64,000 nt of DNA from Candidatus Uhrbacteria bacterium RIFCSPLOWO2_01_FULL_47_25. GTDB taxonomy: Bacteria > Patescibacteriota > Patescibacteriia > GWA2-46-9. The translations under genes and the position numbers were made by a program. Shown piece after piece: positions 1 to 64,000 of the stretch (within the stretch, counting starts at the first letter, position 1; each line of letters opens with the position of its first letter). The notes below the pieces were generated by a model. That model made no database searches and had not been told where the DNA came from. It was given only the letters and a program-made list of their open reading frames with translations. The stretch covers positions 4,405 to 68,404 of the forward strand of contig MGEK01000023.1 in assembly GCA_001791325.1 (NCBI GenBank). Reading direction: 5' to 3'.

Positions 1-164
1 GTGCTTGGCAGTATTGAGCAAAGCGGCTTAATTAAAAACTGGACGGTTATTATTTTCAGAATAATGTACGCTGCCGCTTTTCTCTTTGTTTATCTTCTCA
101 TAACACAGCGTGAGATAGCGAATGAAAACTATCTGATTGAAGAAGGTAATACAATAAACGGGGA

Positions 165-222
165 GTGAAGCTCCTCGGCTTTACCCCGCTGCGGCGGGGC
201 GGAGTGGCATTCTCTAACGGGG
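165..222. repeat. GC-rich hairpin repeat module plus solo TIR half (GTGAAGCTCC-TCGG-CTTTACCCCGC-TGCG-GCGGGGCGG...TCTCTAACGGGG)
   Basis: Same core as 42423-42484 and 60002-60045; ends in CTAACGGGG, the terminal motif of the TIR elements. Confidence 0.7.
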
Positions 223-242
223 TAAAATTCTATTCTATATGC

Positions 243-929
243 TTACAAAGAATGCCCACCGACCACCCTGTTAATATCAATCCAATCTTGTAAATCATTT
301 TGAGTGCTAACATACCCTTTGATATTTATTGCCGCACCCTTGTGGATACCAAGGTGTAGATGCTTTCGTTCATGATCTGTCTCATTGCTATACGCATTAC
401 CCAAAGCAGCGATTTTCTCTCCGGCGATAACTTCTTGACCCACTGAAACTGCAACACTGGCTAGGCGTACATGGCCATAAATAACTGTCACGTCCTGATT
501 GTCAATAACACATCCCTGCACAACAACCCCGCCGTAACCTGAAGCCCACTTTTTCATCAACAACGCCCCATCACAAATCGCATAGACCGGCACATCCTTG
601 TTTTGTTCATCAAAAAATGTTTCAAAATCAACACCTGTATGATAACCACTAAAACGCTCCGGTTGTACCGGTGAATTCTCTGGTGAAATTTTAATGCCAA
701 ACAGCTTTTTTGTAATACGCTTCAAGGCATCTGGCAACGGCCACCCTGACAATGCAGGAACACGTTCAGTTGGAGCTAACTCTGTGTTTTGAGTTATCGG
801 TGGTGAAGTCGTGGACAAAAGGCTCACATCTTGATCCCTGATGATCTCTTTTGGCTGATGATATGAATAGTATATAACCGCCGCCACTACAACGAAGAAC
901 AGTCCGAAAAAGATAAAAGATTTATACAT
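243..929 (-). CDS. M23 family (LytM-type) metallopeptidase, membrane-anchored
   Basis: HTGVDF, YGHV and HLHLG zinc-binding motifs typical of Peptidase_M23; N-terminal TM helix. Confidence 0.8.
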   Translation of the reverse strand: MYKSFIFFGLFFVVVAAVIYYSYHQPKEIIRDQDVSLLSTTSPPITQNTELAPTERVPALSGWPLPDALKRITKKLFGIKISPENSPVQPERFSGYHTGVDFETFFDEQNKDVPVYAICDGALLMKKWASGYGGVVVQGCVIDNQDVTVIYGHVRLASVAVSVGQEVIAGEKIAALGNAYSNETDHERKHLHLGIHKGAAINIKGYVSTQNDLQDWIDINRVVGGHSL

Positions 930-979
930 ACCTTTTTGTACGCATTTATGGTACCACAGTATAATTACTGCCGGAAATG

Positions 980-1447
980 TTACTGACCTTGAACCGGCAA
1001 TAATGATCTTATTTGAATAGACTCGGCGGTAATGCTGCCGTCGCTATTGGCAGTACCGTTCACCATCACTTGTTTGCCAACTTCTAAATCACCGGCACTG
1101 CCCTCGACAGTTTTGCCAATGTTGGTACTGCCCGAAAGAAAAATAATTTTGGAGCCGCCATCACGAAGCTTTATCGTGACGCTCTGGTCGTCCTTGCCGA
1201 TTATTTCTCCGTTGATAAATTCTCCGCCCGCCACATCCCTCCGACCGTTTGGACTACCATTGCGAAATTGCTGTATCATTTGCTGACGTTGTTCGGCAGA
1301 CATATTTTGTAAATTCTGAGAAGCTCCTACTCCGCGGCCTTGCGGTCTTTTACTTTCGGCGTACCTCATTCCGCCATAAAAAGCGCCACCCCCTATGATA
1401 ATAAGAACGGCTCCCGTGATGAGTATTTTGTTCATATATAAACTCAA
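980..1447 (-). CDS. hypothetical membrane-anchored/secreted protein
   Basis: N-terminal TM helix, Gly/Asn-rich C-terminal domain; no recognisable motif. Confidence 0.45.
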   Translation of the reverse strand: MSLYMNKILITGAVLIIIGGGAFYGGMRYAESKRPQGRGVGASQNLQNMSAEQRQQMIQQFRNGSPNGRRDVAGGEFINGEIIGKDDQSVTIKLRDGGSKIIFLSGSTNIGKTVEGSAGDLEVGKQVMVNGTANSDGSITAESIQIRSLLPVQGQ

Positions 1448-1463
1448 TAATAATTAAAATATT

Positions 1464-2687
1464 TTATTCATACCGCAATGCGTCAATAGGGTTTAACTTT
1501 GAAGCTCGCCGTGCGGGGTAATAACCGAAAACAATGCCGATCGCGGCGGACACGCCAAAAGCGAGCGCCACCGAACTCAAAGAAATAGTTGTGGCGATAC
1601 CTGCAAATTGTGTCACGGCCGAGGCTAAAATCCAGCCCAAAAGAATACCAAGACCTCCACCAATAAGAGTGAGCGTAACCGCCTCCGACAAAAACTGCCG
1701 ATTAATATCGCCGCGATGCGCGCCAATGGCTTTCCTTAACCCAATCTCGCGCGTTCGTTCGGTGACCGTGGTCAGCATCATATTCATAATTCCTATACCG
1801 CCAACCAACAAAGAAATGCCGGCGATAGAGGCCAGAAGAATAGTGAAGATGCCGGTCACGCTAGAAGCGGCGGCAACAATATCTGATTGATTAATCACCT
1901 GAAAATCAGCAAGTTGCTGATTAGCAATATTATGACGAGCCATAAGTAACGCCGTAATCTGCTGCTGAATTGCGCTCATGGTACTGGCGTCCTCGGCCTC
2001 AACACTAATCGTTGTAACATAATTGTCGCCCGCTAAAAACCTCTGGGCCGTACTTAATGGCACATACACAGCATCGTCAGGATTACTAAATCCACTGCCA
2101 CCCTTGGATTTAGTAACGCCAATCACTTTGAAATCTACTTTATTAATGCGAATTGTTTGGCCAATAGGATCAACGCCAGCGCCAAATAAATCACTCACCG
2201 TGGTTGGCCCAAGCACTGCTACCTTGGACAGACTCCTCACACTCTGATCAGTAATGAACGAACCGCTCGCAGATTTCACATTACGCACTTCGGCATACGA
2301 CGCGACTGTGCCAATTACAGACGTGTTAGTATTTTTTCCGCGTACAGTGATTTGATAACGACGAGATATTTCTGGCGCCACTGCTTTAGCTAGTGTGACT
2401 TCCTTAATAATAGCGTCCGCGTCTTCTTGCGTCAGCGTCTGGGCGCTTCCCCGTCCGCCTGACACCTGGCTACCGGGGCCGCGCTGGAACCCCGGCGTCA
2501 CGAGCACAAGATTTGAGCCAATTGATTGGATGCTTGATTCAATAGAACCCTGTGCTCCTTGGCCGATTGACACCATGGCAATAACCGAGCCAATGCCAAT
2601 CACAATGCCAAGTATAGTAAGGCTTGATCGCACCTTATTGACGACGATTGCCGCGTATGTTTCTTCAAATAGGTCACTAATCTTCAT
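1464..2687 (-). CDS. ABC transporter permease, MacB/FtsX family (probable start at internal Met MKISDLFE)
   Basis: MacB-type periplasmic domain followed by a C-terminal FtsX 4-TM region; the ORF-table start at 2771 overlaps the upstream ATPase by 77 nt; the internal Met at ~2687 resolves this. Confidence 0.8.
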   Translation of the reverse strand: MKISDLFEETYAAIVVNKVRSSLTILGIVIGIGSVIAMVSIGQGAQGSIESSIQSIGSNLVLVTPGFQRGPGSQVSGGRGSAQTLTQEDADAIIKEVTLAKAVAPEISRRYQITVRGKNTNTSVIGTVASYAEVRNVKSASGSFITDQSVRSLSKVAVLGPTTVSDLFGAGVDPIGQTIRINKVDFKVIGVTKSKGGSGFSNPDDAVYVPLSTAQRFLAGDNYVTTISVEAEDASTMSAIQQQITALLMARHNIANQQLADFQVINQSDIVAAASSVTGIFTILLASIAGISLLVGGIGIMNMMLTTVTERTREIGLRKAIGAHRGDINRQFLSEAVTLTLIGGGLGILLGWILASAVTQFAGIATTISLSSVALAFGVSAAIGIVFGYYPARRASKLNPIDALRYE

Positions 2688-2694
2688 AATAATT

Positions 2695-3375
2695 TTACCT
2701 TGTTTTTTCGTCGTTAATAATCTGGCCGTCGCGAATGTGAATAATTCTTTTGGCGTGCGCGGCCACATCACGTTCGTGAGTAATGAGCACTATGGTTCGT
2801 CCTTGTTTGTTTAAAGATTCAAAAGTGGCAAGAACCGCCTCGCCAGTCTTTGTGTCCAAATTGCCAGTCGGCTCATCCGCCAAAATAATTGCCGGATTAT
2901 TGACGAGTGCTCGGGCAATGGCCACTCTCTGTATCTGACCGCCCGAGAGCTGGTTTGATAAATGATTGTAATGCGATTCTTCCAAGTTCACGGCCGCCAA
3001 AGACTTCTTAGCGACCTCCTCTCGTCCCGACCGACTAATGCCGGCGTAAACAAGCGGCAAAGCTACGTTTCGGAGCACTGTTGCGCGCGGCAGGAGGTTG
3101 AAGGCCTGAAACACGAAACCGATTTTTTCCCTACGAATGTCAGCAAGTGCATCATCAGAGAGCTCCGCCACATTATGGCCATTAAGCAGATACTGACCAC
3201 TCGTCGGCGAATCCAGACACCCCAAAATATGCATCAATGTTGATTTACCAGAGCCCGATGGACCCATGATGGCTACAAATTCGCCGTTGGCAATGTTGAA
3301 CGACACACTCCGCAAGACGGTCGTCTCCTGGCCGCCATTAAGGTAGATCTTTGTGATACTCCGACACTCAATCAT
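2695..3375 (-). CDS. ABC transporter ATP-binding protein (MacB/LolD/FtsE-like)
   Basis: Walker A GPSGSGKST, ABC signature LSGGQIQRVAIARAL, Walker B ILADEPTGNLD. Confidence 0.9.
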   Translation of the reverse strand: MIECRSITKIYLNGGQETTVLRSVSFNIANGEFVAIMGPSGSGKSTLMHILGCLDSPTSGQYLLNGHNVAELSDDALADIRREKIGFVFQAFNLLPRATVLRNVALPLVYAGISRSGREEVAKKSLAAVNLEESHYNHLSNQLSGGQIQRVAIARALVNNPAIILADEPTGNLDTKTGEAVLATFESLNKQGRTIVLITHERDVAAHAKRIIHIRDGQIINDEKTR

Positions 3376-4139
3376 ACGTCTAGGAATTTCAACACGGCGT
3401 CCGCTATACCCCGCGCGGCTATCCGGGGCTGGGCAACGATGACTCGCTGATCCACGGGGCTCGTCAAAAACCCTGTTTCCAGAATAGCCGCCACAGTCAT
3501 CGGATGAACCGCATGCTCATAACGGCGCCAGTTGAAGGCGTAATAACCTCTCATATTACGAGTAACGTTAAAATCGAGCCTAAGACCAGTAGAGCGAGCA
3601 TACTCCGCTTCAAGAGTATCGACGAGGCTTCCCGCTCGGCCTGTTAGATCACGATGCGGTGCGGCAACCTTAAATCCTGAAACCTCCGAATTTACATTGC
3701 CATCGGCGTGGATGGCGATAAAGACATCCGCCCAGTACGCTGGCGGAATAGTGGACGGCAAAATATCAACTATTACTCCCTTCGCCTCCAGAAACTCTTT
3801 CGTCTCCTCGGCGATAGCCAAGTTAATTTCCCACTCGGCCTTGCCGCCACCACTTGCTCCGCCACCACGCTCCCGAAGTCGTTTGAGCTCATCGGGGAGT
3901 TCTTCGCGTTTCCAGTGTCCAACCTGCAACCCCACACGTGGCGGTCCGACAGGTCTTCGCCATGTTTCTAAATCTCCAAATCGTGACGGAACAGCCACAT
4001 TGATGTCGTCGAATAATTCAAACTCAACTTCCGTCGTTGAAACAGATTCACTTATTGACCCGCTACGGTGCGCGGCAGTATAACTAACCACCGCGACGCC
4101 AACGATAAGTACCACCACGATTCCAAAAAACGCCCGCAT
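3372..4139 (-). CDS. N-acetylmuramoyl-L-alanine amidase (Amidase_3 family), membrane-anchored
   Basis: Amidase_3-like core (IAIHADG, ETGFL); N-terminal TM; 4-nt overlap with the downstream ABC ATPase. Confidence 0.75.
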   Translation of the reverse strand: MRAFFGIVVVLIVGVAVVSYTAAHRSGSISESVSTTEVEFELFDDINVAVPSRFGDLETWRRPVGPPRVGLQVGHWKREELPDELKRLRERGGGASGGGKAEWEINLAIAEETKEFLEAKGVIVDILPSTIPPAYWADVFIAIHADGNVNSEVSGFKVAAPHRDLTGRAGSLVDTLEAEYARSTGLRLDFNVTRNMRGYYAFNWRRYEHAVHPMTVAAILETGFLTSPVDQRVIVAQPRIAARGIADAVLKFLDV

Positions 4140-6044
4140 CTACCTACCCCCTCCAACTCGGAAACCGCCAACCGGGAAAAGACTACCGCCTGAACGCTGT
4201 TGCGTTGTAGTATTACTGCTCTCTGAAGTAATGGTTTGCGTTACCACCTCTTCGCCTTCACGGATGTCACCAGAAACTTCTGTCACTGAATCGTTAGAAA
4301 GACCAACTTCGACCGAGCGGCGTTCCGGTGTACCATCTTTGAGCATTTCAACGTAGGATCCTTGCCCGTTTTGAGACTTCACAGCGCTACCCGTCACCAT
4401 CAACACATCTTGCCTGACGTCAGTAATGATTGCCGCGGACACGCTCATGCCCGGTTTAATGCGTTCATCTTGTGTATCAAAACCAATTTTTACGTTATAC
4501 GAAACCACTCCCTGACTAACTGTTCCTATTGTTTCTATTTCTACAACGTCGCCCGTGATAGTCAATCCTTGGACAGCGTCAAATGTTAAGGTCGCTTTTT
4601 GCCCAACCTGCACTTTAGCAACATCCACCTCGTTTAATGACACTTCAGCAATCTTTTGCTTCGCTATCAAAGTAGCAACCGCGGTTGAGGAAGACGCGGG
4701 GTCGCCGAGCTTTACGTTAAGCTTGGCGACAACCCCGGCGAGCGGCGCGCGAACGGTATAATCGGCGAGCTTCTGCCGCGCGTCAGCCAACGCATTCTCT
4801 CTTTGACGGATTGCCAATTCTTGAGTTTGTATGTCAAGAGAATCAGCACCGGCTTTAAGTTTTAAAAGCGAGACCTCTTTCTCTTTAACCGCCTGTTCAG
4901 CCGCGGACAAATCCAGAGGATTATTTTGATCCATCGCTTTGAGATCTCTATCCGCGCTAACAACAGCGTCTTTGTTATCTTGCAATGTCCTCTGAACAGC
5001 AAGAAGATTTGATAAATGTCCATTCACCTGGCCATTGTAGGTAGTGAGATTGGCGCGATACTCTGCCACTTTGCTGGCGACCTGCTGATAATCAGTGGCG
5101 TTACGCAACGTCCGCAGATCGGTCCAAGTATCAAAAAGGGTGGTTTGGCTTTTGGCGGCTTCCGTAACGCGCTTTGTAGTTTCAATCGTCTCCGTCAGCA
5201 ATACTTCAGTGACCGAACGCTCCGAAAATCGACTGGCAGTTTGGTAGCTCAATAAATTAACATTGTAAGCACTGCGCGCCGCCGAATAATCGTTCTCCGC
5301 GTAATTGATAAATGGCTGAATTTTAGTTCTATCATCGGTAGTATTGCTCAAAGTGTTGATAAGAGTGCTTGTGTTGATGTAACCGGAGCCGATTGATTTA
5401 TCCGCCTTACCGATTTCTTGACCATGAAGGATATCATCCAGTTTTGTCATGATTGTCGGCAAATCAAGAAAGGAGTTGGAAATTTCATTGAAAGCGTCTT
5501 CATAGGCCTTAGTGATGTTATCAAGCGCTTTCTGTTTGGACTCCTGCGCTTTCTCATAATCTGTCGTTTGCGAGAGTTTTAACTTCTCCAAATTATCCTT
5601 GGCGCTCACCAGAGCGTTTTCGGACTGAAGAATTGAAAGCGTATCAGCGGACTGTTTAAGTTTATCCAAAGAAAGTTTCGCGCTTTCCAAGTTGACACTG
5701 GCGTCACGCACGGTTTTTAAAGCATCACTGTCGTCAAGCTCAATTAATACGGAATCGGCGGCAACTTCTTTGCCTGTCTGCACGGCTACCCTGACTACCG
5801 TACCAGAGGCTTTCGGCTTCACATCAATCTGGTTTGAACTTGCCACCTGCCCCGTGCCGCTCACTGAAACGATGAGCGTTCCTCTCTCAACTGGCGCGGT
5901 AATATACTGCGGCAAAACTTCTTTGGCAGTAAATTTTTGATAACCATAATAGCCGACGCCGGAAATAATCAAGAGAGCCACAAAAGTTTGTGCCTTATGA
6001 GCCCTAAGGTATGAAAAAAATTTTGTAGAAATTCTATTGTCCAT
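4140..6044 (-). CDS. HlyD-family periplasmic adaptor (membrane fusion protein, MacA-like) with very long coiled-coil
   Basis: N-terminal TM, about 300 aa of coiled-coil, C-terminal beta-barrel/lipoyl-like region; ORF-table start at 6119 overlaps the upstream gene, so the internal Met at ~6044 is more likely. Confidence 0.7.
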   Translation of the reverse strand: MDNRISTKFFSYLRAHKAQTFVALLIISGVGYYGYQKFTAKEVLPQYITAPVERGTLIVSVSGTGQVASSNQIDVKPKASGTVVRVAVQTGKEVAADSVLIELDDSDALKTVRDASVNLESAKLSLDKLKQSADTLSILQSENALVSAKDNLEKLKLSQTTDYEKAQESKQKALDNITKAYEDAFNEISNSFLDLPTIMTKLDDILHGQEIGKADKSIGSGYINTSTLINTLSNTTDDRTKIQPFINYAENDYSAARSAYNVNLLSYQTASRFSERSVTEVLLTETIETTKRVTEAAKSQTTLFDTWTDLRTLRNATDYQQVASKVAEYRANLTTYNGQVNGHLSNLLAVQRTLQDNKDAVVSADRDLKAMDQNNPLDLSAAEQAVKEKEVSLLKLKAGADSLDIQTQELAIRQRENALADARQKLADYTVRAPLAGVVAKLNVKLGDPASSSTAVATLIAKQKIAEVSLNEVDVAKVQVGQKATLTFDAVQGLTITGDVVEIETIGTVSQGVVSYNVKIGFDTQDERIKPGMSVSAAIITDVRQDVLMVTGSAVKSQNGQGSYVEMLKDGTPERRSVEVGLSNDSVTEVSGDIREGEEVVTQTITSESSNTTTQQRSGGSLFPVGGFRVGGGR

Positions 6045-6810
6045 TGTATTGATGAAAAAATGGAGGTGGCGCTGGGCGACGATTACCACGGACTCGCCAA
6101 GGGTTTTCTTCGGAATCAATTCTCTTAATACCTAGCGCTTGCACGGTATCGTCATCACGTTCTCCAAAGACGACCACTCGGTCGCCCGGCTGAAGATCTA
6201 ACCCGAACGGAAAACGGGTTTCTGGCGTTACCACAATCCTCAATACTTCGTCGCGACGAGTCTTAATCGCGAGCCCTTGCTCGGTCACTTCTGTCACTTC
6301 ACCAATATGAACGTTTCTAAAACGAGGCGCGCCATATTCACGGTAAAACGAACCAGCAAACGGCAGTCTATCGCGTTCAGCCCGCTCTAAGAGCCGTGAG
6401 TGGAAGGTGGTTTTTATAACCAAAAATCCGCCAAGCAAAGCAAGCGCAATTACCATCAGTGCTGAAATGAGAAGAGGGCGCCGGTAGGCGAAGGCATAGT
6501 GTCGCACCAAAAGCTCAAGGATAATTATAAAAACTATGGCGAGAAGAATGAGAAGCTTTGGCAAAGACCAGAGGAAAACGGCAAATCCGTGCCAGCCAAA
6601 GGCCGGCATAAACCACACCCCGCTTGCTCTCAAAGCAAACATGGCTAAGCTCACAACAAAGAGCAGAGTTAACCCAGCCAGGGCAATGCCGGCGACCACA
6701 AGCGTGGCTTTGAGCATAAAATGCCAACGCGGACGCATAGTCACTTCACCGCCCCGAATGCGTTCTAGCACGGCTTCGTGAATGGATTTTTTGTGTGGTT
6801 TATCATTCAT
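6034..6810 (-). CDS. putative anti-sigma factor / membrane protein
   Basis: 4 predicted TM helices; overlaps the 3' end of the ECF sigma gene by 8 nt (typical sigma/anti-sigma arrangement). Confidence 0.45.
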   Translation of the reverse strand: MNDKPHKKSIHEAVLERIRGGEVTMRPRWHFMLKATLVVAGIALAGLTLLFVVSLAMFALRASGVWFMPAFGWHGFAVFLWSLPKLLILLAIVFIIILELLVRHYAFAYRRPLLISALMVIALALLGGFLVIKTTFHSRLLERAERDRLPFAGSFYREYGAPRFRNVHIGEVTEVTEQGLAIKTRRDEVLRIVVTPETRFPFGLDLQPGDRVVVFGERDDDTVQALGIKRIDSEENPWRVRGNRRPAPPPFFHQYNGQ

Positions 6811-7372
6811 AAAACGGGTGTAATTTTTTATAAACTTTGCGAAGCATCTCTTTGCCTCGCTTTAATCTAACGCCAACGGTGGAGACTGGTAATTCCATAA
6901 TGTCGCTAATTTGCTGATAATTTAACTCCTCAAAAAAATATAAAACCAATGGTTCGCGATACTTTGGATCCAAGTCATGAAGACACTCCTCAAGCACTGC
7001 TCGTAGTTCCTTTTCATTAAAATCTCTATCAGCACGGTCGGAAGAAACGGGGTGAGGGAATATGGTATCAGGATCAAAGAAAAGCAGAGGCGCGTGGCGA
7101 CGTTTTTTGATGGCGTTCAAAAACTCGTTGTGCGCAATGCGGTATAGCCACGGCGAAAATCTGCGCCGCGTGTTGAATCCTTGAATGTTAATGTAGGCCT
7201 TTATAAAAACCTCCTGCACGAGATCTTCCGCGTCCTCAAAACCAAAAAGAAATCTTCGGGCATAACGCAACATCTTTTCCTCATATCGTTCCATTAGGAG
7301 GGAGAATGACTCGGTATCGCCGCCCTGCACACGCGCCGCTATTTCTTCATCGGTATCAGTCAAATTCGGCAT
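6803..7372 (-). CDS. RNA polymerase ECF-type sigma-70 factor
   Basis: Sigma70 region 2 (LVQEVFIKAY) and region 4 (LNYQQISDIMELPVSTVGVRL) motifs. Confidence 0.85.
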   Translation of the reverse strand: MPNLTDTDEEIAARVQGGDTESFSLLMERYEEKMLRYARRFLFGFEDAEDLVQEVFIKAYINIQGFNTRRRFSPWLYRIAHNEFLNAIKKRRHAPLLFFDPDTIFPHPVSSDRADRDFNEKELRAVLEECLHDLDPKYREPLVLYFFEELNYQQISDIMELPVSTVGVRLKRGKEMLRKVYKKLHPFYE

Positions 7373-7510
7373 ACCCCGTTAGAAGTCCTAAGAAGATAAA
7401 ATTCCTTTAAGAATTTTATCTTCTATGGCAGCAACGATGCTTAATAGATTCATAGACCGTATCATTGCCTAAGATACATTAATTATACTATGTCAGACTT
7501 CTAATGGGGT
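7373..7510. repeat. TIR element copy A (15-bp terminal inverted repeats CCCCGTTAGAAGTCC / GACTTCTAATGGGGT; internal hairpin AGAAGATAAAATTC-loop-GAATTTTATCTTCT)
   Basis: Seen directly; TIR ends 1 nt before the ATG of the sigma factor gene; distal TIR flanked by a 10-bp direct repeat AATTATACTA (7481-7490, 7511-7520). Confidence 0.8.
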
Positions 7511-7861
7511 AATTATACTACACTTTAACCATGTTTTTATTTCATCAAATGAAAGAGGCCGGCCGTTATCCAAACAACGGTCGGCCCCTGCTGTGTTTCA
7601 CAGCACCACTGCCAGCCCCTCGCTGATGGTAAGAGATAGCGCCCCTTGCACTTCATCAAACGCAGGTGATCGATCGAAAACAAACTCAAGCCGCACCACT
7701 CCTCCAACTCGGAACGACCTAAGAGAAGTAATGTTGATCCCCTTGGCAAGGAAAACACCGACTTTTAATTAATCCTTCAACCGTCTGCCGCTTTTATTCC
7801 ATTTCCGATAGAAACACGGGTGATAGCTATAATGACAACACCCCTTTCTTCTTTTGGGCTA

Positions 7862-8758
7862 CTACCTCCTGATCATCCTTGAAATTGGTATTTCAATGAC
7901 GTCTCTGGCGCCGCGCCGTAACACTTCAAGAAAAGTATCGTTTACTTCTCTCTTGGACACCACGGCACTGACAGACACGAATGCTCCTCCCGCCAGGCCT
8001 GCCACTGTTGGACTCTCTAGGGCCCGCAGACAGCCGGTGATTTCCTCAAGCTGCTGACGAGGAACATTCATCACTAGCATGACGTAACCGCGGGCCTCAA
8101 TCACTCCGAGAAGCAAACGCTTTAGATCCTGAGCCAATTTCGCCAACTTGGAATTTTTGACAATGTCGGTCTTGGCGATCATCACGGTTTGCGACTCCAT
8201 GATCACCCCAATGATCTTAAGGTTATTGGCCTGAAGCGAGGCACCTGTTTCAGTCAAGCACACTCCATACGGGGCAAGTTCCGGCACCATCGCCTCTGTT
8301 GAGCCAGCCGTAAAGCGCACCCGAACACGCTTGCCGCTTGTATCAAACAACTGCCGGGTGAGGTTAGGGTACTCGCTCAATACGAGAACATCATCTAGCA
8401 CATCCCCTACTCCACGACAAGGATTGTCAGCATACGTTACCAAAACAACGCGCGTCGGACCATCGGTAGATCTGCTGTATGACAACATTGTCAACTCCTC
8501 AACACGACCCCCACTCTCCCTGACGCAATCCTGTCCGCAAATGCCGAGGTCAAAACTACCTTGCTCTACCGCCCAGGGAATTTCCTGCGGGCGCATTAAA
8601 ACCACTTCTTCAATCATGGAACCACTAACGGTTCCGGTGCAACGGCGCGGCGATACGGTGATCGCCAAATCTGCCTGCGCGAACAACTCTAACGTCTTCT
8701 TTTCCAGGCTGCCGTTGGGTAGCGCGAGACGCAGCGCGTTTTCGTTCTTCTTGGTCAT
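7862..8758 (-). CDS. hisG: ATP phosphoribosyltransferase, long form (HisG)
   Basis: Collinear similarity to E. coli HisG (LRLALP.GSL, DLGI.G, ETGASL.AN.L, C-terminal regulatory domain); AAGGAGG SD 5 nt upstream of the ATG. Confidence 0.8.
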   Translation of the reverse strand: MTKKNENALRLALPNGSLEKKTLELFAQADLAITVSPRRCTGTVSGSMIEEVVLMRPQEIPWAVEQGSFDLGICGQDCVRESGGRVEELTMLSYSRSTDGPTRVVLVTYADNPCRGVGDVLDDVLVLSEYPNLTRQLFDTSGKRVRVRFTAGSTEAMVPELAPYGVCLTETGASLQANNLKIIGVIMESQTVMIAKTDIVKNSKLAKLAQDLKRLLLGVIEARGYVMLVMNVPRQQLEEITGCLRALESPTVAGLAGGAFVSVSAVVSKREVNDTFLEVLRRGARDVIEIPISRMIRR

Positions 8759-8887
8759 TTTTCCTCCTTTATGTTTTCTCTGTTGCTGCGGTTATACCAA
8801 TTAAACTAACCACCATTTTTATACCTGCCACTGTGCTTTTATGTTTGGCCGCCTCCTTTTTGTCAAAGAGCAAATTCTTCTCCAAGA

Positions 8888-8912
8888 AACAAAAAACCCT
8901 TCCGGAGAAGGG
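8888..8912 (-). terminator. Rho-independent terminator-like hairpin (CCCTTCCGGAGAAGGG + U-run on minus strand)
   Basis: Perfect 6-bp GC stem followed on the minus strand by UUUUUUGUUU; lies in a ~700 bp gap without credible ORFs. Confidence 0.5.
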
Positions 8913-9410
8913 ATCGATCGTGGTGTTGTTGATTTATGTAAAAAAGTAGATTCAAATAAAATTAACCACAGCCAATCTCTTCTCCGAAGAGGTTGCTGTG
9001 ATGATAAGTCTGATTTTGGACCAATGTAACCATAATGCAATCATTGTAATTTAATGATTATTTTCTGTCAAGCGGCGGCATATAACAGCCCTGCCACCTT
9101 CTGTCGCAATTGCGACAAAAGGTGGTGATAAAACCAGCCCCGCTTGGCGAGGCTGATAATCCTGCAACGCAGTGATGGAATGTTTGAACTCTAGCAAGCG
9201 TTAATTTGTCTTTTAACGTTCCAGCTCCTCGTTGGCGACGATCTGTACTTTAGCGTTAATGGTGGAGCCCCACGGGTTTACCCATGTCACCTCTCCACAC
9301 CTTCTCGCGCATTCATCTACCCCCCGCCGCGGCGGGGGGCTTTCTGCGAAGGAGGGTAAATTACTACAGTACTTTGCCATCGACAGCCCCCAGCACGATA
9401 ATAGACCATG

Positions 9411-9445
9411 CATAAAGCCCCCGCCATGGGCGGGGGCTTTATGGA
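9411..9445 (-). terminator. GC-rich hairpin 20 nt downstream of HU stop (AAAGCCCCCGCC-ATGG-GCGGGGGCTTT)
   Basis: 12-bp perfect stem; the U-tail is partly inside the stem, so an intrinsic-terminator function is uncertain. Confidence 0.4.
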
Positions 9446-9464
9446 GTTTTTAAAGCTTTAAAAA

Positions 9465-9746
9465 CTAAAGTACTGCCTCTTTGGCGGCCTTGGCCACACG
9501 GAATTTGACTACAGTTTTGGCTGGAATCTGAATTTCCGCCCCAGTAGCAGGATTTCGTCCCATGCGGGCTTTGCGGTTAACCTTGACAAGCTTACCAATA
9601 CCCGGAACCACAAACTCGCCGTTGCGCTTGACCTCTTGATAGGCAAGAGTGGTCATTTCCTCCATTAAGGTAGCTACCTCTTTCTTGGCCACACCCACCT
9701 TACTGGCCAGCGCCTCAATAATCTGCGCCTTTGTCATTTTAGCCAT
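9465..9746 (-). CDS. hup: DNA-binding protein HU
   Basis: Full-length HU/IHF family signature (GFGKF-like arm RNPATGAEIQIPA). Confidence 0.9.
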   Translation of the reverse strand: MAKMTKAQIIEALASKVGVAKKEVATLMEEMTTLAYQEVKRNGEFVVPGIGKLVKVNRKARMGRNPATGAEIQIPAKTVVKFRVAKAAKEAVL

Positions 9747-10130
9747 ACTATAAATTTAAAGAATTAAATGAAGCCACTGGCTTCACCCCGCCAAGGGCGG
9801 GGTTTATTAAATCCATATCGCTTCATCCCTACGCTCACGCGCAGGATATTCGCGGGGATTTAATAAAATGGTACGACCTTTATAATGTTAATAACATATT
9901 TAATACTAAGGAAAAGTATACACGAGAGCCACTAATAGGGCAACACCCCCCGGACAGGACCAAATTCTAAGCTCTAAGTACGAATTTCTAAACAAATTCC
10001 AAGTCCCAAATTCTAATAACTCCAATAAGTTTATAATTTGTGATTTCGGATTTGTGATTTGCTTAGCCTGCCTGCCGCGGGCAGGTATTTAGAGATTAGG
10101 CATTCGAAATTACAACAAAAACCAACATTC

Positions 10131-10817
10131 TCACTCTTTATAACTGCGCGGGGAAACCACTACCACATACTCACCCGGCGGAGGATTAGACGACAGCCGA
10201 GCGGCCAATGATATGGCCGAACCGCGATACAGGGTTTCAAATTGCTTGGTCAGCTCACGCGCGACGAGTATCAACCGCTCTGGATCGCGCTCGGACAAGG
10301 CCGTCAAGGCCTTGACTATGCGGTGCGGCGATTCATAAAAGACGACGCTACCTGAAGTCGCGGCAACTTGATTAAAAAAATTTTGGCGCCCCTTCTTATG
10401 CGGCGGAAATCCCATAAATGTAAATTCGTCCATCGGAAAACCGCTGACCGACGCGGCCACTACCAAAGCGCACGGCCCGGGAACGGGCACGACGCGCAGC
10501 TCTTCGCCAAAACGCCGCATGGCTTCGGCAACTAGTTTGCCGCCCGGATCGTTTATGCCGGGCGTGCCAGCGTCACTAACTAAGGCCATGTCATGTTTAA
10601 CCAATAAATCAAGAATGGACTTCAGGCGCGCCAACGAAGTATGGTGGTGATAAGAAATCAGTTGAGGCGAAATACCAAGATGGGACATCAAGATTCTTGT
10701 TCGTCTTGTATCTTCAGACAAAACAATAGGCACACTTGAAAGCACTTGCCGCGCTCGCTCGCTAATATCTTTTAAATTACCAATAGGAGTAGCAACGATG
10801 TAAAGCGTGAAAGCCAT
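10131..10817 (-). CDS. rsmI: 16S rRNA (cytidine1402-2'-O)-methyltransferase RsmI (tetrapyrrole methylase fold)
   Basis: LYIVATPIGNLKDIS N-terminal motif and overall length typical of RsmI. Confidence 0.8.
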   Translation of the reverse strand: MAFTLYIVATPIGNLKDISERARQVLSSVPIVLSEDTRRTRILMSHLGISPQLISYHHHTSLARLKSILDLLVKHDMALVSDAGTPGINDPGGKLVAEAMRRFGEELRVVPVPGPCALVVAASVSGFPMDEFTFMGFPPHKKGRQNFFNQVAATSGSVVFYESPHRIVKALTALSERDPERLILVARELTKQFETLYRGSAISLAARLSSNPPPGEYVVVVSPRSYKE

Positions 10818-10872
10818 AAGCTATAAGCCGTAAAACAATAAAATCAAAAAGGCAAAAGTACAAGTTCAAGGT

Positions 10873-10932
10873 CAAAAGCTTTTGAATTTTGCATTGTAAT
10901 TTTGACTTCTAACTTTTGAATTTTGACTTCAA
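10873..10932. repeat. 60-bp repeat copy 1 (CAAAAGCTTTTGAATTTTGCATTGTAATTTTGACTTCTAACTTTTGAATTTTGACTTCAA)
   Basis: Near-identical to 11448-11507; overlaps the stop codon and last 7 codons of gene 10909..11403. Confidence 0.85.
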
Positions 10933-11403
10933 CCGGCGCCTGTATATCTCTAGATAAGCCAACACCAGCAAACTGTAGTTGACTATCATAAATGTCGGAT
11001 CGGCCCAATTAATGGCGTTTACTTTCCATGATGAGAGGGGAAACAAGAAAGGTGTCGGAAAAAATTCGTAAGTGTGCGTACCAATATCAATCAAAATATG
11101 CAGACCCCAGGCGGCAAGCGGCCACCAAATTTTACCCGAACGCCATAGCGCCACTAAGCCAAAAACGACTAAAAAAATTACGGCACTATGTGTGTAATTG
11201 TATATAAAAGAAACGTACAATGGTATGGATTCTACCTCCGGACGGCCAACGCCAAAAGTTCCAAATAAAATTCTGGAGATCATAAACGGACCAAAAGAAA
11301 ATAAATCAGGGGCCACGCCAAAAAATATCGCCCACCACCGATCAGCCGCGCGCTGTCGCTGATAAATAACATTGGCCCAAAGTCCATGAGCGAGAGTGTC
11401 CAT
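10909..11403 (-). CDS. hypothetical polytopic membrane protein
   Basis: 4-5 TM helices; C-terminal LKSKFKS tail encoded by the 60-bp repeat. Confidence 0.5.
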   Translation of the reverse strand: MDTLAHGLWANVIYQRQRAADRWWAIFFGVAPDLFSFGPFMISRILFGTFGVGRPEVESIPLYVSFIYNYTHSAVIFLVVFGLVALWRSGKIWWPLAAWGLHILIDIGTHTYEFFPTPFLFPLSSWKVNAINWADPTFMIVNYSLLVLAYLEIYRRRLKSKFKS

Positions 11404-11447
11404 GACAATAATTCAAAAGTTAAAATGTAAAAGGCAAAAGTGTAAGT

Positions 11448-11507
11448 CAAAAGCTTTTAAATTTTGCATTGTAATTTTGACTTTTAACTTTTGAATTCTG
11501 ATTTCAA
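11448..11507. repeat. 60-bp repeat copy 2
   Basis: 55/60 identity with 10873-10932; overlaps the stop codon and last 7 codons of trxB. Confidence 0.85.
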
Positions 11508-12470
11508 ATTCTCAAGGTATTCTTCGGCTTCCATGGCCGCGGCACAGCCCCGACCGGCCGCAGTTACGGCCTGGCGGTATTTTTGATCCTCAACATCGCC
11601 AGCCACAAATACTCCGGCGATGTTCGTATGCACGCCGTCAGGACTGATAATATAGCCTGCTTCGTCAAGACCAAGCTCTCCACGAAATGGTTCAGTATTG
11701 GGTTTGTGTCCGATAGCGACGAAGACTCCTTGACAATTAATCGTTTTAATCTCGCCTGTTGTTATGTTTTTAAGACGCACCCCGGAAACCATGCTGGCGC
11801 CCAAAACTTCAGTAACTTCCATTGGCACACACCAAAATATCTTAGAGTTGGCTCGGGCCCTATCTTGAAGAATTTGCTGGGCGCGAAAGGACTCCCTCCG
11901 ATGAACTATCGTAACTTGACTGGCCAGCTTGGCTAAATAAATAGCCTCCCGCATAGAGCTGTCTCCCCCGCCCACCACAACCACTTCCTTATTCTTGAAA
12001 AAATAACCATCGCAAACAGCGCAACTGGATACGCCATGCCCTATTAGGCGCTGCTCTGATGGCAATCCTAACCAACGGGCGCTGGCGCCGGTGGCCACAA
12101 TAACGCTCTGCGCTTTCAGTTCCTGGTCGTGCATTGAAACAGTAAAAGGGCGCTCTTTGAAATTCACAGCCACAACACTATCACCAATAAAACTAGTACC
12201 AAATCGTTCCGCCTGACGCTTCATCCGGTCCATTAATTCAGGACCTTGCAATCCTTCAGGGAAGCCGGGGAAATCTTCAACATCAGTAGTCAATGTTAAT
12301 TGGCCACCCTCTTCATGTCCGGTAATGACCAGAGGCGACAAACTAGACCGCGCCGCATAAATAGCGGCGGTTAAGCCGGCGGGTCCAGAACCAATGATAA
12401 TTAATTTATAAACTTCGTTGACCATAATATTAACATACCACGAATATAGAGCCAGTCCATTATCAAACAA
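11484..12470 (-). CDS. trxB: thioredoxin-disulfide reductase
   Basis: FAD motif GSGPAGLTAAIYAAR, redox-active CAVCDG, NADPH GGGDSS motif. Confidence 0.9.
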   Translation of the reverse strand: MFDNGLALYSWYVNIMVNEVYKLIIIGSGPAGLTAAIYAARSSLSPLVITGHEEGGQLTLTTDVEDFPGFPEGLQGPELMDRMKRQAERFGTSFIGDSVVAVNFKERPFTVSMHDQELKAQSVIVATGASARWLGLPSEQRLIGHGVSSCAVCDGYFFKNKEVVVVGGGDSSMREAIYLAKLASQVTIVHRRESFRAQQILQDRARANSKIFWCVPMEVTEVLGASMVSGVRLKNITTGEIKTINCQGVFVAIGHKPNTEPFRGELGLDEAGYIISPDGVHTNIAGVFVAGDVEDQKYRQAVTAAGRGCAAAMEAEEYLENLKSEFKS

Positions 12471-12494
12471 GCTTACGTTCGGTCTTGATACTGA

Positions 12495-13556
12495 TCATCG
12501 CAACCCGCTCCGTATGAATGATGGCTCTAAAACCTTGAACACACTAACCGGTTTTAAAATTCGCCCCGTTGATTCCAAAAACTCTAACAGTCTTTCGCCG
12601 CTGCCATAAAGAGAAGTAATATCATTGCCGTAAGTGAAAGCAATGGCATTGCCGGCAAAATTCAGCAGCTCAATACCACGAAATTCATCTTCTAAATTAG
12701 CCAATGTTACCCCCGACGCAATGGCGGCAATGGCCATAACTTCCTGCCTTTCCGCTTCGCCGTGTTCAAAATAATCAATAACATCAAACCAAGCTCTCAA
12801 AAAAGCGGCAACTTTTTTCGGATGAGATAAAACATATTCTTCGCGAAAGGCGATGACGTTTGAAATGAGCCCCGGGGTTTCGGCTGAAGAGAAAAGAAGA
12901 TGACTTTGCCGCCGCGCGACAGCCAAACTCAAATAAGGTTCAACGCTCACTACGGCATCAACGCGATGAGCCAAAAAAGCGCGCACCGCGCCTAATGGTT
13001 CTTGCGGCACGATAATCACGTCATCTTCAGACAACGCGGCGCGTCTTAAGGCCTCTTGAAAAAGGAGGTGCCCAAAGCCTTGAACCGGAACAGCGACGCG
13101 ACGTCCTCGCAAATCCTGGAGCGATTGAATATCCGGCACCGCCACAATACCATCAGCCCCAGATGAATAATCAATACTGGCCACTACTTTTATTGGCAGC
13201 CCCTCCGCTGTCAAGCGCAATGGTTCAGATAGCACAAAAGATCCGCCATCAGCTTCTCCTTGACGCAATGCTTCAACGGCGCGCTCATAATTACCACCGA
13301 CATCAATAATTTTCACTTTAAGGCCATACTTTTTAAACAAACCCCTTGATTCAACCGCATAAATAAGTCGTGAGGCTGGCCAGGAAGTTACAACAAAATT
13401 CAAATCAACCGGTTCTAAACGACGATACAGGACTTGCCAACCAAAAACCAAGGTCAGTATCACGATGACGGCAACCGCGGCGATGTTAATCCGTTTGAGC
13501 ATGGACTTAGACAATATCTTCCCGTTGTTCGCGGAAAAAGCCGAGCACATCCTCAA
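12495..13556 (-). CDS. membrane-anchored substrate-binding protein, NMT1/SsuA-like family
   Basis: N-terminal TM plus periplasmic-binding-protein type II fold resemblance; weak. Confidence 0.5.
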   Translation of the reverse strand: MRMCSAFSANNGKILSKSMLKRINIAAVAVIVILTLVFGWQVLYRRLEPVDLNFVVTSWPASRLIYAVESRGLFKKYGLKVKIIDVGGNYERAVEALRQGEADGGSFVLSEPLRLTAEGLPIKVVASIDYSSGADGIVAVPDIQSLQDLRGRRVAVPVQGFGHLLFQEALRRAALSEDDVIIVPQEPLGAVRAFLAHRVDAVVSVEPYLSLAVARRQSHLLFSSAETPGLISNVIAFREEYVLSHPKKVAAFLRAWFDVIDYFEHGEAERQEVMAIAAIASGVTLANLEDEFRGIELLNFAGNAIAFTYGNDITSLYGSGERLLEFLESTGRILKPVSVFKVLEPSFIRSGLR

Positions 13557-15150
13557 ATACTATCAAAAACGATTTGAATGGCGCTTCCAATAAATAGTCA
13601 AATAAATACAGAAAGACATTGAATTTAGCTGAAGTTAAAGAAACAAACTGGCCGACTCGCAAGATAGGTAAAGAGAAAAAATTAATGAGCACCAATAAAA
13701 TATTTTCCCGCTGACTGCTCACAAAAAGATCGCGCACTGGTTGACGAATACGAATGGCAAAAAAAGAAACAACGGTTAAAAAGAGCAGAAAAAATCCTGT
13801 GCCAATAAAGGTGAAGTGTAAACGATGCAGGATTAAAATAATTCCGCCAAAAGTTATGGTGAAGGTAAGAAGATAAAAAAGCGAAAATACACTAACCAAA
13901 AAAACTGACGAACCGACCGGATTTTTAACTTTAGAAAATACCCGGCGTTCTCCTCCATAAAGCAGCTCTATCATTACCCTAACAACTTCTCGGGTATTTG
14001 TCCGACCCGGAAAACGGGTGGTCGCCGTCAATAAAAACATCAAGCTAGGAGGAAAAACCGTGTTAATAACTATGGGGGTAGCAAGCACGGCGCCATAGAT
14101 AAATTGTTCGGCCGGGGCTTCGGCTATTAAAGCCAAGATAATCTTGGTTAAAAAAATATATACGGTAGCACGAACGGCGCTACGGTACAAACGACGACGG
14201 GTGCCGCGATAATATTTTTGACAAATCTCCTCTAGCTCGGATCGTAATCTTGGTTCGTTCAATAAAAGCTCACGAGCTCCGCCGGGGTATTTCATGGCGA
14301 TATCTTTCAAGGCATGAAAAACAATGACGCGAGACTTTAAGGCGCGATATAGTTTTAAACCAGCGGGATGCCGCAAGGCCTGTTCAGTATTGAAATACTG
14401 CCGAGAAAGCGATGGCCATAAAGACGACATATCCTCGGCGCGTCGTGAGCGCCAATCCGGCATTTGCTTTAATAATAAAAAAAAGTGTAGTGTCTGAGGA
14501 TCAAAAGCAAACAAAGCACGATAACAAGCGATAAACACCTGTCTTTCTTTCTCTTCCGAACCCAACGACCAATCCATAAGCGGGTCGTCTTTAATGACGT
14601 AACTAACCATAAGATTCACTAGAGCCTGATGCTCTGGAGAAGGAGCGAGTTCGTCATCAAGCTCTGCCGAAAGTAAACCCAACAACCAAGCCTTAGCTGT
14701 CTTTTTTTCGTTCGATTTATCCTGCTCCATGAGATTGAAAAGAACAGCATAACGATCAAAGATGGTCTGCACTTTGGGCACAATCGCTTCGGGAATGGAA
14801 TCATTCCTTAAGTATTGCGCCTGCACTAGTTCAATTAAAAAAGGACGAGCGAACTCATGCCAGTCGCCACGGTCTTCAAGCTGACGTCTCACGATCCGTT
14901 CAATGGCATGCCGTCTTAATAGGTGCTCTTCACGATAATCCAGGCTATAACGTAATTTTTCATATAATGCCGCCGCTCCAGAAATCACGCTGGAAACGTG
15001 AATGTAAGAACCTTCCAATGTTGAGACTGAAGACTGTTTCTGCGAGAGATTGGCTAAAAACGCCTGAACCGGCGGCGTCAGTGTTTTGACTGAAATCGTT
15101 GCCTCTTTGGCACCTAAATTCTTTGGTTTGCTCAATGCGGAGATGGGCAT
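13507..15150 (-). CDS. hypothetical protein with soluble N-terminal half and polytopic C-terminal membrane half
   Basis: Long ORF; ATG lies 1 nt after TIR element B; 50-nt overlap with the downstream gene. Confidence 0.5.
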   Translation of the reverse strand: MPISALSKPKNLGAKEATISVKTLTPPVQAFLANLSQKQSSVSTLEGSYIHVSSVISGAAALYEKLRYSLDYREEHLLRRHAIERIVRRQLEDRGDWHEFARPFLIELVQAQYLRNDSIPEAIVPKVQTIFDRYAVLFNLMEQDKSNEKKTAKAWLLGLLSAELDDELAPSPEHQALVNLMVSYVIKDDPLMDWSLGSEEKERQVFIACYRALFAFDPQTLHFFLLLKQMPDWRSRRAEDMSSLWPSLSRQYFNTEQALRHPAGLKLYRALKSRVIVFHALKDIAMKYPGGARELLLNEPRLRSELEEICQKYYRGTRRRLYRSAVRATVYIFLTKIILALIAEAPAEQFIYGAVLATPIVINTVFPPSLMFLLTATTRFPGRTNTREVVRVMIELLYGGERRVFSKVKNPVGSSVFLVSVFSLFYLLTFTITFGGIILILHRLHFTFIGTGFFLLFLTVVSFFAIRIRQPVRDLFVSSQRENILLVLINFFSLPILRVGQFVSLTSAKFNVFLYLFDYLLEAPFKSFLIVFEDVLGFFREQREDIV

Positions 15151-15151
15151 A

Positions 15152-15308
15152 CCCCGTTAGAAGTCCCGCCCATTCGGCGGGCAGGCCTCAGAAGACAAAA
15201 TTCTCTTAAGAATTTTGTCTTCTATGGTAACTAGAATATTTAGTTGGTTGGTAGATTGTATCATATATAAAAGATTGGATATTGTGCTAAGTCAGACTTC
15301 TAACGGGG
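15152..15308. repeat. TIR element copy B (CCCCGTTAGAAGTCC ... GACTTCTAACGGGG)
   Basis: Perfect 14/15-bp TIRs; internal hairpin AGAAGACAAAATTC-loop-GAATTTTGTCTTCT; ends 1 nt before the ATG of gene 13507..15150. Confidence 0.85.
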
Positions 15309-15490
15309 CACAACATTGATGGAATATAGAATGTGGAATATGGAATATAGGTATTAATTGTTGGGGAATTCTGATTTTCATAAACTTGATTCTAAATTCT
15401 ATATTCAATATTCTGCATACAACACATAGTATATCATACCTTCACGCTTTCATTATACATCATAACATGGTCAAGACACTAAATGATTGA

Positions 15491-17416
15491 TTAATTTTCC
15501 CACCGATTTAGAGCCCACCACTGCAGGATATCTTTAGCGACCGGCACCGCGTAAGTACTCCCTTCTCCCGCATTTTCTAAAAGTATCGTCACAACAATTT
15601 GCGGTGAATCAAAAGGCGCAAAACCGGTAAACCAAGCGTGGGGCTGACGACTGCCGACCTCGGCTGTGCCAGTTTTACCAGCTATATCCAAGGTTAAGCT
15701 GGACAAGGCGCGGCCACTGCCGCTCTTTACTACCTGTCTCATTCCTTCACGCACTATTTTCAAATTTTTTTCTTCAACGAGCAGTTGGCGCTTGACCACC
15801 GGACGGAAACGCTGGCGGTTTCCATCTTCACTGGAAACAGTTTCCAAAAGAAAATGCGGCTGGTAAAGCACGCCATTATTGGCAATAGCGGAAGTATAGT
15901 TAGCGATCTGTAATGGCGTAACCAACACGTCTCCTTGACCAATCGCCACATGATAAGTATCTCCAATATACCAAGGCGTTTTTTTTGTCTCTAGCTTCCA
16001 GGCCGGTGTTGGCACCAAACCGGCGGCTTCATTTGGCAAATCCACACCGGTTTTATCCCCCAGCCCAAAAATATGGGCATATTTATTAATCCGCTCAATA
16101 CCCAATCCTTGATAATCGTTATAACCGCCGCCAATAATATAAAAAAATGTGTTAATGGACTCGGCTAGCGCCAGACGAACGTCTGCCCAACCATGACCGC
16201 CGGCTTTCCAATCAGGGAAAAAAGATTGCCCAATGCGGAATCCTCCAGTGCTAAGATATTTGGTAGAGGCTGTAATCAATCCTTCAGATAGGGCGGCGGC
16301 GGCGATTATTGGTTTGATAGTTGATCCTGAAGGGTAAAGTCCTTGAACTGCTCGATTGAATAATGGATCATCAGAATTTTTCTGCAAGGACTCATATTCC
16401 TCAACGCTCAAACCACGACTAAATTCATTGGCATTAAACGAAGGATGGCTCACCATAGCAATAACGCTCCCGTCCCGTGGATCCATCACGACGGCAACGC
16501 CGCGCCGCGCGCCAGCCCGCTTGAGACCAGCCGCAAGAGCGTCTTCAACCACCTGCTGTAAATCAAGATCAATGGTCAACCAAACATTCTGGCCGGGAGT
16601 GGGCGCTATTTCTGTCAGTAACTGCTGCTCTTGCCCCAGGGCATTGATTTCTACTTCGCGCCGAGCATTTTCTCCGCGAAGAATATCTTCATAAAATAAC
16701 TCCAATCCGTTTTTCCCAATAACACCAGACATGGAAGAGTTCTCTCTTGGCGACAATAAATCTTCCTCTGTCATAGGTCCAACATAGCCAAGAATATGAC
16801 TAAGTGAGTTTATCCCAGAACTGAACGCAGGATAAAAACGCAAAGGAGACGAGATAATCTCCACTCCCGGCCAGCTACTTGCTAAAATCCTTAAACGCGG
16901 ACCGTCTGCCAAAGGAATGTTTTTAATAATAGCATGAGCGTCAATTGAGGATCCCCTCTTTTTCAGTAAATCTTCCCACGACTCTCTAATTTGAACATCT
17001 GAGATATTAGTAGCGACGCTAATTTCCTGAATAATTCTGTCTTGCTCCCCGCGATCACGCGGTAAATTATAAGGGATTAAAGCGAGTGATAGAGCGGGTA
17101 CATTGTCAGCAAGCTGACGACCAAATCGGTCGTAAAACAAACCACGTGGCGCAAATACTGTTTCAACCTTAACTCGATTTCCGTCGGCCAATCTACGATA
17201 AGCATCTCCTTCCATGATCTGGAGACTAAAAACCCGACCAACAAGAATCATCAAACCCACGACCATGACAAGACCGGTTAACCACAATTGCCTAACCCCC
17301 AGGGAACGACCAAGAAAGGGGCTCCCCTCGTCGGCACCCGGCCCTTCTGCCTCGCCCCAATGACTGACGCGCCGGCGAAAAGATATATTGACCGATGGCT
17401 CCCAAAATGGATTCAT
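15491..17416 (-). CDS. mrdA: penicillin-binding protein 2 (peptidoglycan D,D-transpeptidase)
   Basis: SXXK (STIKP), SXN and KTGTA motifs; N-terminal TM; follows mreBCD. Confidence 0.9.
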   Translation of the reverse strand: MNPFWEPSVNISFRRRVSHWGEAEGPGADEGSPFLGRSLGVRQLWLTGLVMVVGLMILVGRVFSLQIMEGDAYRRLADGNRVKVETVFAPRGLFYDRFGRQLADNVPALSLALIPYNLPRDRGEQDRIIQEISVATNISDVQIRESWEDLLKKRGSSIDAHAIIKNIPLADGPRLRILASSWPGVEIISSPLRFYPAFSSGINSLSHILGYVGPMTEEDLLSPRENSSMSGVIGKNGLELFYEDILRGENARREVEINALGQEQQLLTEIAPTPGQNVWLTIDLDLQQVVEDALAAGLKRAGARRGVAVVMDPRDGSVIAMVSHPSFNANEFSRGLSVEEYESLQKNSDDPLFNRAVQGLYPSGSTIKPIIAAAALSEGLITASTKYLSTGGFRIGQSFFPDWKAGGHGWADVRLALAESINTFFYIIGGGYNDYQGLGIERINKYAHIFGLGDKTGVDLPNEAAGLVPTPAWKLETKKTPWYIGDTYHVAIGQGDVLVTPLQIANYTSAIANNGVLYQPHFLLETVSSEDGNRQRFRPVVKRQLLVEEKNLKIVREGMRQVVKSGSGRALSSLTLDIAGKTGTAEVGSRQPHAWFTGFAPFDSPQIVVTILLENAGEGSTYAVPVAKDILQWWALNRWEN

Positions 17417-17928
17417 GACAGCTTATAAAAATTATAATTTGTTACTGATGACTGGCGGCGGTGCCAAAGAAAAAAAATCACCATGACCAAAACAAAATTG
17501 ATAAAGAGAGGCCAAAACTTAAAATAATTTTCCAAATCACTGCCGTAGCCCCATCGTTCGGCAACCAAAGACGCTACAGCTTCCCCAAAAACAAAACTCG
17601 CATAAACGCTAAAAATTATTATTAAATGAGTAGGCAAAGAACGATTAGTTAAAATACGCGCCAAGAGCATAGAAACAGCCAAGCCCAAACCGACTCCCAA
17701 CATAGTTGAGGCATACGGCGCCAAAAGAACAATATCCCGCCACGCCGCCGCTGTCATCACTGCCGCCAGCACCCAGCGTCCGGGCAAAAGTAGCAACATC
17801 AACACGACAAGCGCCGCAAACAGCGAAATGCCGCGGAATACTTCCGGCAAAATCGCCGGCATGGCGGCTTCTAGTGTCGGCTCAAAAAATACTGCAAAAA
17901 ACAGCAATCCTGTCTGGTATTTTTTCAT
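17413..17928 (-). CDS. mreD: rod shape-determining protein MreD (putative)
   Basis: Small polytopic membrane protein between mreC and mrdA, overlapping both by 4 nt. Confidence 0.6.
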   Translation of the reverse strand: MKKYQTGLLFFAVFFEPTLEAAMPAILPEVFRGISLFAALVVLMLLLLPGRWVLAAVMTAAAWRDIVLLAPYASTMLGVGLGLAVSMLLARILTNRSLPTHLIIIFSVYASFVFGEAVASLVAERWGYGSDLENYFKFWPLFINFVLVMVIFFLWHRRQSSVTNYNFYKLS

Positions 17929-18722
17929 AAGGCGGTAATCACGGTCACAATATTCAATGTGTCGGGCTCAACTAATGGCGCAATGGTAGCCTCTTGCCAT
18001 AAACCTTGTGGATCATTCTTTCCCTCAAGTACCGTTCCAACCAATAAATCTGGCGGCACACTCTCACTAACAAAACTAGTAACAACGACGTCATTTGGTT
18101 TAATATCAGCGTCCTTAGGAATCTGCGTCATGCGCAAAGACAAACCACCAACGCTCTCTAAAAACCCAAAAGCTTGCTTTTTACCCAAAATGCGCACCGA
18201 CACCTGGGTAAGACGGTGCTCCAACAATCGCATTATACTTATTTCCTCTCCGACGTCAGATATCACGCCAACGAGCGCCCCTTCAGGACTAATAACCGCC
18301 GCGCCCGCCTTAATGCCGGCGCGCCTACCGGCAGCCAGACGAAATTGAGCTGGAGCTTTCGGGTCTTCACCGATCACTCGAGTGGTGACTGTAATCCGAG
18401 AGTGACTTTCCTGAAAATTTACCAAACGCCGCAAATTGTTATTTTCCTCTTGAAGCAAGGCGAGATATGATCGATCCAAAGAGAGCTCGGATAATCTTGA
18501 TTCAAGTTCAGACAAACGCGACGAAGCCTCTTGGCCAATGATTGTCTTTTCTATATAAAAACGCGACACCCGCGCAAAATTGAATAGCCCGCCCTCCAAA
18601 CGCGAACTGAAACGGAGAAACGGAGCCAGTGGACGCTGCGCTAATGGCGTCAACTCAATTAAAAGCAAAATAGCGACAAGCAAAATTAAACCTATAACTC
18701 GTCGTCTATTCAACAGAGCCAT
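17925..18722 (-). CDS. mreC: rod shape-determining protein MreC
   Basis: N-terminal TM, coiled-coil, C-terminal beta domain; position after mreB. Confidence 0.8.
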   Translation of the reverse strand: MALLNRRRVIGLILLVAILLLIELTPLAQRPLAPFLRFSSRLEGGLFNFARVSRFYIEKTIIGQEASSRLSELESRLSELSLDRSYLALLQEENNNLRRLVNFQESHSRITVTTRVIGEDPKAPAQFRLAAGRRAGIKAGAAVISPEGALVGVISDVGEEISIMRLLEHRLTQVSVRILGKKQAFGFLESVGGLSLRMTQIPKDADIKPNDVVVTSFVSESVPPDLLVGTVLEGKNDPQGLWQEATIAPLVEPDTLNIVTVITAL

Positions 18723-18729
18723 AGCATTG

Positions 18730-18832
18730 GAAGAATATAAAATATGGAATATTGAATATATTACTTGCTATGTAGAATCAATCGTTGTAGCTCACGTTCT
18801 ATATTCCAAATTCTATATTCAATATTCTAATC
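18730..18832. repeat. TATATTC(A/C)A(T/A)ATTCT repeat cluster upstream of mreC (inverted and direct copies)
   Basis: GGAATATTGAATATA at 18745-18759 and TTCTATATTCCAAATTCTATATTCAATATTCT at 18797-18828; same motif at 15321-15351, 15393-15414 and 52411-52446. Confidence 0.7.
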
Positions 18833-18855
18833 AAAGGCAATCTTCTAGCGGGGTT

Positions 18856-18991
18856 CCCCCGTTAGAGGGTCTGGGCGGAAAAAGTTTTAGCTAAAACTTT
18901 TTCCGCTAACTTAAACAGAACAGTATTAATAATAAGACGGCCAATGGTCATAATAGTAGGTAACCAAGATAATGACGACCCTCTAACGGGG
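18856..18991. repeat. TIR element copy F with co-varied termini (CCCCCGTTAGAGGGTC ... GACCCTCTAACGGGG) and internal 15-bp perfect hairpin GCGGAAAAAGTTTTA-GC-TAAAACTTTTTCCGC
   Basis: Termini differ from the consensus (AAGTCC to AGGGTC) but stay mutually complementary; the right TIR supplies the TAG stop and last 3 codons (EPR) of mreB. Confidence 0.75.
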
Positions 18992-20035
18992 TTCCTGCGC
19001 GGATGACACCACAATCTCCTTCAAAAGTTCGGGATTGTCTAACAGCAAGCCGGTGCCGCGCACTACGCAAGTCAGAGGATCGTCAGCTACCCGCACCGGT
19101 ATTTGCGTCGCCTCGGCAATGGCTACACTGATATTTCTCAAAAGTGCGCTACCGCCGGTAAGCACGATACCGCGTTCATAAATATCAGCCACTAATTCAG
19201 GTGGGGTTATTTCCAAAATATCCTTAATATGATCAATGATGGTTTTTACTGACCTAGTCATAGATTGACGAATTTGAGTATCATTCACAACCACTTCTTT
19301 GGGCAGTCCGGAAACAAGATCGCGCCCGCGCATAGTGGTTTCCAGTGGCGTCGCCAAAGGACTAGCTGAACCAATCTGAATTTTAATATCTTCGGCCACT
19401 CTTTCTCCCAAAAGCAAATTAAACTGTTCCCGAGCGTATTGCACGATATTCTGATTAAGTTCATCTCCCGCCAAACGCAAAGATTTGGCTGTCACAATAC
19501 CGCCCAAAGAAATAACAGCAATCTCGGTCGTGCCTCCGCCAATATCCACAACCATGCTGGCCGTCGGTTCCTGCACTGGCAAGCGCGTGCCAATGGCGGC
19601 AGCCATTGGTTCTTCAATCAAATAGACGGAGCGCGCCCCGGCTGAGCGCACCACATCTTCAACGGCTTTCTTTTCCACTTCCGTTATTTCTGTGGGGATC
19701 GCAATAATCACGCGCGGACGCGGCAAAAGAGTAAATGCCTCGCGATGCACCCGATCAATAAAATAGGTGAGCATCTTCTCGGTCACTTCAAAATCGGAAA
19801 TAATGCCATCTACCAGAGGACGCGTAGCCACAATATGGGGCGGTGTCTTGCCAATCATGCGCTCGGCTTCACGCCCCACGGCCACAATCTGATCCGTGCG
19901 GGTATTCACGGCCACGACTGATGGCTCGTTGATAACAATACCGCGATCTTTGACATAAATCAAAGTATTCGCTGTCCCCAAGTCAACGCCAATATCGCGA
20001 GAAACGCGACCAAATATATTCTTTAACACACTCAT
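18983..20035 (-). CDS. mreB: rod shape-determining protein MreB
   Basis: Actin-fold motifs DLGTANT, VVDIGGGTTE; full length. Confidence 0.95.
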   Translation of the reverse strand: MSVLKNIFGRVSRDIGVDLGTANTLIYVKDRGIVINEPSVVAVNTRTDQIVAVGREAERMIGKTPPHIVATRPLVDGIISDFEVTEKMLTYFIDRVHREAFTLLPRPRVIIAIPTEITEVEKKAVEDVVRSAGARSVYLIEEPMAAAIGTRLPVQEPTASMVVDIGGGTTEIAVISLGGIVTAKSLRLAGDELNQNIVQYAREQFNLLLGERVAEDIKIQIGSASPLATPLETTMRGRDLVSGLPKEVVVNDTQIRQSMTRSVKTIIDHIKDILEITPPELVADIYERGIVLTGGSALLRNISVAIAEATQIPVRVADDPLTCVVRGTGLLLDNPELLKEIVVSSAQEPR

Positions 20036-20086
20036 GATATATCAAGTCAAAAGTTATAATTCAAAAATAAAAATTACAATTCAAAA

Positions 20087-21367
20087 TTATAAAGTCTTGC
20101 CTATCGGCTGATTGATAAAAGTTTTATATTTGTCAATTTCGCCGATAATATCCTTGACCACTCTCGCGCGCGACGACATACGTTCTTTTAATTCATAAAC
20201 ACCATCCTTTACTGTTTTGTCGCTCACTACCAATCTTAAAGGAAGACCAATTAAATCCGCGTCTTTAAGTTTCACTCCGGCTGACGCATCGCGATCATCA
20301 TAAAGTACATCCAGACCAAGTTTGTTAATTTTTTCATAAAGCGCGTTGGCCTGTTTGACAATTTCTGGCTCGTCGCTAAGGCGCACTAAATGAACTTGAT
20401 AAGGCGCAACAGCAGACGGCCAGCAAATGCCTTCTTTGTCATGATGTACCTCTACAATCGTCCCCGTGACGCGCCCAAGCCCAATGCCGTAACATCCCAT
20501 TAGCACTGGCCTATCCTCCCCTTTCTCGTCTTTGTATGTCAGCTTGAATGGCTCGGAAAATTTTGTTTTCAATGGAAAAATGTTGCCAACCTCAATGGCC
20601 TTCTCAATCTTGAGATCATCTTTGGGGCGACCGCACTCTGGACAAACTTTTTGTTCATCAATAATCTCCCCGTTAACCGCCACACCGCAATGTTCGCACA
20701 AATATATAGTATCTTCCCCAGCTGACGTCAATGTCTGAAACTCGTGCGAATATTTGGAAAAAGTACCGCCTGAAGCAAAGGTAAAAACTGTGCGTTCACC
20801 AATGCCCGTGCGGTTAAAAATTTTTTTGTAAGCATCAGCGACTTTTTTGTAATAAGCATTAAAATCTTCCTCGTTAACATGAAAAGAATATAAATCTTTC
20901 ATCATAAACTCCCGACCGCGCAAAAGTCCGGATTTAGCCCGAAGCTCCATTCTAAATTTTGTCTGAAACTGATAAAGAGCCAACGGCAAATCTCGGTAAG
21001 ACGAAATATCGCGCTTGGCCAACGGCGTGATTATTTCTTCGTGCGTCGCGCCCAGAGCAAAGTCACGTCCGCTGGAATCGGTGAGCTTGTATAAATCATC
21101 AACCGTTTCCCAACGACCGGTTTGTTCCCAGGCCTCTCTCGGGTGAAGCGCTGGCAATAAAAGCTCCTGCCCGCCAATGACGTTTATCTCTTCGCGAATA
21201 ATATTTTCTATTTTATTGAGAACTCGGAGTCCCAGGGGCAAAAATGAATAAACCCCGGCCATTAATTTCTCCACATAACCAGCCTGAACCAACAGGCGAG
21301 CATTTATGCTCTGTTCGTCTTTAGGCGGGTCGCGAAGAGTTTTACCGAATAGTTTGGATTGAAACAT
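20087..21367 (-). CDS. proS: proline--tRNA ligase (archaeal/eukaryotic type, no editing domain)
   Basis: Class II aaRS motifs, C-terminal zinc-binding CEHCG...CPECG typical of ProRS type II. Confidence 0.85.
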   Translation of the reverse strand: MFQSKLFGKTLRDPPKDEQSINARLLVQAGYVEKLMAGVYSFLPLGLRVLNKIENIIREEINVIGGQELLLPALHPREAWEQTGRWETVDDLYKLTDSSGRDFALGATHEEIITPLAKRDISSYRDLPLALYQFQTKFRMELRAKSGLLRGREFMMKDLYSFHVNEEDFNAYYKKVADAYKKIFNRTGIGERTVFTFASGGTFSKYSHEFQTLTSAGEDTIYLCEHCGVAVNGEIIDEQKVCPECGRPKDDLKIEKAIEVGNIFPLKTKFSEPFKLTYKDEKGEDRPVLMGCYGIGLGRVTGTIVEVHHDKEGICWPSAVAPYQVHLVRLSDEPEIVKQANALYEKINKLGLDVLYDDRDASAGVKLKDADLIGLPLRLVVSDKTVKDGVYELKERMSSRARVVKDIIGEIDKYKTFINQPIGKTL

Positions 21368-21375
21368 AAGTTAGG

Positions 21376-21479
21376 AATACGAAATATTCTTACGAAAATA
21401 CGAAAATGTACGAAAAAATGGCTTTTTCTCACGTTGAAACGATATTTCGTATATTCGTAATATTTCGTACGTTCGTATG
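21376..21479. promoter_or_regulatory. array of direct and inverted TACGAAA / TTTCGTA heptamers immediately upstream of proS
   Basis: GAATACGAAATATTCTTACGAAAATACGAAAATGTACGAAAAA ... ATATTTCGTATATTCGTAATATTTCGTACG; same motif family upstream of three other genes. Confidence 0.5.
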
Positions 21480-21558
21480 TTTAAGCTTGTCAAGCTGCAT
21501 TATTGTACGCAAAAATAGAGGGTTTTGTCAAAAAACAAAAACTACAACTGTATCAGAA

Positions 21559-24500
21559 CTAAAAAACCACAATCTGCCCGATCACTGACAAACCGTTAAC
21601 GGTTGGGGCTAGACGCGAAGTGCGGCCCTCGGCCTTGACCAAAGAAAGAATTGACTGAATTGAATCGCCAGTGGCCGCGCCAGTGGCGTCCACCACCACA
21701 TTGAAAGTCAAAGCCTGGCCCGGCTTCAAAGTTGGCCCGCCAGTCAGCAGATTGCCGCCTACTCCCCCGACCGGACTGGCAACCGTACGGGAAACAGCCC
21801 GTCCGTTACTGGCGTCAGTCAGACGCAAATTCTTATACCCGCGCGTGACCGAAAGACCGCTTGATGACGATGTTTCAGTCACTGTTAATTCCGGCACAGC
21901 CACGTCCTCGGCGCTGTCAACAGTCATGGTAAAACTGCCAATGATTGTTGACGCGGTCTTGGCTGTTTGACCGCCAGTAAAATTATTGTTTAATCCAAAA
22001 CTGACTTTGCTTTTTTTGAAAATAATTGCCGGCGTTATGCTATTTTCAAGTTGCACCGGAACCTTGGTTTTGGAAACCGTACCCGTGGCCATCACGTCCT
22101 GCACCGTAAACTGGATAGTTTGACCGTCCACGGCGGTGGTGGTATCTATCACAAGATCAAATCCCGATTCACTGCCAGCGTTGATTTCAGTAGCCAAAGC
22201 AAATATGTGAGGATTGCCGTTCGGAGCAACGATCCCTTTGCCACCTAATTTTAAATTACTGTAGCCATCGCTAAATCTCACGGGAGTCGTGCCCACCGCG
22301 CTCAATGTCACTTGTTCAACTCTTACTCTCTCGCCGGCGCTCGGCTGGAATAAATAACGACCAATCTTGAAATTCTTTACGCCGGCCGGAGCCGATGAAG
22401 ATGGTTTAAAATTAGGATCATGGCGCACCCGCAAGGTTATTTCCTGCACGTCTCGCACTGCCGCTGTTACGGCCGCGGAAAAAGTCAAACGATCGGCGGT
22501 ACCCGGCACCACGAAGCTGGCATTAGACAATTCCACCTGATAACGATCGGCAGTGCTGGCGGCGGCGTCAACATTACCGACAATCTCAATGGTGATAACC
22601 TTGCCGCTCTGAATAGTGGGAGGGTTAGATAAATAAATTGTCTGAACTTGATTCATAACACTCGCGGCGCTGACCGAGCCAATGGCCGATCCTCCCTTAA
22701 TCTTGATGGTCACGCTCTCCGACAAAGGAGTGTAAGGAGCAGCCGTTAAAATCTTCACGCCTATTTTTTCAAACAGCAGCGCCTGCCCAAGCGCCTTAAT
22801 ATCAAAAGCGGCAAGTACGGCATCGCGGGCGCCGCGCGTGATCGCCCCGCTTGGGCTTTGCGCGTTAAGATCAACGAGCACCTTGCCGGGTTCAATGAAG
22901 ATAGCATTAAAGGCACCGTTGGAACGGCCGCCAACTGGGAAGTTCCCATCCGCCGGGCCGGCTCGCGCCGCCAGAGCGTAACCATTAGTCGCGCCCTTGG
23001 CAAAAATATCATAATCATTTTGAATGATAAATTGCGAGGTGTTGTTTGAACCGCCAACGATGTCGGCGCGCAGAGCGATTTCCTTACTCTCGCCGCGGCG
23101 CAGACGATAAGAATTTTTGCCAAAATCAATTAAAATACTGCGGCCGCGAATGGTCGCGTCTTTGGCAATTACTTTATTGGCATCGTCCACTAATTCATAT
23201 TGCCCAAAATCAGAAACCTGACCGTTGCCGAGCTGGGTAAAAATCAGGCGCTCTAAAAGCACATCCTCGGCGCCACCGGCCACAGAAAAACGCCACCGAT
23301 TTAAAATTTGATCAGCTGTGCCAATAACTATATTTCTAGGTGAACTGGCAATAACCACTGAATCAACTGACAATTGACCGATAATTGCCGTAGCCGGCAT
23401 AACGGTATGCGTAGCGCTCGCCAAAGGAAAACTACCGCGCACAACAGCGCTCGCTAAGACTGACGAGGCATCAATAATAGTCAGATAAAAAGTCTTCTGC
23501 GAAACGGCCGTCGTGGAAGCGAAATTAACCATGACGGTTAGAATTCTCGGTTGGCCCGGTACAACCACTACCGGATCGGCCAAGGTGAAACTCGCCACGC
23601 CGTCAGCGAATCTTTGTGGATTGGTCAGTAAAAATCCTTTCTCATCCAACAGGGCCACGCCATCAATCTCTGCATCGCTCATAAAACCGCGCTTGGTAAT
23701 CTTTAAAGAATTGAGCCGCACTAGAGCATCAACGGCGCTTAAATTAATAGTCCAGACGCGATTGCGTATGGTGCCGGCCGGAAAAATAGTGGCGGCAATA
23801 TCCGAACCGGCGCTAATGGTTAACGACGCACCGCCTGCTGGCGGCGAAACTGGCGTTGTCAACTCAAGGGGGCTCGTTATGGCATAACCTTCAAGCGCCG
23901 CCGCAGGTACTGTTAATATTTTAGACCACGAAAAACCTTTGGCCACGAAAATTTCCGGCGAGGGTATAGGCGCTCTGGTTTGCTTTTCTAGATCCAAATA
24001 AAAAACCTTTTGATCACTGGGAGCTCGCGCTAAGCTAGTGTTGGGGTACATGCGAGCATCGGAATTGCTGATTTCAAAAATGTTTTCCCACTTCTCGCCG
24101 CTGTTTATAAAACTCACTTCTGTAGGAAACCAAAATTTTTGACTGCTCGCCTTGTCCAATAAATAAACTCTCGACCCCAACGAAGATTTTATCAACCTAA
24201 CGTTTGGCAATTTGTCCAGCGCCTCGCTTGATATTGTTTCTATTTTTCCGCCCGCGTAACTATATGAACCAAATGAAGTCGGCGAGAGAAAAAGATATTT
24301 GTGCCCGCGTACAACCGCGTAAATACTGGGTGATCCCTTAACCTGCAACAATCGCACTGCCGCCCTATCTAAGAGCGAGGCCGCCCGAACACCGCTCGCC
24401 GTTGTGCCAAAAATAAATAAGGCAACGGCTAGAACTGACGCCGTTATGATAAATCCCGCACCTTTCCACCCCGCCGTTGCGGGGTGGAAATGATTGATTT

Positions 24501-24612
24501 GATATCCCATCGTCCCCGTGGCAACCTGCCTGCCGGTAGGCAGGGACACTTGGGGTATCCGAGAAAGGTGCGGGATAAACGACTTTAATTTTGACGAGTG
24601 GACGAAAAACAT
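21559..24612 (-). CDS. large (about 1000 aa) secreted/surface protein, beta-rich, N-terminal membrane anchor; true start probably the internal Met at ~24510
   Basis: Single N-terminal TM, Thr/Ser/Gly/Val-rich repetitive beta-like sequence; first 35 codons of the ORF-table model overlap a GC-rich repeat. Confidence 0.6.
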   Translation of the reverse strand: MFFVHSSKLKSFIPHLSRIPQVSLPTGRQVATGTMGYQINHFHPATAGWKGAGFIITASVLAVALFIFGTTASGVRAASLLDRAAVRLLQVKGSPSIYAVVRGHKYLFLSPTSFGSYSYAGGKIETISSEALDKLPNVRLIKSSLGSRVYLLDKASSQKFWFPTEVSFINSGEKWENIFEISNSDARMYPNTSLARAPSDQKVFYLDLEKQTRAPIPSPEIFVAKGFSWSKILTVPAAALEGYAITSPLELTTPVSPPAGGASLTISAGSDIAATIFPAGTIRNRVWTINLSAVDALVRLNSLKITKRGFMSDAEIDGVALLDEKGFLLTNPQRFADGVASFTLADPVVVVPGQPRILTVMVNFASTTAVSQKTFYLTIIDASSVLASAVVRGSFPLASATHTVMPATAIIGQLSVDSVVIASSPRNIVIGTADQILNRWRFSVAGGAEDVLLERLIFTQLGNGQVSDFGQYELVDDANKVIAKDATIRGRSILIDFGKNSYRLRRGESKEIALRADIVGGSNNTSQFIIQNDYDIFAKGATNGYALAARAGPADGNFPVGGRSNGAFNAIFIEPGKVLVDLNAQSPSGAITRGARDAVLAAFDIKALGQALLFEKIGVKILTAAPYTPLSESVTIKIKGGSAIGSVSAASVMNQVQTIYLSNPPTIQSGKVITIEIVGNVDAAASTADRYQVELSNASFVVPGTADRLTFSAAVTAAVRDVQEITLRVRHDPNFKPSSSAPAGVKNFKIGRYLFQPSAGERVRVEQVTLSAVGTTPVRFSDGYSNLKLGGKGIVAPNGNPHIFALATEINAGSESGFDLVIDTTTAVDGQTIQFTVQDVMATGTVSKTKVPVQLENSITPAIIFKKSKVSFGLNNNFTGGQTAKTASTIIGSFTMTVDSAEDVAVPELTVTETSSSSGLSVTRGYKNLRLTDASNGRAVSRTVASPVGGVGGNLLTGGPTLKPGQALTFNVVVDATGAATGDSIQSILSLVKAEGRTSRLAPTVNGLSVIGQIVVF

Positions 24613-24680
24613 AACAAACCCCGCACCATAACTTTCTGGCTCATTGCTTTTTTAAAAAGTTTTGTCATAGCACATTCTTA

Positions 24681-25799
24681 TCAAGAAACCAAACGGCGCA
24701 GACTCATTAGCCAGCCGCTAAACGCGCCACCAAAACGCTTTAAGTCAAAATAAGTAACAACCACTACTAAAATAATCAAGACGGTAAAACCCAAACTATG
24801 AATGCGACCCTCTAATTCCGCCGATACTGGCCGGCGTCTAATGATCTCAATAAAAATAAAAAGAAGGCGACCACCATCAAGCGCCGGAAAGGGCAATAAA
24901 TTAATAAAGGCTAAATTTAATGACAATATGGCGACAAACTGTAAAATGTAAATCCAGCCAAGGCTGGAAACTTTGCCAGAAAGAACGGCGATACCAACCG
25001 GACCAGTCACGTCTATCGACGCCGGCGCGCCTCGAAATAACCCAACGACTAATTCACCTAACGTAGTGGCGATCAGGCTGAAAAGTCTGGCCGTCAACCG
25101 TGTTGCTTCCACTGGTGCTTTGTACCAAGGATAAGAAACCGTGGCCGTTGTAAACAAACTAACGCCTATACCATAAACTTCTTGATCGCGAAATTTGAGA
25201 AGTGTTGGCTGAATTGTGACTGTGCGGTATTCTAAGTTGCGCTTAATAACCAGATCAAGTTTGGAATTGGCATGATCGCGAATATATGACTGTAAATCAG
25301 ACAACGAAGCAAAAATCTGTCCATCAATTGACACAATTGCATCTCCGCTCTCCAGAATGCCATCCGCCGGGCTCTGGGGCAGGGTAGCGGCAATATAATG
25401 CTGAACGTCGCTTAAACGCGCTCCAGCCGGCAATGATTCACCTAACTCTTGCGGTAAACCGACAGCGTAACCAATAGTAAATAAAAATACCACCACCGCT
25501 AAATTCATCACGATGCCGGCAACAATTATAACCGCCCGGCGCCAGGGTGACTGAGAAGAAAAGCTGTCGGGTCCGACGACTGTTCGTTCTTCGCCCCGAA
25601 TCCGCACAAACCCCCCCAAAGGAATCCAATTGAAAGAATAAACAGTTTGGCCTAGCCGCTTTTTGAAAATTGCTGGCGGAAAACCAAAGCCAAATTCGTC
25701 CACCGCCACGCCAAACCAACGAGCCGCCCCAAAGTGTCCAAACTCATGCACCAGCACGAGAATGAGTAAAGTAATAATGAAAGTCAAAACTCCAATCAT
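24681..25799 (-). CDS. rseP: RIP metalloprotease RseP (site-2 protease); start probably at internal Met (MIGVLTF)
   Basis: HEFGHF zinc motif, PDZ domain, LDGG motif; the N-terminal 14 codons of the ORF-table model translate an intergenic repeat. Confidence 0.85.
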   Translation of the reverse strand: MIGVLTFIITLLILVLVHEFGHFGAARWFGVAVDEFGFGFPPAIFKKRLGQTVYSFNWIPLGGFVRIRGEERTVVGPDSFSSQSPWRRAVIIVAGIVMNLAVVVFLFTIGYAVGLPQELGESLPAGARLSDVQHYIAATLPQSPADGILESGDAIVSIDGQIFASLSDLQSYIRDHANSKLDLVIKRNLEYRTVTIQPTLLKFRDQEVYGIGVSLFTTATVSYPWYKAPVEATRLTARLFSLIATTLGELVVGLFRGAPASIDVTGPVGIAVLSGKVSSLGWIYILQFVAILSLNLAFINLLPFPALDGGRLLFIFIEIIRRRPVSAELEGRIHSLGFTVLIILVVVVTYFDLKRFGGAFSGWLMSLRRLVS

Positions 25800-25932
25800 G
25801 GATATAAAATTCAAAAAGCAAAAGTCAAAATGGCAAGTCAAAAGTTCTAAGTTCTATGTTCTGGGTTCAAAGCACCACATATATATTAAAGATTATATAT
25901 TGGAGACTAGAGACTGTGGTAGCAGTGGCAGA

Positions 25933-26487
25933 TCAAACTGTTAGAATTTCTTCTTCCTTGCGCTCTCCTAAAACACCAATTTGATCAATATAGTCTTTGA
26001 CCAACTCGTCTAAATCTTTTTGCGCTCGGAAACGATCGTCCTCAGTTATGGTTTTTTCTTTCTCCGCCTTAATTATTTGTTCGCGCGCCTTCTCGCGTAT
26101 CTGGCGCACCTGAATTCTAGCGGCTTCCAATTTTTGATTCATAACCTTAAGCAGCGCCTGCCTGGTTTCAGCAGTCAAAGGAGGAAAGGTGAGCCGAATT
26201 ACCGTACCGTCATTGGCTATGCCCACACTAAGATCAGCTTTCACCAAACTGCGCTCAATATCTTTGATGATTGTTTTATCCCACGGTTGAACAATAATAG
26301 TGCGCGCCTCAGGCACGGTCATACTCGCAAGTTCCTTAAGGCGCATCTCCGAGCCATAGGCCTCAATTTTGATGTCTTCAACCAAACTGGGCGTAGCGCG
26401 ATTGCTACGCACACTCGCGAACTCTGTTTTTAGATGCTCAATGGCTCTATCAAATTCCGACTTGTGTTCTATGATAATCTGCATCAT
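25933..26487 (-). CDS. frr: ribosome recycling factor
   Basis: Full-length RRF signature. Confidence 0.95.
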   Translation of the reverse strand: MMQIIIEHKSEFDRAIEHLKTEFASVRSNRATPSLVEDIKIEAYGSEMRLKELASMTVPEARTIIVQPWDKTIIKDIERSLVKADLSVGIANDGTVIRLTFPPLTAETRQALLKVMNQKLEAARIQVRQIREKAREQIIKAEKEKTITEDDRFRAQKDLDELVKDYIDQIGVLGERKEEEILTV

Positions 26488-26725
26488 AAGTAGAGTAATG
26501 AATTAAAAATACTGAATCGTAAATCATGAATTGAGTTTGATGGTTTTTACTATTCATTATTCTGATTGATAATTCATCATTAATTATTATTTAGAGATTA
26601 GATATTTCCGCCCGAGGCACCGCGCCAGCCGGCGGGCAGGGATCTCAACCCGAGGCTGATATGGGCCTCGGGCCCAAACTTTGAGCTAAAGAGATTAGAT
26701 GTTGGGAATTACGAATAGTATGATT

Positions 26726-27832
26726 TTACTTCTTGCCCGTCCGGGCAACCCCAAGATATTGTGTGGTGGGCACCTTAGGATCAACTAACAATATAGTATG
26801 CGCTCCCGGCACCGGCAAGGTCTTGGTTTCCCAAGTTTTCCCCGCATCCTGTGAACGATAAAGCGTCCTATCCGTAGTGTAATAAAGCTCCGTGGAATTA
26901 TTGGGATTAAGAGCGACCGCGAAAATATCAACAGAAGATGGAGGGGTCAACAACGGCAAGGCCGACCAAGTAGACCCTCCGTCCGTTGTCCTCACAAGAC
27001 CATACTTTGAAGCAGTAATAACCGTATCGGGTCGCATAGGATCCACTACCAAGTCGTTGATGGACAACGCCCCGGGAAATTTTTTTAGATCTTCACTCAT
27101 GTCCTGCCAGGTAGCGCCGCTGTCTTCGCTACGCCAAAATCCACGTCCTTCTATGATGAGATAAATGGTACTCGCCTTTAAAGCATGTTTCACAATACGA
27201 TTAATACGCCCTTGTAATCGGGCTATCGTTTCCCAACTTTTGCCGGCATCAGAACTTTTAAGCACCTCTCCAGTAGTCAGACCAGCATAAATCATCGCCG
27301 GATTCTCCTGATTGATGGCTAAGGTTAACACTTTCTCCTGCAATCGTGTGTCATAATACAACTGATCCCAAAACCGTCCACAATCAGTGGTACGTAAAAT
27401 ACGATTTGCTGTGGCAATATAAATAGTGCAACGCATGCTCGGAGCGCTGGACACGGCTATGGCATTGATATCGCCCTGGCGAATTGGACCAGACGGCCAC
27501 CAACTATCACCTCCATCATAGGAATAGTAAAGACCCTGCCCTTGACTTCCCAAATAAAGGGTACGGCTGTCCGTCGGGTCTAAAATTAATGTCTGCACGT
27601 TAATATTATCAAGGGTCGGACGAGCGGCGGGATTGGCAGATAGAATGCTGTTTCTGGTCACCCAATTATCACCACGATCTATGGATTTATAAATACCGAC
27701 CGGCGGTGGCGGTGGACCTTGTTTCTGACCACCAAATCCAATAAAGTCCGTGATAGAACATCCGCTAAGAAACAAGGTAAGGGGCAAAGCGGCGAATATA
27801 AGGCCCCGATGAATGGTTGTTTTAGTAATCAT
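26726..27832 (-). CDS. BNR/Asp-box repeat lipoprotein (Ycf48-like beta-propeller)
   Basis: Lipobox LSGC; six S-x-D-x-G-x-T/S-W repeats. Confidence 0.7.
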   Translation of the reverse strand: MITKTTIHRGLIFAALPLTLFLSGCSITDFIGFGGQKQGPPPPPVGIYKSIDRGDNWVTRNSILSANPAARPTLDNINVQTLILDPTDSRTLYLGSQGQGLYYSYDGGDSWWPSGPIRQGDINAIAVSSAPSMRCTIYIATANRILRTTDCGRFWDQLYYDTRLQEKVLTLAINQENPAMIYAGLTTGEVLKSSDAGKSWETIARLQGRINRIVKHALKASTIYLIIEGRGFWRSEDSGATWQDMSEDLKKFPGALSINDLVVDPMRPDTVITASKYGLVRTTDGGSTWSALPLLTPPSSVDIFAVALNPNNSTELYYTTDRTLYRSQDAGKTWETKTLPVPGAHTILLVDPKVPTTQYLGVARTGKK

Positions 27833-27857
27833 AAGGGTAAATCTTAAATCCTAAACC

Positions 27858-27940
27858 CATACGAAAGTACGAAATCGGAACGGGCAACTTTCGTACCTTT
27901 CGTATTGTTTCGTAATTTCGTAAGAATATTTCGTTAAGCA
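27858..27940. promoter_or_regulatory. TACGAAA / TTTCGTA heptamer array upstream of the BNR-lipoprotein gene
   Basis: CATACGAAAGTACGAAATCGG...TTTCGTACCTTTCGTATTGTTTCGTAATTTCGTAAGAATATTTCGT. Confidence 0.5.
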
Positions 27941-27999
27941 TAATTGATCGTTGTATTATTTAAAAATTAGAAATTATATTTATGGATTTTCTAACGGGG

Positions 28000-28986
28000 T
28001 TATAAGGTTATAAAAAAATTGTTTAAAGCAAGACGACGGTTGGCATTGCGATCTAGCGCCCATCCTAGCCATTCAAGCATTTGATATCTTGCCAGCCAAT
28101 CTCTCGCCTGCAGTGTTTTAGCCACCTCATCCAAACGGGAACGTAAAAAAGTATGACTGATTAAGCCCGGCTCGCCAATAGACAGTAAAAGCAAGTCACG
28201 CAATAACAATTGCCAATGCGACAAAATACCGTGCCAGTCAGCTAATGACAAATCGTCGTTTTTGGCAATATCTTCAGTGAAAGAAAAACGCGTTTTGAGC
28301 GAACCTTCAAAAAGATCAAAAAATTGTTGACCAGCCGCCTCATAAGCTTTAAGATCAGCTGGCTGTGATCGCCAGCGCAAGGCCAATCCCGGCAACCCAT
28401 TGGACAAAGACGCAAGTTCAGTTGACCGCGAACGATCCAGCCCACTCTCCTGTAAAGCCTTCATGATCAAAGAGCTTGACACCGGCGTGAAGGCACAATG
28501 CTGTAATCGCGAACGAACAGTGGGGAGTAAAGTTTCAACGACTTCCGCAACTAAAAATATTACGGACGCCGACGACGGTTCTTCTAATGTTTTTAACAAG
28601 GCATTGAAACCTGCCTTGGTCAAATAGCTAAGGTCTTCAATAACGGCTATTCGCTCCCGAGCCGTAAACGGCGTTTGGGCAATGGCCGCGATAAAATCGC
28701 GCACCTCTTGAACTCCAATAGAGGAGGCGCCAGCAACTAACCTTAGACGTAATAAATCTGGATGTTCATTACCCTGCCAAGAACGACATGAAACACATTG
28801 ACCACAAGCACCCTTGACGGTAATGTTATGACAAAGCATAGCCCGGCTTAACATCCGTAAGAACGTTCTTTTCCCTATGTGCCGCGGCCCGGAGAATAAG
28901 TAAGCATGGGCACAACGTCCTTCTTTAGCCAGAGAAGCGAAATATCTTTGCCAATGCGGCTGTCCAATAAAACCGTCAAAAATCAT
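28000..28986 (-). CDS. holB: DNA polymerase III delta-prime subunit (HolB)-like AAA+ protein
   Basis: Degenerate Walker A GPRHIGKRT, zinc module CGQCVSCR, clamp-loader fold length. Confidence 0.7.
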   Translation of the reverse strand: MIFDGFIGQPHWQRYFASLAKEGRCAHAYLFSGPRHIGKRTFLRMLSRAMLCHNITVKGACGQCVSCRSWQGNEHPDLLRLRLVAGASSIGVQEVRDFIAAIAQTPFTARERIAVIEDLSYLTKAGFNALLKTLEEPSSASVIFLVAEVVETLLPTVRSRLQHCAFTPVSSSLIMKALQESGLDRSRSTELASLSNGLPGLALRWRSQPADLKAYEAAGQQFFDLFEGSLKTRFSFTEDIAKNDDLSLADWHGILSHWQLLLRDLLLLSIGEPGLISHTFLRSRLDEVAKTLQARDWLARYQMLEWLGWALDRNANRRLALNNFFITL

Positions 28987-29003
28987 GGCTACAGTATAGC
29001 ATA

Positions 29004-29050
29004 TGAATATTCTTACGAAAATACGAAAAGATACGAAAGTACGAAAGAAT
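29004..29050. promoter_or_regulatory. TACGAAA heptamer array in the divergent holB / archease-rtcB promoter region
   Basis: GAATATTCTTACGAAAATACGAAAAGATACGAAAGTACGAAAGAA; same ATTCTTACGAAAATACGAAAA core as upstream of proS. Confidence 0.5.
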
Positions 29051-29124
29051 TTACAACCTTGCGCCTTACGACCTTACGGCTCTATGGCTAAATCCTGATT
29101 CCTGACGCCTAATTCCTATAGGAT

Positions 29125-29532
29125 ATGCCTCACCAAATACTACCACATACTGCCGATGTTAGACTGCTCGTGGAAAACGAAACTGTAGAGGGACTTTTTA
29201 TTGAAGCACTTCAGGGCATGACAGAGATAATGAAGCCTATTGAAGAGATCAATGCCCGGCCGGCGAGCCGCCGCATTTCCCTTAAGGCTGCTGATAGCAC
29301 TGCCCTACTCGTTGACTTTCTTAATGAAGTGCTTTCAATGACTGAAATAAATCATGAAACTTACACTGATATTGTTTGGCAACACTTTTCAGAGCGTCGC
29401 TTAACGGTAAAACTAATCGGCAGAAGCGTCGCTGGTTTTGCCAAAAATATCAAGGCCGCCACCTATCACGAAGCGGACATCAGAAAAAACCCAAAGGGAA
29501 ATTTTGAAACGGTTATTATTTTTGATATTTAA
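29125..29532 (+). CDS. archease (RtcB activator)
   Basis: N-terminal PHTADV motif and about 135 aa length; immediately upstream of rtcB. Confidence 0.8.
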   Translation: MPHQILPHTADVRLLVENETVEGLFIEALQGMTEIMKPIEEINARPASRRISLKAADSTALLVDFLNEVLSMTEINHETYTDIVWQHFSERRLTVKLIGRSVAGFAKNIKAATYHEADIRKNPKGNFETVIIFDI

Positions 29533-29670
29533 CCCCGTTAGAAGTCCGACTTAATATCACCTTAAGAATCTCTTATCTATACCACAATCCATGAATACAC
29601 TAAACACCATAATTACCACCGCAGATAAAATTCTCTTAAGAATTTTATCTGCCAAGGACTTCTAACGGGG
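29533..29670. repeat. TIR element copy C, filling the entire archease-rtcB intergenic space
   Basis: Left TIR starts the nt after the archease TAA; right TIR GGACTTCTAACGGGG ends 1 nt before the rtcB ATG; internal hairpin GCAGATAAAATTC-loop-GAATTTTATCTGC. Confidence 0.85.
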
Positions 29671-29671
29671 T

Positions 29672-31117
29672 ATGATCCCTAAACAATCCTTAGTAAAAAT
29701 TCACGACTGGCTTTGGGAAATTCCTAAAAGTTATCGCCACGACATGCGCGTGCCGGCGCGGGTTTGGACTTCGGAAAAAATGCTTGAAGACATATTGGGC
29801 GATAGATCGCTTGAACAAGCGGTTAACGTGACCACCCTGCCTGGCATTGCCAAAGCCGCTTTAGTGATGCCAGACGTGCACGAAGGGTATGGTTTTCCCA
29901 TTGGCGGCGTCGCCGCCATGCGCTGGCCAGATGGTGTAATTTCTCCGGGCGGCATTGGTTATGACATTAATTGCGGCGTGCGCCTTTTGAAATCAGAGCT
30001 GTCGTTTAATGATGTGGCCGCTCATCTTTCTTCCTTAGCTCGTGAGCTTTATCATGAAGTGCCTTCAGGCGTTGGTCGCGGCGGCACTATTAGACTCAAT
30101 ATCATTGAACTTGATCGCGTGCTCAAAGATGGGGTTGGCTGGGCTATCAAACATGGCTACGGCGAGGATCAAGACGCGCGCTACTTGGAATCATCAGGCG
30201 CGCTCGCTGATGCCGATCCATCTGCTGTTTCTGAACACGCTAAAAACCGCGGCCGCGATCAACTGGGCACCATGGGCGCGGGCAATCATTTTGTGGAAGT
30301 GGACAAGGTAACACAGATATTTGATTCGTCCACGGCAAAAACCTTCGGCTTATGGCAAAATCAAATTGTAATTCTCATTCACTGCGGCTCTCGGGGTCTG
30401 GGTCATCAAGTGGCCACCGACTATATTCGCCTAATGCAGAAAATAATGCCGCGCTACCACATTAGTTTGCCCGACAGAGAACTTGCCTGCACTCCCCTTT
30501 CTTCTCTGGAAGGGAAAAATTATTTTAACGCCATGGCCGCGGCCGCTAATTTTGCCTGGGCCAATCGCCAACTAATCACGCATGAGATCAGGAATAGCTG
30601 GCGCAAAGAATTTGGCGCAAGCGCCAGCCAATTATCCATTCTTTATGATGTCGCCCATAATATAGCCAAAATTGAAGAACACATTATTGACGATAAGCCG
30701 CAAAAACTTATAATGCATCGCAAAGGCGCGACGCGCGCCTTTGGGCCCGGGCATCCAGAAGTGATTGAAGAATATCGCGCCGTGGGACAGCCAGTAATAA
30801 TCCCGGGCTCTATGGGTACGGCTTCTTATGTTCTCGCGGGCACCAAGCAAGCCATGAAAGAATCATTTGGCTCTTCCTGCCACGGCGCCGGTCGCCGTAT
30901 GTCGCGCCATGCGGCCAAACGAGCCGTGCAAGGAGGGGCTCTCCGAGACCAACTGGCGAAACAGGGCATCCATATTCAAACCGGCTCGCTCTCTGGTTTA
31001 GCCGAAGAAGCGCCACTGGCTTATAAAAATATTGACGATGTGGTGGACGTAGTATCCAAAGCCGGCCTTGCCAAAAAAGTAGCCCGCCTAGAGCCGCTGG
31101 TGGTAGTCAAAGGTTAA
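29672..31117 (+). CDS. rtcB: RNA-splicing ligase RtcB
   Basis: Conserved RtcB motifs (GNHF, SCHGAGR, metal-binding His/Cys); 481 aa. Confidence 0.95.
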   Translation: MIPKQSLVKIHDWLWEIPKSYRHDMRVPARVWTSEKMLEDILGDRSLEQAVNVTTLPGIAKAALVMPDVHEGYGFPIGGVAAMRWPDGVISPGGIGYDINCGVRLLKSELSFNDVAAHLSSLARELYHEVPSGVGRGGTIRLNIIELDRVLKDGVGWAIKHGYGEDQDARYLESSGALADADPSAVSEHAKNRGRDQLGTMGAGNHFVEVDKVTQIFDSSTAKTFGLWQNQIVILIHCGSRGLGHQVATDYIRLMQKIMPRYHISLPDRELACTPLSSLEGKNYFNAMAAAANFAWANRQLITHEIRNSWRKEFGASASQLSILYDVAHNIAKIEEHIIDDKPQKLIMHRKGATRAFGPGHPEVIEEYRAVGQPVIIPGSMGTASYVLAGTKQAMKESFGSSCHGAGRRMSRHAAKRAVQGGALRDQLAKQGIHIQTGSLSGLAEEAPLAYKNIDDVVDVVSKAGLAKKVARLEPLVVVKG

Positions 31118-31119
31118 AA

Positions 31120-31410
31120 ATATTTACCCTCCTCCGCGAGCGAAAGCGAGCGGAGAAAGCCCCGCCTGTTAAGGCGGGGATGAATGAGGGTACCCTGCGT
31201 AGTCCCGCCGAGCGGGACGAAGCAGGGTACGCTTCGGAGGGTTCCGCTGCTACTCTGCGAAGTAGCTTCGCTACGTAGCACGAGCCGACGAAGCGTGTGG
31301 AGAGGAGCCACGGCTGTAAAGCCGTGGGGCTCCACAAAAAGAAACGGAGGCGGCCTGACAGATATCAAACCGCCCCTAACATGACCATCGTCTTCCTGAA
31401 CGCTTAGCGC
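31120..31410. ncRNA. GC-rich, densely structured non-coding region downstream of rtcB (candidate structured RNA or cluster of palindromic repeat modules)
   Basis: About 62% GC versus AT-rich surroundings; nested perfect hairpins (CCCCGCC-TGTTAA-GGCGGGG; GGTACCCTGC...GTCCCGCCGAGCGGGAC...GCAGGGTAC; GAGCCACGGCT-GTAAA-GCCGTGGGGCTC); no RNase P, SRP, tmRNA or tRNA consensus found. Confidence 0.3.
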
Positions 31411-31411
31411 C

Positions 31412-31654
31412 TCACTGAGAGGCGCTATGTTTCTGTTCATAGGCGCAAAGCGCTAACTTGACGCCGACCAGAACGAATTTGGTAGCCAGCTCATACGACT
31501 CTTCTGGCGCGAGGCCGTCGCCAATCATGCACTCTGCTAACTTCCTCCTTTCTCTCTCAAGGTGAACCTTAGTAACGGCTCCTACCCCGCGCACCATGAT
31601 GGCCTCATTTTCACGAAACTCCTGACTGTCAACAACTAAAACCGACGTGCTCAT
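31412..31654 (-). CDS. hypothetical small protein (80 aa)
   Basis: Canonical SD GAAAGAAGGAGG 5 nt upstream of the ATG; preceded by a 9-bp stem hairpin in the leader. Confidence 0.55.
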   Translation of the reverse strand: MSTSVLVVDSQEFRENEAIMVRGVGAVTKVHLERERRKLAECMIGDGLAPEESYELATKFVLVGVKLALCAYEQKHSASQ

Positions 31655-31761
31655 CGCGCCCTCCTTCTTTCAAACTTTGGGAGAAGCGACCCGCAACGTT
31701 TCGCTTCTCTGGTTTCCATAGTTCACTGTTGCGGACGGGTATTTATAGCACAGGTTATGTA

Positions 31762-32976
31762 TCAAGTCAAGGCTGAATGAAACACCTGCCATGTTGCTTG
31801 TGCTGTACTCTGCCAACTAAATCCGCTTGCTCTCGCTAAGCCAGCAGTACGAAGACTGCTCGCCAAACTTTCATCTGTTGAAATTGTACGCATAGCGTGG
31901 CTAATCGCTGCAACGTCACGCGGATTAACCAACAAAGCGGCACTGCCCGCCACTTCTGCCATGGCGCCATCCCTACTAGTAATCACTGGCGTGCCAGTAG
32001 CCATGGCTTCAAGAATGGGAATGCCAAAACCTTCATAGAGCGAGGGAAATACTAATGCGGCCGCTCCAGCCATAAGCGCGGGAATATCTGACTCGGGAAT
32101 CCAATTTAGGATTTTTACCTGATCATTCAATTTGTGCTTCTTCATGAGCGTGTCCGCTTCCACAAAACCGTACCCGCACGGTCCCACCAAGACTAAACTC
32201 CATCTATCACCGGCCTTACTTTCATCATGACCAAAACTATCATACTCTATAGTATGATAGTTTTGACCAGAAGGGCCGTAACGAGAAGCAGTACCCAAAG
32301 AAGAAGCCGCGCCTAAAAAAATCGCAAACGCTTCAATCAAACGCTCTATATTCTTTTTCTTCTCCAGACGACCAACGAAGAAAAAATACGGCGGCTGAAT
32401 TTTATACCGTTTCTGCGCCACAAGCCGATCGTCAAGAGAAATATGGTTGTGATAGAATCTTTCGTCATGGGCTAAGGGTGTCACAAATATCGGTGCCCGA
32501 GTATTCTTAAAAACCGACTGAAGCTCTTTTTTTGACCACTCAGAAATGGTAATAATCGCACTAGAACGTTTAAGTGCACGACGTACTACATAACGGTGAT
32601 ACCATAAAGCGCGGCGGCGATATAGTTCCGGAAATCTTTCAAAGCCAATATCATGAATTGTCGCGACTGTTCGCTTTGGCAGAATGAGCGGTAAACCGTG
32701 CGCTGGAACAAAAAGCAAATCGGGCGGATAAAGAAACATCTCCCAAGACAATCTCACAAGCGTCCAGAGATATTTTGGCGGCCATTTGAGCACGCGCTCC
32801 TCCCAATTGGCGGGCAAGATAGCGAGTTCCCCACTTAATGGCTCACCAGCATAAAGTAGCACTGTGACATCCGTCGGAATAATTTTCTTTAAATGCTCAA
32901 TCAATAAGTATGAATACCATTCTGTGCCGGTTTTTCTTTCTTTATTGGCGCGTGAAGCGTCTATACCTATAATCAT
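31762..32976 (-). CDS. glycosyltransferase family 1 (GT4-like)
   Basis: C-terminal GT1 motif EGFGIPILEAMATGTPVI. Confidence 0.85.
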   Translation of the reverse strand: MIIGIDASRANKERKTGTEWYSYLLIEHLKKIIPTDVTVLLYAGEPLSGELAILPANWEERVLKWPPKYLWTLVRLSWEMFLYPPDLLFVPAHGLPLILPKRTVATIHDIGFERFPELYRRRALWYHRYVVRRALKRSSAIITISEWSKKELQSVFKNTRAPIFVTPLAHDERFYHNHISLDDRLVAQKRYKIQPPYFFFVGRLEKKKNIERLIEAFAIFLGAASSLGTASRYGPSGQNYHTIEYDSFGHDESKAGDRWSLVLVGPCGYGFVEADTLMKKHKLNDQVKILNWIPESDIPALMAGAAALVFPSLYEGFGIPILEAMATGTPVITSRDGAMAEVAGSAALLVNPRDVAAISHAMRTISTDESLASSLRTAGLARASGFSWQSTAQATWQVFHSALT

Positions 32977-33848
32977 AATCCGACCACTAAGGACAAAATA
33001 ATTATTCCGGATAATGATAAGGCGACTCCTGCTACTTGATGAGAGTGCAATTTTTCGCGACCGATAACTACACCTAAAAACGTGGCCAGAGCAATATAAC
33101 CTTCACTAATTGTTGTCACGATAGCGATAGGCACAAAAGTAGTCGCCATGGCGTAAGAAACCCATCCGATATTGTTAAAAATACAAGCCGAGGAAATAAT
33201 TTTTTTGTTCTCCCAAAATATATTTTGCAGGTGGCGCAACTCGCCAAGAGCCACCAAAACACCTGACGATATAAGCAACAAAACGGCGGAGGTAAACCAC
33301 ACCGTCAATAAGGGAGAAGTCGCTTGGCTGGATAGACCAACTAAAAAATTTGTCAGGGCCAATCCAACCGCCGCCAATAATCCCAGAACCGCGCCTCGCT
33401 CAAATAAAAAGTTGTATTTCTGCCCGAGCATTTCAAATTCAACCGTGGCTAAAACAATTCCCACAAAAACGACTAGAGACAAAAAGAACTCTACGGCACT
33501 CAATTTTTCCCCATGAACAATCACTCCCAAAGCAACTGTCAGTGGCAACTCAAGTCCCAAAATTGGAGCGACGATAGCCAACTTGCCCAAACGAAAAGCT
33601 TCAAGACTGACGACGGCGGTGAATGTTACCACTATGGCCAAAGCCACGAATCTCCATGAATGAGCCGAACTGAAAATTTGTCCTAATTGGCCCATGGCTA
33701 CAGGCCAAAACACAATCGCGCCGAACAAACCAAAAAAGAAAAGTGACCTCCATGTTCCCGCCTGACGCGCTGATCGCTGGGTGAGAAAATCACCAACTCC
33801 CCAACCGAGCAGGGCAAGAAAAGCCAGAGCAATTCCCGCCATTGCCAT
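32973..33848 (-). CDS. EamA/DMT-family transporter
   Basis: 10 TM helices in two EamA-like halves. Confidence 0.75.
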   Translation of the reverse strand: MAMAGIALAFLALLGWGVGDFLTQRSARQAGTWRSLFFFGLFGAIVFWPVAMGQLGQIFSSAHSWRFVALAIVVTFTAVVSLEAFRLGKLAIVAPILGLELPLTVALGVIVHGEKLSAVEFFLSLVVFVGIVLATVEFEMLGQKYNFLFERGAVLGLLAAVGLALTNFLVGLSSQATSPLLTVWFTSAVLLLISSGVLVALGELRHLQNIFWENKKIISSACIFNNIGWVSYAMATTFVPIAIVTTISEGYIALATFLGVVIGREKLHSHQVAGVALSLSGIIILSLVVGL

Positions 33849-33874
33849 AATGTTCCTACCTTTAAACTAACGGC

Positions 33875-34666
33875 CTAAAGCAAATTCGGATCAAGACCGT
33901 TATTTGATGGAGTAATCTCAAAAAGTTTGTCCACATACGCCCAAAACCCATCGTTGCCCCCAAGCTCGGCCGCGCACTCGCTGGCTTCTGCCTCTTTGCG
34001 CGCTTTAGAGTGAAGAGAGTCAAGGGGAAAATGCCGGTATACCCAAGCCACTTGGCCGGAATACTCTGACATGACTTGCTGCATTGTGCGGTGGAAATTC
34101 TTGCAGAAGGGACACTCCAGATCGGAAAATTCCACAACCTTCACGGTCGCTTTCGGGTCGCCGCGCAAATGATCTCTGTCGGTCAACTCTCCCACATTGT
34201 CAGACTCTTGTTTGGTTTTGGGTAGCGGAGCATTGGCAGAAACAGCCAAGGCTTGATCAATAATGGATTTTACGTCTTCAAAAGGAAAAGCGCCGCTAAT
34301 GGGAAATGTTTGCCCATTGGCAGCAACAACTATGCTATAGGGAGTTCCCTGACCGCCAGACTGGACCGCGTTTTGATAGTCTTGCTCCACGCGATCGGCA
34401 TGACGCCCGCTCTTCAGACAGCTCTGAAAATCATCCTGTTTTAAGCCAATGGATGTTGAAATTGGCGTACCGGCTAGAGCCCCCTCAGGGGGCGTCTTAG
34501 ATACCACTGGTTTGCCTTTTTCTAAACTGGGGAATTGGATATTGCCCCCGCCAAGCAAAACGACGAGCAGGATAATAAACCCAACCGTGCAAAGCGCCAT
34601 AATGCCGCCGACAAAACCCATGATAAATGAGGTTTTGGGAGAAAAATTTTTTAACAAATCATTCAT
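33875..34666 (-). CDS. DsbA-like thiol:disulfide oxidoreductase (thioredoxin fold, CPFC)
   Basis: N-terminal TM; CxxC motif DLECPFCKNFH. Confidence 0.8.
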   Translation of the reverse strand: MNDLLKNFSPKTSFIMGFVGGIMALCTVGFIILLVVLLGGGNIQFPSLEKGKPVVSKTPPEGALAGTPISTSIGLKQDDFQSCLKSGRHADRVEQDYQNAVQSGGQGTPYSIVVAANGQTFPISGAFPFEDVKSIIDQALAVSANAPLPKTKQESDNVGELTDRDHLRGDPKATVKVVEFSDLECPFCKNFHRTMQQVMSEYSGQVAWVYRHFPLDSLHSKARKEAEASECAAELGGNDGFWAYVDKLFEITPSNNGLDPNLL

Positions 34667-34745
34667 ATTGTATTAATTAAAATGATAACTCAACAATGTT
34701 AACACGATCACCATCTAAGAGCAACCCGCGCCAATATCATCCCTG

Positions 34746-36977
34746 CTAGGTTAAACGAACCCGTCTTAAGCGCAAGGCATTTAATACCACGGATACGCTG
34801 GAAAGCGCCATGGCCGCGGCGCTGAATTCCGGATTTAAAAAACCCAGAGCGGCCACGGGCACGCCGACGGTATTATAGATAAAAGCCCAAAAAAGATTTT
34901 GTTTAATGTTGCGTAAGGTTGCTTCAGAGAGACTAATCGCTTCAGCCGCTTTGGATAAATCACCTTTCACTAAAACTACATCCCCCGCCTCCATGGCGAC
35001 ATCCGTGCCTGTGCCCATGGCTATGCCCACATTGGCCGCGGCCAGGGCCGGCGAATCGTTAATGCCGTCGCCGACCATGGCCACGAAGTTGCCCTCTTCC
35101 TGCAACCGTTTAATTATCGCCACTTTATCGGCTGGCATCACTTCGGCCTGCACTTCATCAATGCCTACTTGTCTGGCAATCTCCCGCGCCACGAATGAAT
35201 TATCACCCGTAAGCATAACGGTTTTGATGCCTCGATGTTTCAAATGCTTAATCGCTTCGGCTGAAGATTCTTTGAGACCGTCTTGCACGGCAAAAAATCC
35301 AAGTAATTTTTGGTTTCTGGAAAACCCAATAATAGTAAACCCCTTGCTCCCGTATTCTTCTATTTTATCTCTCTGCTCTTCCATATTTACTCCCTCCTCC
35401 CTTAAAAATCTAACACTGCCAATTCTGTATTTCGCGCCTTGATACTCTCCGCTCATGCCTCGTCCGGTAACGGCCTGAACCGCCGTTAAAGGAACACTTG
35501 AAGCGGCATGACGTTTTTCTTTTAACCACTCAACTATGCTTTTAGCCAACGGATGTTCCGAGCGCGACTCCAAAGTATAGGCCTCAAAAAAATACGCTTC
35601 GCTCTCGTCGTTTGACGCCGCTACCCATTCTTGCACTTCCGGATGTCCTTTGGTAATAGTGCCGGTTTTGTCAAACGCCACGGCGGTAATTTTTTTCATT
35701 TTTTCCAAGGCCTCAGCTTTTTTGATAAGAATACCCATAACGGCGCCGCGTCCAGTGCCAACGACAATTGATATGGGCGTCGCCAACCCCAAGGCACAAG
35801 GGCAGGCAATAATAAGAACGGCTACGGCGCGCACCAAAGCCAAACCAAAATCACCGGTCCACCATGACCAAGCAAGAATGGTAATTAAAGCAATAAGCAT
35901 CACAATCCAAACAAAATAACTGGACACCTGATCAACCAACTTTTGAATCGGCGCCTTGGACATCTGCGCCTCCTCCACCAGTTTAATAATCTGCGCGAGC
36001 ATTGTCGCGGCCCCTACTTTTTCCGTCCGCACGGTCAAAGAGCCGTTACCATTCAGGGTCGCGCCAATCACTTGGTCGCCCACTGTTTTGTCAACTGGAA
36101 TACTTTCCCCAGTAACCATAGACTCATCAATGGCTGATGCTCCCTCAATAATCACGCCGTCGGTTGGTATTTTCTCGCCGGGTTTAATCAATAGTTTATC
36201 GCCAACTTGAACCGCCTCTATGAGTACGTCTTCAATTCCGCCCGATTCGGTCAAACGATGAGCTGTTTTGGCGGAAAGTTTAAGGAGTTTTTTTATGGCC
36301 TCTGAAGCCCGCCCTTTGGCCCGTGCCTCTAGATATCGTCCCAACAATATAAAGGTTGCAATAATGGCGACATCCAAAAAATATTGACTAGCTTCCGGTT
36401 GCCAAAGCGTTGTATATGACGAATACAAAAACGCCGCCCCGACACCAAGGGCGACAAGGGTATCCATGTTTGGCCTAAGGCGCGCGAGGCCGGGCAATCC
36501 TAAAGAGAAAAACTCTCGTCCGAAATAAAGTACGCCGAGTGACAAGAGAAGCATTAAAAATCGTTCGTTGGGGATATCCAGCCAAAATTCCACCAAAACC
36601 ACAACGACACTCAAGACTGCCGCGGCTACGAATTTTTGCCAACGATCTGAAATTGCCCGGTCAGATTCTGCGGAGGCGTGCGCCGCGTGGTCTTCTGGCT
36701 GACCGGACGCTTCATGATGCCCAGCGTGATCATGGTGTCCGCCTCCCGCTACTGGCGAGGTAATTGGCTCTGCCGAATAACCAGCGTGCTTTATGGTTGT
36801 TACTATATCTGGCACGCCGACCACTGATTCATCGTATTCAACTTCCCCGCGATTAAGAGCAAAATTAACTCGCGCGTCTTTGACGCCCTTAAGCTTTTTT
36901 AAATCACCTTCAATGTGCATGACGCAAGACGCACAGTTCATACCCACAATATCCAGTTGAATTTTTTTAAATGACAT
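34746..36977 (-). CDS. copA: copper-translocating P1B-type ATPase
   Basis: N-terminal HMA domain GMNCASCV, His-rich linker, [18 protein letters not shown]. Confidence 0.95.
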
Positions 36978-37406
36978 AATACATAATAAACACTAAACTC
37001 TAAGCACGAATTTCTTCAGCCCAAGGCTGATCCGCCTCGGGCGGAAAACTCTAAATTACAAACATCAGTGATTTGGGTCATTGAGATTTCGAACTTAATC
37101 ATTGTTTAGAGATTAGAAATTATTTGAATGTAACAATGTAACTATGAATAGAAAAGCATCACGAGCAAAATAATAAATCCTATTGTCCCCAATGTCAGCA
37201 TAGACGAGATTAAACCAACAACAAAGGCCTGCTTAGACGTTAAGCCGAATCTAGAGTTATCATTTGATACGATCATTTCAACGTGATCGGCCTCATCAAA
37301 ATCCGGATCAAATGGAATTTGCTGTTCTAAATTGGGAGAATGGTGAATCATGAATTATGAATTATTCTTACGAAATATTATGGCCATACAGCTTATGGCT
37401 TACAAC

Positions 37407-39101
37407 CTAGCTTACCACTTTTATTTCTCCCCAGTACATCCCCATGGAACAACTAAAAGCAAAAGTGCCAGTTTCTTTGGGCGTAAATTCAATAACGTTT
37501 TGACCGGGAGATAAGCGCTCACGAATACCGAGCTGGGGCGCTTGAATCACCGATAGGCAGCCTCCCAAATTATTGGCTTGAATTTCCCACCGTGTCGGTA
37601 CGCCCTGGCGCAAGGTGAAACGATCAGGACTGTATCCTTGATTACTGACTGCCATCTTGACGGTTTGCTGCTTCCCGTTAAAAATCACGTTCGCATCTTC
37701 CAAATCGGAAACTATAGCCCCGGCCGAAGAATTAAAAGCAAATAAATGCGACAATCTAATCGGATAGCCGGTCATGGCCATGCCATTTTGAATATTCCAA
37801 AGACCGAGAATTATAACAGTTGCTCCAGAAAAACGAAAAAACCATTGTCCAACTCTCCCCTTAAATGATCCGGAAGCCCACCCCAGAGCCAGCAGCGCCG
37901 GCGCCGTACCTAAAGCAAAAATAAACAAGGTCATTGCGCTTGTCCAAAAACTCCCCGTGGTTAAAGCGTAAAGCTGTAATGACTGAGTAAATCCGCAGGG
38001 CAAAAAAAATGTGCCGGCTCCCAATAAAAAAGGCACAAACGGATGTGTCTGCGCTTCGGCGTCAACGACTCGGTGTGACAACCATTTTGGCAGACGTGGT
38101 AAAAAACTTTTCATCCAGCGCGGAGCGATATGCAACATCTCTAACCCCATTACGAACATATAAAGAGCCGCCATTATGGTGATGACGCCGGTAATTAATG
38201 GCGATGGCGACAAGGCCACGCCAATTAAACCAATAATTCCACCTAGTACGAAATAAGACAAAAGCCGTCCGCCCACAAACAGCAACACCGGTCTAAAGCG
38301 CGCTATAGGAGAAACGCTTTTGTAGCGTTCATTAAAACGAGCGGCTGACGAAAGCAGAAGTCCGCCAGATACTGCGAGGCAAGAGGAGCTGGCAGCCACA
38401 AGACCAATCAGGAAAATCGCCCCGAAGCTGGTGGGAGTTCCTATATTGACCGCGGCATTGAGCAGACCTAACCGCGACAACATTGATCCTGCAACAAAAA
38501 CTATGGCAAACAAACTAACTAACTTCCAGAACGACAATCTCTCGTTATTAACAACCTCTTCATCCTTATCTCTCTTGGCTTTATTGATTTTAGATGAATT
38601 GTGCAACAAACCAAGCACGCGATATCCATACTCACTGACAGCTTCCTGCAAAGATTCAACCTTGGGCGGTTCTCCCGAATAAACAATATGAACTAACCCC
38701 TTATCCGCGTTCACTTCAACTTTGTCCACCCCCGGAAGCTCGCGAAATTTGCGCTCAATGGTAATTTCGCAACTGCGGCAATGCATGCCTTCAATATTCA
38801 CTTGAACAAACCTCTTTTTTTCATCCCCTAAATCAGATGACGACACACGACTGTCGGCTGAAATATGACTAGCTGGAACAAGCTTAATTCCGCACTGCTC
38901 GGCCATAGATTCAAGCTCGGAGAGCTTCATAAAACGCTTTGATATAATCCTGACTAATTGCTTGCCTGTGCTAATGTCCACCCGTTCAATGTCAGCCAGA
39001 TTTTCTAGCTCACTTTTCAAACGCAACGCCTGCTGATACTCGCTAGGGCCAACCAAGCGACATTTCAAGATAAATAGATTTTGCTTATTGTTTTCAATCA
39101 T
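37407..39101 (-). CDS. HMA-domain membrane protein with thiol-containing polytopic core and C-terminal cupredoxin-like domain (putative copper handling)
   Basis: HMA motif GMHCRSCE; TM Cys residues (SSCLAV, FLPCGF); C-terminal FSCSMGMYWGEIKV resembling a type-1 copper site. Confidence 0.55.
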   Translation of the reverse strand: MIENNKQNLFILKCRLVGPSEYQQALRLKSELENLADIERVDISTGKQLVRIISKRFMKLSELESMAEQCGIKLVPASHISADSRVSSSDLGDEKKRFVQVNIEGMHCRSCEITIERKFRELPGVDKVEVNADKGLVHIVYSGEPPKVESLQEAVSEYGYRVLGLLHNSSKINKAKRDKDEEVVNNERLSFWKLVSLFAIVFVAGSMLSRLGLLNAAVNIGTPTSFGAIFLIGLVAASSSCLAVSGGLLLSSAARFNERYKSVSPIARFRPVLLFVGGRLLSYFVLGGIIGLIGVALSPSPLITGVITIMAALYMFVMGLEMLHIAPRWMKSFLPRLPKWLSHRVVDAEAQTHPFVPFLLGAGTFFLPCGFTQSLQLYALTTGSFWTSAMTLFIFALGTAPALLALGWASGSFKGRVGQWFFRFSGATVIILGLWNIQNGMAMTGYPIRLSHLFAFNSSAGAIVSDLEDANVIFNGKQQTVKMAVSNQGYSPDRFTLRQGVPTRWEIQANNLGGCLSVIQAPQLGIRERLSPGQNVIEFTPKETGTFAFSCSMGMYWGEIKVVS

Positions 39102-39462
39102 TATATTTACAGAATTGTTCTTAATAGCTTCCGAGGCCTAATTAGCCATTACTTTGGGTAGTGACCAAACTTGTATTGTGCATCCAGACCATATACCAAG
39201 CAAAAATCCAGGCAAAAACAAATACATAAACAGCGCCGAGAATTATACTGCCGAAACTCCCCCAAACAAAACCCGGCAAAGTCTCAAACAAAGCGTGATG
39301 AAGTTCAATTCCTCTGGCCGTGCGCCAAGGCAAATAGCCGCCGACTAAACAAATGACATACGCGACTTCACCTCCAAGCACACAAAGCCAACCATATCTT
39401 TTAAGTGAAAGCATATAATTAAAATTAAATATCCAAAACTTTTATTCTTTCATTTTTTATTA

Positions 39463-40146
39463 TTAACTAAGATCTTGTTTCTTTGCCTCAAACTCTTCTT
39501 TATTAATTTCTCCTTTGGCATAGCGTTCCTTCAATATATCAAAAGCATGATTACTACGTCCACTCCCCTGACTTTGAACGATTAACCAGCGAATTAGAGC
39601 CACGATAGCTACAATCACTAGTACCCAGAAAATAATCATGATTAACATACCAAAAAATCCAAAGAAACTTGATCCATATCCATACGCTCCAAAATTCCCC
39701 ATCATATTGCTATCACCTCCTTTCCCTAAAGTTTGCCATCCCATCATTCCTGCCATCATTGGCATAAAGCCAAGCGCGTTGGAGGGATAGGCCGTAGCCG
39801 TATCACAACCACTAAAACGCTTGCCCATCACGACGTGCATTTGTTCTTCGCCGTCTTCGCCCATCATTCTTGTCATCATGGCGTTCATCGCCGCGTGCGA
39901 CGCGCCAGCCATTTGCCCCATAAAATATTCGCCTAATACGGCAAAATTTTCGTCCGTTAAGTCAAGGCAAGGATTTTCTTTGATCCGAATTTGCTGCCAC
40001 AGAGCTTTACCTTCCTGCTCTTCGCGCGCCGTGTGGTCATCGGTAATCGCGCCATTGACCGAAAGGTCCATCATCGCCGCACGCGTTGATATACTAACTA
40101 GAAAAACCAGTATTACCGCTAGCGTAACGTAGGATATTTTTTTCAT
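39463..40146 (-). CDS. Met-rich secreted/membrane protein with C-terminal SHOCT domain (putative copper binding)
   Basis: Signal peptide, multiple MxxM/MMxM clusters, TM, C-terminal SHOCT-like ILKERYAKGEINKEEFEAKKQDL. Confidence 0.55.
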   Translation of the reverse strand: MKKISYVTLAVILVFLVSISTRAAMMDLSVNGAITDDHTAREEQEGKALWQQIRIKENPCLDLTDENFAVLGEYFMGQMAGASHAAMNAMMTRMMGEDGEEQMHVVMGKRFSGCDTATAYPSNALGFMPMMAGMMGWQTLGKGGDSNMMGNFGAYGYGSSFFGFFGMLIMIIFWVLVIVAIVALIRWLIVQSQGSGRSNHAFDILKERYAKGEINKEEFEAKKQDLS

Positions 40147-40175
40147 ATAATTTACATTCGGGAGCTATTCCCCTG

Positions 40176-40445
40176 TCAATGACGACGACAAAGACGATAT
40201 ACCTCCATCAATTCCTTTTTAGATCTCTGTTCTTTCCCGCTTTTGATCTGTTCTATAACATGCGTCGCGATATGATGCTCAAGAATTAAATCTTCAATGG
40301 CGCACAACGCTTCTTTAATGGCTGACGATTGATGCAGTATTTGAATACAGTATGTATCATTCTCCACCATTCGCTGTAGGCCACGAACCTGCCCCTCCAG
40401 AATTTTTAAACGGCGAATGGCTGTTAATCTCGTCTTTTTATTCAT
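40176..40445 (-). CDS. csoR: CsoR/RcnR-family metal-sensing transcriptional repressor
   Basis: DUF156 length and Cys-His-Cys ligand arrangement. Confidence 0.8.
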   Translation of the reverse strand: MNKKTRLTAIRRLKILEGQVRGLQRMVENDTYCIQILHQSSAIKEALCAIEDLILEHHIATHVIEQIKSGKEQRSKKELMEVYRLCRRH

Positions 40446-40508
40446 AAATCTATGATACCCCCTAGGGGTATTTATGTCAATGCTAGTAACTTACCCGCCG
40501 TTCGCCGG

Positions 40509-41063
40509 TCAATCATACTTAATCTCAATCTTATCATTGTCCTGCATAATGTAGTTCTCAAATGCATCATTCGTCTGGCCATTCACATACATCTTAACGG
40601 TGCCGTCCGGGCCGTTTGAGTAATCAAGAATCCGTTCCCGGCTGAACATCTTGCCCCAATTATTAAAGAACCCTCCAACTGTTAAATCATCTTTCTTCAC
40701 AAGGTTAGAAAACTCCAAATGCACAACCCCATCTGCCTCATGGGTATGGATCGGCTGATGGACAAGTCCAAGGCCAATAGCTTCAGGAATATCCTGTCTG
40801 ACACCCTTAATGTAAATCGCCATTTCCGGGTGCCAATGGAGACCATTGCGCGACACAATGTCTGCTTCGGTTAACGGTGGCTGTTTAGCGGCGTATCTGG
40901 CAATTGCTATAATGCCAGCCGCTAATACGAGAAAGATGCCGATGAGGATAGCGGCTTTATTCAGCCACTGGCGCCGACGGAGACTGGCTGTCTCGCCTGC
41001 GCGGCTCTGCCGCCTCAACTCTCGCCTGGCACGTTTTGTTGGTGGTTGATAAGAAATATCCAT
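40509..41063 (-). CDS. hypothetical membrane-anchored protein with His-rich segment
   Basis: N-terminal TM; LVHQPIHTHEADGVVH. Confidence 0.45.
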   Translation of the reverse strand: MDISYQPPTKRARRELRRQSRAGETASLRRRQWLNKAAILIGIFLVLAAGIIAIARYAAKQPPLTEADIVSRNGLHWHPEMAIYIKGVRQDIPEAIGLGLVHQPIHTHEADGVVHLEFSNLVKKDDLTVGGFFNNWGKMFSRERILDYSNGPDGTVKMYVNGQTNDAFENYIMQDNDKIEIKYD

Positions 41064-41129
41064 TTAATTTAAGGTTAGCTGAAAATAAAATAATATAACT
41101 AACTACGTGCTCAACTTCGTTCCTATATA

Positions 41130-41183
41130 CCCCGCTAGAAGTCCTCGGAAGATAAAATTCTTGAGGGGATTTTATCTTCGGCG
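41130..41183. repeat. truncated TIR element D (one terminus CCCCGCTAGAAGTCC plus canonical internal hairpin)
   Basis: CGGAAGATAAAAT-loop-ATTTTATCTTCG adjacent to the TIR; no partner TIR found; 66 nt upstream of gene 40509..41063. Confidence 0.6.
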
Positions 41184-41247
41184 GTAATTATAGTAATGAA
41201 CCTCCGCGCAGCAAGACCGCGGGGAATAATCAAGTTTAAAATCCCGA

Positions 41248-42372
41248 TTACCTAATAAGTATATACCCGCCAGGCACTCCTTTTTTAGATAAAACAATCT
41301 GCCACAATTGATTTTTTCTGGCCCGAAACGATCCGGCGCAAGCCAATAGATAATATCTCCACATCCGATAAAATCTTTCGTCATAATTTGATTTTATGCT
41401 ATCCCAATTGTCTTCAAAATTTTTATGCCAAGCCATAAGGGTCTTATCATAATCAGCCCCAAAATTGTGCCAATCCTCCATCACGAACAATCCCTCAATT
41501 GCTTTGCTGATCTGTCGAATTGAGGGAAGCATGGAGTTTGGAAATATATATTTTTCAATCCACGGATCTGTGCCGCGCACCGAACGGTTGACTCCTATCG
41601 TTTGCAATAAAAATAAACCATCGTCTTTAAGCACATTGTGCACGACCTTCATAAATGTACGATAATTTTTATATCCTACGTGCTCAAACATTCCTAAAGA
41701 CACCACATGGTTAAACTTTTCATTGATATCCCGATAATCCTGAAGCCGCGTTTCTGCGGAAAGATTTTTGTACAATGTATCAGCCAATTCTTTTTGCTCT
41801 TTTGAGACAGTAATTCCAAGCGCGCTGACTCCGTATTTTTCGGCGACATACCCGATAAAGCTTCCCCAGCCGGAACCGATATCAAGTATTTTCTGTCCGC
41901 GTTTTAGACCAATTTTTCTGCAAACGAGACCTAATTTTGCTTCTTGCGCATCATCGAGTCCACCAGCCGGTGGATTACCGCCCCAATATCCGCAGGTATA
42001 AGTTAAACGCTTATCAAGCATCGTGCGATATAGATCGTTGCCAATGTCATAATGCCGCTTCCCTATCTCAAAGGATTTTGATTTTCTTCCAGCATTCAAG
42101 ATGGAATTCCAAACAAATTCGGATATTACGTTCCAATTGTATCTAACTCGACTGTCAATATCGGCTCCGAGAACCTTATCGAAAAACTGATCAAGCCTTT
42201 CGCAATCCCACCAGCCGTCCATATACGACTCTCCAAGCCCCAATGATCCCTGTCGTAATATGCGGCTGTAAAAATCCGCGTTGTGTATCTGAAGATCGTA
42301 CGGATTATTTCCGTTTATTGTAATGCCTACGCTTGCAAGCAACGACTTGATAATTTCTTTACTCTTCTTCAT
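41248..42372 (-). CDS. cfa: cyclopropane-fatty-acyl-phospholipid synthase
   Basis: SAM-binding ILDIGSGWG motif and CFA synthase length. Confidence 0.9.
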   Translation of the reverse strand: MKKSKEIIKSLLASVGITINGNNPYDLQIHNADFYSRILRQGSLGLGESYMDGWWDCERLDQFFDKVLGADIDSRVRYNWNVISEFVWNSILNAGRKSKSFEIGKRHYDIGNDLYRTMLDKRLTYTCGYWGGNPPAGGLDDAQEAKLGLVCRKIGLKRGQKILDIGSGWGSFIGYVAEKYGVSALGITVSKEQKELADTLYKNLSAETRLQDYRDINEKFNHVVSLGMFEHVGYKNYRTFMKVVHNVLKDDGLFLLQTIGVNRSVRGTDPWIEKYIFPNSMLPSIRQISKAIEGLFVMEDWHNFGADYDKTLMAWHKNFEDNWDSIKSNYDERFYRMWRYYLLACAGSFRARKNQLWQIVLSKKGVPGGYILIR

Positions 42373-42422
42373 ACTAATAAATCTCCAAAATTCCTTATTA
42401 TTGTTTTTTGTTTTCCGATAAT

Positions 42423-42515
42423 GGAGCTTCCCTGCTTTACCCCGCCGCGGCGGGGCGGCGGGATGGCATCTTGACGGACGGGGTTTTGTGGAGCGCTTGC
42501 CTGCCGGCAGGCAAG
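42423..42515. repeat. GC-rich hairpin repeat module upstream of cfa (…CTTTACCCCGCCGCGGCGGGGCGG… then CTTGCCTGCCGGCAGGCAAG)
   Basis: Core shared with 165-222 and 60002-60150; a second perfect 8-bp hairpin follows. Confidence 0.7.
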
Positions 42516-42547
42516 ATGGTTTTCTAAAATTTAATCTTCAACGCCAA

Positions 42548-43618
42548 TTATACTCCACAGCCGCCTCCACCGCCACCTTGCCTCTCCGGCGGCGTAACTT
42601 GATTGAGTACCTGCTTGTATCCTGAAGCACTGGAAAGATTCACGCCCAAAATCTCTCGCGGATCAGCTTGTTCCCAAGTCGTTCCGTTTGTTTGAAGAAA
42701 TTTAGCAATGGTTAAATAAGTGTCGGGGAACCAATAGGCATTAACCGCCAGGGCGGCTCTATACATATCTTCTTCACTGACCCCTTGCGAGGCCATAATC
42801 TCCAAAAGACCGAGCATGGCCATGCCATGATTACAGTCTGGAAAATATGTTGAATTGCCGCAACAGGGGCGATAGATGCCCTGCGATACCTTCTCAACCA
42901 ACTTCTGCTGTTCTACGGTCAACGTCACAAAAGCGTGCTTGCTATAATGGTTCATCGCATCTCCTTTGGCGAGCGTCCATCCGCCGGTTGAAGCAAAACC
43001 GCCGGCGCCACCATATGCCGCATCCTGCATCGGACCTTTATCCAAAATCTCGTTTTTATTGCCAAGGCCAAAGGCCCAAAGCAAATTCAACAGCACCCCC
43101 GAATTCTGCGCAGTAATTTTCAATCTTCCGTTGCTTGAATCTGCCAACAACCGCCCTGTTTCAACATCAAGACCGCCGCGTTCGGCATAAAGCGACTCAA
43201 ATTTCTGTCCATCAACGACTCCGGCGGCTGTCATTTTGACACCCAAATCACCCCAAACCACGGGTAAATCAACACCCGCTGACGGCAAAACAACCCTTTC
43301 TAAATCACTAGAAGCCACATCCACATTAGCACTGTGCTGTTTAGTTGCATCAGCGCCACTGAGTCCGTTCACGGCGTTGCCTGACGACTTCGCCCCAAGC
43401 ATTCTATTCAACAATGGCTTTCTGCCGACTGTGATATCAACACTGAAAAATAATCCAAGCAAATTAATCACTAAAACAGCTAAACCAATTACGCCAATGA
43501 CATCAAGCGGACGGTACTTTTTCCAATTCCACCTGTTCCAATTCCACTTGCGTCGTGGCTTGATATTAGAAGCCTCTAAACTTTCCGTAGTCTCTATATT
43601 CTCATGTTGTGTTTCCAT
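42548..43618 (-). CDS. hypothetical membrane-anchored protein with Cys-rich C-terminal domain
   Basis: N-terminal TM; CCGNSTYFPDCNHG cluster. Confidence 0.45.
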   Translation of the reverse strand: METQHENIETTESLEASNIKPRRKWNWNRWNWKKYRPLDVIGVIGLAVLVINLLGLFFSVDITVGRKPLLNRMLGAKSSGNAVNGLSGADATKQHSANVDVASSDLERVVLPSAGVDLPVVWGDLGVKMTAAGVVDGQKFESLYAERGGLDVETGRLLADSSNGRLKITAQNSGVLLNLLWAFGLGNKNEILDKGPMQDAAYGGAGGFASTGGWTLAKGDAMNHYSKHAFVTLTVEQQKLVEKVSQGIYRPCCGNSTYFPDCNHGMAMLGLLEIMASQGVSEEDMYRAALAVNAYWFPDTYLTIAKFLQTNGTTWEQADPREILGVNLSSASGYKQVLNQVTPPERQGGGGGGCGV

Positions 43619-43630
43619 AAGATAAATGAA

Positions 43631-44068
43631 TTAAGAATTAATTAAGTTAGTTTTTCTAATCATCATTATTAAGTAAGCAATGCCAGCCAAGTTAAATAAG
43701 ACGCTCGCGGCCAATAAATAAACCTGATACTTTATGAGCGCAGCGGCAAACAGAGTAAGACCCAAGAAAGGAAGGAAGTCCACTAAGCGATGAGCGCAGC
43801 AGGCAACCATGGCTATGGTTGAACCAGCACCGCCGCCAGCTACAACTCCAGCTGAAGGATGGTTGTGGCTACCGCGCAAATACGCAAACAAACCAACCTC
43901 AACGCCAAAACCAACTATTAGCGCTGCCATCCAATACCATAAACTGCTAAACTGGCGCCAGGCAAAATCAGCACCGGAAACTAAACTGGTCACGCCGAAT
44001 GATAGACCAAAAAGAGCCAGGCTAGCAACTGCTCCGATGAGAATAGAACGAGGCACTAACGCAGCCAT
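43631..44068 (-). CDS. hypothetical 4-TM membrane protein (Cys-Cys-x-His motif)
   Basis: Hydropathy; MVACCAHR. Confidence 0.4.
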   Translation of the reverse strand: MAALVPRSILIGAVASLALFGLSFGVTSLVSGADFAWRQFSSLWYWMAALIVGFGVEVGLFAYLRGSHNHPSAGVVAGGGAGSTIAMVACCAHRLVDFLPFLGLTLFAAALIKYQVYLLAASVLFNLAGIAYLIMMIRKTNLINS

Positions 44069-44559
44069 ACAATTTCCCTTCTTGGCACACCCGCAAGATC
44101 GCGCACCACTAAACGAACATTCCCTTTAACTTTGGAAAAATATAGGGTGAACTCTTGATGATGTCCACTGCCCGAAGATTCAACGCGCTCGGCCGGGATA
44201 GCTATACCATCATCGCTCTCCAAGTTGATCTGCGTGTTTGGGTTAAAAGCAGATAAGTCAACGGAATGCGTATCAATAGCAACGTTGAATACCAGCTTTC
44301 CTTCAAATTCGCTAAACTCCGCTATCACAGTAACTCCCCTCTCGCCATTATCGCTTTTTGATTCGCCCCGCACAACAGGAAGCTCTTTCCTCAAGGCGGA
44401 TGAAGCCGCGATGCGGGGTTCGCCGCGCAACGTGGATTTTGACTCTTGAACAGCATCACTGTACGGACGCGACATTAGCAACCCAAAACCAAAAAGAATA
44501 GCTATTGGAAGAAAAATTAGAACGGCCACTTTGACTACGCGCATCATATTCAGCAACAC
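44056..44559 (-). CDS. hypothetical membrane-anchored protein
   Basis: N-terminal TM, beta-rich. Confidence 0.4.
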   Translation of the reverse strand: MLLNMMRVVKVAVLIFLPIAILFGFGLLMSRPYSDAVQESKSTLRGEPRIAASSALRKELPVVRGESKSDNGERGVTVIAEFSEFEGKLVFNVAIDTHSVDLSAFNPNTQINLESDDGIAIPAERVESSGSGHHQEFTLYFSKVKGNVRLVVRDLAGVPRREIVWLR

Positions 44560-45008
44560 TTATCCATTTCCCGCTCAAGTTCCAACACCTGTTTGTCATC
44601 ATGACCCTTCCCTAATCTACTGCTCCCAAGGAAAAAAAATCCAGTAATAATGGCTAGAGCAACTAAAGTTGAGAAGAATCCAACCCACTGCCAAGACAGC
44701 AGATAAAGAACGGTCATGAAACCAGCTGGAATAAAAAGCGTCTTCCAAAGAAGCGGCGAGCGGTGCCGCGGCAATTTTGTTTCTAGCTGATAAGCCAACC
44801 CCACAACCGAGCCGCCCATAAGCACGGCCGGAACAAGCAAGTCAATGTTATAACTTAATATCCGCGCTCCAATCATCCACAACCACGTGCCGCTGACTCC
44901 GGCGCAGATGGCGCAAACGCGCCACGGGAAAAATCGGTTAAGAAACCAAATAATTCCCGTGAGCGCAAAGATTGAAATTACGGCGATGAAGGAAAGCGTC
45001 AGAGCCAT
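44550..45008 (-). CDS. hypothetical 4-TM membrane protein
   Basis: Hydropathy; operon position. Confidence 0.4.
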   Translation of the reverse strand: MALTLSFIAVISIFALTGIIWFLNRFFPWRVCAICAGVSGTWLWMIGARILSYNIDLLVPAVLMGGSVVGLAYQLETKLPRHRSPLLWKTLFIPAGFMTVLYLLSWQWVGFFSTLVALAIITGFFFLGSSRLGKGHDDKQVLELEREMDKCC

Positions 45009-45781
45009 AAAATTATAATCCCCAAGGCAATCATAGCGAGCCCGCCACCCAATCGCATCACACTGCGTTCGCTTTTCTGCCAGGCCTCAACTTTATTAAG
45101 CAAGTTCTTGTCGCTCGCCAGCAATAGCAAGATTACCAAAGGTGAAACAAAGATAAGGTTATAGAGAATCAGGTAACCAAAACCCAATAAGTAAGTGGCT
45201 TGATCATGCAATAATCCGAGAGCCGTCAAATACGGCCCGCCCGTGCAAGGGAATTCGCATATACCGACCAACGCACCGAGCAAAAAGGCCGTGGGTATTG
45301 AAGCTTGCTCCATCAGTATGGCCATCCGACGATGTGCGGCATGCGGAATCTTTAGCTTAATTGGGAAACTTGGCCAGATTTCGTTAATCACATTGATGAA
45401 GCCAAGCACGATTAACAGTATCGCACCGATCCTAGCCATAAAGTGTGGGGTGCTGAATAGATGGAGCGTTCCCAATATCCCCAGACCAATCAATAGATAA
45501 ACCAGAAAGAGACCGGCAACATAGGCTCCGCCAATAGTTAAGATTCTGGAGCGCAACTGGCCAATGCTAAAGAGAAAAGCAACCGTTAAAAGCAACACGG
45601 AAAAGGCGCAGGGATTAACACTGTCAAGAAGCGCTGAAGTTATAATTAATGGTAGCAACCATTTGCCGCCATCGCTCCACGTCCAAAGCGTAGCCGTAAC
45701 CGCGCTGCCAGAACGAAGCAATAGCACTGCCGCAATAAGAACTGCCGCCAGTGACAAGAGCGTAATTATTCTTTTGTTCAT
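44999..45781 (-). CDS. ccdA: cytochrome c biogenesis/thiol-disulfide transporter CcdA (DsbD family)
   Basis: Two TM cysteines in conserved contexts (SVNPCAF, CEFPCTGGPY). Confidence 0.8.
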   Translation of the reverse strand: MNKRIITLLSLAAVLIAAVLLLRSGSAVTATLWTWSDGGKWLLPLIITSALLDSVNPCAFSVLLLTVAFLFSIGQLRSRILTIGGAYVAGLFLVYLLIGLGILGTLHLFSTPHFMARIGAILLIVLGFINVINEIWPSFPIKLKIPHAAHRRMAILMEQASIPTAFLLGALVGICEFPCTGGPYLTALGLLHDQATYLLGFGYLILYNLIFVSPLVILLLLASDKNLLNKVEAWQKSERSVMRLGGGLAMIALGIIILWL

Positions 45782-45787
45782 AATAAG

Positions 45788-46303
45788 CTACGGCGTTACG
45801 TTAGCCGAGAAGCGAAACTCAAGAGGTAAACCAGCATCATTCTCAAGAGAAACCATGCGATCAATTCTCCCTACCCCAGCCGGCCCGTGCGCTGTTGGGT
45901 CAAAAGTAACCTCAACGTCAGTAGATTGACCAGGATTCAATGTTTCACTAATGGACGGAACTATTCCATGCCCGGGCATGCCAAAAGGGCCCACTCGCCG
46001 ATCGCCGATGAGCAAGGCCGCTTTCGTGCACATGCAAGAAGTATAAAGCTTGGTCAGCGTGACGGGACGATCAGTGGGATTTTTCACAAGGAAGCGACGA
46101 CTCACGTTACCTGTGGCCATGGAAACAGTGCCAAAGTCGTAGTTTGTTTCTTCGGCGGCCAAAACGATTTGACTAGATTTATTGGTTTTGCCGCCGCCTG
46201 ATGTTCCGGGCTGACTCAACCAAACAAACCCCACAAAAACAACCAGCACTACTGCAAAACCTATTAACATATTTTTTTGTTCAACGATGAATTGTTTAAG
46301 CAT
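45788..46303 (-). CDS. DUF1573-domain protein (start probably at internal Met MLKQF)
   Basis: YDFGTV and TSCMCT motifs; the N-terminal 10 codons of the ORF-table model lie in a terminator hairpin. Confidence 0.55.
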   Translation of the reverse strand: MLKQFIVEQKNMLIGFAVVLVVFVGFVWLSQPGTSGGGKTNKSSQIVLAAEETNYDFGTVSMATGNVSRRFLVKNPTDRPVTLTKLYTSCMCTKAALLIGDRRVGPFGMPGHGIVPSISETLNPGQSTDVEVTFDPTAHGPAGVGRIDRMVSLENDAGLPLEFRFSANVTP

Positions 46304-46307
46304 AACA

Positions 46308-46335
46308 ATAAGCACCCCGTTTGCGGGGTGCATAA
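46308..46335 (-). terminator. intrinsic terminator hairpin GCACCCCG-CAAA-CGGGGTGC followed by UUAUUGUUAU on the minus strand
   Basis: 8-bp GC-rich stem with downstream U-rich tract; downstream of gene 46407..46847. Confidence 0.6.
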
Positions 46336-46406
46336 TCTAATAATTAACTTGAAACTAAATAATAACCAACAAGTCAATACATCGCAAGGTTATAACCTTG
46401 ATAAGA

Positions 46407-46847
46407 TTAACGCACCCATAACGCCGCGACCGGATCACGCTTCTCATGCAAGGCGAGCCATTGCCGTAAATTTGCTTCTAGCGGCGTAACAGATTGCTCA
46501 ACATTTGTATATCCTGCTGCCATTAAACGACCAATAGATAGAATGCTACCGCGCCACAAAAATTTCAACCGCACGAGTGCCACTAGGACGAGCATCAGCA
46601 ACAGTGCGGTTATAACACTAAGAAAATCAGGCGAAGCGGCAAATATTTTTAAAACCTCCAGATGAAAAGATAAAAAGTCCGCGGGAACTGAACCGGCCTC
46701 CTCCGGGCACGGCGCCACCCTGCCGACGGAAGCAACACAACCGCCCACCTCATGTCCTGCGACATGCTCCATCATCGTAAACCCAAACAGAGCTACGCCA
46801 AAAACACTAATGGTTAACAAAATCACCGATAAAGACTTCAATTTCAT
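46407..46847 (-). CDS. hypothetical secreted protein with Cys pairs
   Basis: Signal/TM segment; HEVGGCVASVGRVAPCPEE. Confidence 0.4.
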   Translation of the reverse strand: MKLKSLSVILLTISVFGVALFGFTMMEHVAGHEVGGCVASVGRVAPCPEEAGSVPADFLSFHLEVLKIFAASPDFLSVITALLLMLVLVALVRLKFLWRGSILSIGRLMAAGYTNVEQSVTPLEANLRQWLALHEKRDPVAALWVR

Positions 46848-46893
46848 ATATACCTTGATAATAAGGTACTCTATTTGATTTAATAAGTCAATA

Positions 46894-47736
46894 TCAAACT
46901 GGCGACACTACTGGTTCTTCCGATTTGGCCGTAAAATTGATAATCGTAATAATAACCGTAATTATCGTAAACGAAAATGGCGGTACAAGTGAGGGAAAAG
47001 GATTTAACAGCATACCAATAACGCCAATAAGAGCAAAGGGCATAGTGGATGCATGAATCGCCATCTGGTAGGCGCGTTTAAAAGGCAAACTATTTTTTTT
47101 CAAACGGTAAAAAATCCATATAAACAGAGAGGCTAAGATAATACGTACAAAAAATGAAGTATAGATAAACAAACCGCCGATAAACAGACCAAAAAACATA
47201 ATGGGCATGATCCAGCCCAAAAAAGGTTGAATAGTGTTAATCCATGATACTATTTGGCGTCTATCAATTGTAACATTGGGTACATTCTTCAAGGACGTTA
47301 TCTTTCCTTGCCCTTTATTTTCATAAGATATAAGGCTGTCTTTGGTCAGAATGAATGGCGCGTCATACTCTTCAATTTTATTTAGTGAAAAAGAATTTTT
47401 TGTGTCTACAACGACCGCATTGCGCCAAGGCATATTTGAACCGAGCGGGAACGGAATCGTTACCGGCTCTTCTTTGTTATGCGTGGCCTGCCCGTTTTTA
47501 ATTTCAATAACCAAATCTTCGGGAAATGATTTTATAATTAACGGGCCGGCTGTCTGTACAAGATTGTTGACTGTTGGCAATAAACTAATCCCTATAATAC
47601 TAGTAAAGATAACCGAAGCAAAAAGAATAAGTACGAAATAATAGCTGACAGAACTAGACAATGTCTGGTTGGACAAATTTCGGTAAAATTCTTTGGAGTA
47701 AATACTGTTCCAGAATGTCTGGATAAAAATTTTCAT
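46894..47736 (-). CDS. hypothetical polytopic membrane protein
   Basis: Hydropathy. Confidence 0.45.
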   Translation of the reverse strand: MKIFIQTFWNSIYSKEFYRNLSNQTLSSSVSYYFVLILFASVIFTSIIGISLLPTVNNLVQTAGPLIIKSFPEDLVIEIKNGQATHNKEEPVTIPFPLGSNMPWRNAVVVDTKNSFSLNKIEEYDAPFILTKDSLISYENKGQGKITSLKNVPNVTIDRRQIVSWINTIQPFLGWIMPIMFFGLFIGGLFIYTSFFVRIILASLFIWIFYRLKKNSLPFKRAYQMAIHASTMPFALIGVIGMLLNPFPSLVPPFSFTIITVIITIINFTAKSEEPVVSPV

Positions 47737-47765
47737 AGTTTTAAAACCTATTTAAATCATTTTAT

Positions 47766-48659
47766 TTATACTTTTATTCCACGAATGGCCTGAATTCTTT
47801 CTTCCACCGGTGGGTGGGTCATAAACAGTTTATGCCAAAATGATGTTTGCCCAGCGGTGCGGAAAGGATTTTCAAACCACAAATGCGCGGTTGAATTGTT
47901 AGCCACCTGCAGAGGAGTTGGATCTCGCGAAATTTTCTCCAGTGCCCGCGCCAAGCCCTCGGGATAGCGCGTAAGAAGCGCGCCTGATGCGTCAGCTAGA
48001 AACTCGCGCTTGCGGGAAATTGCGAGCTGCATCAAGGTCGCGGCCAATGGCGCAAGAAAAGAAAGAACAATGGCAATTAGAATGAAAATCCCATTGCCTC
48101 CCCGATCGCGGCCGCGCCGACCCCAAAAGAATGAGCGCATAAAAAAATCCGACAAAATGGAAATAAATCCTACCAAGATAACGGCCACTGTGGACACTAA
48201 AATATCGCGATTGCCTATATGCGATAATTCATGCGCCAATACTCCTTCAAGTTCAGAACGATCTAGACGCTCCATGAGCCCTGTCGTGACAGCGACCACG
48301 GCGTGCTCGGGATTACGGCCAGTGGCAAAAGCGTTCGGGGCCGGGTCTTCAATCATGTATATTTTTGGCACAGGCAGGCCGGCGGTAATGCATAAATTTT
48401 CTACGACATTATAAAGCTCACGGGCATTTTCTCGTGTGACGGGAACGGCGTGCGTCATCTGAAGGACAATTTTGTCTGAATACCAATAAGAAACAATGCT
48501 CATTATAGAGCTAAAAAGAACGGCAATATACAGAATGCTTGAGCTCCCGTAAGCTTGAGAAAACAGCCATCCAATACCGATGATAATGCCAAAGAAAAAT
48601 GTAAAAAGAAGCCAAGTCTTTCTGATGTTGGCGTCTCTATTGGTATAAAGAGTCGGCAT
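47766..48659 (-). CDS. htpX: zinc metalloprotease HtpX (M48)
   Basis: HELSHI zinc motif, 4 TM. Confidence 0.9.
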   Translation of the reverse strand: MPTLYTNRDANIRKTWLLFTFFFGIIIGIGWLFSQAYGSSSILYIAVLFSSIMSIVSYWYSDKIVLQMTHAVPVTRENARELYNVVENLCITAGLPVPKIYMIEDPAPNAFATGRNPEHAVVAVTTGLMERLDRSELEGVLAHELSHIGNRDILVSTVAVILVGFISILSDFFMRSFFWGRRGRDRGGNGIFILIAIVLSFLAPLAATLMQLAISRKREFLADASGALLTRYPEGLARALEKISRDPTPLQVANNSTAHLWFENPFRTAGQTSFWHKLFMTHPPVEERIQAIRGIKV

Positions 48660-48673
48660 TTTTACTTAATTTG

Positions 48674-49303
48674 CTAAAACGATACTTTTACTGGTTCAGC
48701 TTCTGGAGATCCATCCGGCAAATCAAAAAAATCTTCGTGAGAAAAATGAAATAAACCGGCGATGATATTTGAAGGGAACGTATCCATGGCCGTATTCAAA
48801 GCCATAATATTGCCATTGTAAAACCGACGACTGGCTTGAATTTTATTTTCTGTATCCGCCAATTCTCTTTGCAAATCCAAAAAGTTGGCGTTGGCCTTAA
48901 GATCGGGGTAACTTTCAGACACGGCGAACAAAGTCTTTAGGGTGTTAGAGAGCATATTTTCTTTTTCTGCTTTTTCCGCTAACCCTTTAGCGCCCATGGC
49001 CTCGGTACGCGCCTTGGTCACGTTTTCAAAAACTTGACTCTCGTGCTTAGCATAACCTTTAACTGTTTCAACGACATTGGGAATAAGATCGTATCGTCTC
49101 TTTAATTGCACATCTATGTCAGATAGCGCTTCTTTGACGCGGTAGCGAAGCTGTACAAAACCGTTATAAATGCTAACCACCCAAACCAACGCCACGATTA
49201 TTATGGCCGGGATATTGAAAGCCCAGCTGATTTTATCAAACAGGCCGCTAATAACGAGAATGATAATAAGCCCCCCGAGAATTGTTGTCCAAAATTTGGT
49301 CAT
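48674..49303 (-). CDS. lemA: LemA family protein
   Basis: N-terminal TM and conserved LemA core ([24 protein letters not shown]). Confidence 0.85.
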
Positions 49304-49410
49304 ATATTTGTACTTAATAATTAAGTATTAATAACAGCATTATCGCACGAAAGGGGGTTTTTTACCAGATGTCCTATACTCCACCAATTTACACTAATAT
49401 TTAACTAATG

Positions 49411-49449
49411 GACACCAAAATAAAACCGCCCCGCAAAGCGGGGGCGGCT
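49411..49449 (-). terminator. strong Rho-independent terminator of the major pilin gene
   Basis: GCCGCCCCCGC-UUUG-CGGGGCGG stem followed by UUUUAUUUU on the minus strand, 24 nt after the pilin stop. Confidence 0.8.
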
Positions 49450-49472
49450 TGGTGACAAAATTAATCTCACCC

Positions 49473-50018
49473 TTAACGGGAGGACTTAATCTCCGCAACG
49501 TTTTCTGCATCACATGCTTGAATAGTAATAATACCTGCGGCGCTCTTGGTTAATACATAACCAGTTTTGGCTGCCGTATATGTTGTTGCCGCGGGCGGTG
49601 CTATAGGAATACTGCCGAGATAACCTTTGCCTACCAACCCATTTGCACCGTCGTCTAAATTAATGCAATCTGCGTCTGCGGCAATAGTAACATCTGTACA
49701 CGCTATAGCATTTGCCCCCACATCATCGCAACCCGTAGCGGACGTCCCAATCATATAAGCAGTGTTATCCAATTTAAGTGGATCAGCAATAGCGGCTAAA
49801 TAAGTCCCACCATTATCAACCTGATTGACTTTAATTGCGCTCAAAACTGCCGATATATCTGTTCGCCTTCTGGCATCACGCGCGTCTTGAAAGCGTGTTA
49901 ACGGATTCAAAGCCACAAAGGTGGCGGCCGCGAGAACGGCGATAATACCGATGACAATCAAGAGTTCAATTAATGTAAATCCTTGAAGTCGCGACCTTAT
50001 TTTTTTGACTACTCCCAT
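49473..50018 (-). CDS. pilA: type IV major pilin (start at internal Met MGVVKK)
   Basis: Class III signal RLQG/FTLIELLIVIGIIAVLAA; small secreted protein. Confidence 0.8.
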   Translation of the reverse strand: MGVVKKIRSRLQGFTLIELLIVIGIIAVLAAATFVALNPLTRFQDARDARRRTDISAVLSAIKVNQVDNGGTYLAAIADPLKLDNTAYMIGTSATGCDDVGANAIACTDVTIAADADCINLDDGANGLVGKGYLGSIPIAPPAATTYTAAKTGYVLTKSAAGIITIQACDAENVAEIKSSR

Positions 50019-50059
50019 ATTTTTAAAAAAATTAAGTAATAAAATTGTGAAAATTTTTG

Positions 50060-51805
50060 TTATTGTTTGGCGGCATATTGACGTGCCACCCACCCCTCGC
50101 TCTTATTATTGACCGGCAGTATGTTATCCACGCTCCCATTATCTAGTTGTATTTTATACCATTTTTCCCCTTCCTGCAACAGGGGATAACTTTTATTGGG
50201 GTAAACCTTAGTAATTATTGGATAATTTGTGCCTGGCCCAGAACGAACATTCAACCAGCCGGTGGGAGTATCTAAAATAAGCACTTTTTGCAGCTCTGGA
50301 TTAACCACTGCTCCAGACGGCTCTTCCAGCCCTGCGGTATCTGGTTCCTGATTACTTAATTCAGGCTCTGCACCTGGTGAGGGTTCTTCACCGACATCTG
50401 CATCAATGCCTAAATTAGAATCTAAATTTTTTAGTGGCCTTTCCGGAAAAACCAGCGAGGAAACATCTCTATTATCAGTAGCTAAGGGCTTATCCGCGGC
50501 TTCGTATTGATTAGTTGATTTATAAAACAAATACCAATAGCCAATTAGACCAGCAACAATCAAGCAAACTACTGCAAAACCCGCCAGCCAGTTCTTATGA
50601 GACCATACGCGTTTTGCCACGTTTTCAACCATAATCCCTTCTTTTCCAATTGTACGCTCAATCTTCGCCAAAACATTTTTAGAGGACGTAACTTCATGAA
50701 CTTCAGCTAAATTTAGAGACGGATCTATACTCTCCCACCATCCTGGGAACGCCCGTCGCGCGAGTCCAATCGCTTCAAGATAATAAAAATCAATGTCTTG
50801 GTCACTTGCTTCTGTTTTGATACCACGTTTTGTGGTCTGGCTAGGTGACTTTTTACGACGAGCAACTTTAACAGCCGGGTCTCCCAAGCGCACTGGCACA
50901 TCAAGGTTGGCGGTAAAATAATCTACTAGACCTTTGAGCCTGCTGGTGCCGCCCACAAAGACCACTTCTGCCACCGGCCGACCAAAATTTTGTTTGTAAT
51001 AATCAAGGGCTGTTTTTATTTCATTGCCGAGCGGCTCTAAGATTTTAACAAGGGTGGCCAAAATGTTGTCACCATCTTTAGTTAGGCCAACTCGTATTTT
51101 TAGCTCCTCGGCTTTTTCCCAAGAAGTTTTGGTAATCTTAGCTATTTCATGCGTCAAAGTATCACCGGCAATAAGAACTGAGTAAGTATAGCGCAAACCT
51201 TTATCGTCAAAAATATCTATGCCGCTTGTGACAGCCCCAATATCAACAACACAAACAGGAGCAGAAAGAGATTCTAAAAATAATCCTCTCCGAATAGCCA
51301 ATGGCTCAACATCAAACGTCTTAGCTACATTAAGCCCTACGCTTTCAAAAAAACTTTGCCAGTCCGAAACAATTGTCCGACTAGCCGCGATCAATAAAAT
51401 GTTAACCTTTTGCGTCTCTTCAGAAAGAACTGTGTAAGAATACAATAAATCATTTGCCGGAAGCGGTATGCTCATTAACGCCGCCTCAAGCACCAAATGC
51501 TCCCGCTCTTCTACTTGATGAGCGGGGAGATCAAAAAGATGAAAGTATATCTGACTCTCCGGCAAGCCAAAAACTACCTCACTTTGAGTGGCAAACGGAT
51601 CAAGAGCAGCCTGGGTAAAAACCTCATGCAGAGCGGCCGCTAACTTTTTTGCATCTTTGATTCTGCCTCGTTCAACGATGCCCGGCGGTAAGATTAGATG
51701 ACCGCGGTTAATGACCTCACAGCTATCATTTGTTTGCACCAGCTCTACCACGGCAATAGAGCGATCGGCGATATCTAGGCCGATGGACTTTCTTTTTAAT
51801 AACAT
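50060..51805 (-). CDS. pilM: type IV pilus assembly protein PilM (actin-like ATPase) fused to TM segment and C-terminal SH3b domain
   Basis: IGLDIADRSIAVVEL PilM N-terminus; TM helix; C-terminal WLNVRSGPGTNYPII...WYKI...GWV SH3_3 pattern. Confidence 0.7.
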   Translation of the reverse strand: MLLKRKSIGLDIADRSIAVVELVQTNDSCEVINRGHLILPPGIVERGRIKDAKKLAAALHEVFTQAALDPFATQSEVVFGLPESQIYFHLFDLPAHQVEEREHLVLEAALMSIPLPANDLLYSYTVLSEETQKVNILLIAASRTIVSDWQSFFESVGLNVAKTFDVEPLAIRRGLFLESLSAPVCVVDIGAVTSGIDIFDDKGLRYTYSVLIAGDTLTHEIAKITKTSWEKAEELKIRVGLTKDGDNILATLVKILEPLGNEIKTALDYYKQNFGRPVAEVVFVGGTSRLKGLVDYFTANLDVPVRLGDPAVKVARRKKSPSQTTKRGIKTEASDQDIDFYYLEAIGLARRAFPGWWESIDPSLNLAEVHEVTSSKNVLAKIERTIGKEGIMVENVAKRVWSHKNWLAGFAVVCLIVAGLIGYWYLFYKSTNQYEAADKPLATDNRDVSSLVFPERPLKNLDSNLGIDADVGEEPSPGAEPELSNQEPDTAGLEEPSGAVVNPELQKVLILDTPTGWLNVRSGPGTNYPIITKVYPNKSYPLLQEGEKWYKIQLDNGSVDNILPVNNKSEGWVARQYAAKQ

Positions 51806-51961
51806 AACTCAATAATTTCTAAATCCTAAGCTCTAATTTTTAAACAAATCACAATATCTAAATCACAAATAACAAACAGTTTGGAACATTGGGATTTCGT
51901 GCTTAGTTATTGTTTAGAGATTAGAAATTAGATATTAGAGATTACCATGGTGGGGTGTTAT

Positions 51962-52438
51962 TTAATCGCTTCTTTCTTCCCAAGAATTAATGGTGACAAT
52001 ATTTAAACTGCCTGGAATCTGTGCGACCACGGTTATAACGGCCTGAATTTTTTTATAATAACTGCCGCTCTGCCCAAGTATTGTCAGGCGGCGCTGGTTG
52101 CCCCCTAAATCCACAACACTTATTGTACACGAACCATTGACAACTGGAAAACTCGGGGATCCTGTATAGCCCGCATCTAAACGCAAACGCCGCATAGCCT
52201 CTTCCAGACACCCATCCGCGACGGAAAATGCTTCACCGCCCTTTTGATATGTATAACCAAGCTCAAGCTCGCCCAAGCCAAGCAGTGAAGCGCTAGTAGC
52301 CATAGTTAAAGCAACCACGCCAATGATTAAAACCGTTAAGAGGGCAGAGAAGCCAACAGGGTGTTCAGGCGTTAGCTTATTAGCTTGTAGCTTTTTAGAC
52401 CCTGACCGATTTTCTATATTCAATATTCTATATTCCAT
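51962..52438 (-). CDS. pseudopilin-like protein
   Basis: PVG/FSALLTVLIIGVVAL prepilin-like hydrophobic N-terminus; N-terminal codons of the model lie in a TATATTC repeat. Confidence 0.5.
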   Translation of the reverse strand: MEYRILNIENRSGSKKLQANKLTPEHPVGFSALLTVLIIGVVALTMATSASLLGLGELELGYTYQKGGEAFSVADGCLEEAMRRLRLDAGYTGSPSFPVVNGSCTISVVDLGGNQRRLTILGQSGSYYKKIQAVITVVAQIPGSLNIVTINSWEERSD

Positions 52439-52444
52439 ATTCTT

Positions 52445-53044
52445 TCACTGCCTAACACTCACGGCCATACGCAGACTTTGTGAATAATTATATTCTACAT
52501 CATTGGAATCATTTTTGTAGGCCACGGTAATTTCCACTCCGATATTTTCGCGCGCATTACCGCCGCCGTAATTACGAAACACCAAATTAGTAGCTTCAAC
52601 CCTACTGCCGGTAATAGACACGGGCTGACTGGCGCCTTCGCTAATTTGAATCGCGCCGTTTGCGTCTACATCAATCACTGTTGGATTTTTTAGAACATCC
52701 GCCATGACGAGCGACAACCTGCCTGGACTGCTGTCAAAAACCGAATCACCGGCATTAACTCCCGTGGCCGCCTTAATGCGCTGGCTAATAATCTCAACAG
52801 CTATACGAGCATTGGCCTGCACTTCCTGCGCCACATAAGTTTTATTGCGCACCCCGGCCACAGACAAACTATATGAGATAAAAGTCACGGCCACGCCGCC
52901 AATAACGACAATATAAATGAGCAGCTCTATGAGAGTGAAGGCTCTAGGCATTAGCTTATTAGCTTGCTCGCCCCGTGCAGTCCCGCCTGGCGGGACGAAG
53001 CGGGGTAGCTTTTTAGATAAAAATTTAAATGTTTTATCAATCAT
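52445..53044 (-). CDS. type IV pilin-like protein
   Basis: AFTLIELLIYIVVIG prepilin N-terminus preceded by a 40-aa extension containing a GC-rich hairpin insertion. Confidence 0.6.
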   Translation of the reverse strand: MIDKTFKFLSKKLPRFVPPGGTARGEQANKLMPRAFTLIELLIYIVVIGGVAVTFISYSLSVAGVRNKTYVAQEVQANARIAVEIISQRIKAATGVNAGDSVFDSSPGRLSLVMADVLKNPTVIDVDANGAIQISEGASQPVSITGSRVEATNLVFRNYGGGNARENIGVEITVAYKNDSNDVEYNYSQSLRMAVSVRQ

Positions 53045-53085
53045 AAATGCAAAATGTAAAAAGCTAAGAAGCTAATGCCTAATTC

Positions 53086-55194
53086 CTATCTATAGTTGAT
53101 CCTTAATTCATTCAAGATCGGCGTGGCCGTACCGTCGCCGATCAGTTCCACCCGATACTGCGCCCAGCGATTGTTATTAAGGGCGATTGGCGCTAAGGCT
53201 CCGCGAGGAATCGTAAAATATGTGCCTGCTCCAGTAGCGCCGTACCATGACGCGGTTGAGAGTGCCGCTAAATCCAAAGTGGTACGAATCTGAAGCTTGA
53301 CAGCACAGCCAACACAACCTCCTGGTGTTTCATCCCACTCAACAATTTGCCAAACTCTATTAACGCTAGCGTCAAAAGCTGATGAGCGTAACCAGCCGCT
53401 TGAGGCGAATGGTCCTCCGGAACCCTGAACCTCGCAATCAACAATTACCTCATCAAGAATCACCTGTTGTGTTCCACTGCCAACAAGAAACGCGCGAAAC
53501 TTCAGCCCGTCAGCGGTCACTGGAAATTCGGAAATATTACTATTGACCACCACGGCGGTATTATAATTTGTTGAACCTGCTACTACCCAGCCACTATTCC
53601 AATATTGCCACGATGCACCATTATCCTTGGAAAGCTGGTAATAAATCTGACCACCGTTTTTTGTAGCTACTTCATTGAAGCTTGTCCAACTATCTATCGG
53701 TGAAGGCTGATAGGCCGCATTTGGAGTGACCCATGGACCATCATTGGCATACGGCTGACCATGCGGCGAGTTGGGCGGTGTAAAAGGAGCAATCCAGCGA
53801 GCAACGCTGGAAACTCGCACTTCATCAAGGCGTCCATAAAAACTTGAGGTACCACCTTCGCTTAACCGAAACGGCGCATTGCCATTTTGAATACCAGCGC
53901 TATAGGAGACACGGGCTGCTGCAGACACCCCTCCGACAAACAAATATAAAAACGATCCATCATACACAGCGGCTACATGGCGCCACTGGTTCAATGGAAT
54001 GATCCCGGCACTGGATGTGATAGACCCCAGATTCAAGCCATTCCTAACCTCAAAACTTAATGAACCATTAATATTGACATACAAACGATAAGATCTGCTT
54101 GCCCCACTGGTCCACTTAGTAACAATAAAATCGCTTCCCGAAGAATAGGCCGTCTTGTTCACCCACGCATCAATAGTTAATGGCCCCATAATATCAAGAC
54201 CTTGCTGTGAGTTGTCTAAAATAGATCCAAAATCCGCACTGCTTTTAAATCGCACGGCGGTACCGAATTTGCCAGCTTGCCCATACAGCGGAGTGCCGTT
54301 CACTGTCAGATTGTTGTTATGGCCGGAGGCATCAATAAAATTTCCGCTCGCCTCGTCTAAGTGCCAAAGACCACGCGTGGTGGCTGGATTAATCAACTGC
54401 CCACCCATATCTTTAAGACGGGCTACGTTGTTATTGCCAGCGTCAACCTCAATCTTAGCAGGATCGCTCAAAGTGTAATCTGAAGCAGTGCTAAAATCCC
54501 AAGTTTTTGATGGACAAACTGGCGGTGGCCCAATGGACTTCAGCTTTACTTCACCGGCTGTTGATACGTCAATATTACCATCGTCAGCTTCATAACGCCT
54601 TGAGTCAGACCATATTGCCTGACCTGATCCGCCTGACCAATCGGTCTGGGTCCACTCGCGCGAATCCCAATTTGTAAGATAAGACGTGCGCTCAACATAA
54701 TTAGCCGCGCCTTGGCCGGGTGACCAATTAACTTTGACCTTAACCTGTTTGCTATGCACATCAATATATGAACTAGGGCAATCAGCAATGTCATTGCTCG
54801 CGTTTCGGCAAACATCGCTAAAAGTAATAGTGCGTGTGTACTTATTTTCTATTAACTCCGACGAAGCCGAACTCAACTCCCACTGGCCAGCATTGACAGA
54901 AACTTTGGCTGGAGAGTATATCAATTTATTCCAAGCCCGATTGGCAATAGCTTTAACCGCTTCTATGCCCTCCTCCGCCAGCGCTCCGGCCTGCGTCTGC
55001 TCGCCGCCGCGGCTTAAGCCCATAAAACTTCCAGCCGCTAAAGTTACCACAGCCGTGGCGAGTAGCGCGAAAATACCCAGAGCCACCACTACCTCTAAAA
55101 GACTCTGACCGCGATTGTCAAAAATTAGTTTATTGGGCATTGGCTGATTAGACCACGCGCAGAAATTGTGATAACGCCTTCGTTTATTCAACAT
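53086..55194 (-). CDS. large (about 700 aa) minor pilin with concanavalin/LamG-like domain (putative tip adhesin)
   Basis: Pseudopilin signal NRG/QSLLEVVVALGIFALLA; large beta-rich C-terminal region. Confidence 0.6.
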   Translation of the reverse strand: MLNKRRRYHNFCAWSNQPMPNKLIFDNRGQSLLEVVVALGIFALLATAVVTLAAGSFMGLSRGGEQTQAGALAEEGIEAVKAIANRAWNKLIYSPAKVSVNAGQWELSSASSELIENKYTRTITFSDVCRNASNDIADCPSSYIDVHSKQVKVKVNWSPGQGAANYVERTSYLTNWDSREWTQTDWSGGSGQAIWSDSRRYEADDGNIDVSTAGEVKLKSIGPPPVCPSKTWDFSTASDYTLSDPAKIEVDAGNNNVARLKDMGGQLINPATTRGLWHLDEASGNFIDASGHNNNLTVNGTPLYGQAGKFGTAVRFKSSADFGSILDNSQQGLDIMGPLTIDAWVNKTAYSSGSDFIVTKWTSGASRSYRLYVNINGSLSFEVRNGLNLGSITSSAGIIPLNQWRHVAAVYDGSFLYLFVGGVSAAARVSYSAGIQNGNAPFRLSEGGTSSFYGRLDEVRVSSVARWIAPFTPPNSPHGQPYANDGPWVTPNAAYQPSPIDSWTSFNEVATKNGGQIYYQLSKDNGASWQYWNSGWVVAGSTNYNTAVVVNSNISEFPVTADGLKFRAFLVGSGTQQVILDEVIVDCEVQGSGGPFASSGWLRSSAFDASVNRVWQIVEWDETPGGCVGCAVKLQIRTTLDLAALSTASWYGATGAGTYFTIPRGALAPIALNNNRWAQYRVELIGDGTATPILNELRINYR

Positions 55195-55227
55195 ATCCTA
55201 ATAAGCTAAGAAGCTAACGCCTAATTC

Positions 55228-55734
55228 CTAGTCAGTGACCATGCCTAATGAATTAATGGTAATGACAGTACTTTTGCCAAGAGCATTGGTTAAAGTAATA
55301 TCTCCTGTCGTACTCGGCTCGCCCAGGCCTCGAGAAAAATTAATATCATCGCCCGTGAGAGTTGTTAACAAAGACAGTGAATCTTCCAAAGTGACCGTGC
55401 GATCAAAATCGGTGTCTTCAGCGCCGCGACCTAAATAAGCGGGCCCTTGATATAAAATAAATCTATCCGGACCATTTGGGTCAATATCAAAAAATACGCC
55501 ATGCGGCTTGTTATTCACTCTGGCCAGACTGCGCGCCTGAGCCGTGCGAACCGTTTGAACGATTTCCGCTGTCCGTTCGTTCAAATAACTTGAAGATTGA
55601 AAATTTCCATAAATAGGAATGGCGACGGCCATTAGTAAAAGCGTAATACTAACAACAATTAGTAACTCAATGATTGAGAAGCCGGTTTTGTTTTGAAAAA
55701 GCCGATCGTGATATCTTATGAGTAGCTGCCTCAT
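55228..55734 (-). CDS. pseudopilin (GspH/FimT-like), start at internal Met
   Basis: KTG/FSIIELLIVVSITL prepilin signal. Confidence 0.6.
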   Translation of the reverse strand: MRQLLIRYHDRLFQNKTGFSIIELLIVVSITLLLMAVAIPIYGNFQSSSYLNERTAEIVQTVRTAQARSLARVNNKPHGVFFDIDPNGPDRFILYQGPAYLGRGAEDTDFDRTVTLEDSLSLLTTLTGDDINFSRGLGEPSTTGDITLTNALGKSTVITINSLGMVTD

Positions 55735-55741
55735 CAAACCG

Positions 55742-56830
55742 CTAGCGGCCAATTCTACCGGTAATGTCATATATCGGAGTAATAATAGAAATGGCTAAAA
55801 ATCCAACCGCCAAACCCATCACCAAAAGCAAGGCTGGTTCAATGGCCGCCGACAATGATTTTGTCGCAGTATCTACCTCAACCTCATAAAAATTGGCAAG
55901 ATAAAAAAGAGTTTCCTCATAGCGCCCTGATTCTTCGCCAACTTTAATCATTCTCGTCACTAACGGCGGAAATATATGGCCTACACGTTCTAGGCTCTCG
56001 GAAAGTTTCGCCCCCCGGCCAACGTCTCGGCTAATCTGTTCAAGAGCACGCCGATAATAATAGTTGCGAGTTGTTTCGGCGGTAATATGAAGAGCTGAAT
56101 CAATGGTTACACCGCTTTTTAAAAGCATTCCCAAGGTGCGGCAGAAACGAGCTAAATTCACATTGCGGCTAATTTTTTTAACTATTGGCGTATGGAGTAA
56201 TAAATAATGAGTGAATGGTTGCGTGAATGTTCGGCGAGATAGCCAGCTCGTCAAAATTATGAATAGCGCCAAACTGACCAAAGCAATTTCTCCCCGCTGT
56301 TCCATAAAACGCGAGAATTTAATCAGCATTCTGGTGGAGAAAGGTAGGTCGGCTTTCAAGCCCTCAAAAAGAGGAATGATTTTGGGCAAAACCATAAATG
56401 ACATCACTGCTCCTAAAATCACGGCCACCACCAGAACAATGGCCGGATAAACCATGGCTCCGCGCACTTTGCCAATAAGCTCTTTTTCTTTTTCCAATTG
56501 CTCCGCCACGTTCTCCAGACTTTCAGAGAGCGTTCCGGAAGTCTCGCCGGCATAAACGGCATTAACAAAAAAACCGGAAAAAACTTTAGGATATTCGGCC
56601 AGAGATGAAGAAAGAGTGTGACCAGACTCAACTGATTTTAAAATGTTTGCCAACACTCTACTCAATTTCCCATCGGCTGAATCACGCGCCACGGACAAAG
56701 CCTCGGTAATAGAAAGACCCGATTTCAGCATCACCGCCAGATGTTTAGCCGTGACTGCCTTGGCGGTAAGACCAACGCCTCCGATGGTCAGCGTAGCTCC
56801 TAATAATTTCTTCCCAGATAGTCTGGTCAT
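55742..56830 (-). CDS. pilC: type IV pilus inner-membrane platform protein PilC (T2SSF)
   Basis: Two T2SSF-domain repeats, 3 TM. Confidence 0.85.
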   Translation of the reverse strand: MTRLSGKKLLGATLTIGGVGLTAKAVTAKHLAVMLKSGLSITEALSVARDSADGKLSRVLANILKSVESGHTLSSSLAEYPKVFSGFFVNAVYAGETSGTLSESLENVAEQLEKEKELIGKVRGAMVYPAIVLVVAVILGAVMSFMVLPKIIPLFEGLKADLPFSTRMLIKFSRFMEQRGEIALVSLALFIILTSWLSRRTFTQPFTHYLLLHTPIVKKISRNVNLARFCRTLGMLLKSGVTIDSALHITAETTRNYYYRRALEQISRDVGRGAKLSESLERVGHIFPPLVTRMIKVGEESGRYEETLFYLANFYEVEVDTATKSLSAAIEPALLLVMGLAVGFLAISIITPIYDITGRIGR

Positions 56831-56844
56831 ATATTGACCATTCT

Positions 56845-57261
56845 TTATGAACGCGCCGCGCCAATGTCCTCCTGTTTCTTTTGTTTCATAGCCAAATATT
56901 TACGTACTTCCACGCCAAGTTTTGTGATAGGAAAATCGGTTTTGACTAAATAACCGACGGCTCCGAGGTCCAAACCTGTTTTGATATCTGAATCCTGACC
57001 TAAATTGGTTAAAATAACTACCGGAATATTCTTGGTATGAGCGTGAAGTTTCATTTCACTTAAAATATCAAAGCCGTTTTTGTGCGGCAGAACGATATCA
57101 AGAATAACTAAATCCGGCTTCTCGTTCATAACCTTATTCAATCCTTCATCACCGGAAATCGCCATGCTAACCTCAAACCCCTCGCGTCGCAACTGGTCAG
57201 TATATAATTTATTCAGGAATTTATCGTCTTCAATAACTAAAATTTTGGCCGTATTTTCCAT
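56845..57261 (-). CDS. single-domain response regulator (CheY-like receiver)
   Basis: Receiver-domain signature (KILVIEDD... conserved Asp and Lys); ATG 1 nt after TIR element E. Confidence 0.85.
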   Translation of the reverse strand: MENTAKILVIEDDKFLNKLYTDQLRREGFEVSMAISGDEGLNKVMNEKPDLVILDIVLPHKNGFDILSEMKLHAHTKNIPVVILTNLGQDSDIKTGLDLGAVGYLVKTDFPITKLGVEVRKYLAMKQKKQEDIGAARS

Positions 57262-57262
57262 A

Positions 57263-57389
57263 CCCCATTAGAAGGCCTTCCCAGCCCCGCCTAGCGGGAC
57301 TGATAAGATAAGCGGTTGAATGAATAATAATAGTTACGTTGGCGGTTTATAGAGAGTGGATTAATCATAAAGACGGCCTTCTAACGGGG
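57263..57389. repeat. TIR element copy E with co-varied termini (CCCCATTAGAAGGCC ... GGCCTTCTAACGGGG), filling the HK-RR intergenic space
   Basis: Termini changed AAGTCC to AAGGCC on both arms, keeping complementarity; ends 1 nt before the response-regulator ATG and starts 7 nt after the kinase stop. Confidence 0.8.
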
Positions 57390-57396
57390 CATATCC

Positions 57397-58137
57397 TCAC
57401 TTTTGCTTCTTTAATTGTACAGGTAAAAAGAAGTAAAAGGTAGAGCCATCTCCGAGGTTGCTCTCAAACCAAATTTTACCGCCGCTTTGTTCAATAATGG
57501 CCTTAGTGATAAATAGTCCTAATCCGGACCCAGTCGGCAGTAATTCAATGGCTTTGCGGCCTCTGTAGAATTTTGAAAAAATTTTCTTTTGCTCCTCCTT
57601 GGAAATTCCAATTCCGTTATCTTGACAAGAAAAAATAATCTTTTGCCCAACCTTCTTTAATCTTATTATTATTTCACCACGACCTTGTTCATAGCGCATG
57701 GCGTTATCAATAATATTATTGACGGCTTGCTGAATTTTAGTCGCATCAACACTAACGAGAGGGATTTCTCCCTCGGGCATAAAAGAAATAGAAGCATTGG
57801 TCGCGCGGGCAAACGTCGCGACATTATCAATTGTGTCTTTGATGAGTTTAACTAAATCGGTCGGCTGTATATTAAGTTTCAGTTCTTTTTGGTCAATTCT
57901 CGCGGCATCCAATAAATCTTTCACTAAAGATACCATTCTATCCACCTCGTCTAAGGCTATGTGCAAATATTCCTGCTGATTTTTAGTTAAAGCACCTAGC
58001 TGGCCGGATAATATTACTTCAAGAGATGATTTAATGCCAGCTAATGGAGATTTTAATTGATGGGCTATGATTGAGGTTACCTCAGATCTGATATCATGCT
58101 CCGGGGTACTTCTTTTTTTATGTTGATGGTGTGGCAT
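57397..58137 (-). CDS. sensorless cytoplasmic histidine kinase (HisKA + HATPase_c)
   Basis: H-box IAHQLKSPL; N, G1, G2 boxes; no TM or sensor domain. Confidence 0.85.
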   Translation of the reverse strand: MPHHQHKKRSTPEHDIRSEVTSIIAHQLKSPLAGIKSSLEVILSGQLGALTKNQQEYLHIALDEVDRMVSLVKDLLDAARIDQKELKLNIQPTDLVKLIKDTIDNVATFARATNASISFMPEGEIPLVSVDATKIQQAVNNIIDNAMRYEQGRGEIIIRLKKVGQKIIFSCQDNGIGISKEEQKKIFSKFYRGRKAIELLPTGSGLGLFITKAIIEQSGGKIWFESNLGDGSTFYFFLPVQLKKQK

Positions 58138-58138
58138 T

Positions 58139-59827
58139 CTACTCTTTGGTTACACGAATTACTTCAGTGAGGGTGGTAATGCCATTCAAAACCTTAACGA
58201 CCCCGTCTTCCAACATAGTAGTCATTCCCTGACGACGCGCCGCCGCCATAATCACATCACTAGACGCCCGTTCAATAATTAACGGCCTGATATTTTCATT
58301 CATTTCTAAAACTTCAAAAATTCCAATCCGGCCTTGATAACCGGTACGACCGCACACCTTACAGCCCGGGCCGCGGTAAAGACGCAAAGAAGAAAGATTC
58401 TTCGTTTTTTTACGAATGCATTCATTCAGGGACGGCTCGGCCGCGATAAGTTTTTTCTCCTCATTAGTTAAGATGTATGAAGCGCGACAGGCGGAGCAAA
58501 TTTTTCTGACCAACCTTTGAGCAATTGCCACATTGACCGTTGAGGCCAATAGAAACGGCTCAATACCCATATCTAATAATCGCGGTAAAGTAGTAGCGGC
58601 ATCATTGGCGTGCAAGGTGGAAAGGACGAGATGCCCGGTCATGGCGGAATTCACCGCGATACCCGCTGTTTCCTCGTCCCTGATTTCACCAACCATAATA
58701 ATATCCGGATCTTGCCTCACAATAGACCGCAATCCCTTAGCGAAAGTCAGATTGGTTTTTAGATTCACCTGAATCTGACTGACGCCCTCAATATCGTACT
58801 CAACAGGATCTTCAATGGTGGCGATATTAACGCCTCTGGTGTTCAAAATTTTCAAAACCGCGTACACCGTAGTCGTTTTGCCGGAACCGGTTGGACCGGT
58901 AACCAACGCCATACCATGCGGTTTTTTAATGGCTCGCTTCACTTTTTCCAAATCACTATCCGATAACCCCAAATCAGATAAACCGAATTGCCGACTATTC
59001 GCGGAAAGAATGCGCATCACCACATTTTCTCCGTGACTAACCGGCACAATAGAAACTCTAACATCTACTCCCTCCTGATCCGCCTTAAACTGAAACCTGC
59101 CATCTTGTGCCGCTCGATGTTCGTCAGTTGGCAAACGGGAAAGAATTTTAATCCGAATCAGAATTAATTCAAATAAATCGCGCGGTAAATGCAAGACGTC
59201 GTGTAAAATACCATCAATGCGAAAACGGCAAAGCGCCTCTTTGGCGTAAGGTTCAAGGTGAATATCTGAAGCCCTGTTTTGATAGGCATAATTAAGCAAG
59301 AGATCAACCGTTTCAACCACTAGCTGATCATACTGCTCACGCGACAGGGCGGTGGCCTGAGCCCTCTCAAGCAAACCCGCAAAGGCATCGGACAAACTTG
59401 GACGATATCTATCCAGAGCGATTTCCAAATCGCGTCTAGTCACATAATAAGGAATGACTGGCTCTCCCAATCTCTTTTCAATAAGATGCTTCGTTTCAAT
59501 GTTGTCCGGATGCACCATGGCCAAACGGATACCTTCGGCGGTTCTGTCAATAGCAGCTACGCCCTGTGATTTTGCCACCAATTCAGGAATCAGGCGTACA
59601 ATATCATCGTCAATACGCTCTTGGCTAAGATTCATAAAAGTCCAGCCCGAAGCCTCGGCGATAACCTCTCCCAATTGCTCGTCTTTTATTAAATCCTTAT
59701 CAATTAGTACCTCCTCTACATCACGATTTTTATCCTTGGCTTCGCTTAAGGCCGCTGTAAAATCCGCTTCTGATACATAGCCCGGTGGAACCAGTAATTG
59801 CCGCAATTTTTCTGGAGTGATGGTCAT
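58139..59827 (-). CDS. pilB: type IV pilus assembly ATPase PilB (GspE family)
   Basis: Walker A GPTGSGKTTT, Asp box, His box, tetracysteine motif CSAC...CKVCG. Confidence 0.95.
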   Translation of the reverse strand: MTITPEKLRQLLVPPGYVSEADFTAALSEAKDKNRDVEEVLIDKDLIKDEQLGEVIAEASGWTFMNLSQERIDDDIVRLIPELVAKSQGVAAIDRTAEGIRLAMVHPDNIETKHLIEKRLGEPVIPYYVTRRDLEIALDRYRPSLSDAFAGLLERAQATALSREQYDQLVVETVDLLLNYAYQNRASDIHLEPYAKEALCRFRIDGILHDVLHLPRDLFELILIRIKILSRLPTDEHRAAQDGRFQFKADQEGVDVRVSIVPVSHGENVVMRILSANSRQFGLSDLGLSDSDLEKVKRAIKKPHGMALVTGPTGSGKTTTVYAVLKILNTRGVNIATIEDPVEYDIEGVSQIQVNLKTNLTFAKGLRSIVRQDPDIIMVGEIRDEETAGIAVNSAMTGHLVLSTLHANDAATTLPRLLDMGIEPFLLASTVNVAIAQRLVRKICSACRASYILTNEEKKLIAAEPSLNECIRKKTKNLSSLRLYRGPGCKVCGRTGYQGRIGIFEVLEMNENIRPLIIERASSDVIMAAARRQGMTTMLEDGVVKVLNGITTLTEVIRVTKE

Positions 59828-60001
59828 AAATACTATTGATATTTTATCACACGATCTTAGTAATTCAAAATCAATGGCTGCTGCCCATGCGAACGCCCTA
59901 GCCTAACACAAATCTCCACGCCCGTCAATGGCATGGCACCCCATTGCCTAGATGATATATTTTTCAATAATTCGTCTGTTACTATACTTGAAAGTATGAT
60001 A

Positions 60002-60150
60002 GTGAAGCTCCACGACTTTACCCCGCACCGCGGGGTGGCCTCCCCAAAAATTTGGGGTGGAGCGAAACCCCGCACCGTCCGCCCGGGGCGGACTGGTGCG
60101 TTGGGTAAAACTCCATGGACTTAATCCCTGCCCGACGGCTAACACGACCC
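60002..60150. repeat. GC-rich hairpin repeat module (GTGAAGCTCC...CTTTACCCCGC-ACCGCGGGGTGG...) upstream of pilB
   Basis: Shares a roughly 45-nt core with 165-222 and 42423-42484. Confidence 0.7.
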
Positions 60151-60263
60151 CGAGGCATATAGCCTCTTTCCACGCACTTCGTCTAAGGCCTGCTTGCCAC
60201 GAAAAAAGCTCCCTATACATATCTCAGCAACCTTTTCCTAATTATTCTCTTTTGAAAAATATT

Positions 60264-61523
60264 TTATATAAAAATGGTAGAAATTAAGGCAAGGCCAGCA
60301 ACCGCCATAATCACGGCCGCCAAAGAGCCCATAACATTTGAAAACCGCGAATTTACGTAATGCCCCATAATATCTCGCCTCTTGGCAATCAGTATTATCA
60401 ATACCATAAGAGGCGGAGCGATTAAGCCGTTAAGAACCGCCGTATAATATAACATCTTAAACGGCGGCACTGATAAAAAATTGACCAAGAGACCAGCGAC
60501 CGTCGCAATAATGATGACGCCATAAAAACCATGAGCTTTTACTAATTTGCGGTAAAGACCAGAACGCCAGCCCAACGCTTCAGATACCGCATATGACGCT
60601 GAACCAGCCAAAATCGGAATAGCCAAAAGGCCGGTACCAATAATCCCCAGAGCAAAAAGCACAAAAGTGAAATCGCCGGCCAATGGCCTGAGCGCCTCAG
60701 CGGCCTCCGCCGCCGTGGCTATATCTGTAATTCCTTGTCCACCCAAAGTAGCGGCCGTAGTCAGAATAATGAAAAACATAACTAAGTTTGAAAAAAACAT
60801 TCCCATCACTGTATCAAGACGCATATCTTTAATATCTTTAAAACCCACTCGCGGCCTGCCTTGATCCATTTCTTTAAGTTTATGATGAGCAACTTCTTCT
60901 TCTACTTCTTCACTCGCCTGCCAAAAGAAAAGGTAAGGCGAAATGGTTGTGCCTAAAATAGCAACGATATTCAAGAGATACTGCTCATTAAAAACAATAT
61001 GTGGAATAACCGTGGCGTACAGCGCTGCCCCCCAATCTTGTTTGACAATAATAGCGGTGATAAAATAAGCAAACAATGAAAAGGTGAGATATTTTAAAAA
61101 CCGAGCATACACTTGATAGGAAACGAAAATCTCAAGCAAGACCGTCAAAATGGTAATGATAAGAAGCCATAGCACGAACGGCAAACCAAACACCAACTGC
61201 ACAACAGCCGCCATGGCACCCAAATCGGCGCCAATATTGATAACATTAGCAATAAGCAACAGACCAACAGTAAAATATAAAACTTTTTTGGAATAATGTT
61301 GCTTAATGATAGCGGCTAGGCCACGGCCGGTCACAAGGCCAATTCTCCCGACCATCTCCTGAATCACTGCCATAAATGGAAAAGAGAATGGCGCGGTCCA
61401 AAGCTGTTGATAGCCAAACTGCGCTCCTGTTTGTGAATAGGTGGCGATACCAGACGGATCATCGTCAGAAGCTCCAGTGATGAATCCGGGGCCGAGTTTT
61501 CTATAAAGCACGGTTAACCTCAT
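60264..61523 (-). CDS. mntH: NRAMP-family divalent metal transporter
   Basis: GPGFITGASDDDPSGIATYSQTGAQFGY signature, 11 TM. Confidence 0.9.
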   Translation of the reverse strand: MRLTVLYRKLGPGFITGASDDDPSGIATYSQTGAQFGYQQLWTAPFSFPFMAVIQEMVGRIGLVTGRGLAAIIKQHYSKKVLYFTVGLLLIANVINIGADLGAMAAVVQLVFGLPFVLWLLIITILTVLLEIFVSYQVYARFLKYLTFSLFAYFITAIIVKQDWGAALYATVIPHIVFNEQYLLNIVAILGTTISPYLFFWQASEEVEEEVAHHKLKEMDQGRPRVGFKDIKDMRLDTVMGMFFSNLVMFFIILTTAATLGGQGITDIATAAEAAEALRPLAGDFTFVLFALGIIGTGLLAIPILAGSASYAVSEALGWRSGLYRKLVKAHGFYGVIIIATVAGLLVNFLSVPPFKMLYYTAVLNGLIAPPLMVLIILIAKRRDIMGHYVNSRFSNVMGSLAAVIMAVAGLALISTIFI

Positions 61524-61606
61524 ATCGCACTAGGTTCTAGATTTTAACACCGCTGAATCCGTATGCTTCTAATATCTTAACGGCACACGAACTAATTTGT
61601 GTTAGA

Positions 61607-62062
61607 TTATTCCTGCAGTATCCCCTCCGACCCAACTCCATGGTGCCCGCGATGGCGGGCGCGCTTAGCAACCTTGAGGCGCGCCATAGATTTTTCAAGT
61701 TCAGCCACTGCATCGGCAAATGCTTCTTCATCGCGACGCTTGCCATTCATGAGTTGCCGCGCTCTCGCACGGGCTTCTTCGGCGCGTTTAATATCAATTT
61801 CTTCCGCTTTTTCAGCGCTATCAGCCAACACCACTACTTCATTGTTTTTTCTCACTTCAATAAAACCGCCGGAGACAGCCATATGTGTTATGTCATTGCC
61901 GCGCTTCACAACCAACGCCCCAGGGACAAGCTGACTCACTAGTGAAATATGATTTGGCAAAATGGTAATCTCGCCCATGCTGGTCGGCACGGTCACTTGA
62001 TCTACCTCTTCTTTATAAACTGTTCTTTCGGGAGTTGTGATTTCGAAATGGAGTTGAGCCAT
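61607..62062 (-). CDS. atpC: ATP synthase epsilon chain
   Basis: N-terminal beta-sandwich and C-terminal helical hairpin, conserved LPNH context. Confidence 0.9.
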   Translation of the reverse strand: MAQLHFEITTPERTVYKEEVDQVTVPTSMGEITILPNHISLVSQLVPGALVVKRGNDITHMAVSGGFIEVRKNNEVVVLADSAEKAEEIDIKRAEEARARARQLMNGKRRDEEAFADAVAELEKSMARLKVAKRARHRGHHGVGSEGILQE

Positions 62063-62108
62063 AAGCCATTAATGATATTGCCGCATCTACAAGCTTAAGG
62101 CTTATAGC

Positions 62109-63811
<1,703 letters not shown>

Positions 63812-63840
63812 ACAATGCTACTTTAACACAATATAGACTA

Positions 63841-64000
<160 letters not shown>

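Follow-up and report, generated by a model that had tools for sequence, protein, structure and literature searches.

REP repeats, whose head is a tetranucleotide, and BIMEs are known from enterobacteria and pseudomonads; their REPIN forms are mobilised by RAYT transposases. REP/REPIN-RAYT systems are marked by tens to hundreds of copies per genome, by inverted pairs and by a RAYT gene (a Y1 HUH transposase) that is itself flanked by repeats. Genomes of the candidate phyla radiation, at ~1 Mb, are usually called streamlined and poor in mobile DNA, and our literature search (REP in candidate phyla radiation; MITEs in Patescibacteria) found no REP- or MITE-like repeats described there.

Here, we analysed a 64,000-nucleotide stretch of a Candidatus Uhrbacteria genome ("the window") together with further loci of the same genome and of its relatives. 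The reading that we favour, with a probability of about 60%, is that the spacers of this groundwater Uhrbacteria clade harbour small, non-coding palindromic repeats of mosaic build, which form a lineage-specific family of REP/BIME-, BOX- or MITE-like character. Because the copies are intergenic and modular and a sister species carries them at other positions, they look like dispersed repeats of these types and not like regulators of particular genes. The REP-like character suggested by an earlier sequence-only reading is thus the best supported of its proposals, the family being dispersed, intergenic, palindromic, located at different sites in two species and tied to no gene family.

Comparison with described repeat families

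With REP/BIME repeats the Uhrbacteria family shares GC-rich imperfect palindromes in many copies, confined to extragenic DNA and not tied to genes, which form mosaics of variable order, carry a conserved unpaired head beside a hairpin, and have neither target-site duplication nor coding capacity. The head, however, comprises 19–23 nt of unrelated sequence, the copies stand singly and mostly point the same way whereas REPs form inverted pairs, and the host is a bacterium of the candidate phyla radiation with no RAYT gene in the DNA examined.

The likeness to BOX (Streptococcus pneumoniae boxA-boxB-boxC), ERIC, RUP and Correia/NEMIS elements lies in a modular build with conserved end modules and a variable middle, a length of ~100–200 nt, intergenic position, a stable predicted fold, the joint presence of full and truncated forms, and mobility of an unknown or trans-supplied kind. 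These elements have no sequence similarity to the Uhrbacteria element, whose modules, in addition, belong to other palindromic families of the same genome; Correia and RUP elements also show clear terminal inverted repeats and target duplications, both of which are missing here. MITEs and IS200/IS605-derived PATEs are likewise small and non-coding with hairpin-forming ends, have orthologous sites filled in one species and empty in another, and would acquire a chromosomal orientation bias like the present one through single-strand transposition. In contrast to them, the Uhrbacteria element has no conserved 4–5-nt target at either end and no parent insertion sequence, and, on the usual model and judged from GC skew and gene orientation, the strand favoured by wobble pairs would be the leading-strand template and not the lagging-strand one.

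Architecture and copies of the element

Read on the strand that carries the 5' box, the full-length unit measures ~107 nt and is built from a near-invariant 5' box, GTGAAGCTCCAYGRCTTTA (module 1); a slot with a variable GC hairpin that nearly always starts with CCCC and ends with GGGG (module 2); an optional second hairpin (module 3); a GGAGC box that pairs back to the GCTCC of the 5' box (module 4); an optional CCTGCC...GGCAGG hairpin (module 5); and the palindrome ACCCCGCACC-(GC hairpin)-GGTGCGKGGGT, followed by TAA (module 6). Short forms and a related subfamily B (9262–9361; 31122–31335) exist beside the full form. Among the 14 copies compared, partial, shortened and internally deleted forms are common, and the 5' box followed by a CCCC...GGGG hairpin is present in all copies. 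Taken as a whole, the element lacks terminal inverted repeats, since its 5' end (GTGAAGCTCC) and 3' end (GGGTAA) are not inverted copies of each other; only the internal TTTACCCC/GGGTAAA and sub-modules are palindromic. The flanks of the 14 copies show no consistent direct repeat that would mark a target-site duplication.

The three core copies named by the sequence-only reading are real and their motif occurs far above chance, but the extents first given were too small, and the conserved 3' box of the ~107-nt element had been overlooked. Copy 3 (60002–60108, + strand) is full-length and consists of the 5' box, a CCCCGC-ACC-GCGGGG hairpin, CCCCAAA/TTTGGGG, a GTGGAGC box that forms 7 bp with the 5' box, and the palindrome ACCCCGCACC-GTCCGCC-CGG-GGCGGAC-T-GGTGCGTTGGGT, then AA. 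A weak inverted copy of the 5' box (AACTCCATGGACTT, 60109–60122, + strand) follows copy 3 and is not found at other copies. Copy 2 (42421–42515, + strand) has a degenerate 5' box (ATGGAGCTTCCCTGCTTTA), a CCCCGC-CGCG-GCGGGG hairpin and a GTGGAGCG box, and a CTTGCCTGCCGGCAGGCAAG hairpin replaces the usual 3' palindrome. Both copies are antisense to both of their neighbour genes. Copy 1 (165–224, + strand) is a short form in which the 5' box (165–187) is followed by a CCCCGC-TGCG-GCGGGG hairpin (184–199) and a GGAGT that pairs back to the GCTCC of the 5' box; its end, ATTCTCTAACGGGGTA, is the terminus of the TIR family. Copy 1 fills a convergent spacer, where the upstream + strand gene, as called in L080/L085, uses the TGA of the copy (166–168) as its stop codon.

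The first subfamily B copy (9262–9361, + strand) reads GTGGAGCCCCACGGGTTTAC ... CTCTCCACAC ... CCCCCCGCC-GCGG-CGGGGGG ... GGAGGGTAAAT and contains the CCCCCCGCCGCGGCGGGGGG hairpin that had been described as related, although at 9320–9339 and not at 9311–9330; the second (31122–31335, – strand) has ~95 nt of extra nested hairpins and lies in a GC-rich spacer (31118–31761). A standalone palindromic element at 24451–24580, with ends CCCGCACC/GGTGCGGG (also given as AAATCCCGCACC/GGTGCGGGATAAAC), belongs to the type of palindrome that forms the 3' module of the full-length unit. It encloses the hairpins TTTCCACCCCGCCGTTGCGGGGTGGAAA and CCTGCCTGCCGGTAGGCAGG (24466–24487, 24525–24544), the former being the related hairpin placed earlier at 24466–24489, which is present but part of a separate element. 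As previously noted, this element reaches the 5' end of the 1017-aa ORF, where it overlaps every public start call (983, 996 and 1017 aa).

Not all hairpins listed earlier belong here. The CCTGCC-type "second hairpin" is found as a solitary CCTGCCTGCC-GCG-GGCAGG hairpin between heptamer repeats at 10067–10085 (not 10055–10075), but the one at 15165–15181 is a different hairpin, CCCGCC/GGCGGG, within a TIR element. Several others are ordinary terminator-like hairpins. Those at 9411–9443, 9785–9803 and 49426–49447 have no 5' box, resemble ordinary bidirectional terminators and were rejected as family members; the first of them, which lies downstream of the HU gene, is a perfect hairpin of 15 bp between A/T runs.

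Modules 1–4, module 6, the CCTGCC hairpin and a CCCCGTTAGAA...TTCTAACGGGG palindrome each occur alone or recombined. The slot accepts different hairpins; in L037 it holds the CCCCGTTAGAA palindrome, the first hairpin being swapped for CCCCGTTAGAAAT-ATC-ATTTCTAACGGGG. In copy 2 and in L023, an inserted CCTGCC hairpin follows GGAGCG. The 3' palindrome stands alone at 24451–24580 and in L026, L027, L071 and L078, the 3' hairpin of the element being a short member of another palindromic family that is also found by itself. Copy 1 and L030 both end in ATTCTCTAACGGGGT. Two copies had been thought to run into the TIR-family end; this is clear in copy 1 (GGCATTCTCTAACGGGGTA) but degenerate in copy 2. 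Since modules recur alone or recombined, the TIR-family end among them, the proposed modular link between the two repeat systems holds.

Abundance and genomic placement

In the window, AGCTCCN4CTTTACCCCGC with up to three mismatches has 4 matches (0.13 expected), namely the three core copies and one 3-mismatch match in coding DNA at 23232, and CCCCGC-N3-8-GCGGGG occurs nine times (0.02 expected). The motifs are 6–8 times denser in the non-coding part, which makes up 12% of the window, and all copies are intergenic, as had been claimed. Besides the three copies in the window, one full copy and one partial one lie within the 10 kb left of it, and the same genome has two subfamily B copies and one further copy on L026. 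In the 84 kb that, with the L026 locus, underlie these counts, this amounts to five main-type copies (one partial) and two of subfamily B, or ~1 per 12 kb.

All five copies of the main (GTGAAGC-box) type in the 84 kb share one orientation, and the box strand is antisense in 7/7 fully resolved spacers between same-direction genes. Copies are single, and no inverted pairs (REPIN doublets) were found. The flanking genes are unrelated housekeeping genes with no tie to any gene family. Pfam searches found no transposase, integrase or RAYT-like genes in the 84 kb, and none adjoining any copy, including those of the second species.

Copy positions in related genomes

The sister species RIFCSPLOWO2_02_FULL_48_12 (L023, L024/L040, L037/L043, L038, L071/L072) has at least eight copies of both subtypes at non-orthologous sites; one locus, L040, holds four copies in 8.5 kb with a single gene between two of them. 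The Nramp-pilB spacer, 436 nt long with copy 3 in the window, measures 80 nt in 48_12 and 42 nt in L075, and copy 3 is absent from the syntenic spacers of L071/L072, L075 and L076. Likewise, copy 2 lies in a 175-nt spacer upstream of the CMAS gene; the syntenic spacer has 52 nt in L078, and copy 2 is absent from it in L078/L079. Copy positions thus differ between the two species, which shows that individual copies of the family are gained or lost one at a time.

Orthologous sites with and without the element were seen between species only. No strain-level presence/absence polymorphism was seen among L001–L005 (copy 3 region), which match the window across copy 3 save for a scaffold gap in L005, or in L077, which is 99.9% identical to the window without gaps. 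The run of N in L005 lies exactly at copy 3, where the repeat breaks the assembly.

Conservation in relatives accordingly fails in position at copies 2 and 3 but holds in sequence. Coding DNA of the window species and 48_12 is 71–73% identical and the spacers cannot be aligned; the element boxes, at 79–100% identity, are conserved above coding DNA, and the only other shared DNA consists of repeats. Conservation beyond that of coding DNA could mean function rather than mobility. Copy 1 has a counterpart of its own subtype in a syntenic neighbourhood of the relative L030; by this comparison copy 1 looks positionally conserved, which fits a retained, possibly useful element.

Predicted folding and alternative readings

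The 5' box and the GGAGC box pair in each of the 11 copies tested. The inner stem of the 3' palindrome occurs in at least four forms, each perfectly complementary, and the stems stay complementary where both arms have changed. In 7/7 full copies the box strand has a more stable fold than the opposite strand; z-scores on the box strand are –2.3 to –3.9. Non-Watson-Crick pairs in the helices are mostly G:U on the box strand (five in the box-to-box helix; in the 3' hairpin, one G:U versus one A:C).

These features would also suit a family of structured non-coding or cis-acting RNAs transcribed from the box strand, the RNA itself acting, for example, as antisense, decoy or processing element. In its proposed fold, the 5' box-GGAGC helix closes a junction that holds one hairpin or two, with a long 3' hairpin behind it. 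The conserved boxes, the conserved position of copy 1 and the orientation bias relative to genes point the same way. However, because palindromic DNA folds on both strands, the folding energies discriminate little, and from eight sequences RNAalifold derives only a weak consensus, whose covariation term is –0.8 kcal/mol. Rfam 15 gave no match at gathering score, and none on any copy at E up to 5. Upstream of the 14 copies, neither a –10 box nor any other conserved sequence recurs at a set distance, and no U-tract follows the last hairpin; the empty syntenic sites of copies 2 and 3 and the frequency of short, truncated and internally deleted forms likewise speak against an RNA, and we regard this reading as unlikely.

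Boxes conserved above coding DNA, stem changes on both arms and an orientation fixed relative to transcription or replication would also argue for selection, so that the ~107-nt element might be a functional structured nucleic acid of an undescribed kind (RNA or folded single-stranded DNA of the box strand), selected in Uhrbacteria and spread without target duplication or nearby transposase. We hold this to be improbable; if true, the element would be the counterpart of REP/RAYT in the candidate phyla radiation, or else a mobile RNA or ribozyme-like element of a new type.

The copies might instead be ordinary gene-boundary signals that are merely alike, such as terminators or insulators between operons. 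Every copy lies between genes, copy 1 in a convergent spacer and copy 3 between the stop codon of the Nramp gene and a promoter-like site of pilB that is conserved in relatives; the gene-sense strand of copy 3 has one weak terminator-like site, GGGGTTTCGCTCCACCCC then AAATTTTTGG, and several of the hairpins listed earlier are terminator-like, as described above. Termination, though, needs no 19–23-nt box that is near-identical in at least 14 copies from two species. Most copies have no U-tract on either strand, with no T run after the hairpins in any copy other than copy 3; canonical terminator hairpins of another build exist in the same genome (9411–9443), and the corresponding gene boundaries of relatives lack the element. 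We regard a mere likeness of boundary signals as improbable.

Site-specific recombination sites such as integron attC-like sites delimiting gene cassettes are extremely improbable: imperfect palindromes of 60–110 nt between genes in mostly one orientation, the two L040 copies that enclose a single gene, and a GTTGGGT that in some copies fits the attC core GTTRRRY recall them, but the GTT is not conserved (half of the copies have CGTGGGT), the 5' end lacks the inverse core (RYYYAAC), no integrase gene occurs in the 84 kb or among the genes adjoining copies, and copies are separated by core housekeeping genes whose synteny is conserved, e.g. pilB and ATP synthase genes.

Possible mechanism and consequences

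For a family of mosaic palindromic repeats, the conserved boxes and maintained stems would be recognised by a trans-acting protein, most likely when the DNA is single-stranded and folded, in the manner of REP/RAYT or IS200/IS605-type systems. Effects on genes would be incidental, through insulation or termination between transcription units or the supply of stop or start codons.

The spacers of one Uhrbacteria genome thus hold several interlocking palindromic repeat families that are better conserved between species than genes, and the family offers a concrete sequence with which to seek the recognising protein. Knowing it should aid binning, gene calling and strain tracking in uncultured Uhrbacteria. 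The repeats blur start-codon calls and yield spurious ORF calls (59948–60220 and 31114–31440, both without Pfam match).

Lastly, the repeats lie at a synteny break that involves an M23 peptidase gene.

Architecture and copies of the hairpin repeat

The ~107-nt GC-rich hairpin repeat (the “element”) is best read as belonging to a mosaic family of dispersed palindromes, of the REP/BIME/BOX type, whose copies are gained and lost at single sites. It is multi-copy, exclusively intergenic and mosaic, is present in two species at different sites, maintains its stems, and has neither a known RNA family nor a gene association.

Read on the strand carrying the 5′ box (“box strand”), the full unit begins with GTGAAGCTCCAYGRCTTTA, continues with a variable hairpin (CCCCGC-loop-GCGGGG, TCCGCC/GGCGGA, CCACGGCT/AGCCGTGG or CCCCGTTAGAAAT-ATC-ATTTCTAACGGGG), either CCTCCACAGAGATTTGGGGAGCGAAA or CTTCTTGCCGAACGGGGTTCCGTGGAGCGGA as the middle region and a 3′ palindrome composed of ACCCCGCACC, an inner GC hairpin and (T)GGTGCGT(T)GGGT, and ends with TAA. 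The inner hairpin exists in at least four versions, each perfectly complementary, and both middle-region subtypes are present both in the window's species and in its sister species, Candidatus Uhrbacteria RIFCSPLOWO2_02_FULL_48_12 (48_12). Identical proteins assign the window to the Rifle groundwater bacterium Candidatus Uhrbacteria RIFCSPLOWO2_12_FULL_46_10, which is conspecific with Parcubacteria GW2011_GWA2_46_9.

A relaxed search combined with an nhmmer profile yielded seven distinct full-length and about nine partial copies. Of the 54 loci found by scanning metagenomes for the 5′ box by itself, 12 are true relatives, all from two Uhrbacteria genomes; the remaining matches are due to chance or coding sequence, such as an ornithine carbamoyltransferase gene. 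A scan of genome contigs with CTTTACCCCGCN{3,4}GCGGGGYGG gave 11 single matches in unrelated taxa (the window's own species not among them), all lacking the 5′ box and attributable to chance, and two scans of viral contigs likewise gave chance matches only.

All three core copies proposed in the sequence-only reading were found: copy 3 (60002-60108) is a full unit, copy 1 (165-224) a short form, and in copy 2 (42421-42515) a CCTGCC hairpin replaces the 3′ palindrome. With up to three mismatches, AGCTCCN4CTTTACCCCGC matches these three and one coding site (three mismatches) in the window, against 0.13 matches expected; the hairpin CCCCGC-N3-8-GCGGGG occurs nine times, against 0.02 expected. The window has a GC content of 46%, carries nearly all genes on the minus strand and is ~88% coding; its intergenic 12% holds 18 of the 37 strong GC hairpins, and a further three fall in questionable 5′ extensions of ORFs. 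Some of the hairpin coordinates first proposed were 9-12 nt off, and 9411-9443, 9785-9803 and 49426-49447 are terminator-like hairpins without the family box. Related repeats with the 5′ start GTGGAGCCCCACGGNTTTAC and the 3′ end GGAGGGTAAAT form subfamily B (9262-9361, plus strand; 31122-31335, minus strand). By the gene calls of two other loci (L080, L085), the TGA at 166-168, inside the 5′ box that copy 1 carries, terminates a 253-aa plus-strand gene whose start lies to the left of the window.

Probable gain and loss at single sites

Among the loci compared, L026 belongs to the window's species, and L023/L065, L024/L040, L037/L043, L038 and L071/L072 belong to 48_12. The two species are syntenic around Nramp-pilB, with coding DNA 71-73% identical, PilB 80% identical and spacers that are unalignable. 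The Nramp-pilB spacer, which houses copy 3, measures 436 nt in the window; in 48_12 (80 nt) and L075 (42 nt) it is free of the element, and in L076, a relative with 94% PilB identity, the neighbouring gene is a different one and the element is absent. Upstream of the CMAS gene, the spacer is 175 nt long in the window, where it carries copy 2, and 52 nt in L078, an 82% relative whose 21 kb contain no copy. Within the Nramp-pilB spacer, conservation in the relatives L071 and L076 is limited to a promoter-like TTGAAT-16-TGTGATAAAAT upstream of pilB (59841-59868, minus strand).

Copy 1 differs: in L030, syntenic with window 1007-1736, the orthologue of gene 980..1447 has a short element of copy 1's subtype next to it, and the M23 peptidase gene is absent between the two. 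This peptidase gene (window 243-929; L023 2614-3324) adjoins a family repeat in both species at a different place and in a different orientation; given this and its absence from the syntenic L030 site, the repeats mark a synteny break. Element boxes are 79-100% identical between the species, and besides genes only repeat families are shared DNA. An AT-rich family (...TTTAGAGATTAGAAATTA; 36994-37122, 51857-51936, 26557-26607; L038 620-802) reaches 89-90% identity with the second species, clearly higher than that of coding DNA (72%).

Contigs with identical proteins all represent one clone, and what looked like an indel in L003 proved to be a scaffold gap. In a public scaffold (L005, ~2765-2865; window 59963-60063), a run of Ns lies exactly over copy 3, and the 90-aa ORF called over this copy (59948-60220) has no Pfam match; the repeats thus interfere with assembly and, probably, with gene prediction.

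Orientation, pairing and the nature of the element

The genes flanking the copies are unrelated housekeeping genes. No transposase or integrase domain was found among the genes of the window, of the 10 kb to its left and right, or beside the copies of the sister species, and the flanks show neither a target-site duplication nor a conserved target nor a consistent direct repeat. Mobilisation might proceed in trans, by a protein that would recognise box and hairpin, possibly on single-stranded DNA; no gene for such a protein was seen.

The box strand is antisense to the genes in seven of seven fully resolved same-direction spacers (eight copies; sign test, p ~0.016). Within the 84 kb read of the window's genome, the five main-type (GTGAAGC-box) copies all point in the same direction; as these include two in convergent spacers, the bias could follow transcription or replication. 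Counted by script on explicit arms, the 5′ box GCTCC(AC) pairs with (GT)GGAGC over 3-10 bp in 11/11 copies tested, and over at least 5 bp in all save one (L040_7099). Across these 11 helices, five positions are G:T wobbles, which would be A:C on the opposite strand. When folded, the box strand is more stable than its complement in all seven full copies.

A role as a structured RNA would account for this wobble asymmetry, for the orientation bias, for conservation exceeding that of coding DNA and for the retention of copy 1, but we consider it unlikely. Palindromes fold on both strands, which limits the weight of the folding asymmetry, and the RNAalifold consensus is weak, the latter because the underlying MAFFT alignment of the full copies is poor and misaligns the GGAGC box between subtypes. 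The copies match no Rfam family at gathering or permissive thresholds, and no tRNA or tmRNA genes were found. A promoter is rejected because nothing is conserved upstream (14 copies compared) and a sigma-70-like pair is absent from both strands of the box, and a DNA-uptake sequence because coding DNA seldom contains the motifs.

The dispersed palindromic repeat also stands apart from the named classes. Compared with MITEs, the whole element has neither terminal repeats nor target duplications; it lacks the doublet of REPINs, and its features are those of neither attC sites nor intrinsic terminators, a T run after the copies being absent save for one weak site within copy 3 (gene-sense strand). 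On these grounds we class it, as a new member, with the broad kind of “small dispersed intergenic repeats”, outside every named family.

Mosaic build and relation to other palindromes

The 3′ palindrome belongs, as a short version, to a family with the ends ACCCCGCACC...GGTGCGGGGT, which also stands alone (window 24451-24580, L026, L027, L071, L078) and is not found in shuffled sequence. The CCTGCC...GGCAGG hairpin gives five overlapping matches at 24525-24544, 26625-26640 and 42496-42515, against 0.06 expected, with a fourth copy of shorter loop at 10067-10085. Nearly all palindromes of these families start with (A)CCCCG and end with CGGGG(T).

TTCTAACGGGG, a motif of the inverted-end TIR family of the same genome, occurs 14 times (0.85 expected). 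Copy 1 and L030 terminate in ATTCTCTAACGGGGT, and in L037 a minimal TIR palindrome occupies the first hairpin slot; together with the recurring modules, this bears out the modular link to the TIR family that the sequence-only reading had suggested.

Each complete TIR element (CCCCGTTAGAAGTCC...GGACTTCTAACGGGG) has one end at a start codon, CTAA(C/T)GGGGT abutting ATG (4/4): 7368-7372 (sigma factor, 6803..7372), 15146-15150 (547-aa gene, 13507..15150), 29660-29674 (RtcB, 29672..) and 57257-57261 (response regulator, 56845..57261). The starts of the sigma factor, the 547-aa gene and the response regulator agree with public gene calls. The distal ends are without ATG, and the TAA within the TIR repeat shares the reading frame of the ATG. 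The histidine kinase-response regulator spacer contains a 130-170-nt inverted-end element in three species (window 57262-57396; L071 5161-5314; L075 5409-5578), whose ends diverge past CCCCG(T) (CCCCGTTAGAAGGCC, CCCCGTAATACAACATTCAT, CCGCGCCAGAAG), each pairing with its own partner. In the relatives, 6-7 nt separate its 3′ GGGGG from the ATG that follows, as for a ribosome-binding site; in the window the distance is 1 nt.

Short tandem repeats with a period of ~7-8 nt, often in inverted blocks (TTTTGAC/AAAAGTC-like, GAATATA-like, TACGAAA-like), occur in many spacers (10840-10932, 11415-11507, 15319-15428, 18724-18828, 21379-21415, 27897-27934, 29006-29039, 52398-52451); in the pilB-kinase spacer of L071 and L072, the units differ from those of the window at the same gene boundary. 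The heptamer repeats prompted a search for the cyanobacterial signature HIP1 (GCGATCGC), which has 0 sites. The 644-nt spacer 31118-31761, which contains a subfamily B copy, is unusually GC-rich (55%) with dense nested hairpins; it has no Rfam match, and the ORF over it (31114-31440) has no Pfam match. Its repeat CCCTGCGTAGTCCCGCCGAGCGGGACGAAGCAGGGTA recurs at 52971-53007 and 57275-57311. Finally, public gene calls start the large surface-protein ORF at three codons (983, 996 and 1017 aa; window 24451-24612), all within the palindromic element there, from which the ORF may have acquired its present N-terminus or its start codon.

Follow-up and report, generated by a model that had tools for sequence, protein, structure and literature searches.

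Positions 243-7372 of the stretch of DNA analysed here (64,000 nt, hereafter the window) carry a gene cluster in which genes for two peptidoglycan hydrolases stand among and beside those of a MacAB-type ABC system. The question raised by this arrangement is whether the cluster encodes a hydrolase-activation machine rather than an efflux pump, as a preliminary description of the sequence had concluded, or an exporter to which wall hydrolases have been added. The window comes from a groundwater Candidatus Uhrbacteria (CPR) genome; the CPR bacteria (Patescibacteria) are ultra-small, mostly uncultured episymbionts, and their envelope biology is almost unknown. We regard it as moderately probable that the locus serves a monoderm CPR bacterium as an envelope-stress operon under ECF-sigma control, with a MacAB/YknXYZ-type exporter as its core and with recruited wall hydrolases that are not obligatory.

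Gene content and operon structure

All eight genes of the preliminary description were recovered as minus-strand ORFs between positions 243 and 7372, with domains matching the functions it had named. In gene order they are as follows (supporting evidence in parentheses).

6803..7372, minus strand: ECF-type sigma factor, 189 aa (Sigma70_r2 and r4_2, TIGR02937)
6034..6810, minus strand: multi-TM protein with an extracytoplasmic C-terminal DUF5666 domain, presumed anti-sigma factor (Pfam, position, topology)
4140..6044, minus strand: MacA/YknX-like membrane-fusion adaptor, 634 aa (Pfam, NCBIfam, structural model, Foldseek)
3372..4139, minus strand: membrane-anchored N-acetylmuramoyl-L-alanine amidase, Amidase_3 (Pfam, residues, structural model, Foldseek)
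2695..3375, minus strand: ABC ATPase of the MacB/LolD/FtsE class (ABC_tran, E = 1.3e-33; motifs)
1464..2687, minus strand: MacB-type permease, 407 aa (MacB_PCD, E = 2.7e-51; FtsX domain, E = 1e-22)
980..1435, minus strand: small membrane-anchored DUF5666 protein (DUF5666, E = 3e-5)
243..929, minus strand: membrane-anchored M23 metallopeptidase (Peptidase_M23, E = 1e-13; motifs)
184..199, strand not assigned: GC hairpin CCCCGCCGCAGCGGGG between the M23 stop codon and the end of a convergent 253-aa gene, marking the putative 3' end of the operon (sequence reading)

The intergenic gaps, in the same order, are -8, -11, 0, -4, +7, +28, and +50 nt, and the cluster is thus tightly packed with several overlapping genes, as had been reported. 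From this spacing, the cluster is probably one compact envelope gene unit, headed by the ECF sigma gene and co-transcribed. A scan of the operon called no convincing internal terminator; the hairpin at 184..199 was likewise not called by the terminator scan. The convergent 253-aa gene downstream of the M23 gene was also found in loci L161-L167, which belong to the same species as the window.

Sigma factor, presumed anti-sigma factor and DUF5666 proteins

The sigma factor has regions r2 and r4_2 only, without r3, and exceeds the cut-off of TIGR02937 (110.7 bits against 42.9); its best named match was SigW-like, below the cut-off of that model. Of the sigma/anti-sigma pair that had been proposed, the sigma factor stands on these domains, and its partner is a presumed anti-sigma factor by gene position and membrane topology. 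The gene of this partner shares 8 nt with the sigma gene, and its product has several TM segments with a cytoplasmic N-terminus of ~30 aa only; searches of Pfam, NCBIfam, and the PDB found no anti-sigma domain in it. Its C-terminus gave a weak DUF5666 match (E = 1.3e-3; the UniRef name is DUF5666 protein), and its C-terminal half aligned with a separate DUF5666 protein of locus L016 (E = 2e-4), while no similarity was found to the small TM protein in the matching slot of L016. The second DUF5666 gene (980..1435) is conserved at the end of the module described below: it lies 3' of the permease gene in 9 of the 11 permease-carrying genome loci and in many metagenome loci. Sequence searches of the PDB with both proteins gave nothing significant.

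ATPase, permease and adaptor

The ATPase retains intact motifs (Walker A, GPSGSGKS; signature, LSGGQ; Walker B, IILADE; H-loop, THE) and is MacB-like (NF007826, E = 2.5e-77). The permease is composed of TM1, a full periplasmic core domain (positions 1-207 of the 207 of MacB_PCD are covered), and an FtsX domain with TM2-4; it matched MacB of NF007826 over chain positions 249-646 (E = 1.4e-74). Matches to the FtsX equivalog models were far weaker (E = 3.9e-5 to 4.4e-4, about 20-23 bits against cut-offs of 225-255). The earlier wording of a MacB/FtsX-type permease is accordingly narrowed: the permease is of the full MacB type with a MacA-like adaptor and is not of the FtsX type.

The adaptor contains HlyD_D23, HlyD_3, a lipoyl half-motif, and RND_mfp, together with Beta-barrel_YknX and YknX_C among the precomputed matches, and scored 120 bits with TIGR01730 (cut-off, 94.9). 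The lipoyl, beta-barrel, and membrane-proximal domains and the alpha-hairpin of this family were all found. In the AlphaFold model (pLDDT 81.5), residues 106-427 are helical and form a hairpin region of ~320 residues, with a predicted alpha-hairpin of about 150 Å plus a helical tip; with such a reach, a substrate could be conducted from the surface of the membrane across the cell wall. This model confirms the coiled coil of unusual length that was noticed previously; for comparison, the hairpin barrel of the S. pneumoniae adaptor Spr0693 measures 56 Å (PMC5768738). The top Foldseek matches were MacA in MacAB-TolC (9qgy and 5nik). The best 120 adaptor matches were all full-length homologues (577-701 aa), from Uhrbacteria, Falkowbacteria, Adlerbacteria, Komeilibacteria, and others. 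From domains, folds, and synteny, the system is assigned to the MacAB/YknXYZ type, which suggests an export function and outward transport.

The two hydrolases

The zinc ligands H75, E102, and H144 and the catalytic E221 of the amidase are invariant across 25 homologues and align to the AmiA motifs; the enzyme is predicted to be active. Its model (pLDDT 89) consists of a TM helix, a flexible linker of ~40 residues at low confidence, and the catalytic domain, which matched CwlV, CwlD, AmiA, and LytH in Foldseek at a probability of 1.00, LytH giving the highest target-normalised TM-score (0.74). Members of the family have a 27-residue insert between H75 and E102, and the linker that follows the TM helix bears a short conserved motif; either could serve as a handle for regulation. 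A partner is required by many cellular Amidase_3 enzymes, and two enzymes with known partners, LytH (LytH-ActH) and CwlD (CwlD-GerS), were among the top structural matches. The 44-residue regulatory domain of the AmiA type is absent: the profile alignment placed 36 query residues against 70 in AmiA, and the stretch from H144 to E221 is free of additional helices in the model. For the amidase P0001, which is 99% identical, a search by exact match returned no contig.

The M23 peptidase (Pfam, 51.8 bits against a cut-off of 28.7) has the motifs H97-TGV-D101, H153 (in GHV), and H190-L-H192 and is predicted to be active; because these catalytic motifs are intact, it is not a degenerate activator of the EnvC kind. 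Its N-terminal region is Pro-rich without heptad character. A coiled-coil docking domain, as in EnvC, PcsB, CwlO, and RipC, was found in neither hydrolase (sequence of both, model of the amidase).

Conservation of gene order

About 170 related loci were compared, of which roughly 165 are non-conspecific; the presence or absence of genes was judged by tblastn and phmmer (E <= 1e-3 to 1e-5), and many of the metagenome contigs are short. The unit conserved in these loci consists of a regulator, a DUF5666 protein, the adaptor, the ATPase, the permease, and a further DUF5666 protein, and this core was present in L002, L003, L016, L081, L084, L085, L088, L114, L168, and L169. The regulator differs by lineage and is an ECF sigma factor, a two-component system, or a Penicillinase_R (BlaI-type) domain protein; three different regulators responding to extracytoplasmic signals fit an inducible stress module. 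We thus define a module widespread in Parcubacteria, comprising a sensor, a DUF5666 protein, an adaptor with a long hairpin (predicted at about 150 Å), a MacB-type ABC system, and a second DUF5666 protein. It is annotated only generically in public records, and the literature searches yielded no description of it in CPR bacteria, with DUF5666 mentioned in six unrelated papers.

The hydrolase genes are optional additions to this module; the amidase gene recurs in some relatives and the M23 gene in none. In the sister species (78-82% nucleotide identity), locus L168, the nearest non-conspecific orthologue (permease 88% and adaptor 83% identical), carries neither. The preliminary description had named the lack of hydrolase genes in orthologous loci as a sign of chance juxtaposition, and in L168, the nearest such locus, both genes are indeed lacking. 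Both hydrolase families are widespread in Patescibacteria, mostly elsewhere in the genome. The M23 gene adjoins the module only in the species of the window (L161-L167) and in none of the roughly 165 non-conspecific related loci, its orthologues lying in four unrelated contexts; it is a species-specific addition to the operon.

Most close permease orthologues, including the closest metagenomic ones, lack the amidase gene. Of 80 permease loci, 1 has it embedded in the module; among 80 amidase loci it is embedded in 7, and 12 have a MacB permease gene within 8 kb. The adjacency of amidase and MacAB genes is hence above chance (about 1.6-5% expected; rough binomial p <= 6e-4, on the assumption of a ~1 Mb genome with 1-3 modules and with loci that are not phylogenetically independent). 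A monophyletic amidase subclade, defined by neighbour-joining trees without support values, is found at two positions of the module, not only in the window but also in seven further genomes and a metagenome contig: within it in the window, L002, L003, L016, and L021, and 3' of the permease gene in L001, L022, L030, and L103. A third same-strand arrangement near the module also occurs. In type A loci, the amidase gene follows directly 3' of a long-adaptor gene (gap of 0 nt in the window); in modules of types B and C, the amidase is still nearby although the adaptors are shorter (378-478 aa). The embedded amidases remain linked to the module across about 58-64% amino-acid divergence, and this long-kept linkage of one clade at two positions hints at more than casual co-regulation. 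In L078, without a pump, orthologues of the sigma factor (62%) and of the anti-sigma::DUF5666 protein (35%) are encoded directly 5' of the amidase, and elsewhere the amidase gene often adjoins two-component systems. Judged by these gene neighbourhoods, the amidase is stress-linked.

Comparison with known systems

The pump resembles Bacillus subtilis YknWXYZ, a sigma-W regulon member that exports the SDP toxin (PMC4887032, PMC3498285), and S. pneumoniae Spr0693-0694-0695, which serves in LL-37 resistance and was proposed to tunnel its substrate into the wall (PMC5768738), in its separate ATPase, its MacB-type permease with 4 TM segments and a large extracytoplasmic domain, its YknX-type adaptor, and the lack of an outer-membrane partner. 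ECF-sigma control is shared with YknWXYZ, and an adaptor that may tunnel substrate into or through the wall with Spr0693-0695. In contrast to these systems, DUF5666 proteins flank the module, one of them fused to the presumed anti-sigma factor, and amidase and M23 genes lie within the probable transcription unit; there is no homologue of YknW (Yip1) here, and the ~320-residue helical region sets the adaptor apart from Spr0693. E. coli MacAB-TolC provides the best structural match of the adaptor, the same MacB_PCD plus FtsX permease architecture, and a similar ATPase, but here the ATPase is unfused, the regulator differs, TolC and the outer membrane are missing, and the hairpin is 2-3 times longer.

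Likeness to FtsEX-EnvC-AmiA/AmiB (also FtsEX-PcsB, -CwlO, and -RipC) consists in a type VII ABC system that acts on peptidoglycan hydrolases or is encoded together with them, and in the combination of an Amidase_3 enzyme with an M23/LytM-fold protein. However, FtsX has a smaller ectodomain and works without an adaptor, whereas the adaptor gene lies inside the operon here and the permease has the full MacB core; the FtsEX partners dock by coiled coils, AmiA/B carry a domain with blocking and interaction helices, and the LytM domain of EnvC is catalytically degenerate, which is not so for the hydrolases of the window. S. aureus LytH-ActH, in which a membrane-protein partner controls a membrane-anchored Amidase_3 enzyme, is a precedent for such control, but no ActH-like (rhomboid/TPR) gene occurs here. 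In E. coli YbbAP-TesA, a MacB-type ABC system is coupled to a co-encoded periplasmic hydrolase (PMC12654888); unlike the enzymes here, TesA is a thioesterase/lipase acting on extracted hydrophobic compounds and not a wall hydrolase, and that system has no adaptor.

Proposed function and alternative explanations

We propose that a MacB-type permease dimer, energised by the separate ATPase, would be coupled to the MacA/YknX-like adaptor, with two small membrane-anchored DUF5666 proteins encoded on either side of the pump genes, one of them fused here to the presumed anti-sigma factor. Through its DUF5666 ectodomain, this fused membrane protein would sense an extracytoplasmic signal, the sigma factor would be set free, the operon would be transcribed, and the pump would expel a membrane- or wall-active compound or peptide. 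The Amidase_3 and M23 proteins would be stand-alone wall hydrolases, made together with the pump and predicted to be active, which may remodel peptidoglycan under stress or around the wall-spanning adaptor.

The chief alternative is that, in a compact genome coded mostly on one strand, two housekeeping wall-hydrolase genes came by chance to lie in or beside a pump operon and share with it only read-through transcription. This is somewhat unlikely in our estimation, although it agrees with the confinement of the M23 adjacency to L161-L167 and its absence from L168 and all other loci, with the scattered contexts of the M23 orthologues, and with the position of about 85% of the amidase orthologues away from any MacB module; moreover, the window has 55 ORFs that reach 150 aa, and 53 of these lie on the minus strand, so that same-strand adjacency is cheap. 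It is for the amidase that chance fits poorly, given the excess of linked and embedded loci over expectation, the two insertion positions with a third same-strand arrangement, the monophyly of the embedded copies, and the tie to a related sigma/anti-sigma pair in L078. That the ABC system is instead an FtsEX-like mechanotransmission device, which activates the amidase, the M23 peptidase, or both and transports nothing, appears improbable. The type VII ABC systems known to control hydrolases, FtsEX-EnvC-AmiA/B (PMC7668044, PMC10268282) and YbbAP-TesA (PMC12654888), speak for it, as do the single clade of amidases placed within the module or 3' of the permease in several loci, the partner-dependent enzymes LytH and CwlD among the structural matches, and the insert and linker motif as possible handles; yet the complete MacB periplasmic core, the hexamer-type adaptor, FtsX models reaching only E >= 4e-5, the missing docking and AmiA-type domains, the intact motifs of an M23 peptidase never syntenic outside the species, and the lack of the amidase in the sister species and most orthologous modules all count against it. 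Because L168 lacks both hydrolases, the M23 gene accompanies the module in none of the roughly 165 non-conspecific loci, the permease is of the MacB type, and docking and regulatory domains are absent, the earlier conclusion of a hydrolase-activating machine in place of an efflux pump goes beyond the evidence; direct activation by the pump is possible but unsupported.

A further explanation, that the amidase (here with the M23 peptidase) opens the peptidoglycan locally for a hexameric adaptor tube of ~20 nm, has little probability in our judgement. Flagella and type II-IV secretion systems have dedicated lytic enzymes that open the wall in this way, a predicted hairpin of ~150 Å plus tip would need to cross the wall, the amidase is membrane-anchored through its flexible linker, and in type A loci its gene directly follows that of the long adaptor; against this, equally long adaptors have no adjoining amidase in L081, L084, L085, L088, L114, L168, and L169, and amidases occur near the shorter adaptors of types B and C. 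We are equally doubtful of a dedicated secretion system (type-I-like or a bacteriocin exporter) for a peptide or protein, possibly directed against host or competitor cells and not at detoxification. MacB-family pumps are described in PMC5768738 as exporting enterotoxin, bacteriocins, and SDP, CPR bacteria are episymbionts according to PMC11623550, and the module is widespread and conserved in Parcubacteria; but no cargo or precursor-peptide gene is kept beside it, the conserved small genes encode membrane-anchored DUF5666 proteins only, and control by a stress-type sensor fits detoxification at least equally well. More speculatively, and with a similarly slight chance of being correct, a subset of Patescibacteria may have a MacB-type transporter with a giant adaptor physically coupled to Amidase_3, such that the pump gates or positions the amidase, or the amidase cuts the channel, as FtsEX-like control on another scaffold with DUF5666 ectodomain proteins as sensor or accessory subunits.

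To return to the proposed stress-induced exporter, its module carries the genes for peptidoglycan hydrolases as facultative passengers, and one amidase subclade was captured repeatedly. If the link between amidase and pump is physical, it would be a second, independent type VII ABC route to the control of wall hydrolysis; if it is not, the locus would neatly illustrate how a minimal genome can carry an ECF-controlled pump for detoxification or export, and would warn against reading a mechanism out of one gene order.

Region upstream of the operon

The following features precede the sigma gene.

7373..7510, minus strand: TIR element A, with arms ACCCCATTAGAAGTC and GACTTCTAACGGGGT and an internal perfect hairpin (motif count, alignment, RNA fold)
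7512-7520 and 7482-7490, minus strand: two TAGTATAAT boxes, -10-like, candidate promoters (sequence)
7551..7587, minus strand: GC-rich hairpin with a T-rich tail, GGCCGACCG...CGGCCGGCC TCTTTC (sequence, RNA fold)
7598..7765, minus strand: relic 3' end of a prephenate dehydrogenase gene (ACT-like C-terminus), upstream boundary of the locus (comparison with L168)

TIR element A does head the operon, as had been noted, its right arm stopping one base before the sigma ATG. The TIR motif occurs 14 times against 1.5 expected, five copies of the element align, and the RNA fold of element A is stable (-50 kcal/mol, z = -6). The element is also present upstream of the sigma gene in L168; because none of the first 160 related loci searched contained the motif, it is lineage-specific and lies outside the conserved module. 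One TAGTATAAT box (7512-7520) lies just before the left arm and the other (7482-7490) within the element, and both are unchanged in L168, as candidate promoters by sequence. No ECF-type promoter could be called upstream of the sigma gene by eye, the promoter-like boxes being sigma-70-like TATAAT only; for this comparison only the sigma factors of L168 and L078 were close enough, the upstream region of the former being nearly identical to the window and the upstream spacer of the latter measuring 38 nt only.

The hairpin at 7551..7587 forms in the RNA fold, is kept in L168, and is likely the terminator of the relic upstream gene. A 73-aa ORF at 7537-7758 was discarded as spurious, with a stop codon in the same frame in L168. 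The block of ~240 nt at 7525-7770 (about 88% identical to L168; fold z = -3) was considered as a non-coding RNA, for which an Rfam search gave nothing at E <= 10. This reading was dropped because the block corresponds, in frame, to the 3' end of the L168 gene for prephenate dehydrogenase: the relic, which has no start codon in the window, matches the last ~59 codons of that gene without a change of frame, the third codon position accounts for 15 of 23 substitutions, and a weak ACT match remains.

Structure and boundaries of the probable operon

The existence of the gene cluster at 243-7372 was confirmed; at its core lies a pump of known type in a variant form. It comprises eight consecutive open reading frames (ORFs), all on the minus strand, for which families were assigned with Pfam and NCBIfam. 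They are listed from the sigma factor gene to the M23 gene.

Genes of the putative operon
6803-7372, minus strand: ECF-type sigma factor, regions 2 and 4 only
6034-6810, minus strand: multi-TM protein, presumed anti-sigma, with a weak DUF5666 match at the C-terminus
4140-6044, minus strand: HlyD/RND_mfp adaptor, start taken at the ATG of the public annotation
3372-4139, minus strand: Amidase_3 (Pfam/NCBIfam)
2695-3375, minus strand: ABC ATPase (Pfam/NCBIfam)
1464-2687, minus strand: MacB_PCD and FtsX permease (Pfam/NCBIfam)
980-1435, minus strand: small DUF5666 protein (Pfam/NCBIfam)
243-929, minus strand: Peptidase_M23 (Pfam/NCBIfam)

The intergenic gaps in this order are -8, -11, 0, -4, +7, +28, and +50 nt, and no convincing internal terminator was found when the operon was scanned. 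The ORFs, families, tight spacing, overlaps, and strand given in the preliminary description were all confirmed. As for its sigma/anti-sigma pair, the ECF sigma was borne out by regions 2 and 4; the anti-sigma label comes from position and topology only. The 5' boundary is a hairpin with a T-rich tail, downstream of the relic of an upstream gene (see below). Between this hairpin and the sigma gene are two TAGTATAAT boxes and the palindromic element TIR A, of which the right arm finishes one base ahead of the sigma ATG; the operon is thus headed by TIR A, as had been described. A GC hairpin forms the 3' boundary, with the M23 stop on one side and, on the other, a convergent 253-aa gene that continues past the window edge. 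The identical 8 kb is present in at least six independent assemblies, and the same proteins occur in Candidatus Uhrbacteria of the Parcubacteria group (GW2011_GWA2_46_9, RIFCSP genomes, and GCA_001790975.1); the public names of all eight genes are generic only. Throughout the window (1-64000), the minus strand carries 53 of the 55 ORFs that reach at least 150 aa; no tRNA gene was detected, and Rfam gave no family at gathering score.

Proteins of the pump and the hydrolases

In the ATPase, the Walker A, Walker B, signature, and H-loop motifs are all intact. The permease aligns over all 207 positions of the MacB periplasmic core and scarcely matches the FtsX-specific models. The adaptor matches YknX-specific Pfam families, and its closest structural match is MacA of MacAB-TolC. 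In the AlphaFold model of the adaptor (pLDDT 81.5), residues 106-427 are helical (~100 residues of ascending helix, a tip of ~100 residues that is also helical, and ~108 residues of descending helix), and from these helix lengths the hairpin would measure roughly 150 Å, with the tip extra, whereas the hairpin barrel of Streptococcus pneumoniae Spr0693 measures 56 Å (PMC5768738). The unusually long coiled-coil noted earlier was thus recovered in the model. The best 120 adaptor homologues are all 577-701 aa long with query coverage of at least 89%, and long adaptors are the rule in this group. Past the left end of the window, beyond the convergent 253-aa gene, the same genome has a second long-adaptor/ATPase/MacB-permease module (L161, 8762-13565), whose adaptor (558-580 aa) and permease are 24% and 41% identical to those of the first module, respectively.

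The amidase consists of an N-terminal TM helix, a low-confidence linker of ~40 residues, and a confident Amidase_3 domain (model pLDDT 89), and the closest structures are CwlV, CwlD, AmiA, and LytH. H75, E102, H144, and E221 are invariant among 25 homologues and align with the zinc and catalytic motifs of AmiA. AmiA/B have a 44-residue blocking/interaction-helix domain, the route of EnvC activation, to which the window amidase has no counterpart. Between the zinc ligands H75 and E102 there is a 27-residue insert (helix 83-91 and a Gly-rich loop in the region of residues 76-101), specific to the Patescibacteria amidase family and absent from typical Amidase_3. In the same family, the linker after the TM helix (residues 38-50) carries a semi-conserved motif, S/T-E-x-x-F/Y-E or GAPPY. 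Either the linker motif or the insert could serve in partner binding or regulation. In the M23 protein the HxxxD, catalytic His, and HxH motifs are all present, and an active endopeptidase is predicted from them, as opposed to a degenerate activator such as EnvC.

Synteny of the pump and hydrolase genes

We refer below to the conserved set of regulator, DUF5666 protein, adaptor, ATPase, MacB-type permease, and DUF5666 protein as the module. The look-ups of the closest adaptors (L167-L170) were decisive for the hydrolase linkage. The locus of the same species (L167, 98.6% nucleotide identity) has the same eight genes. The locus of a sister species (L168, 78-82% nucleotide identity; protein identities: sigma 76%, anti-sigma 63%, adaptor 83%, ATPase 87%, and permease 88%) shares the upstream leader, TIR A included, and has neither the amidase nor the M23 gene; a 254-nt non-coding spacer (5819-6072) abutting the ATPase ATG occupies the amidase slot. 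The expectation that orthologous loci keep the hydrolase genes thus failed in the nearest orthologue. Both hydrolase genes are also absent from L169 and L170 (adaptor identity 60%). A cupredoxin gene follows the DUF5666 gene in L169, and copper-related genes recur near DUF5666 genes.

A metagenome scan with the permease alignment gave 80 loci. The closest permease orthologues (L081, L084, L085, L088, L090, and L114; 60-69% identity) have the order sigma, long adaptor, ATPase directly, permease, and DUF5666, without the amidase, which was found only in L103 of the 80 loci, after the permease. The M23 gene was in none of these 80 loci, nor in any of the best 80 of the 314 confirmed loci from a scan with the amidase alignment (one genome per species). 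M23 orthologues elsewhere are beside ABC-2 transporters, near a sigma/DUF5666 pair at the head of a different operon, or among nucleotide-metabolism genes.

Among the same best 80 amidase loci, the window order (type A: adaptor, amidase, ATPase, permease, DUF5666) was found in L002, L003, L016, and partially in L021; where the contig was long enough (L002, L003, and L016), the upstream genes encode an ECF sigma, a small TM protein, and a DUF5666 protein on its own. In type B (L022 and L030), the order is DUF5666, adaptor, ATPase, permease, amidase, DUF5666, with a Penicillinase_R (BlaI-type) domain protein upstream; L001 has this order from the adaptor on. In type C (L043 and L065), the amidase is immediately upstream of a two-component system heading the module. 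In three more loci the module is 5-7 kb distant. Unlinked amidases typically adjoin two-component systems, an alpha/beta hydrolase, a small coiled-coil protein, or a Cu-ATPase, and these surroundings, taken with the cupredoxin gene of L169, hint at an envelope or metal-stress neighbourhood. Frequent neighbours (e.g. in L008, L017, L034, L043, L050, and L065) include an OmpR-type two-component system, secreted alpha/beta hydrolases (S9/S33-like), and DUF7282 proteins.

In the neighbour-joining permease tree, the modules with the amidase before the ATPase (window, L016, and L002/L003) are interspersed with amidase-less ones, and the nearest neighbour of the window is the amidase-less L168. The amidase tree groups the window with L002, L003, and L016 in a single clade; the type B pair L022/L030 is beside it, inside a larger clade with four unlinked amidases (neither tree carries support values). 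This combination points to one amidase lineage that was kept with the module across ~58-64% amino-acid divergence and repeatedly lost from it. Both hydrolase genes are optional to the module, M23 as a recent neighbour confined to this species and the amidase as a passenger that recurs yet is dispensable.

Proposed function of the module

The sigma-W-controlled YknWXYZ exports the SDP toxin, and Spr0693-0695 gives LL-37 resistance (PMC4887032, PMC3498285, PMC5768738); the Spr0693-0695 adaptor has been proposed as a substrate tunnel into the wall (PMC5768738). These systems are mirrored by the conserved exporter of the window module. The conserved machine would be a MacAB/YknXYZ-type exporter with an adaptor that spans the wall and with two DUF5666 proteins in an accessory or sensor role. 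It would be under an extracytoplasmic sensor whose type differs between lineages: ECF sigma, two-component system, or BlaI-type regulator. In L078 (5931-8759), a sigma (62% identical to that of the window) and an anti-sigma::DUF5666 protein (35%) are followed by a SHOCT protein and then the amidase, with no pump beside them. Because the same pair is linked to the amidase there, this arrangement suggests that the amidase is part of the same stress regulon as the pump. We slightly favour this reading, in which amidase and pump would be co-regulated. In L173 (2955-4297), the sigma and anti-sigma::DUF5666 cassette heads an FMN_bind/ApbE/RnfD-like operon; being found beside different envelope operons in L173 and L078, the cassette behaves as a portable sensor module.

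That the amidase has no functional link to the pump at all is less probable but deserves consideration: ~68 of the best 80 of 314 amidase loci have no module within 8 kb. The remaining 12 of 80 correspond to a chance p of at most 6e-4 (much lower for the embedded cases), a rough estimate that assumes genomes of ~1 Mb with 1-3 modules each, for loci that are phylogenetically non-independent. Direct activation of the amidase by the pump through FtsEX-like coupling is improbable. It keeps a small probability because Amidase_3 enzymes such as LytH and CwlD work with unrelated partners and the embedded amidase clade is cohesive. An FtsX-type permease without an adaptor, a coiled-coil partner, and an autoinhibited amidase, three defining features of the FtsEX type, are all missing here, and synteny breaks down in L168. 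The earlier proposal of a hydrolase-activation machine rather than an efflux pump is, on these grounds, largely unsupported. Direct coupling of another kind, in which the wall is opened to make space for the pump, is likewise given little weight.

Upstream relic and TIR elements

The block at 7598-7765 (minus strand) is ~88% identical to L168, as against 78-82% for coding regions, and preserves, in frame, the final ~55 codons (ACT-like) of a prephenate dehydrogenase (PDH) gene, as a relic that lacks a start codon in the window. The 73-aa ORF listed at 7537-7758 was rejected as spurious, its frame being interrupted by a stop codon in L168. The upstream neighbour of the operon is HisG in the window versus PDH in L168; together with the relic, this places the operon at a rearrangement breakpoint.

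The TIR family is lineage-specific and palindromic (~130-160 nt); full copies number at least five across the window.

TIR elements in the window
Full copies: 7373-7510, 15151-15309, 18856-18992, 29532-29671, 57262-57390
Single arms: 213-223, 18844-18854, 27990-28000, 41129-41139

The arms are ACCCCGTTAGAAGTC / GACTTCTAACGGGGT, and inside are a perfect hairpin and a box resembling TATAAT. For the motif, 14 occurrences were counted versus 1.5 expected, and the fold of copy A has z = -6. No Rfam match was obtained for the element, and it was not found in 160 related loci; L168 has it upstream of sigma. An ATG directly follows the right arm (TCTAACGGGGT; TCTAATGGGGT in copy E) in four of the five full copies, three of these ATGs (7372, 15150, and 29672) each opening a listed ORF 150 aa or more in length. 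The spacer in L168 (5819-6072) has, besides a TATAAT-like box, a 13-nt inverted repeat (GCCCCGCACCTTT ... AAAGGTGCGGGGT), a TIR-like design with different arms, of which the right arm abuts the ATPase ATG. This suggests a role for such elements as markers or mediators of the gain or loss of genes at start codons.

Follow-up and report, generated by a model that had tools for sequence, protein, structure and literature searches.

Several families of short bacterial elements, among them Correia/CREE of Neisseria, RUP, ERIC and Nezha of cyanobacteria, are attributed to DDE insertion sequences, with Correia duplicating TA. A clean 4-bp target-site duplication (TSD) with terminal inverted repeats (TIRs) is a hallmark of cut-and-paste DDE transposition. 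The ends of piggyBac and IS1380 start CC(C)T.AGA, their termini running from CC... to ...GG, and 4–5 bp are duplicated, with a 4-bp duplication of a T-rich target. IS200/IS605 and REP/RAYT depend on HUH/Y1 enzymes, leave no TSD, have asymmetric ends and read the target tetranucleotide through an internal guide, while homing endonucleases possess DNA-binding domains, recognize one cognate site and home in a recombination-dependent manner, with neither TIRs nor TSD. GIY-YIG enzymes are hydrolytic nucleases; to our knowledge, none transposes with a TSD or catalyses strand transfer. Ssn proteins are single-domain GIY-YIG site-specific ssDNA nucleases of ~94 aa (Chenal et al. 2025, PMC11893778). 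Inverted-repeat motifs are present on both flanks of ssn genes and also in hundreds of copies near genes, and the authors pointed out the IS-like NTS-ssnA-NTS layout; the paper makes no mention of TSD, start codon, MITE or CPR (PMC11893778).

The window, the whole 64-kb stretch of Candidatus Uhrbacteria (CPR) DNA analysed here, contains a repeat with termini CCCCGTTAGAAGTC...GACTTCTAACGGGG, present as six bounded copies and three solo ends. The 15-mer CCCCGTTAGAAGTCC matches 12 times in the window at ≤3 mismatches (1.3 expected; 12 reached in 0 of 100 shuffles), and a 10-mer core 15 times at ≤1 mismatch (2.5 expected). When other genomes were checked for the termini, as the preliminary description had proposed, they were found to bound elements of 41–166 bp at ~90 further loci, mostly in CPR, but also in MAGs labelled Planctomycetota, Omnitrophota and Elusimicrobia. 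The termini, common to all these loci despite very different interiors, take the form CCCCGTTAGAA(N3-4)...(N3-4)TTCTAACGGGG. A perfect 4-bp TSD is present at 114 of 174 unique elements (shuffle mean 11.4, maximum 22), and the duplicated bases nearly always begin with T (TGAA, TATG, TAAA, TTGA and others). Rfam holds no match for the element, and neither its sequence nor a description of the family was found in the searched papers, where the Ssn/NTS system came nearest. The window repeats are true small mobile elements of a CPR bacterium, and its copies are non-autonomous MITEs of a widespread, chiefly CPR, mobile-element family. The MITE-like nature suspected at the outset is borne out by the TIRs, the family-wide 4-bp TSD, the lack of an ORF, the existence of coding relatives that share these ends, and presence or absence at orthologous sites.

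Like Correia/CREE, RUP, ERIC and Nezha, these elements are 40–160 bp long, have TIRs and a TSD but no ORF, are predicted to form a strong hairpin when transcribed, lie in or between transcription units, and sometimes give host genes stop codons or C-terminal codons. They differ in a 4-bp TSD that regenerates start codons, in termini kept across phyla around wholly different interiors, and in having a GIY-YIG nuclease as sole coding partner. With piggyBac/IS1380, as generally described, they share the 4-bp T-rich target duplication and the CC...GG termini, but any IS of that family exceeds them 5–10-fold in size, and no DDE transposase with these ends was found among 120 listed loci. Massive amplification of short palindromic derivatives is shared with IS200/IS605 and REP/RAYT, as would be a small hairpin-recognizing nuclease acting on ssDNA; unlike in those systems, a TSD is present, and no internal tetranucleotide co-varying with the target was found in the elements.

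The coding relatives are units of 281–285 bp with the same termini, whose sole content is the ORF of a 93-aa GIY-YIG nuclease; both repeats flank 77 of the 83 GIY ORFs examined in metagenome loci, and the 282-bp element at locus L053 is one complete ORF. The inverted repeats encode its first and last codons, with the stop TAA inside the right repeat. Often the ORF lacks its own start codon and borrows the host ATG from the duplicated target, the borrowed start reading ATG AA|C CCC GTT AGA (M-N-P-V-R-S). Among the best 120 of 956 homologs, the repeat-encoded PVRS stands at the N-terminus in 77, and 55 begin M-x-PVRS. The ORFs are intact and under purifying selection (dN/dS 0.12). The protein matches Pfam PF01541 as a single domain; by fold resemblance, the solved structures nearest to it are those of UPF0213 and of the structure-specific nuclease Slx1, and it weakly resembles the I-TevI catalytic domain in both sequence and fold. 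Like GIY-YIG homing endonuclease genes, whether free-standing or located in introns (T4 seg/mob, I-TevI), it is a selfish gene between host genes that uses host expression signals; unlike them, it occupies many unrelated sites, each with its own TSD. Likened by size, build and layout, the Ssn ssDNA nucleases appear to be its nearest characterized analogues: both proteins have ~93–94 aa and a GIY-YIG domain only, and in both an inverted-repeat motif brackets the gene and is dispersed in many copies beside genes. However, the repeat sequences are unrelated (among the 174 elements none fits the published SRM search motif), and in CPR a discrete 282-bp unit, flanked by a 4-bp TSD, begins and ends exactly with the repeats. 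The CPR ORF is moreover translated through its repeats from a borrowed host start, and the gene is multi-copy, with non-coding derivatives of 100–160 bp.

MITEs and GIY elements occur together on 13 short contig windows. The MITEs retain the ends, along with ~35 nt similar to the 3′ portion of the GIY-YIG element: agreement between their hairpin end and the GIY 3′ end reaches 64% of sub-terminal positions, other end pairs giving 12–58%, and some MITE and GIY ends are identical over 24–26 nt. On a given contig, MITE and GIY element often carry different inner repeat variants. In the 8-kb windows of the 120 listed genome loci, the search for further coding elements with these ends found none.

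Four window copies have a TIR followed by T and ATG, as originally noted. Copy A (7374–7509, minus strand, 136 bp) adjoins with its hairpin end the T and ATG (7372–7370) of an ECF-like sigma factor gene; its TSD is lost (ATTA/TATG), and the copy is common to relatives L222 and L223. Copy B (15152–15308, minus strand, 157 bp), with an additional GC hairpin (CCCGCC...GGCGGG), likewise adjoins with its hairpin end the T and ATG (15150–15148) of a 547-aa ORF. Its TSD matches at 3 of 4 positions (TGTG/TATG), and L099 has a near-identical architecture. Copy C (29533–29670, plus strand, 138 bp; TSD lost, TTAA/TATG) runs from the archease stop TAA (29530–29532) to 1 nt 5′ of the rtcB ATG (29672). Copy E (57263–57389, minus strand, 127 bp), which carries a GC hairpin and the TIR variant GAAGGCC/GGCCTTC, lies between a histidine kinase stop codon and the ATG (57261–57259) of a CheY-like response regulator. 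It has a perfect CATA duplication (57259–57262 and 57390–57393; TATG on the gene strand), whose upstream copy opens a mini-ORF, ATG CCC CGT TAG. Copies C and E had been said to fill their entire intergenic spacers, which holds for C, directly after the archease stop, but not for E, since 7 nt (CATATCC) are left before the kinase stop codon. At orthologous loci, relatives L219 and L220 have no copy C between archease and rtcB, and L221 has an F-type element in place of E with the same TATG duplication. This site turnover between close relatives indicates that the elements have moved recently.

The exact placement has a simple source. Insertion occurs at T|ATG or A|TGAA and duplicates 4 bases, so the struck start codon is rebuilt directly after the element by the second duplication copy, as GGGG|TATG or as G|TG from GGGG|TGAA; the 3′ junction thus carries an ATG or GTG, visible base by base in L121, L123, L126, L138 and L050. 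The "GGGG-T-ATG" geometry is therefore the mechanical outcome of a 4-bp TSD reading T-ATG, and an end 1 nt before ATG is no rule, other copies striking A|TGAA and rebuilding GTG. The first duplicated base is T in 44 of 45 oriented GIY elements. Of the GIY elements, 27 of 64 (42%) lie at starts, against 2.5% under a first null (p = 2e-26) and 15% under a second, stricter null of same-tetranucleotide sites outside ORF interiors (p = 1.5e-7). This enrichment is robust, whereas for the MITEs the excess at starts (36% vs 28%, p = 0.12) is not significant under the stricter null; their placement shows nothing beyond tetranucleotide preference and selection. Short family members have no association with starts (2 of 51). 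Placement at starts recurs in other phyla, and MITEs lie exactly at the starts of rplK, rplX, topA, parB and atpG, the rplX copy within the spc operon, where rplN and rplX overlap at ATGA; insertion at rplK, rplX, topA and atpG is thus tolerated. Further sites of the same elements are -35-like TTGAC motifs, positions after stop codons and non-genic spacers. No promoter or terminator signal above chance was found in the elements. The genes downstream of the window copies do lack a Shine-Dalgarno (SD) sequence, but this is uninformative, as an SD-like motif is missing from 46 of the 55 long ORFs in the window; SD-lessness is the genome norm and no special trait of element-preceded genes. The RtcB start is the conserved one, with a modal homolog length of 481 aa and the same T-ATG context in relatives.

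The TIR arms co-vary strongly, well above chance level. Both arms changed together in copies E and F, as first described, and across the family positions 1 and 11–13 alternate between Watson-Crick pairs with almost no unpaired cases. The co-variation score was reached in 0 of 500 shuffles of sequences that are related by descent; this favours a probable constraint on pairing, although family-level co-evolution with a protein can also produce co-variation of two ends. An AT-rich sub-terminal hairpin with compensatory changes is common to copies A, B, C and D. Its position beside the gene, previously taken as constant, is only local, the family having 15 distal and 13 proximal cases. Predicted folds consist of the repeat stem and this hairpin (z -5.4 to -12.3; copy D, -1.8), and sense-strand mismatches in oriented elements are G-T in 14 cases vs A-C in 5.

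Our favoured account, which we consider likely though well short of certain, is that these are MITEs of the GIY-YIG family, mobilized in trans by the GIY-YIG protein, and that insertions at starts are made tolerable by stem-mediated re-initiation. We infer that this protein is the mobilizing nuclease and that it would recognize the conserved outer 11 nt in a repeat-repeat stem, in single-stranded or cruciform DNA. As GIY-YIG enzymes are hydrolytic and without known TSD transposition, host repair or ligation would have to be invoked. In mRNA, the repeat stem would set an upstream stop, either that of the upstream gene or the TAG of the mini-ORF ATG-CCC-CGT-TAG, beside the rebuilt start. A terminating ribosome would then melt the 5′ arm, freeing the 3′ arm and the start codon for re-initiation. 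Such coupling is our preferred reason why these insertions may be tolerated. Several observations weigh against this account: the 64-kb window has no GIY-YIG gene, the inner repeats of MITEs and GIY elements often differ on one contig, MITEs lack significant enrichment at starts under the stricter null, and among the window copies just D and E retain a perfect TSD. An upstream ORF ends at the 5′ junction in only about half of the start-junction elements, and a stem of 15–19 bp abutting the ATG could equally be inhibitory.

Other readings have to be weighed against this one. The elements could be ordinary MITEs moved by an unseen conventional DDE transposase with matching ends, the GIY-YIG ORF being a passenger in the same frame. 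An IS1380/piggyBac-like or IS5-like enzyme would fit the 4-bp duplications and CC...GG ends, and the clean TSD with TIRs, the absence of known strand transfer by GIY-YIG nucleases and the differing inner repeats of MITE and GIY elements that share a contig speak for it. We nevertheless find it unlikely, since the GIY-YIG unit, its reading frame built into both repeats, is the sole coding form seen and occurs as hundreds of intact but divergent copies. In addition, TSD-flanked termini pairs 420–4000 bp apart enclose only two adjacent small elements, in a scan of the 120 listed loci (8-kb windows) that needed an exact 14-mer and that a rare IS could escape. It is also doubtful that the start copies are primarily host-selected cis-regulatory RNA modules, exapted MITEs in which mobility is secondary, serving as a coupling or re-initiation stem or as an RNase III site whose processing would release a short-leader mRNA. 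The same elements occur at -35-like sites, after stops and in non-genic spacers, their orientation to the gene is not conserved, short members are not associated with starts (2 of 51), the stricter null leaves the MITEs without significant enrichment at starts, and relatives run the same genes without the element. These points have to be set against very stable predicted RNA folds with the start codon abutting the stem, compensatory changes in repeat stem and hairpin alike, the excess of G-T over A-C mismatches, persistence at essential gene starts and within the spc operon, and a kinase|regulator site holding different subfamilies in two lineages.

A CPR counterpart of Ssn/NTS, in which the repeats are chromosomal hairpins recognized by a domesticated site-specific ssDNA nuclease modulating recombination or DNA uptake and do not transpose at present, would agree with the size and single-domain build of the protein and with the inverted-repeat, IS-like flanks of Ssn genes (PMC11893778). 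It is highly improbable given the unmatched SRM motif, the site turnover between close relatives, and a gene that behaves as a transposon, being multi-copy, diverged and found in varied host contexts each with its own TSD. Finally, ORF starts were assigned mechanically to the first start codon that follows a stop, which could have favoured an annotation artefact or a chance repeat; that reading is refuted by the excess of 15-mer matches, by starts confirmed through homolog lengths and domain positions, and by the same ATG in relatives.

All five copies first described as full are real, with the ends of A and F adjusted as given here. Copy D (41130–41259, minus strand, 130 bp), earlier regarded as a half copy, is a decayed full one whose right end reads GATTACCTAATAAG and whose TATA duplication (41126–41129 and 41260–41263) is perfect; only D and E have a perfect TSD within the window. 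The degenerate right terminus of D forms the last codons and stop of a cyclopropane-fatty-acid-synthase-like gene. Both solo termini noted previously exist: TCTAACGGGG (213–222, minus strand) is preceded by GC-rich hairpin sequence, and the search for its partner end gave none that was convincing, while the other (27985–27999, minus strand) lies directly 3′ of the DNA polymerase III delta′ gene stop codon (28002–28000). Copy F (18857–18991, minus strand, 135 bp; TIR variant GAGGGTC/GACCCTC) supplies the mreB stop codon TAG (18985–18983), as claimed, together with the codons for P and R, the last two rather than three. A third solo terminus, ATCTTCTAGCGGGG (18840–18853, minus strand), lies 3 nt from F and would give mreB the same E-P-R-stop end; it is the leftover of an older element at this site.

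The terminal 15-mer CCCCGTTAGAAGTCC matches the window 12 times at up to 3 mismatches, against 1.3 matches expected, a count that none of 100 shuffles reaches; allowing up to 1 mismatch, the 10-nt core of the terminus is found 15 times where 2.5 matches are expected. These counts confirm that the repeat family noticed in the preliminary description is real, with six bounded copies and three solo ends (single termini without a partner at 213-222, 18840-18853 and 27985-27999) in 64 kb. The copies are A (7374-7509), B (15152-15308), C (29533-29670), D (41130-41259), E (57263-57389) and F (18857-18991). Copy D had been taken for a half copy and is instead a full, decayed one, since its right end GATTACCTAATAAG is still recognisable and TATA stands on both flanks. 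The copies measure 127-157 bp, and an ORF of their own is absent in all six. A 4-bp target-site duplication (TSD) is perfect in D (TATA) and E (CATA), preserved at three of four positions in B, and lost in A and C.

Pfam assignments of the neighbouring genes agree with those proposed earlier. Copy A lies beside an ECF-like sigma factor gene, C beside the genes for archease and RtcB, E beside those for a HisKA/HATPase kinase and a CheY-like receiver protein, and F beside mreB; the 547-aa ORF next to B has no Pfam hit. In four copies (A, B, C and E) a T and an ATG come directly after the gene-proximal end, as had been described, and these GGGG-T-ATG starts are the true ones. The modal length of RtcB homologs (481 aa) is that of the window ORF, rtcB has the same T-ATG-AT context in two relatives, the receiver domain of the CheY-like protein begins at residue 7, and the ATG of the sigma factor and receiver genes is common to relatives. 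Gene ends are affected as well. The mreB stop and last codons come from an element terminus, as claimed (18983-18991, encoding ...E-P-R-stop), and the terminus of copy D at 41246-41259 encodes the end of a CMAS-like methyltransferase (...L-I-R-stop), so that host C-termini have been remodelled by the elements. An older solo end lies directly beside copy F.

The preliminary description had stressed that the four element-adjacent genes lack a Shine-Dalgarno (SD) sequence. This is true but not special, because the lack of such a sequence is the rule in this genome: among 55 window ORFs of at least 150 aa, 46 have no SD-like motif and only 3 have a strong one. Translation initiation in this Uhrbacteria genome (Parcubacteria, candidate phyla radiation or CPR, from Rifle groundwater) appears to be largely SD-independent. 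The regions upstream of long window ORFs are AT-rich and often end in T-ATG.

To place the family in a wider context, a 14-mer terminus was scanned across one genome per species, and at least 120 loci matched. A 14-mer is expected thousands of times by chance in such a collection, so single matches mean little; inverted pairs 41-166 bp apart occur at about 90 loci among the matches listed. Most of the paired-terminus loci belong to CPR bacteria (Saccharibacteria, Nealsonbacteria, Komeilibacteria and others), and paired termini are also present in MAGs labelled Planctomycetota, Omnitrophota, Elusimicrobia, Nitrospirae and deltaproteobacteria; none was found in IMG/VR. The interiors are wholly unlike between loci, and the ends alone are held in common: terminal inverted repeats of 14-19 bp, whose outer 11 nt hardly vary among 150 distinct elements. 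A perfect 4-bp direct duplication flanks 114 of 174 unique elements (shuffle mean 11.4, maximum 22), most commonly TGAA/TTCA, TTGA/TCAA, TAAA/TTTA or TATG/CATA. In GC-richer genomes, short elements often have targets of the TTGAC type.

The coding members of the family were revealed by locus L053, where two ends stand 282 bp apart and the entire interior is an ORF for a 93-aa GIY-YIG protein. Its ATG lies in the flank, the residues N-P-V-R-S are read from the left repeat, and translation stops at a TAA within the right repeat. Database searches yield 956 homologs of the protein at E <= 1e-5. Among the best 120 of these, the repeat-encoded PVRS occurs near the N-terminus in 77, an M-x-PVRS start in 55 and a repeat-encoded D/G-F ending in 95, while 33 represent an 86-aa form with its own Met. 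Metagenome contigs scanned with the protein as guide yielded 80 loci with 83 ORFs, and 77 of the 83 lie within units of 281-285 bp with a repeat on each side and 4-bp duplications. The reading frames are intact, with a median dN/dS of 0.12 that shows purifying selection. PF01541 covers residues 9-74, with no other domain, and a structure model (pLDDT 79) has the GIY-YIG fold, closest to the UPF0213 protein BH0048 and the structure-specific nuclease Slx1; the nearest solved relatives are the UPF0213 proteins BH0048 (E = 6e-6) and EF2693 (E = 5e-3). A GIY-YIG gene is absent from the 64-kb window, and tblastn of the protein against plasmids gave one weak, irrelevant hit. One paper reports that GIY-YIG genes look horizontally transferred out of Patescibacteria.

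Three observations link the coding units to the non-coding elements. Thirteen short contig windows hold both a GIY unit and a MITE-size element. The sub-terminal 33 nt of the MITE end with the AT-rich hairpin are 64% identical to the 3′ end of the GIY unit, against 12-58% for other pairs of ends, and some ends of 24-26 nt are identical between the two. Among the loci listed, the GIY unit is also the sole coding element with these ends. The resemblance to MITEs remarked on at the outset is borne out: by every structural criterion (terminal inverted repeats, TSD, no ORF, coding relatives with the same ends, presence and absence at orthologous sites) the elements are MITEs. They belong to a mobile, TSD-forming family with coding (GIY-YIG) and non-coding members.

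The geometry of insertion at start codons can be followed nucleotide by nucleotide at individual junctions. At L121 the junctions read ...ATGAA^CCCC...GGGG^TGAA... (carets mark element boundaries); the stop of the upstream gene is kept (TGA within ATGA), the nuclease ORF begins at the host ATG, and for the host gene a new start is provided by an ATG within the right repeat (MTSNGV-) or by G^TG. At L123 the element follows hsdM codon 5 and is in frame at both junctions. A GIY unit at L138 (2478-2800) occupies a TTGA with two functions: it provides the stop of the aminoacyl-tRNA synthetase gene upstream and forms the -35 box in a promoter of the form TTGACT-17-TATATT. With TATG duplications, found in GIY units and MITEs alike, ATG-CCC-CGT-TAG begins in the upstream copy, and the downstream copy serves as the host start, 6 nt past the TAA of the right repeat. 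The start codon is thus regenerated by the duplication. The elements had been said to end exactly 1 nt before ATG, and this geometry is real but has a simple mechanical explanation, since the target duplication is T-ATG. Gene callers start the host gene at the ATG inside the right repeat, giving an N-terminus that looks artificial, MTSNGV- (L121 3272; L123 3285); at other loci the nuclease carries N-terminal codons of the host gene as a fusion (MSTNI-NPVRS...). CPR protein annotations probably include such peptides, read from the repeats, as contaminants.

Placement at starts was compared with chance by asking whether an ORF of at least 60 codons has its start codon exactly at an element junction, against all sites of the same tetranucleotide in the same loci or, as a stricter null, against such sites outside ORF interiors. 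GIY units are at a start in 27 of 64 cases (42%), in excess of both the first null (2.5%, p = 2e-26) and the stricter one (15%, p = 1.5e-7). MITEs of at least 95 bp are there in 21 of 59 (36%; first null 4.6%, p = 8e-14; stricter null 28%, p = 0.12), and those below 95 bp in 2 of 51 (4%; first null 1.4%, not significant; stricter null 7.8%, p = 0.92). The earlier view that such placement is unexpected for random insertion therefore holds for GIY units under both nulls but not for MITEs under the stricter one, for which tetranucleotide preference and loss of intragenic insertions suffice. The survival of start-codon insertions is the point still needing explanation. MITEs stand exactly at the starts of rplK, rplX, topA, parB, atpG, a T2SS ATPase gene and an RNase H gene; those at the essential genes rplX, rplK, topA, parB and atpG are in other CPR genomes (L050 2531-2657; L006 6181-6312; L051 1165-1298 and 6071-6200; L036 316-450). 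The L050 element is a 127-bp MITE within the spc ribosomal-protein operon; it occupies the ATGA overlap of rplN and rplX, and rplX now has a GTG start.

Comparison with relatives of the window shows turnover of elements. Copy C is missing from the archease-rtcB spacer in L219 and L220. The kinase/regulator junction carries an E-type element in the window (57259-57393) and an F-type one, with a GAGGGTC repeat and an AT hairpin, in the close relative L221 (821-958), with the TATG duplication in both, which implies that a single 4-bp target was hit twice independently or that one element took the place of the other. This junction, the tandem elements of L048 and L145, which share one duplication copy, and the solo end beside F are instances of insertion sites being used again. 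The check for empty sites suggested earlier thus recovered presence and absence, but no clean empty site with a single target copy. A second, unrelated repeat family built on TACGAAA/TTTCGTA motifs lies on the minus strand at window 27835-27930, upstream of the ORF 26726-27832; an element of this type fills the archease-rtcB spacer in L219 (1381-1500) and L220 (1-50) at the position of copy C, and short arrays occur at window 21442-21477 and 29014-29047.

The proposal that the two arms co-vary to keep their complementarity was upheld in a comparison of 150 distinct pairs of ends, where counts refer to sequences and not to independent events. Positions 1 and 11-13 of the repeats switch between Watson-Crick pairs: position 1 is C-G in 144 and U-A in 5, position 11 A-U in 142, G-C in 7 and U-A in 1 with none unpaired, position 12 G-C in 94, A-U in 44 and G-U in 7, and position 13 U-A in 109 and C-G in 29. 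Several pair types at one position imply repeated events. The covariation score is reached by 0 of 500 shuffles, and shifting the structure by 1-3 columns lowers the score greatly. Folded as RNA, the window copies are predicted to form the repeat stem and a sub-terminal hairpin (z -5.4 to -12.3; D -1.8), the latter with compensatory changes among A, B and C. The hairpin had been described as always gene-side; its placement is uniform within subfamilies, but family-wide it is distal in 15 and proximal in 13. On the sense strand of oriented GIY units, G-T mismatches number 14 against 5 A-C, a weak asymmetry.

How the elements move may be read from three observations: the repeat-ORF-repeat unit is the only coding form seen, the modelled fold resembles Slx1 and UPF0213, and the published Ssn enzymes offer a precedent. 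We infer from these that the GIY-YIG protein probably acts in trans on the elements. The two repeats would form a stem in single-stranded or extruded DNA, on which the protein would act, reading the invariant outer 11 nt and needing pairing alone further in. The hosts' tolerance would have its basis in mRNA, where the stem would sequester the 15 nt that precede the rebuilt start; on terminating at an upstream stop, a ribosome would melt the 5′ arm and be released beside that start. The upstream stop would be that of the upstream gene itself (C, L050, L121) or the TAG of a mini-ORF (E). An ORF that ends no more than 15 nt from the 5′ junction precedes about half of the elements at start junctions; in the remainder, the role of the upstream stop could fall to the duplicated start codon together with the native sequence upstream of it. 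RNase III cleavage of the stem is an alternative to coupled re-initiation, whereas internal promoters as an explanation are unsupported, consensus scans for promoters and terminators in the window copies being at or below shuffle expectation. We consider it quite possible, if short of probable, that the 281-285 bp unit (two 14-nt repeats and a translated-through 93-aa GIY-YIG gene) is an autonomous transposon parasitising start sites: it would insert in frame at A^TGNN, take the host start codon and ribosome-loading signals for its nuclease, and return a rebuilt start through the duplication and a stem coupling termination to re-initiation, with MITEs of 40-160 bp, including the window copies, as non-coding derivatives riding the same mechanism across CPR and neighbouring phyla.

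Among described systems the closest is Ssn/NTS, whose 94-aa GIY-YIG enzymes cut ssDNA next to a hairpin repeat that also flanks their own gene (PMC11893778). Both systems have a single-domain GIY-YIG protein of similar size (93 aa here) and a gene with an inverted-repeat motif on each side, here for 77 of 83 ORFs. They differ in that the Ssn repeat motif (SRM), HGTCWYN(0-2)YYVSBRHN(0-5)WNVSBRGN(0-2)RNCYNB, matches none of the 174 elements on either strand, and that paper makes no mention of a duplication, use of start codons, MITEs or CPR members. A DDE insertion sequence (IS1380/piggyBac-like or IS5-like) would fit a 4-bp TSD, but among the 120 loci of matches listed no transposase ORF is bounded by these repeats, nor does any pair of TSD-flanked termini 420-4000 bp apart enclose one. 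IS200/IS605 and REP/RAYT elements have no TSD, and an internal guide beside a sub-terminal hairpin reads their target tetranucleotide, whereas here a TSD is present and no internal 4-mer co-varies with the target. The TA duplication of IS630-like elements is at odds with the 4-bp TSD of many copies, and Correia, RUP, ERIC and Nezha differ from the window elements in sequence and duplication. A cyanobacterial MITE (Nezha and similar) does not fit a Candidatus Uhrbacteria host, and no matching sequence was found in the literature searched. A plasmid or phage origin is disfavoured, copy A having no blastn match in PLSDB and IMG/VR no paired termini. Rfam gave 0 matches at the gathering threshold across the whole window. 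No published description of these elements was found in the literature searched, and GIY-YIG elements of 0.28 kb that insert at, use and rebuild host start codons are apparently an undescribed family.

If autonomous, the 281-285 bp unit would be far smaller than any autonomous transposon known so far, and the first in prokaryotes to rely on a GIY-YIG nuclease. Mobilisation by this protein would add a new enzymatic class to prokaryotic DNA transposition and set the lower size limit for an autonomous mobile element at ~0.28 kb. By borrowing the host start codon and rebuilding it behind the element, such a selfish gene would survive in the densely arranged, translationally coupled operons of very small genomes and yet not be lethal. 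The model of SD-independent re-initiation across a long-range stem is testable in organisms that hardly use Shine-Dalgarno sequences. Gene callers are misled by the elements in CPR genomes, with results such as spurious extensions at the N-terminus (MTSNGV-), starts at GTG, M-x-PVRS peptides in fusion and C-termini taken from the repeat. Like the Ssn enzymes, the 93-aa protein may be of interest to biotechnology as a compact nuclease specific for sequence and structure.

Two further features of the intergenic DNA were observed. At copy A the 11-bp TAGTATAATTA, which contains a -10-like TATAAT, is found twice (window 7480-7521), once immediately outside the distal repeat and once immediately within it; at the related site in L223 (1-30) there is a single TAGTATAATTA and no distal repeat, as if ~30 bp had been deleted or duplicated between direct repeats. 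Tandem arrays of heptamers (ATGGAAT, TTCTATA, TTTTGAA, TTAGAGA) are present at window 15319-15348, 18797-18829, 52412-52443, 10880-10926 and 51914-51944, and two of them directly adjoin copies B and F.
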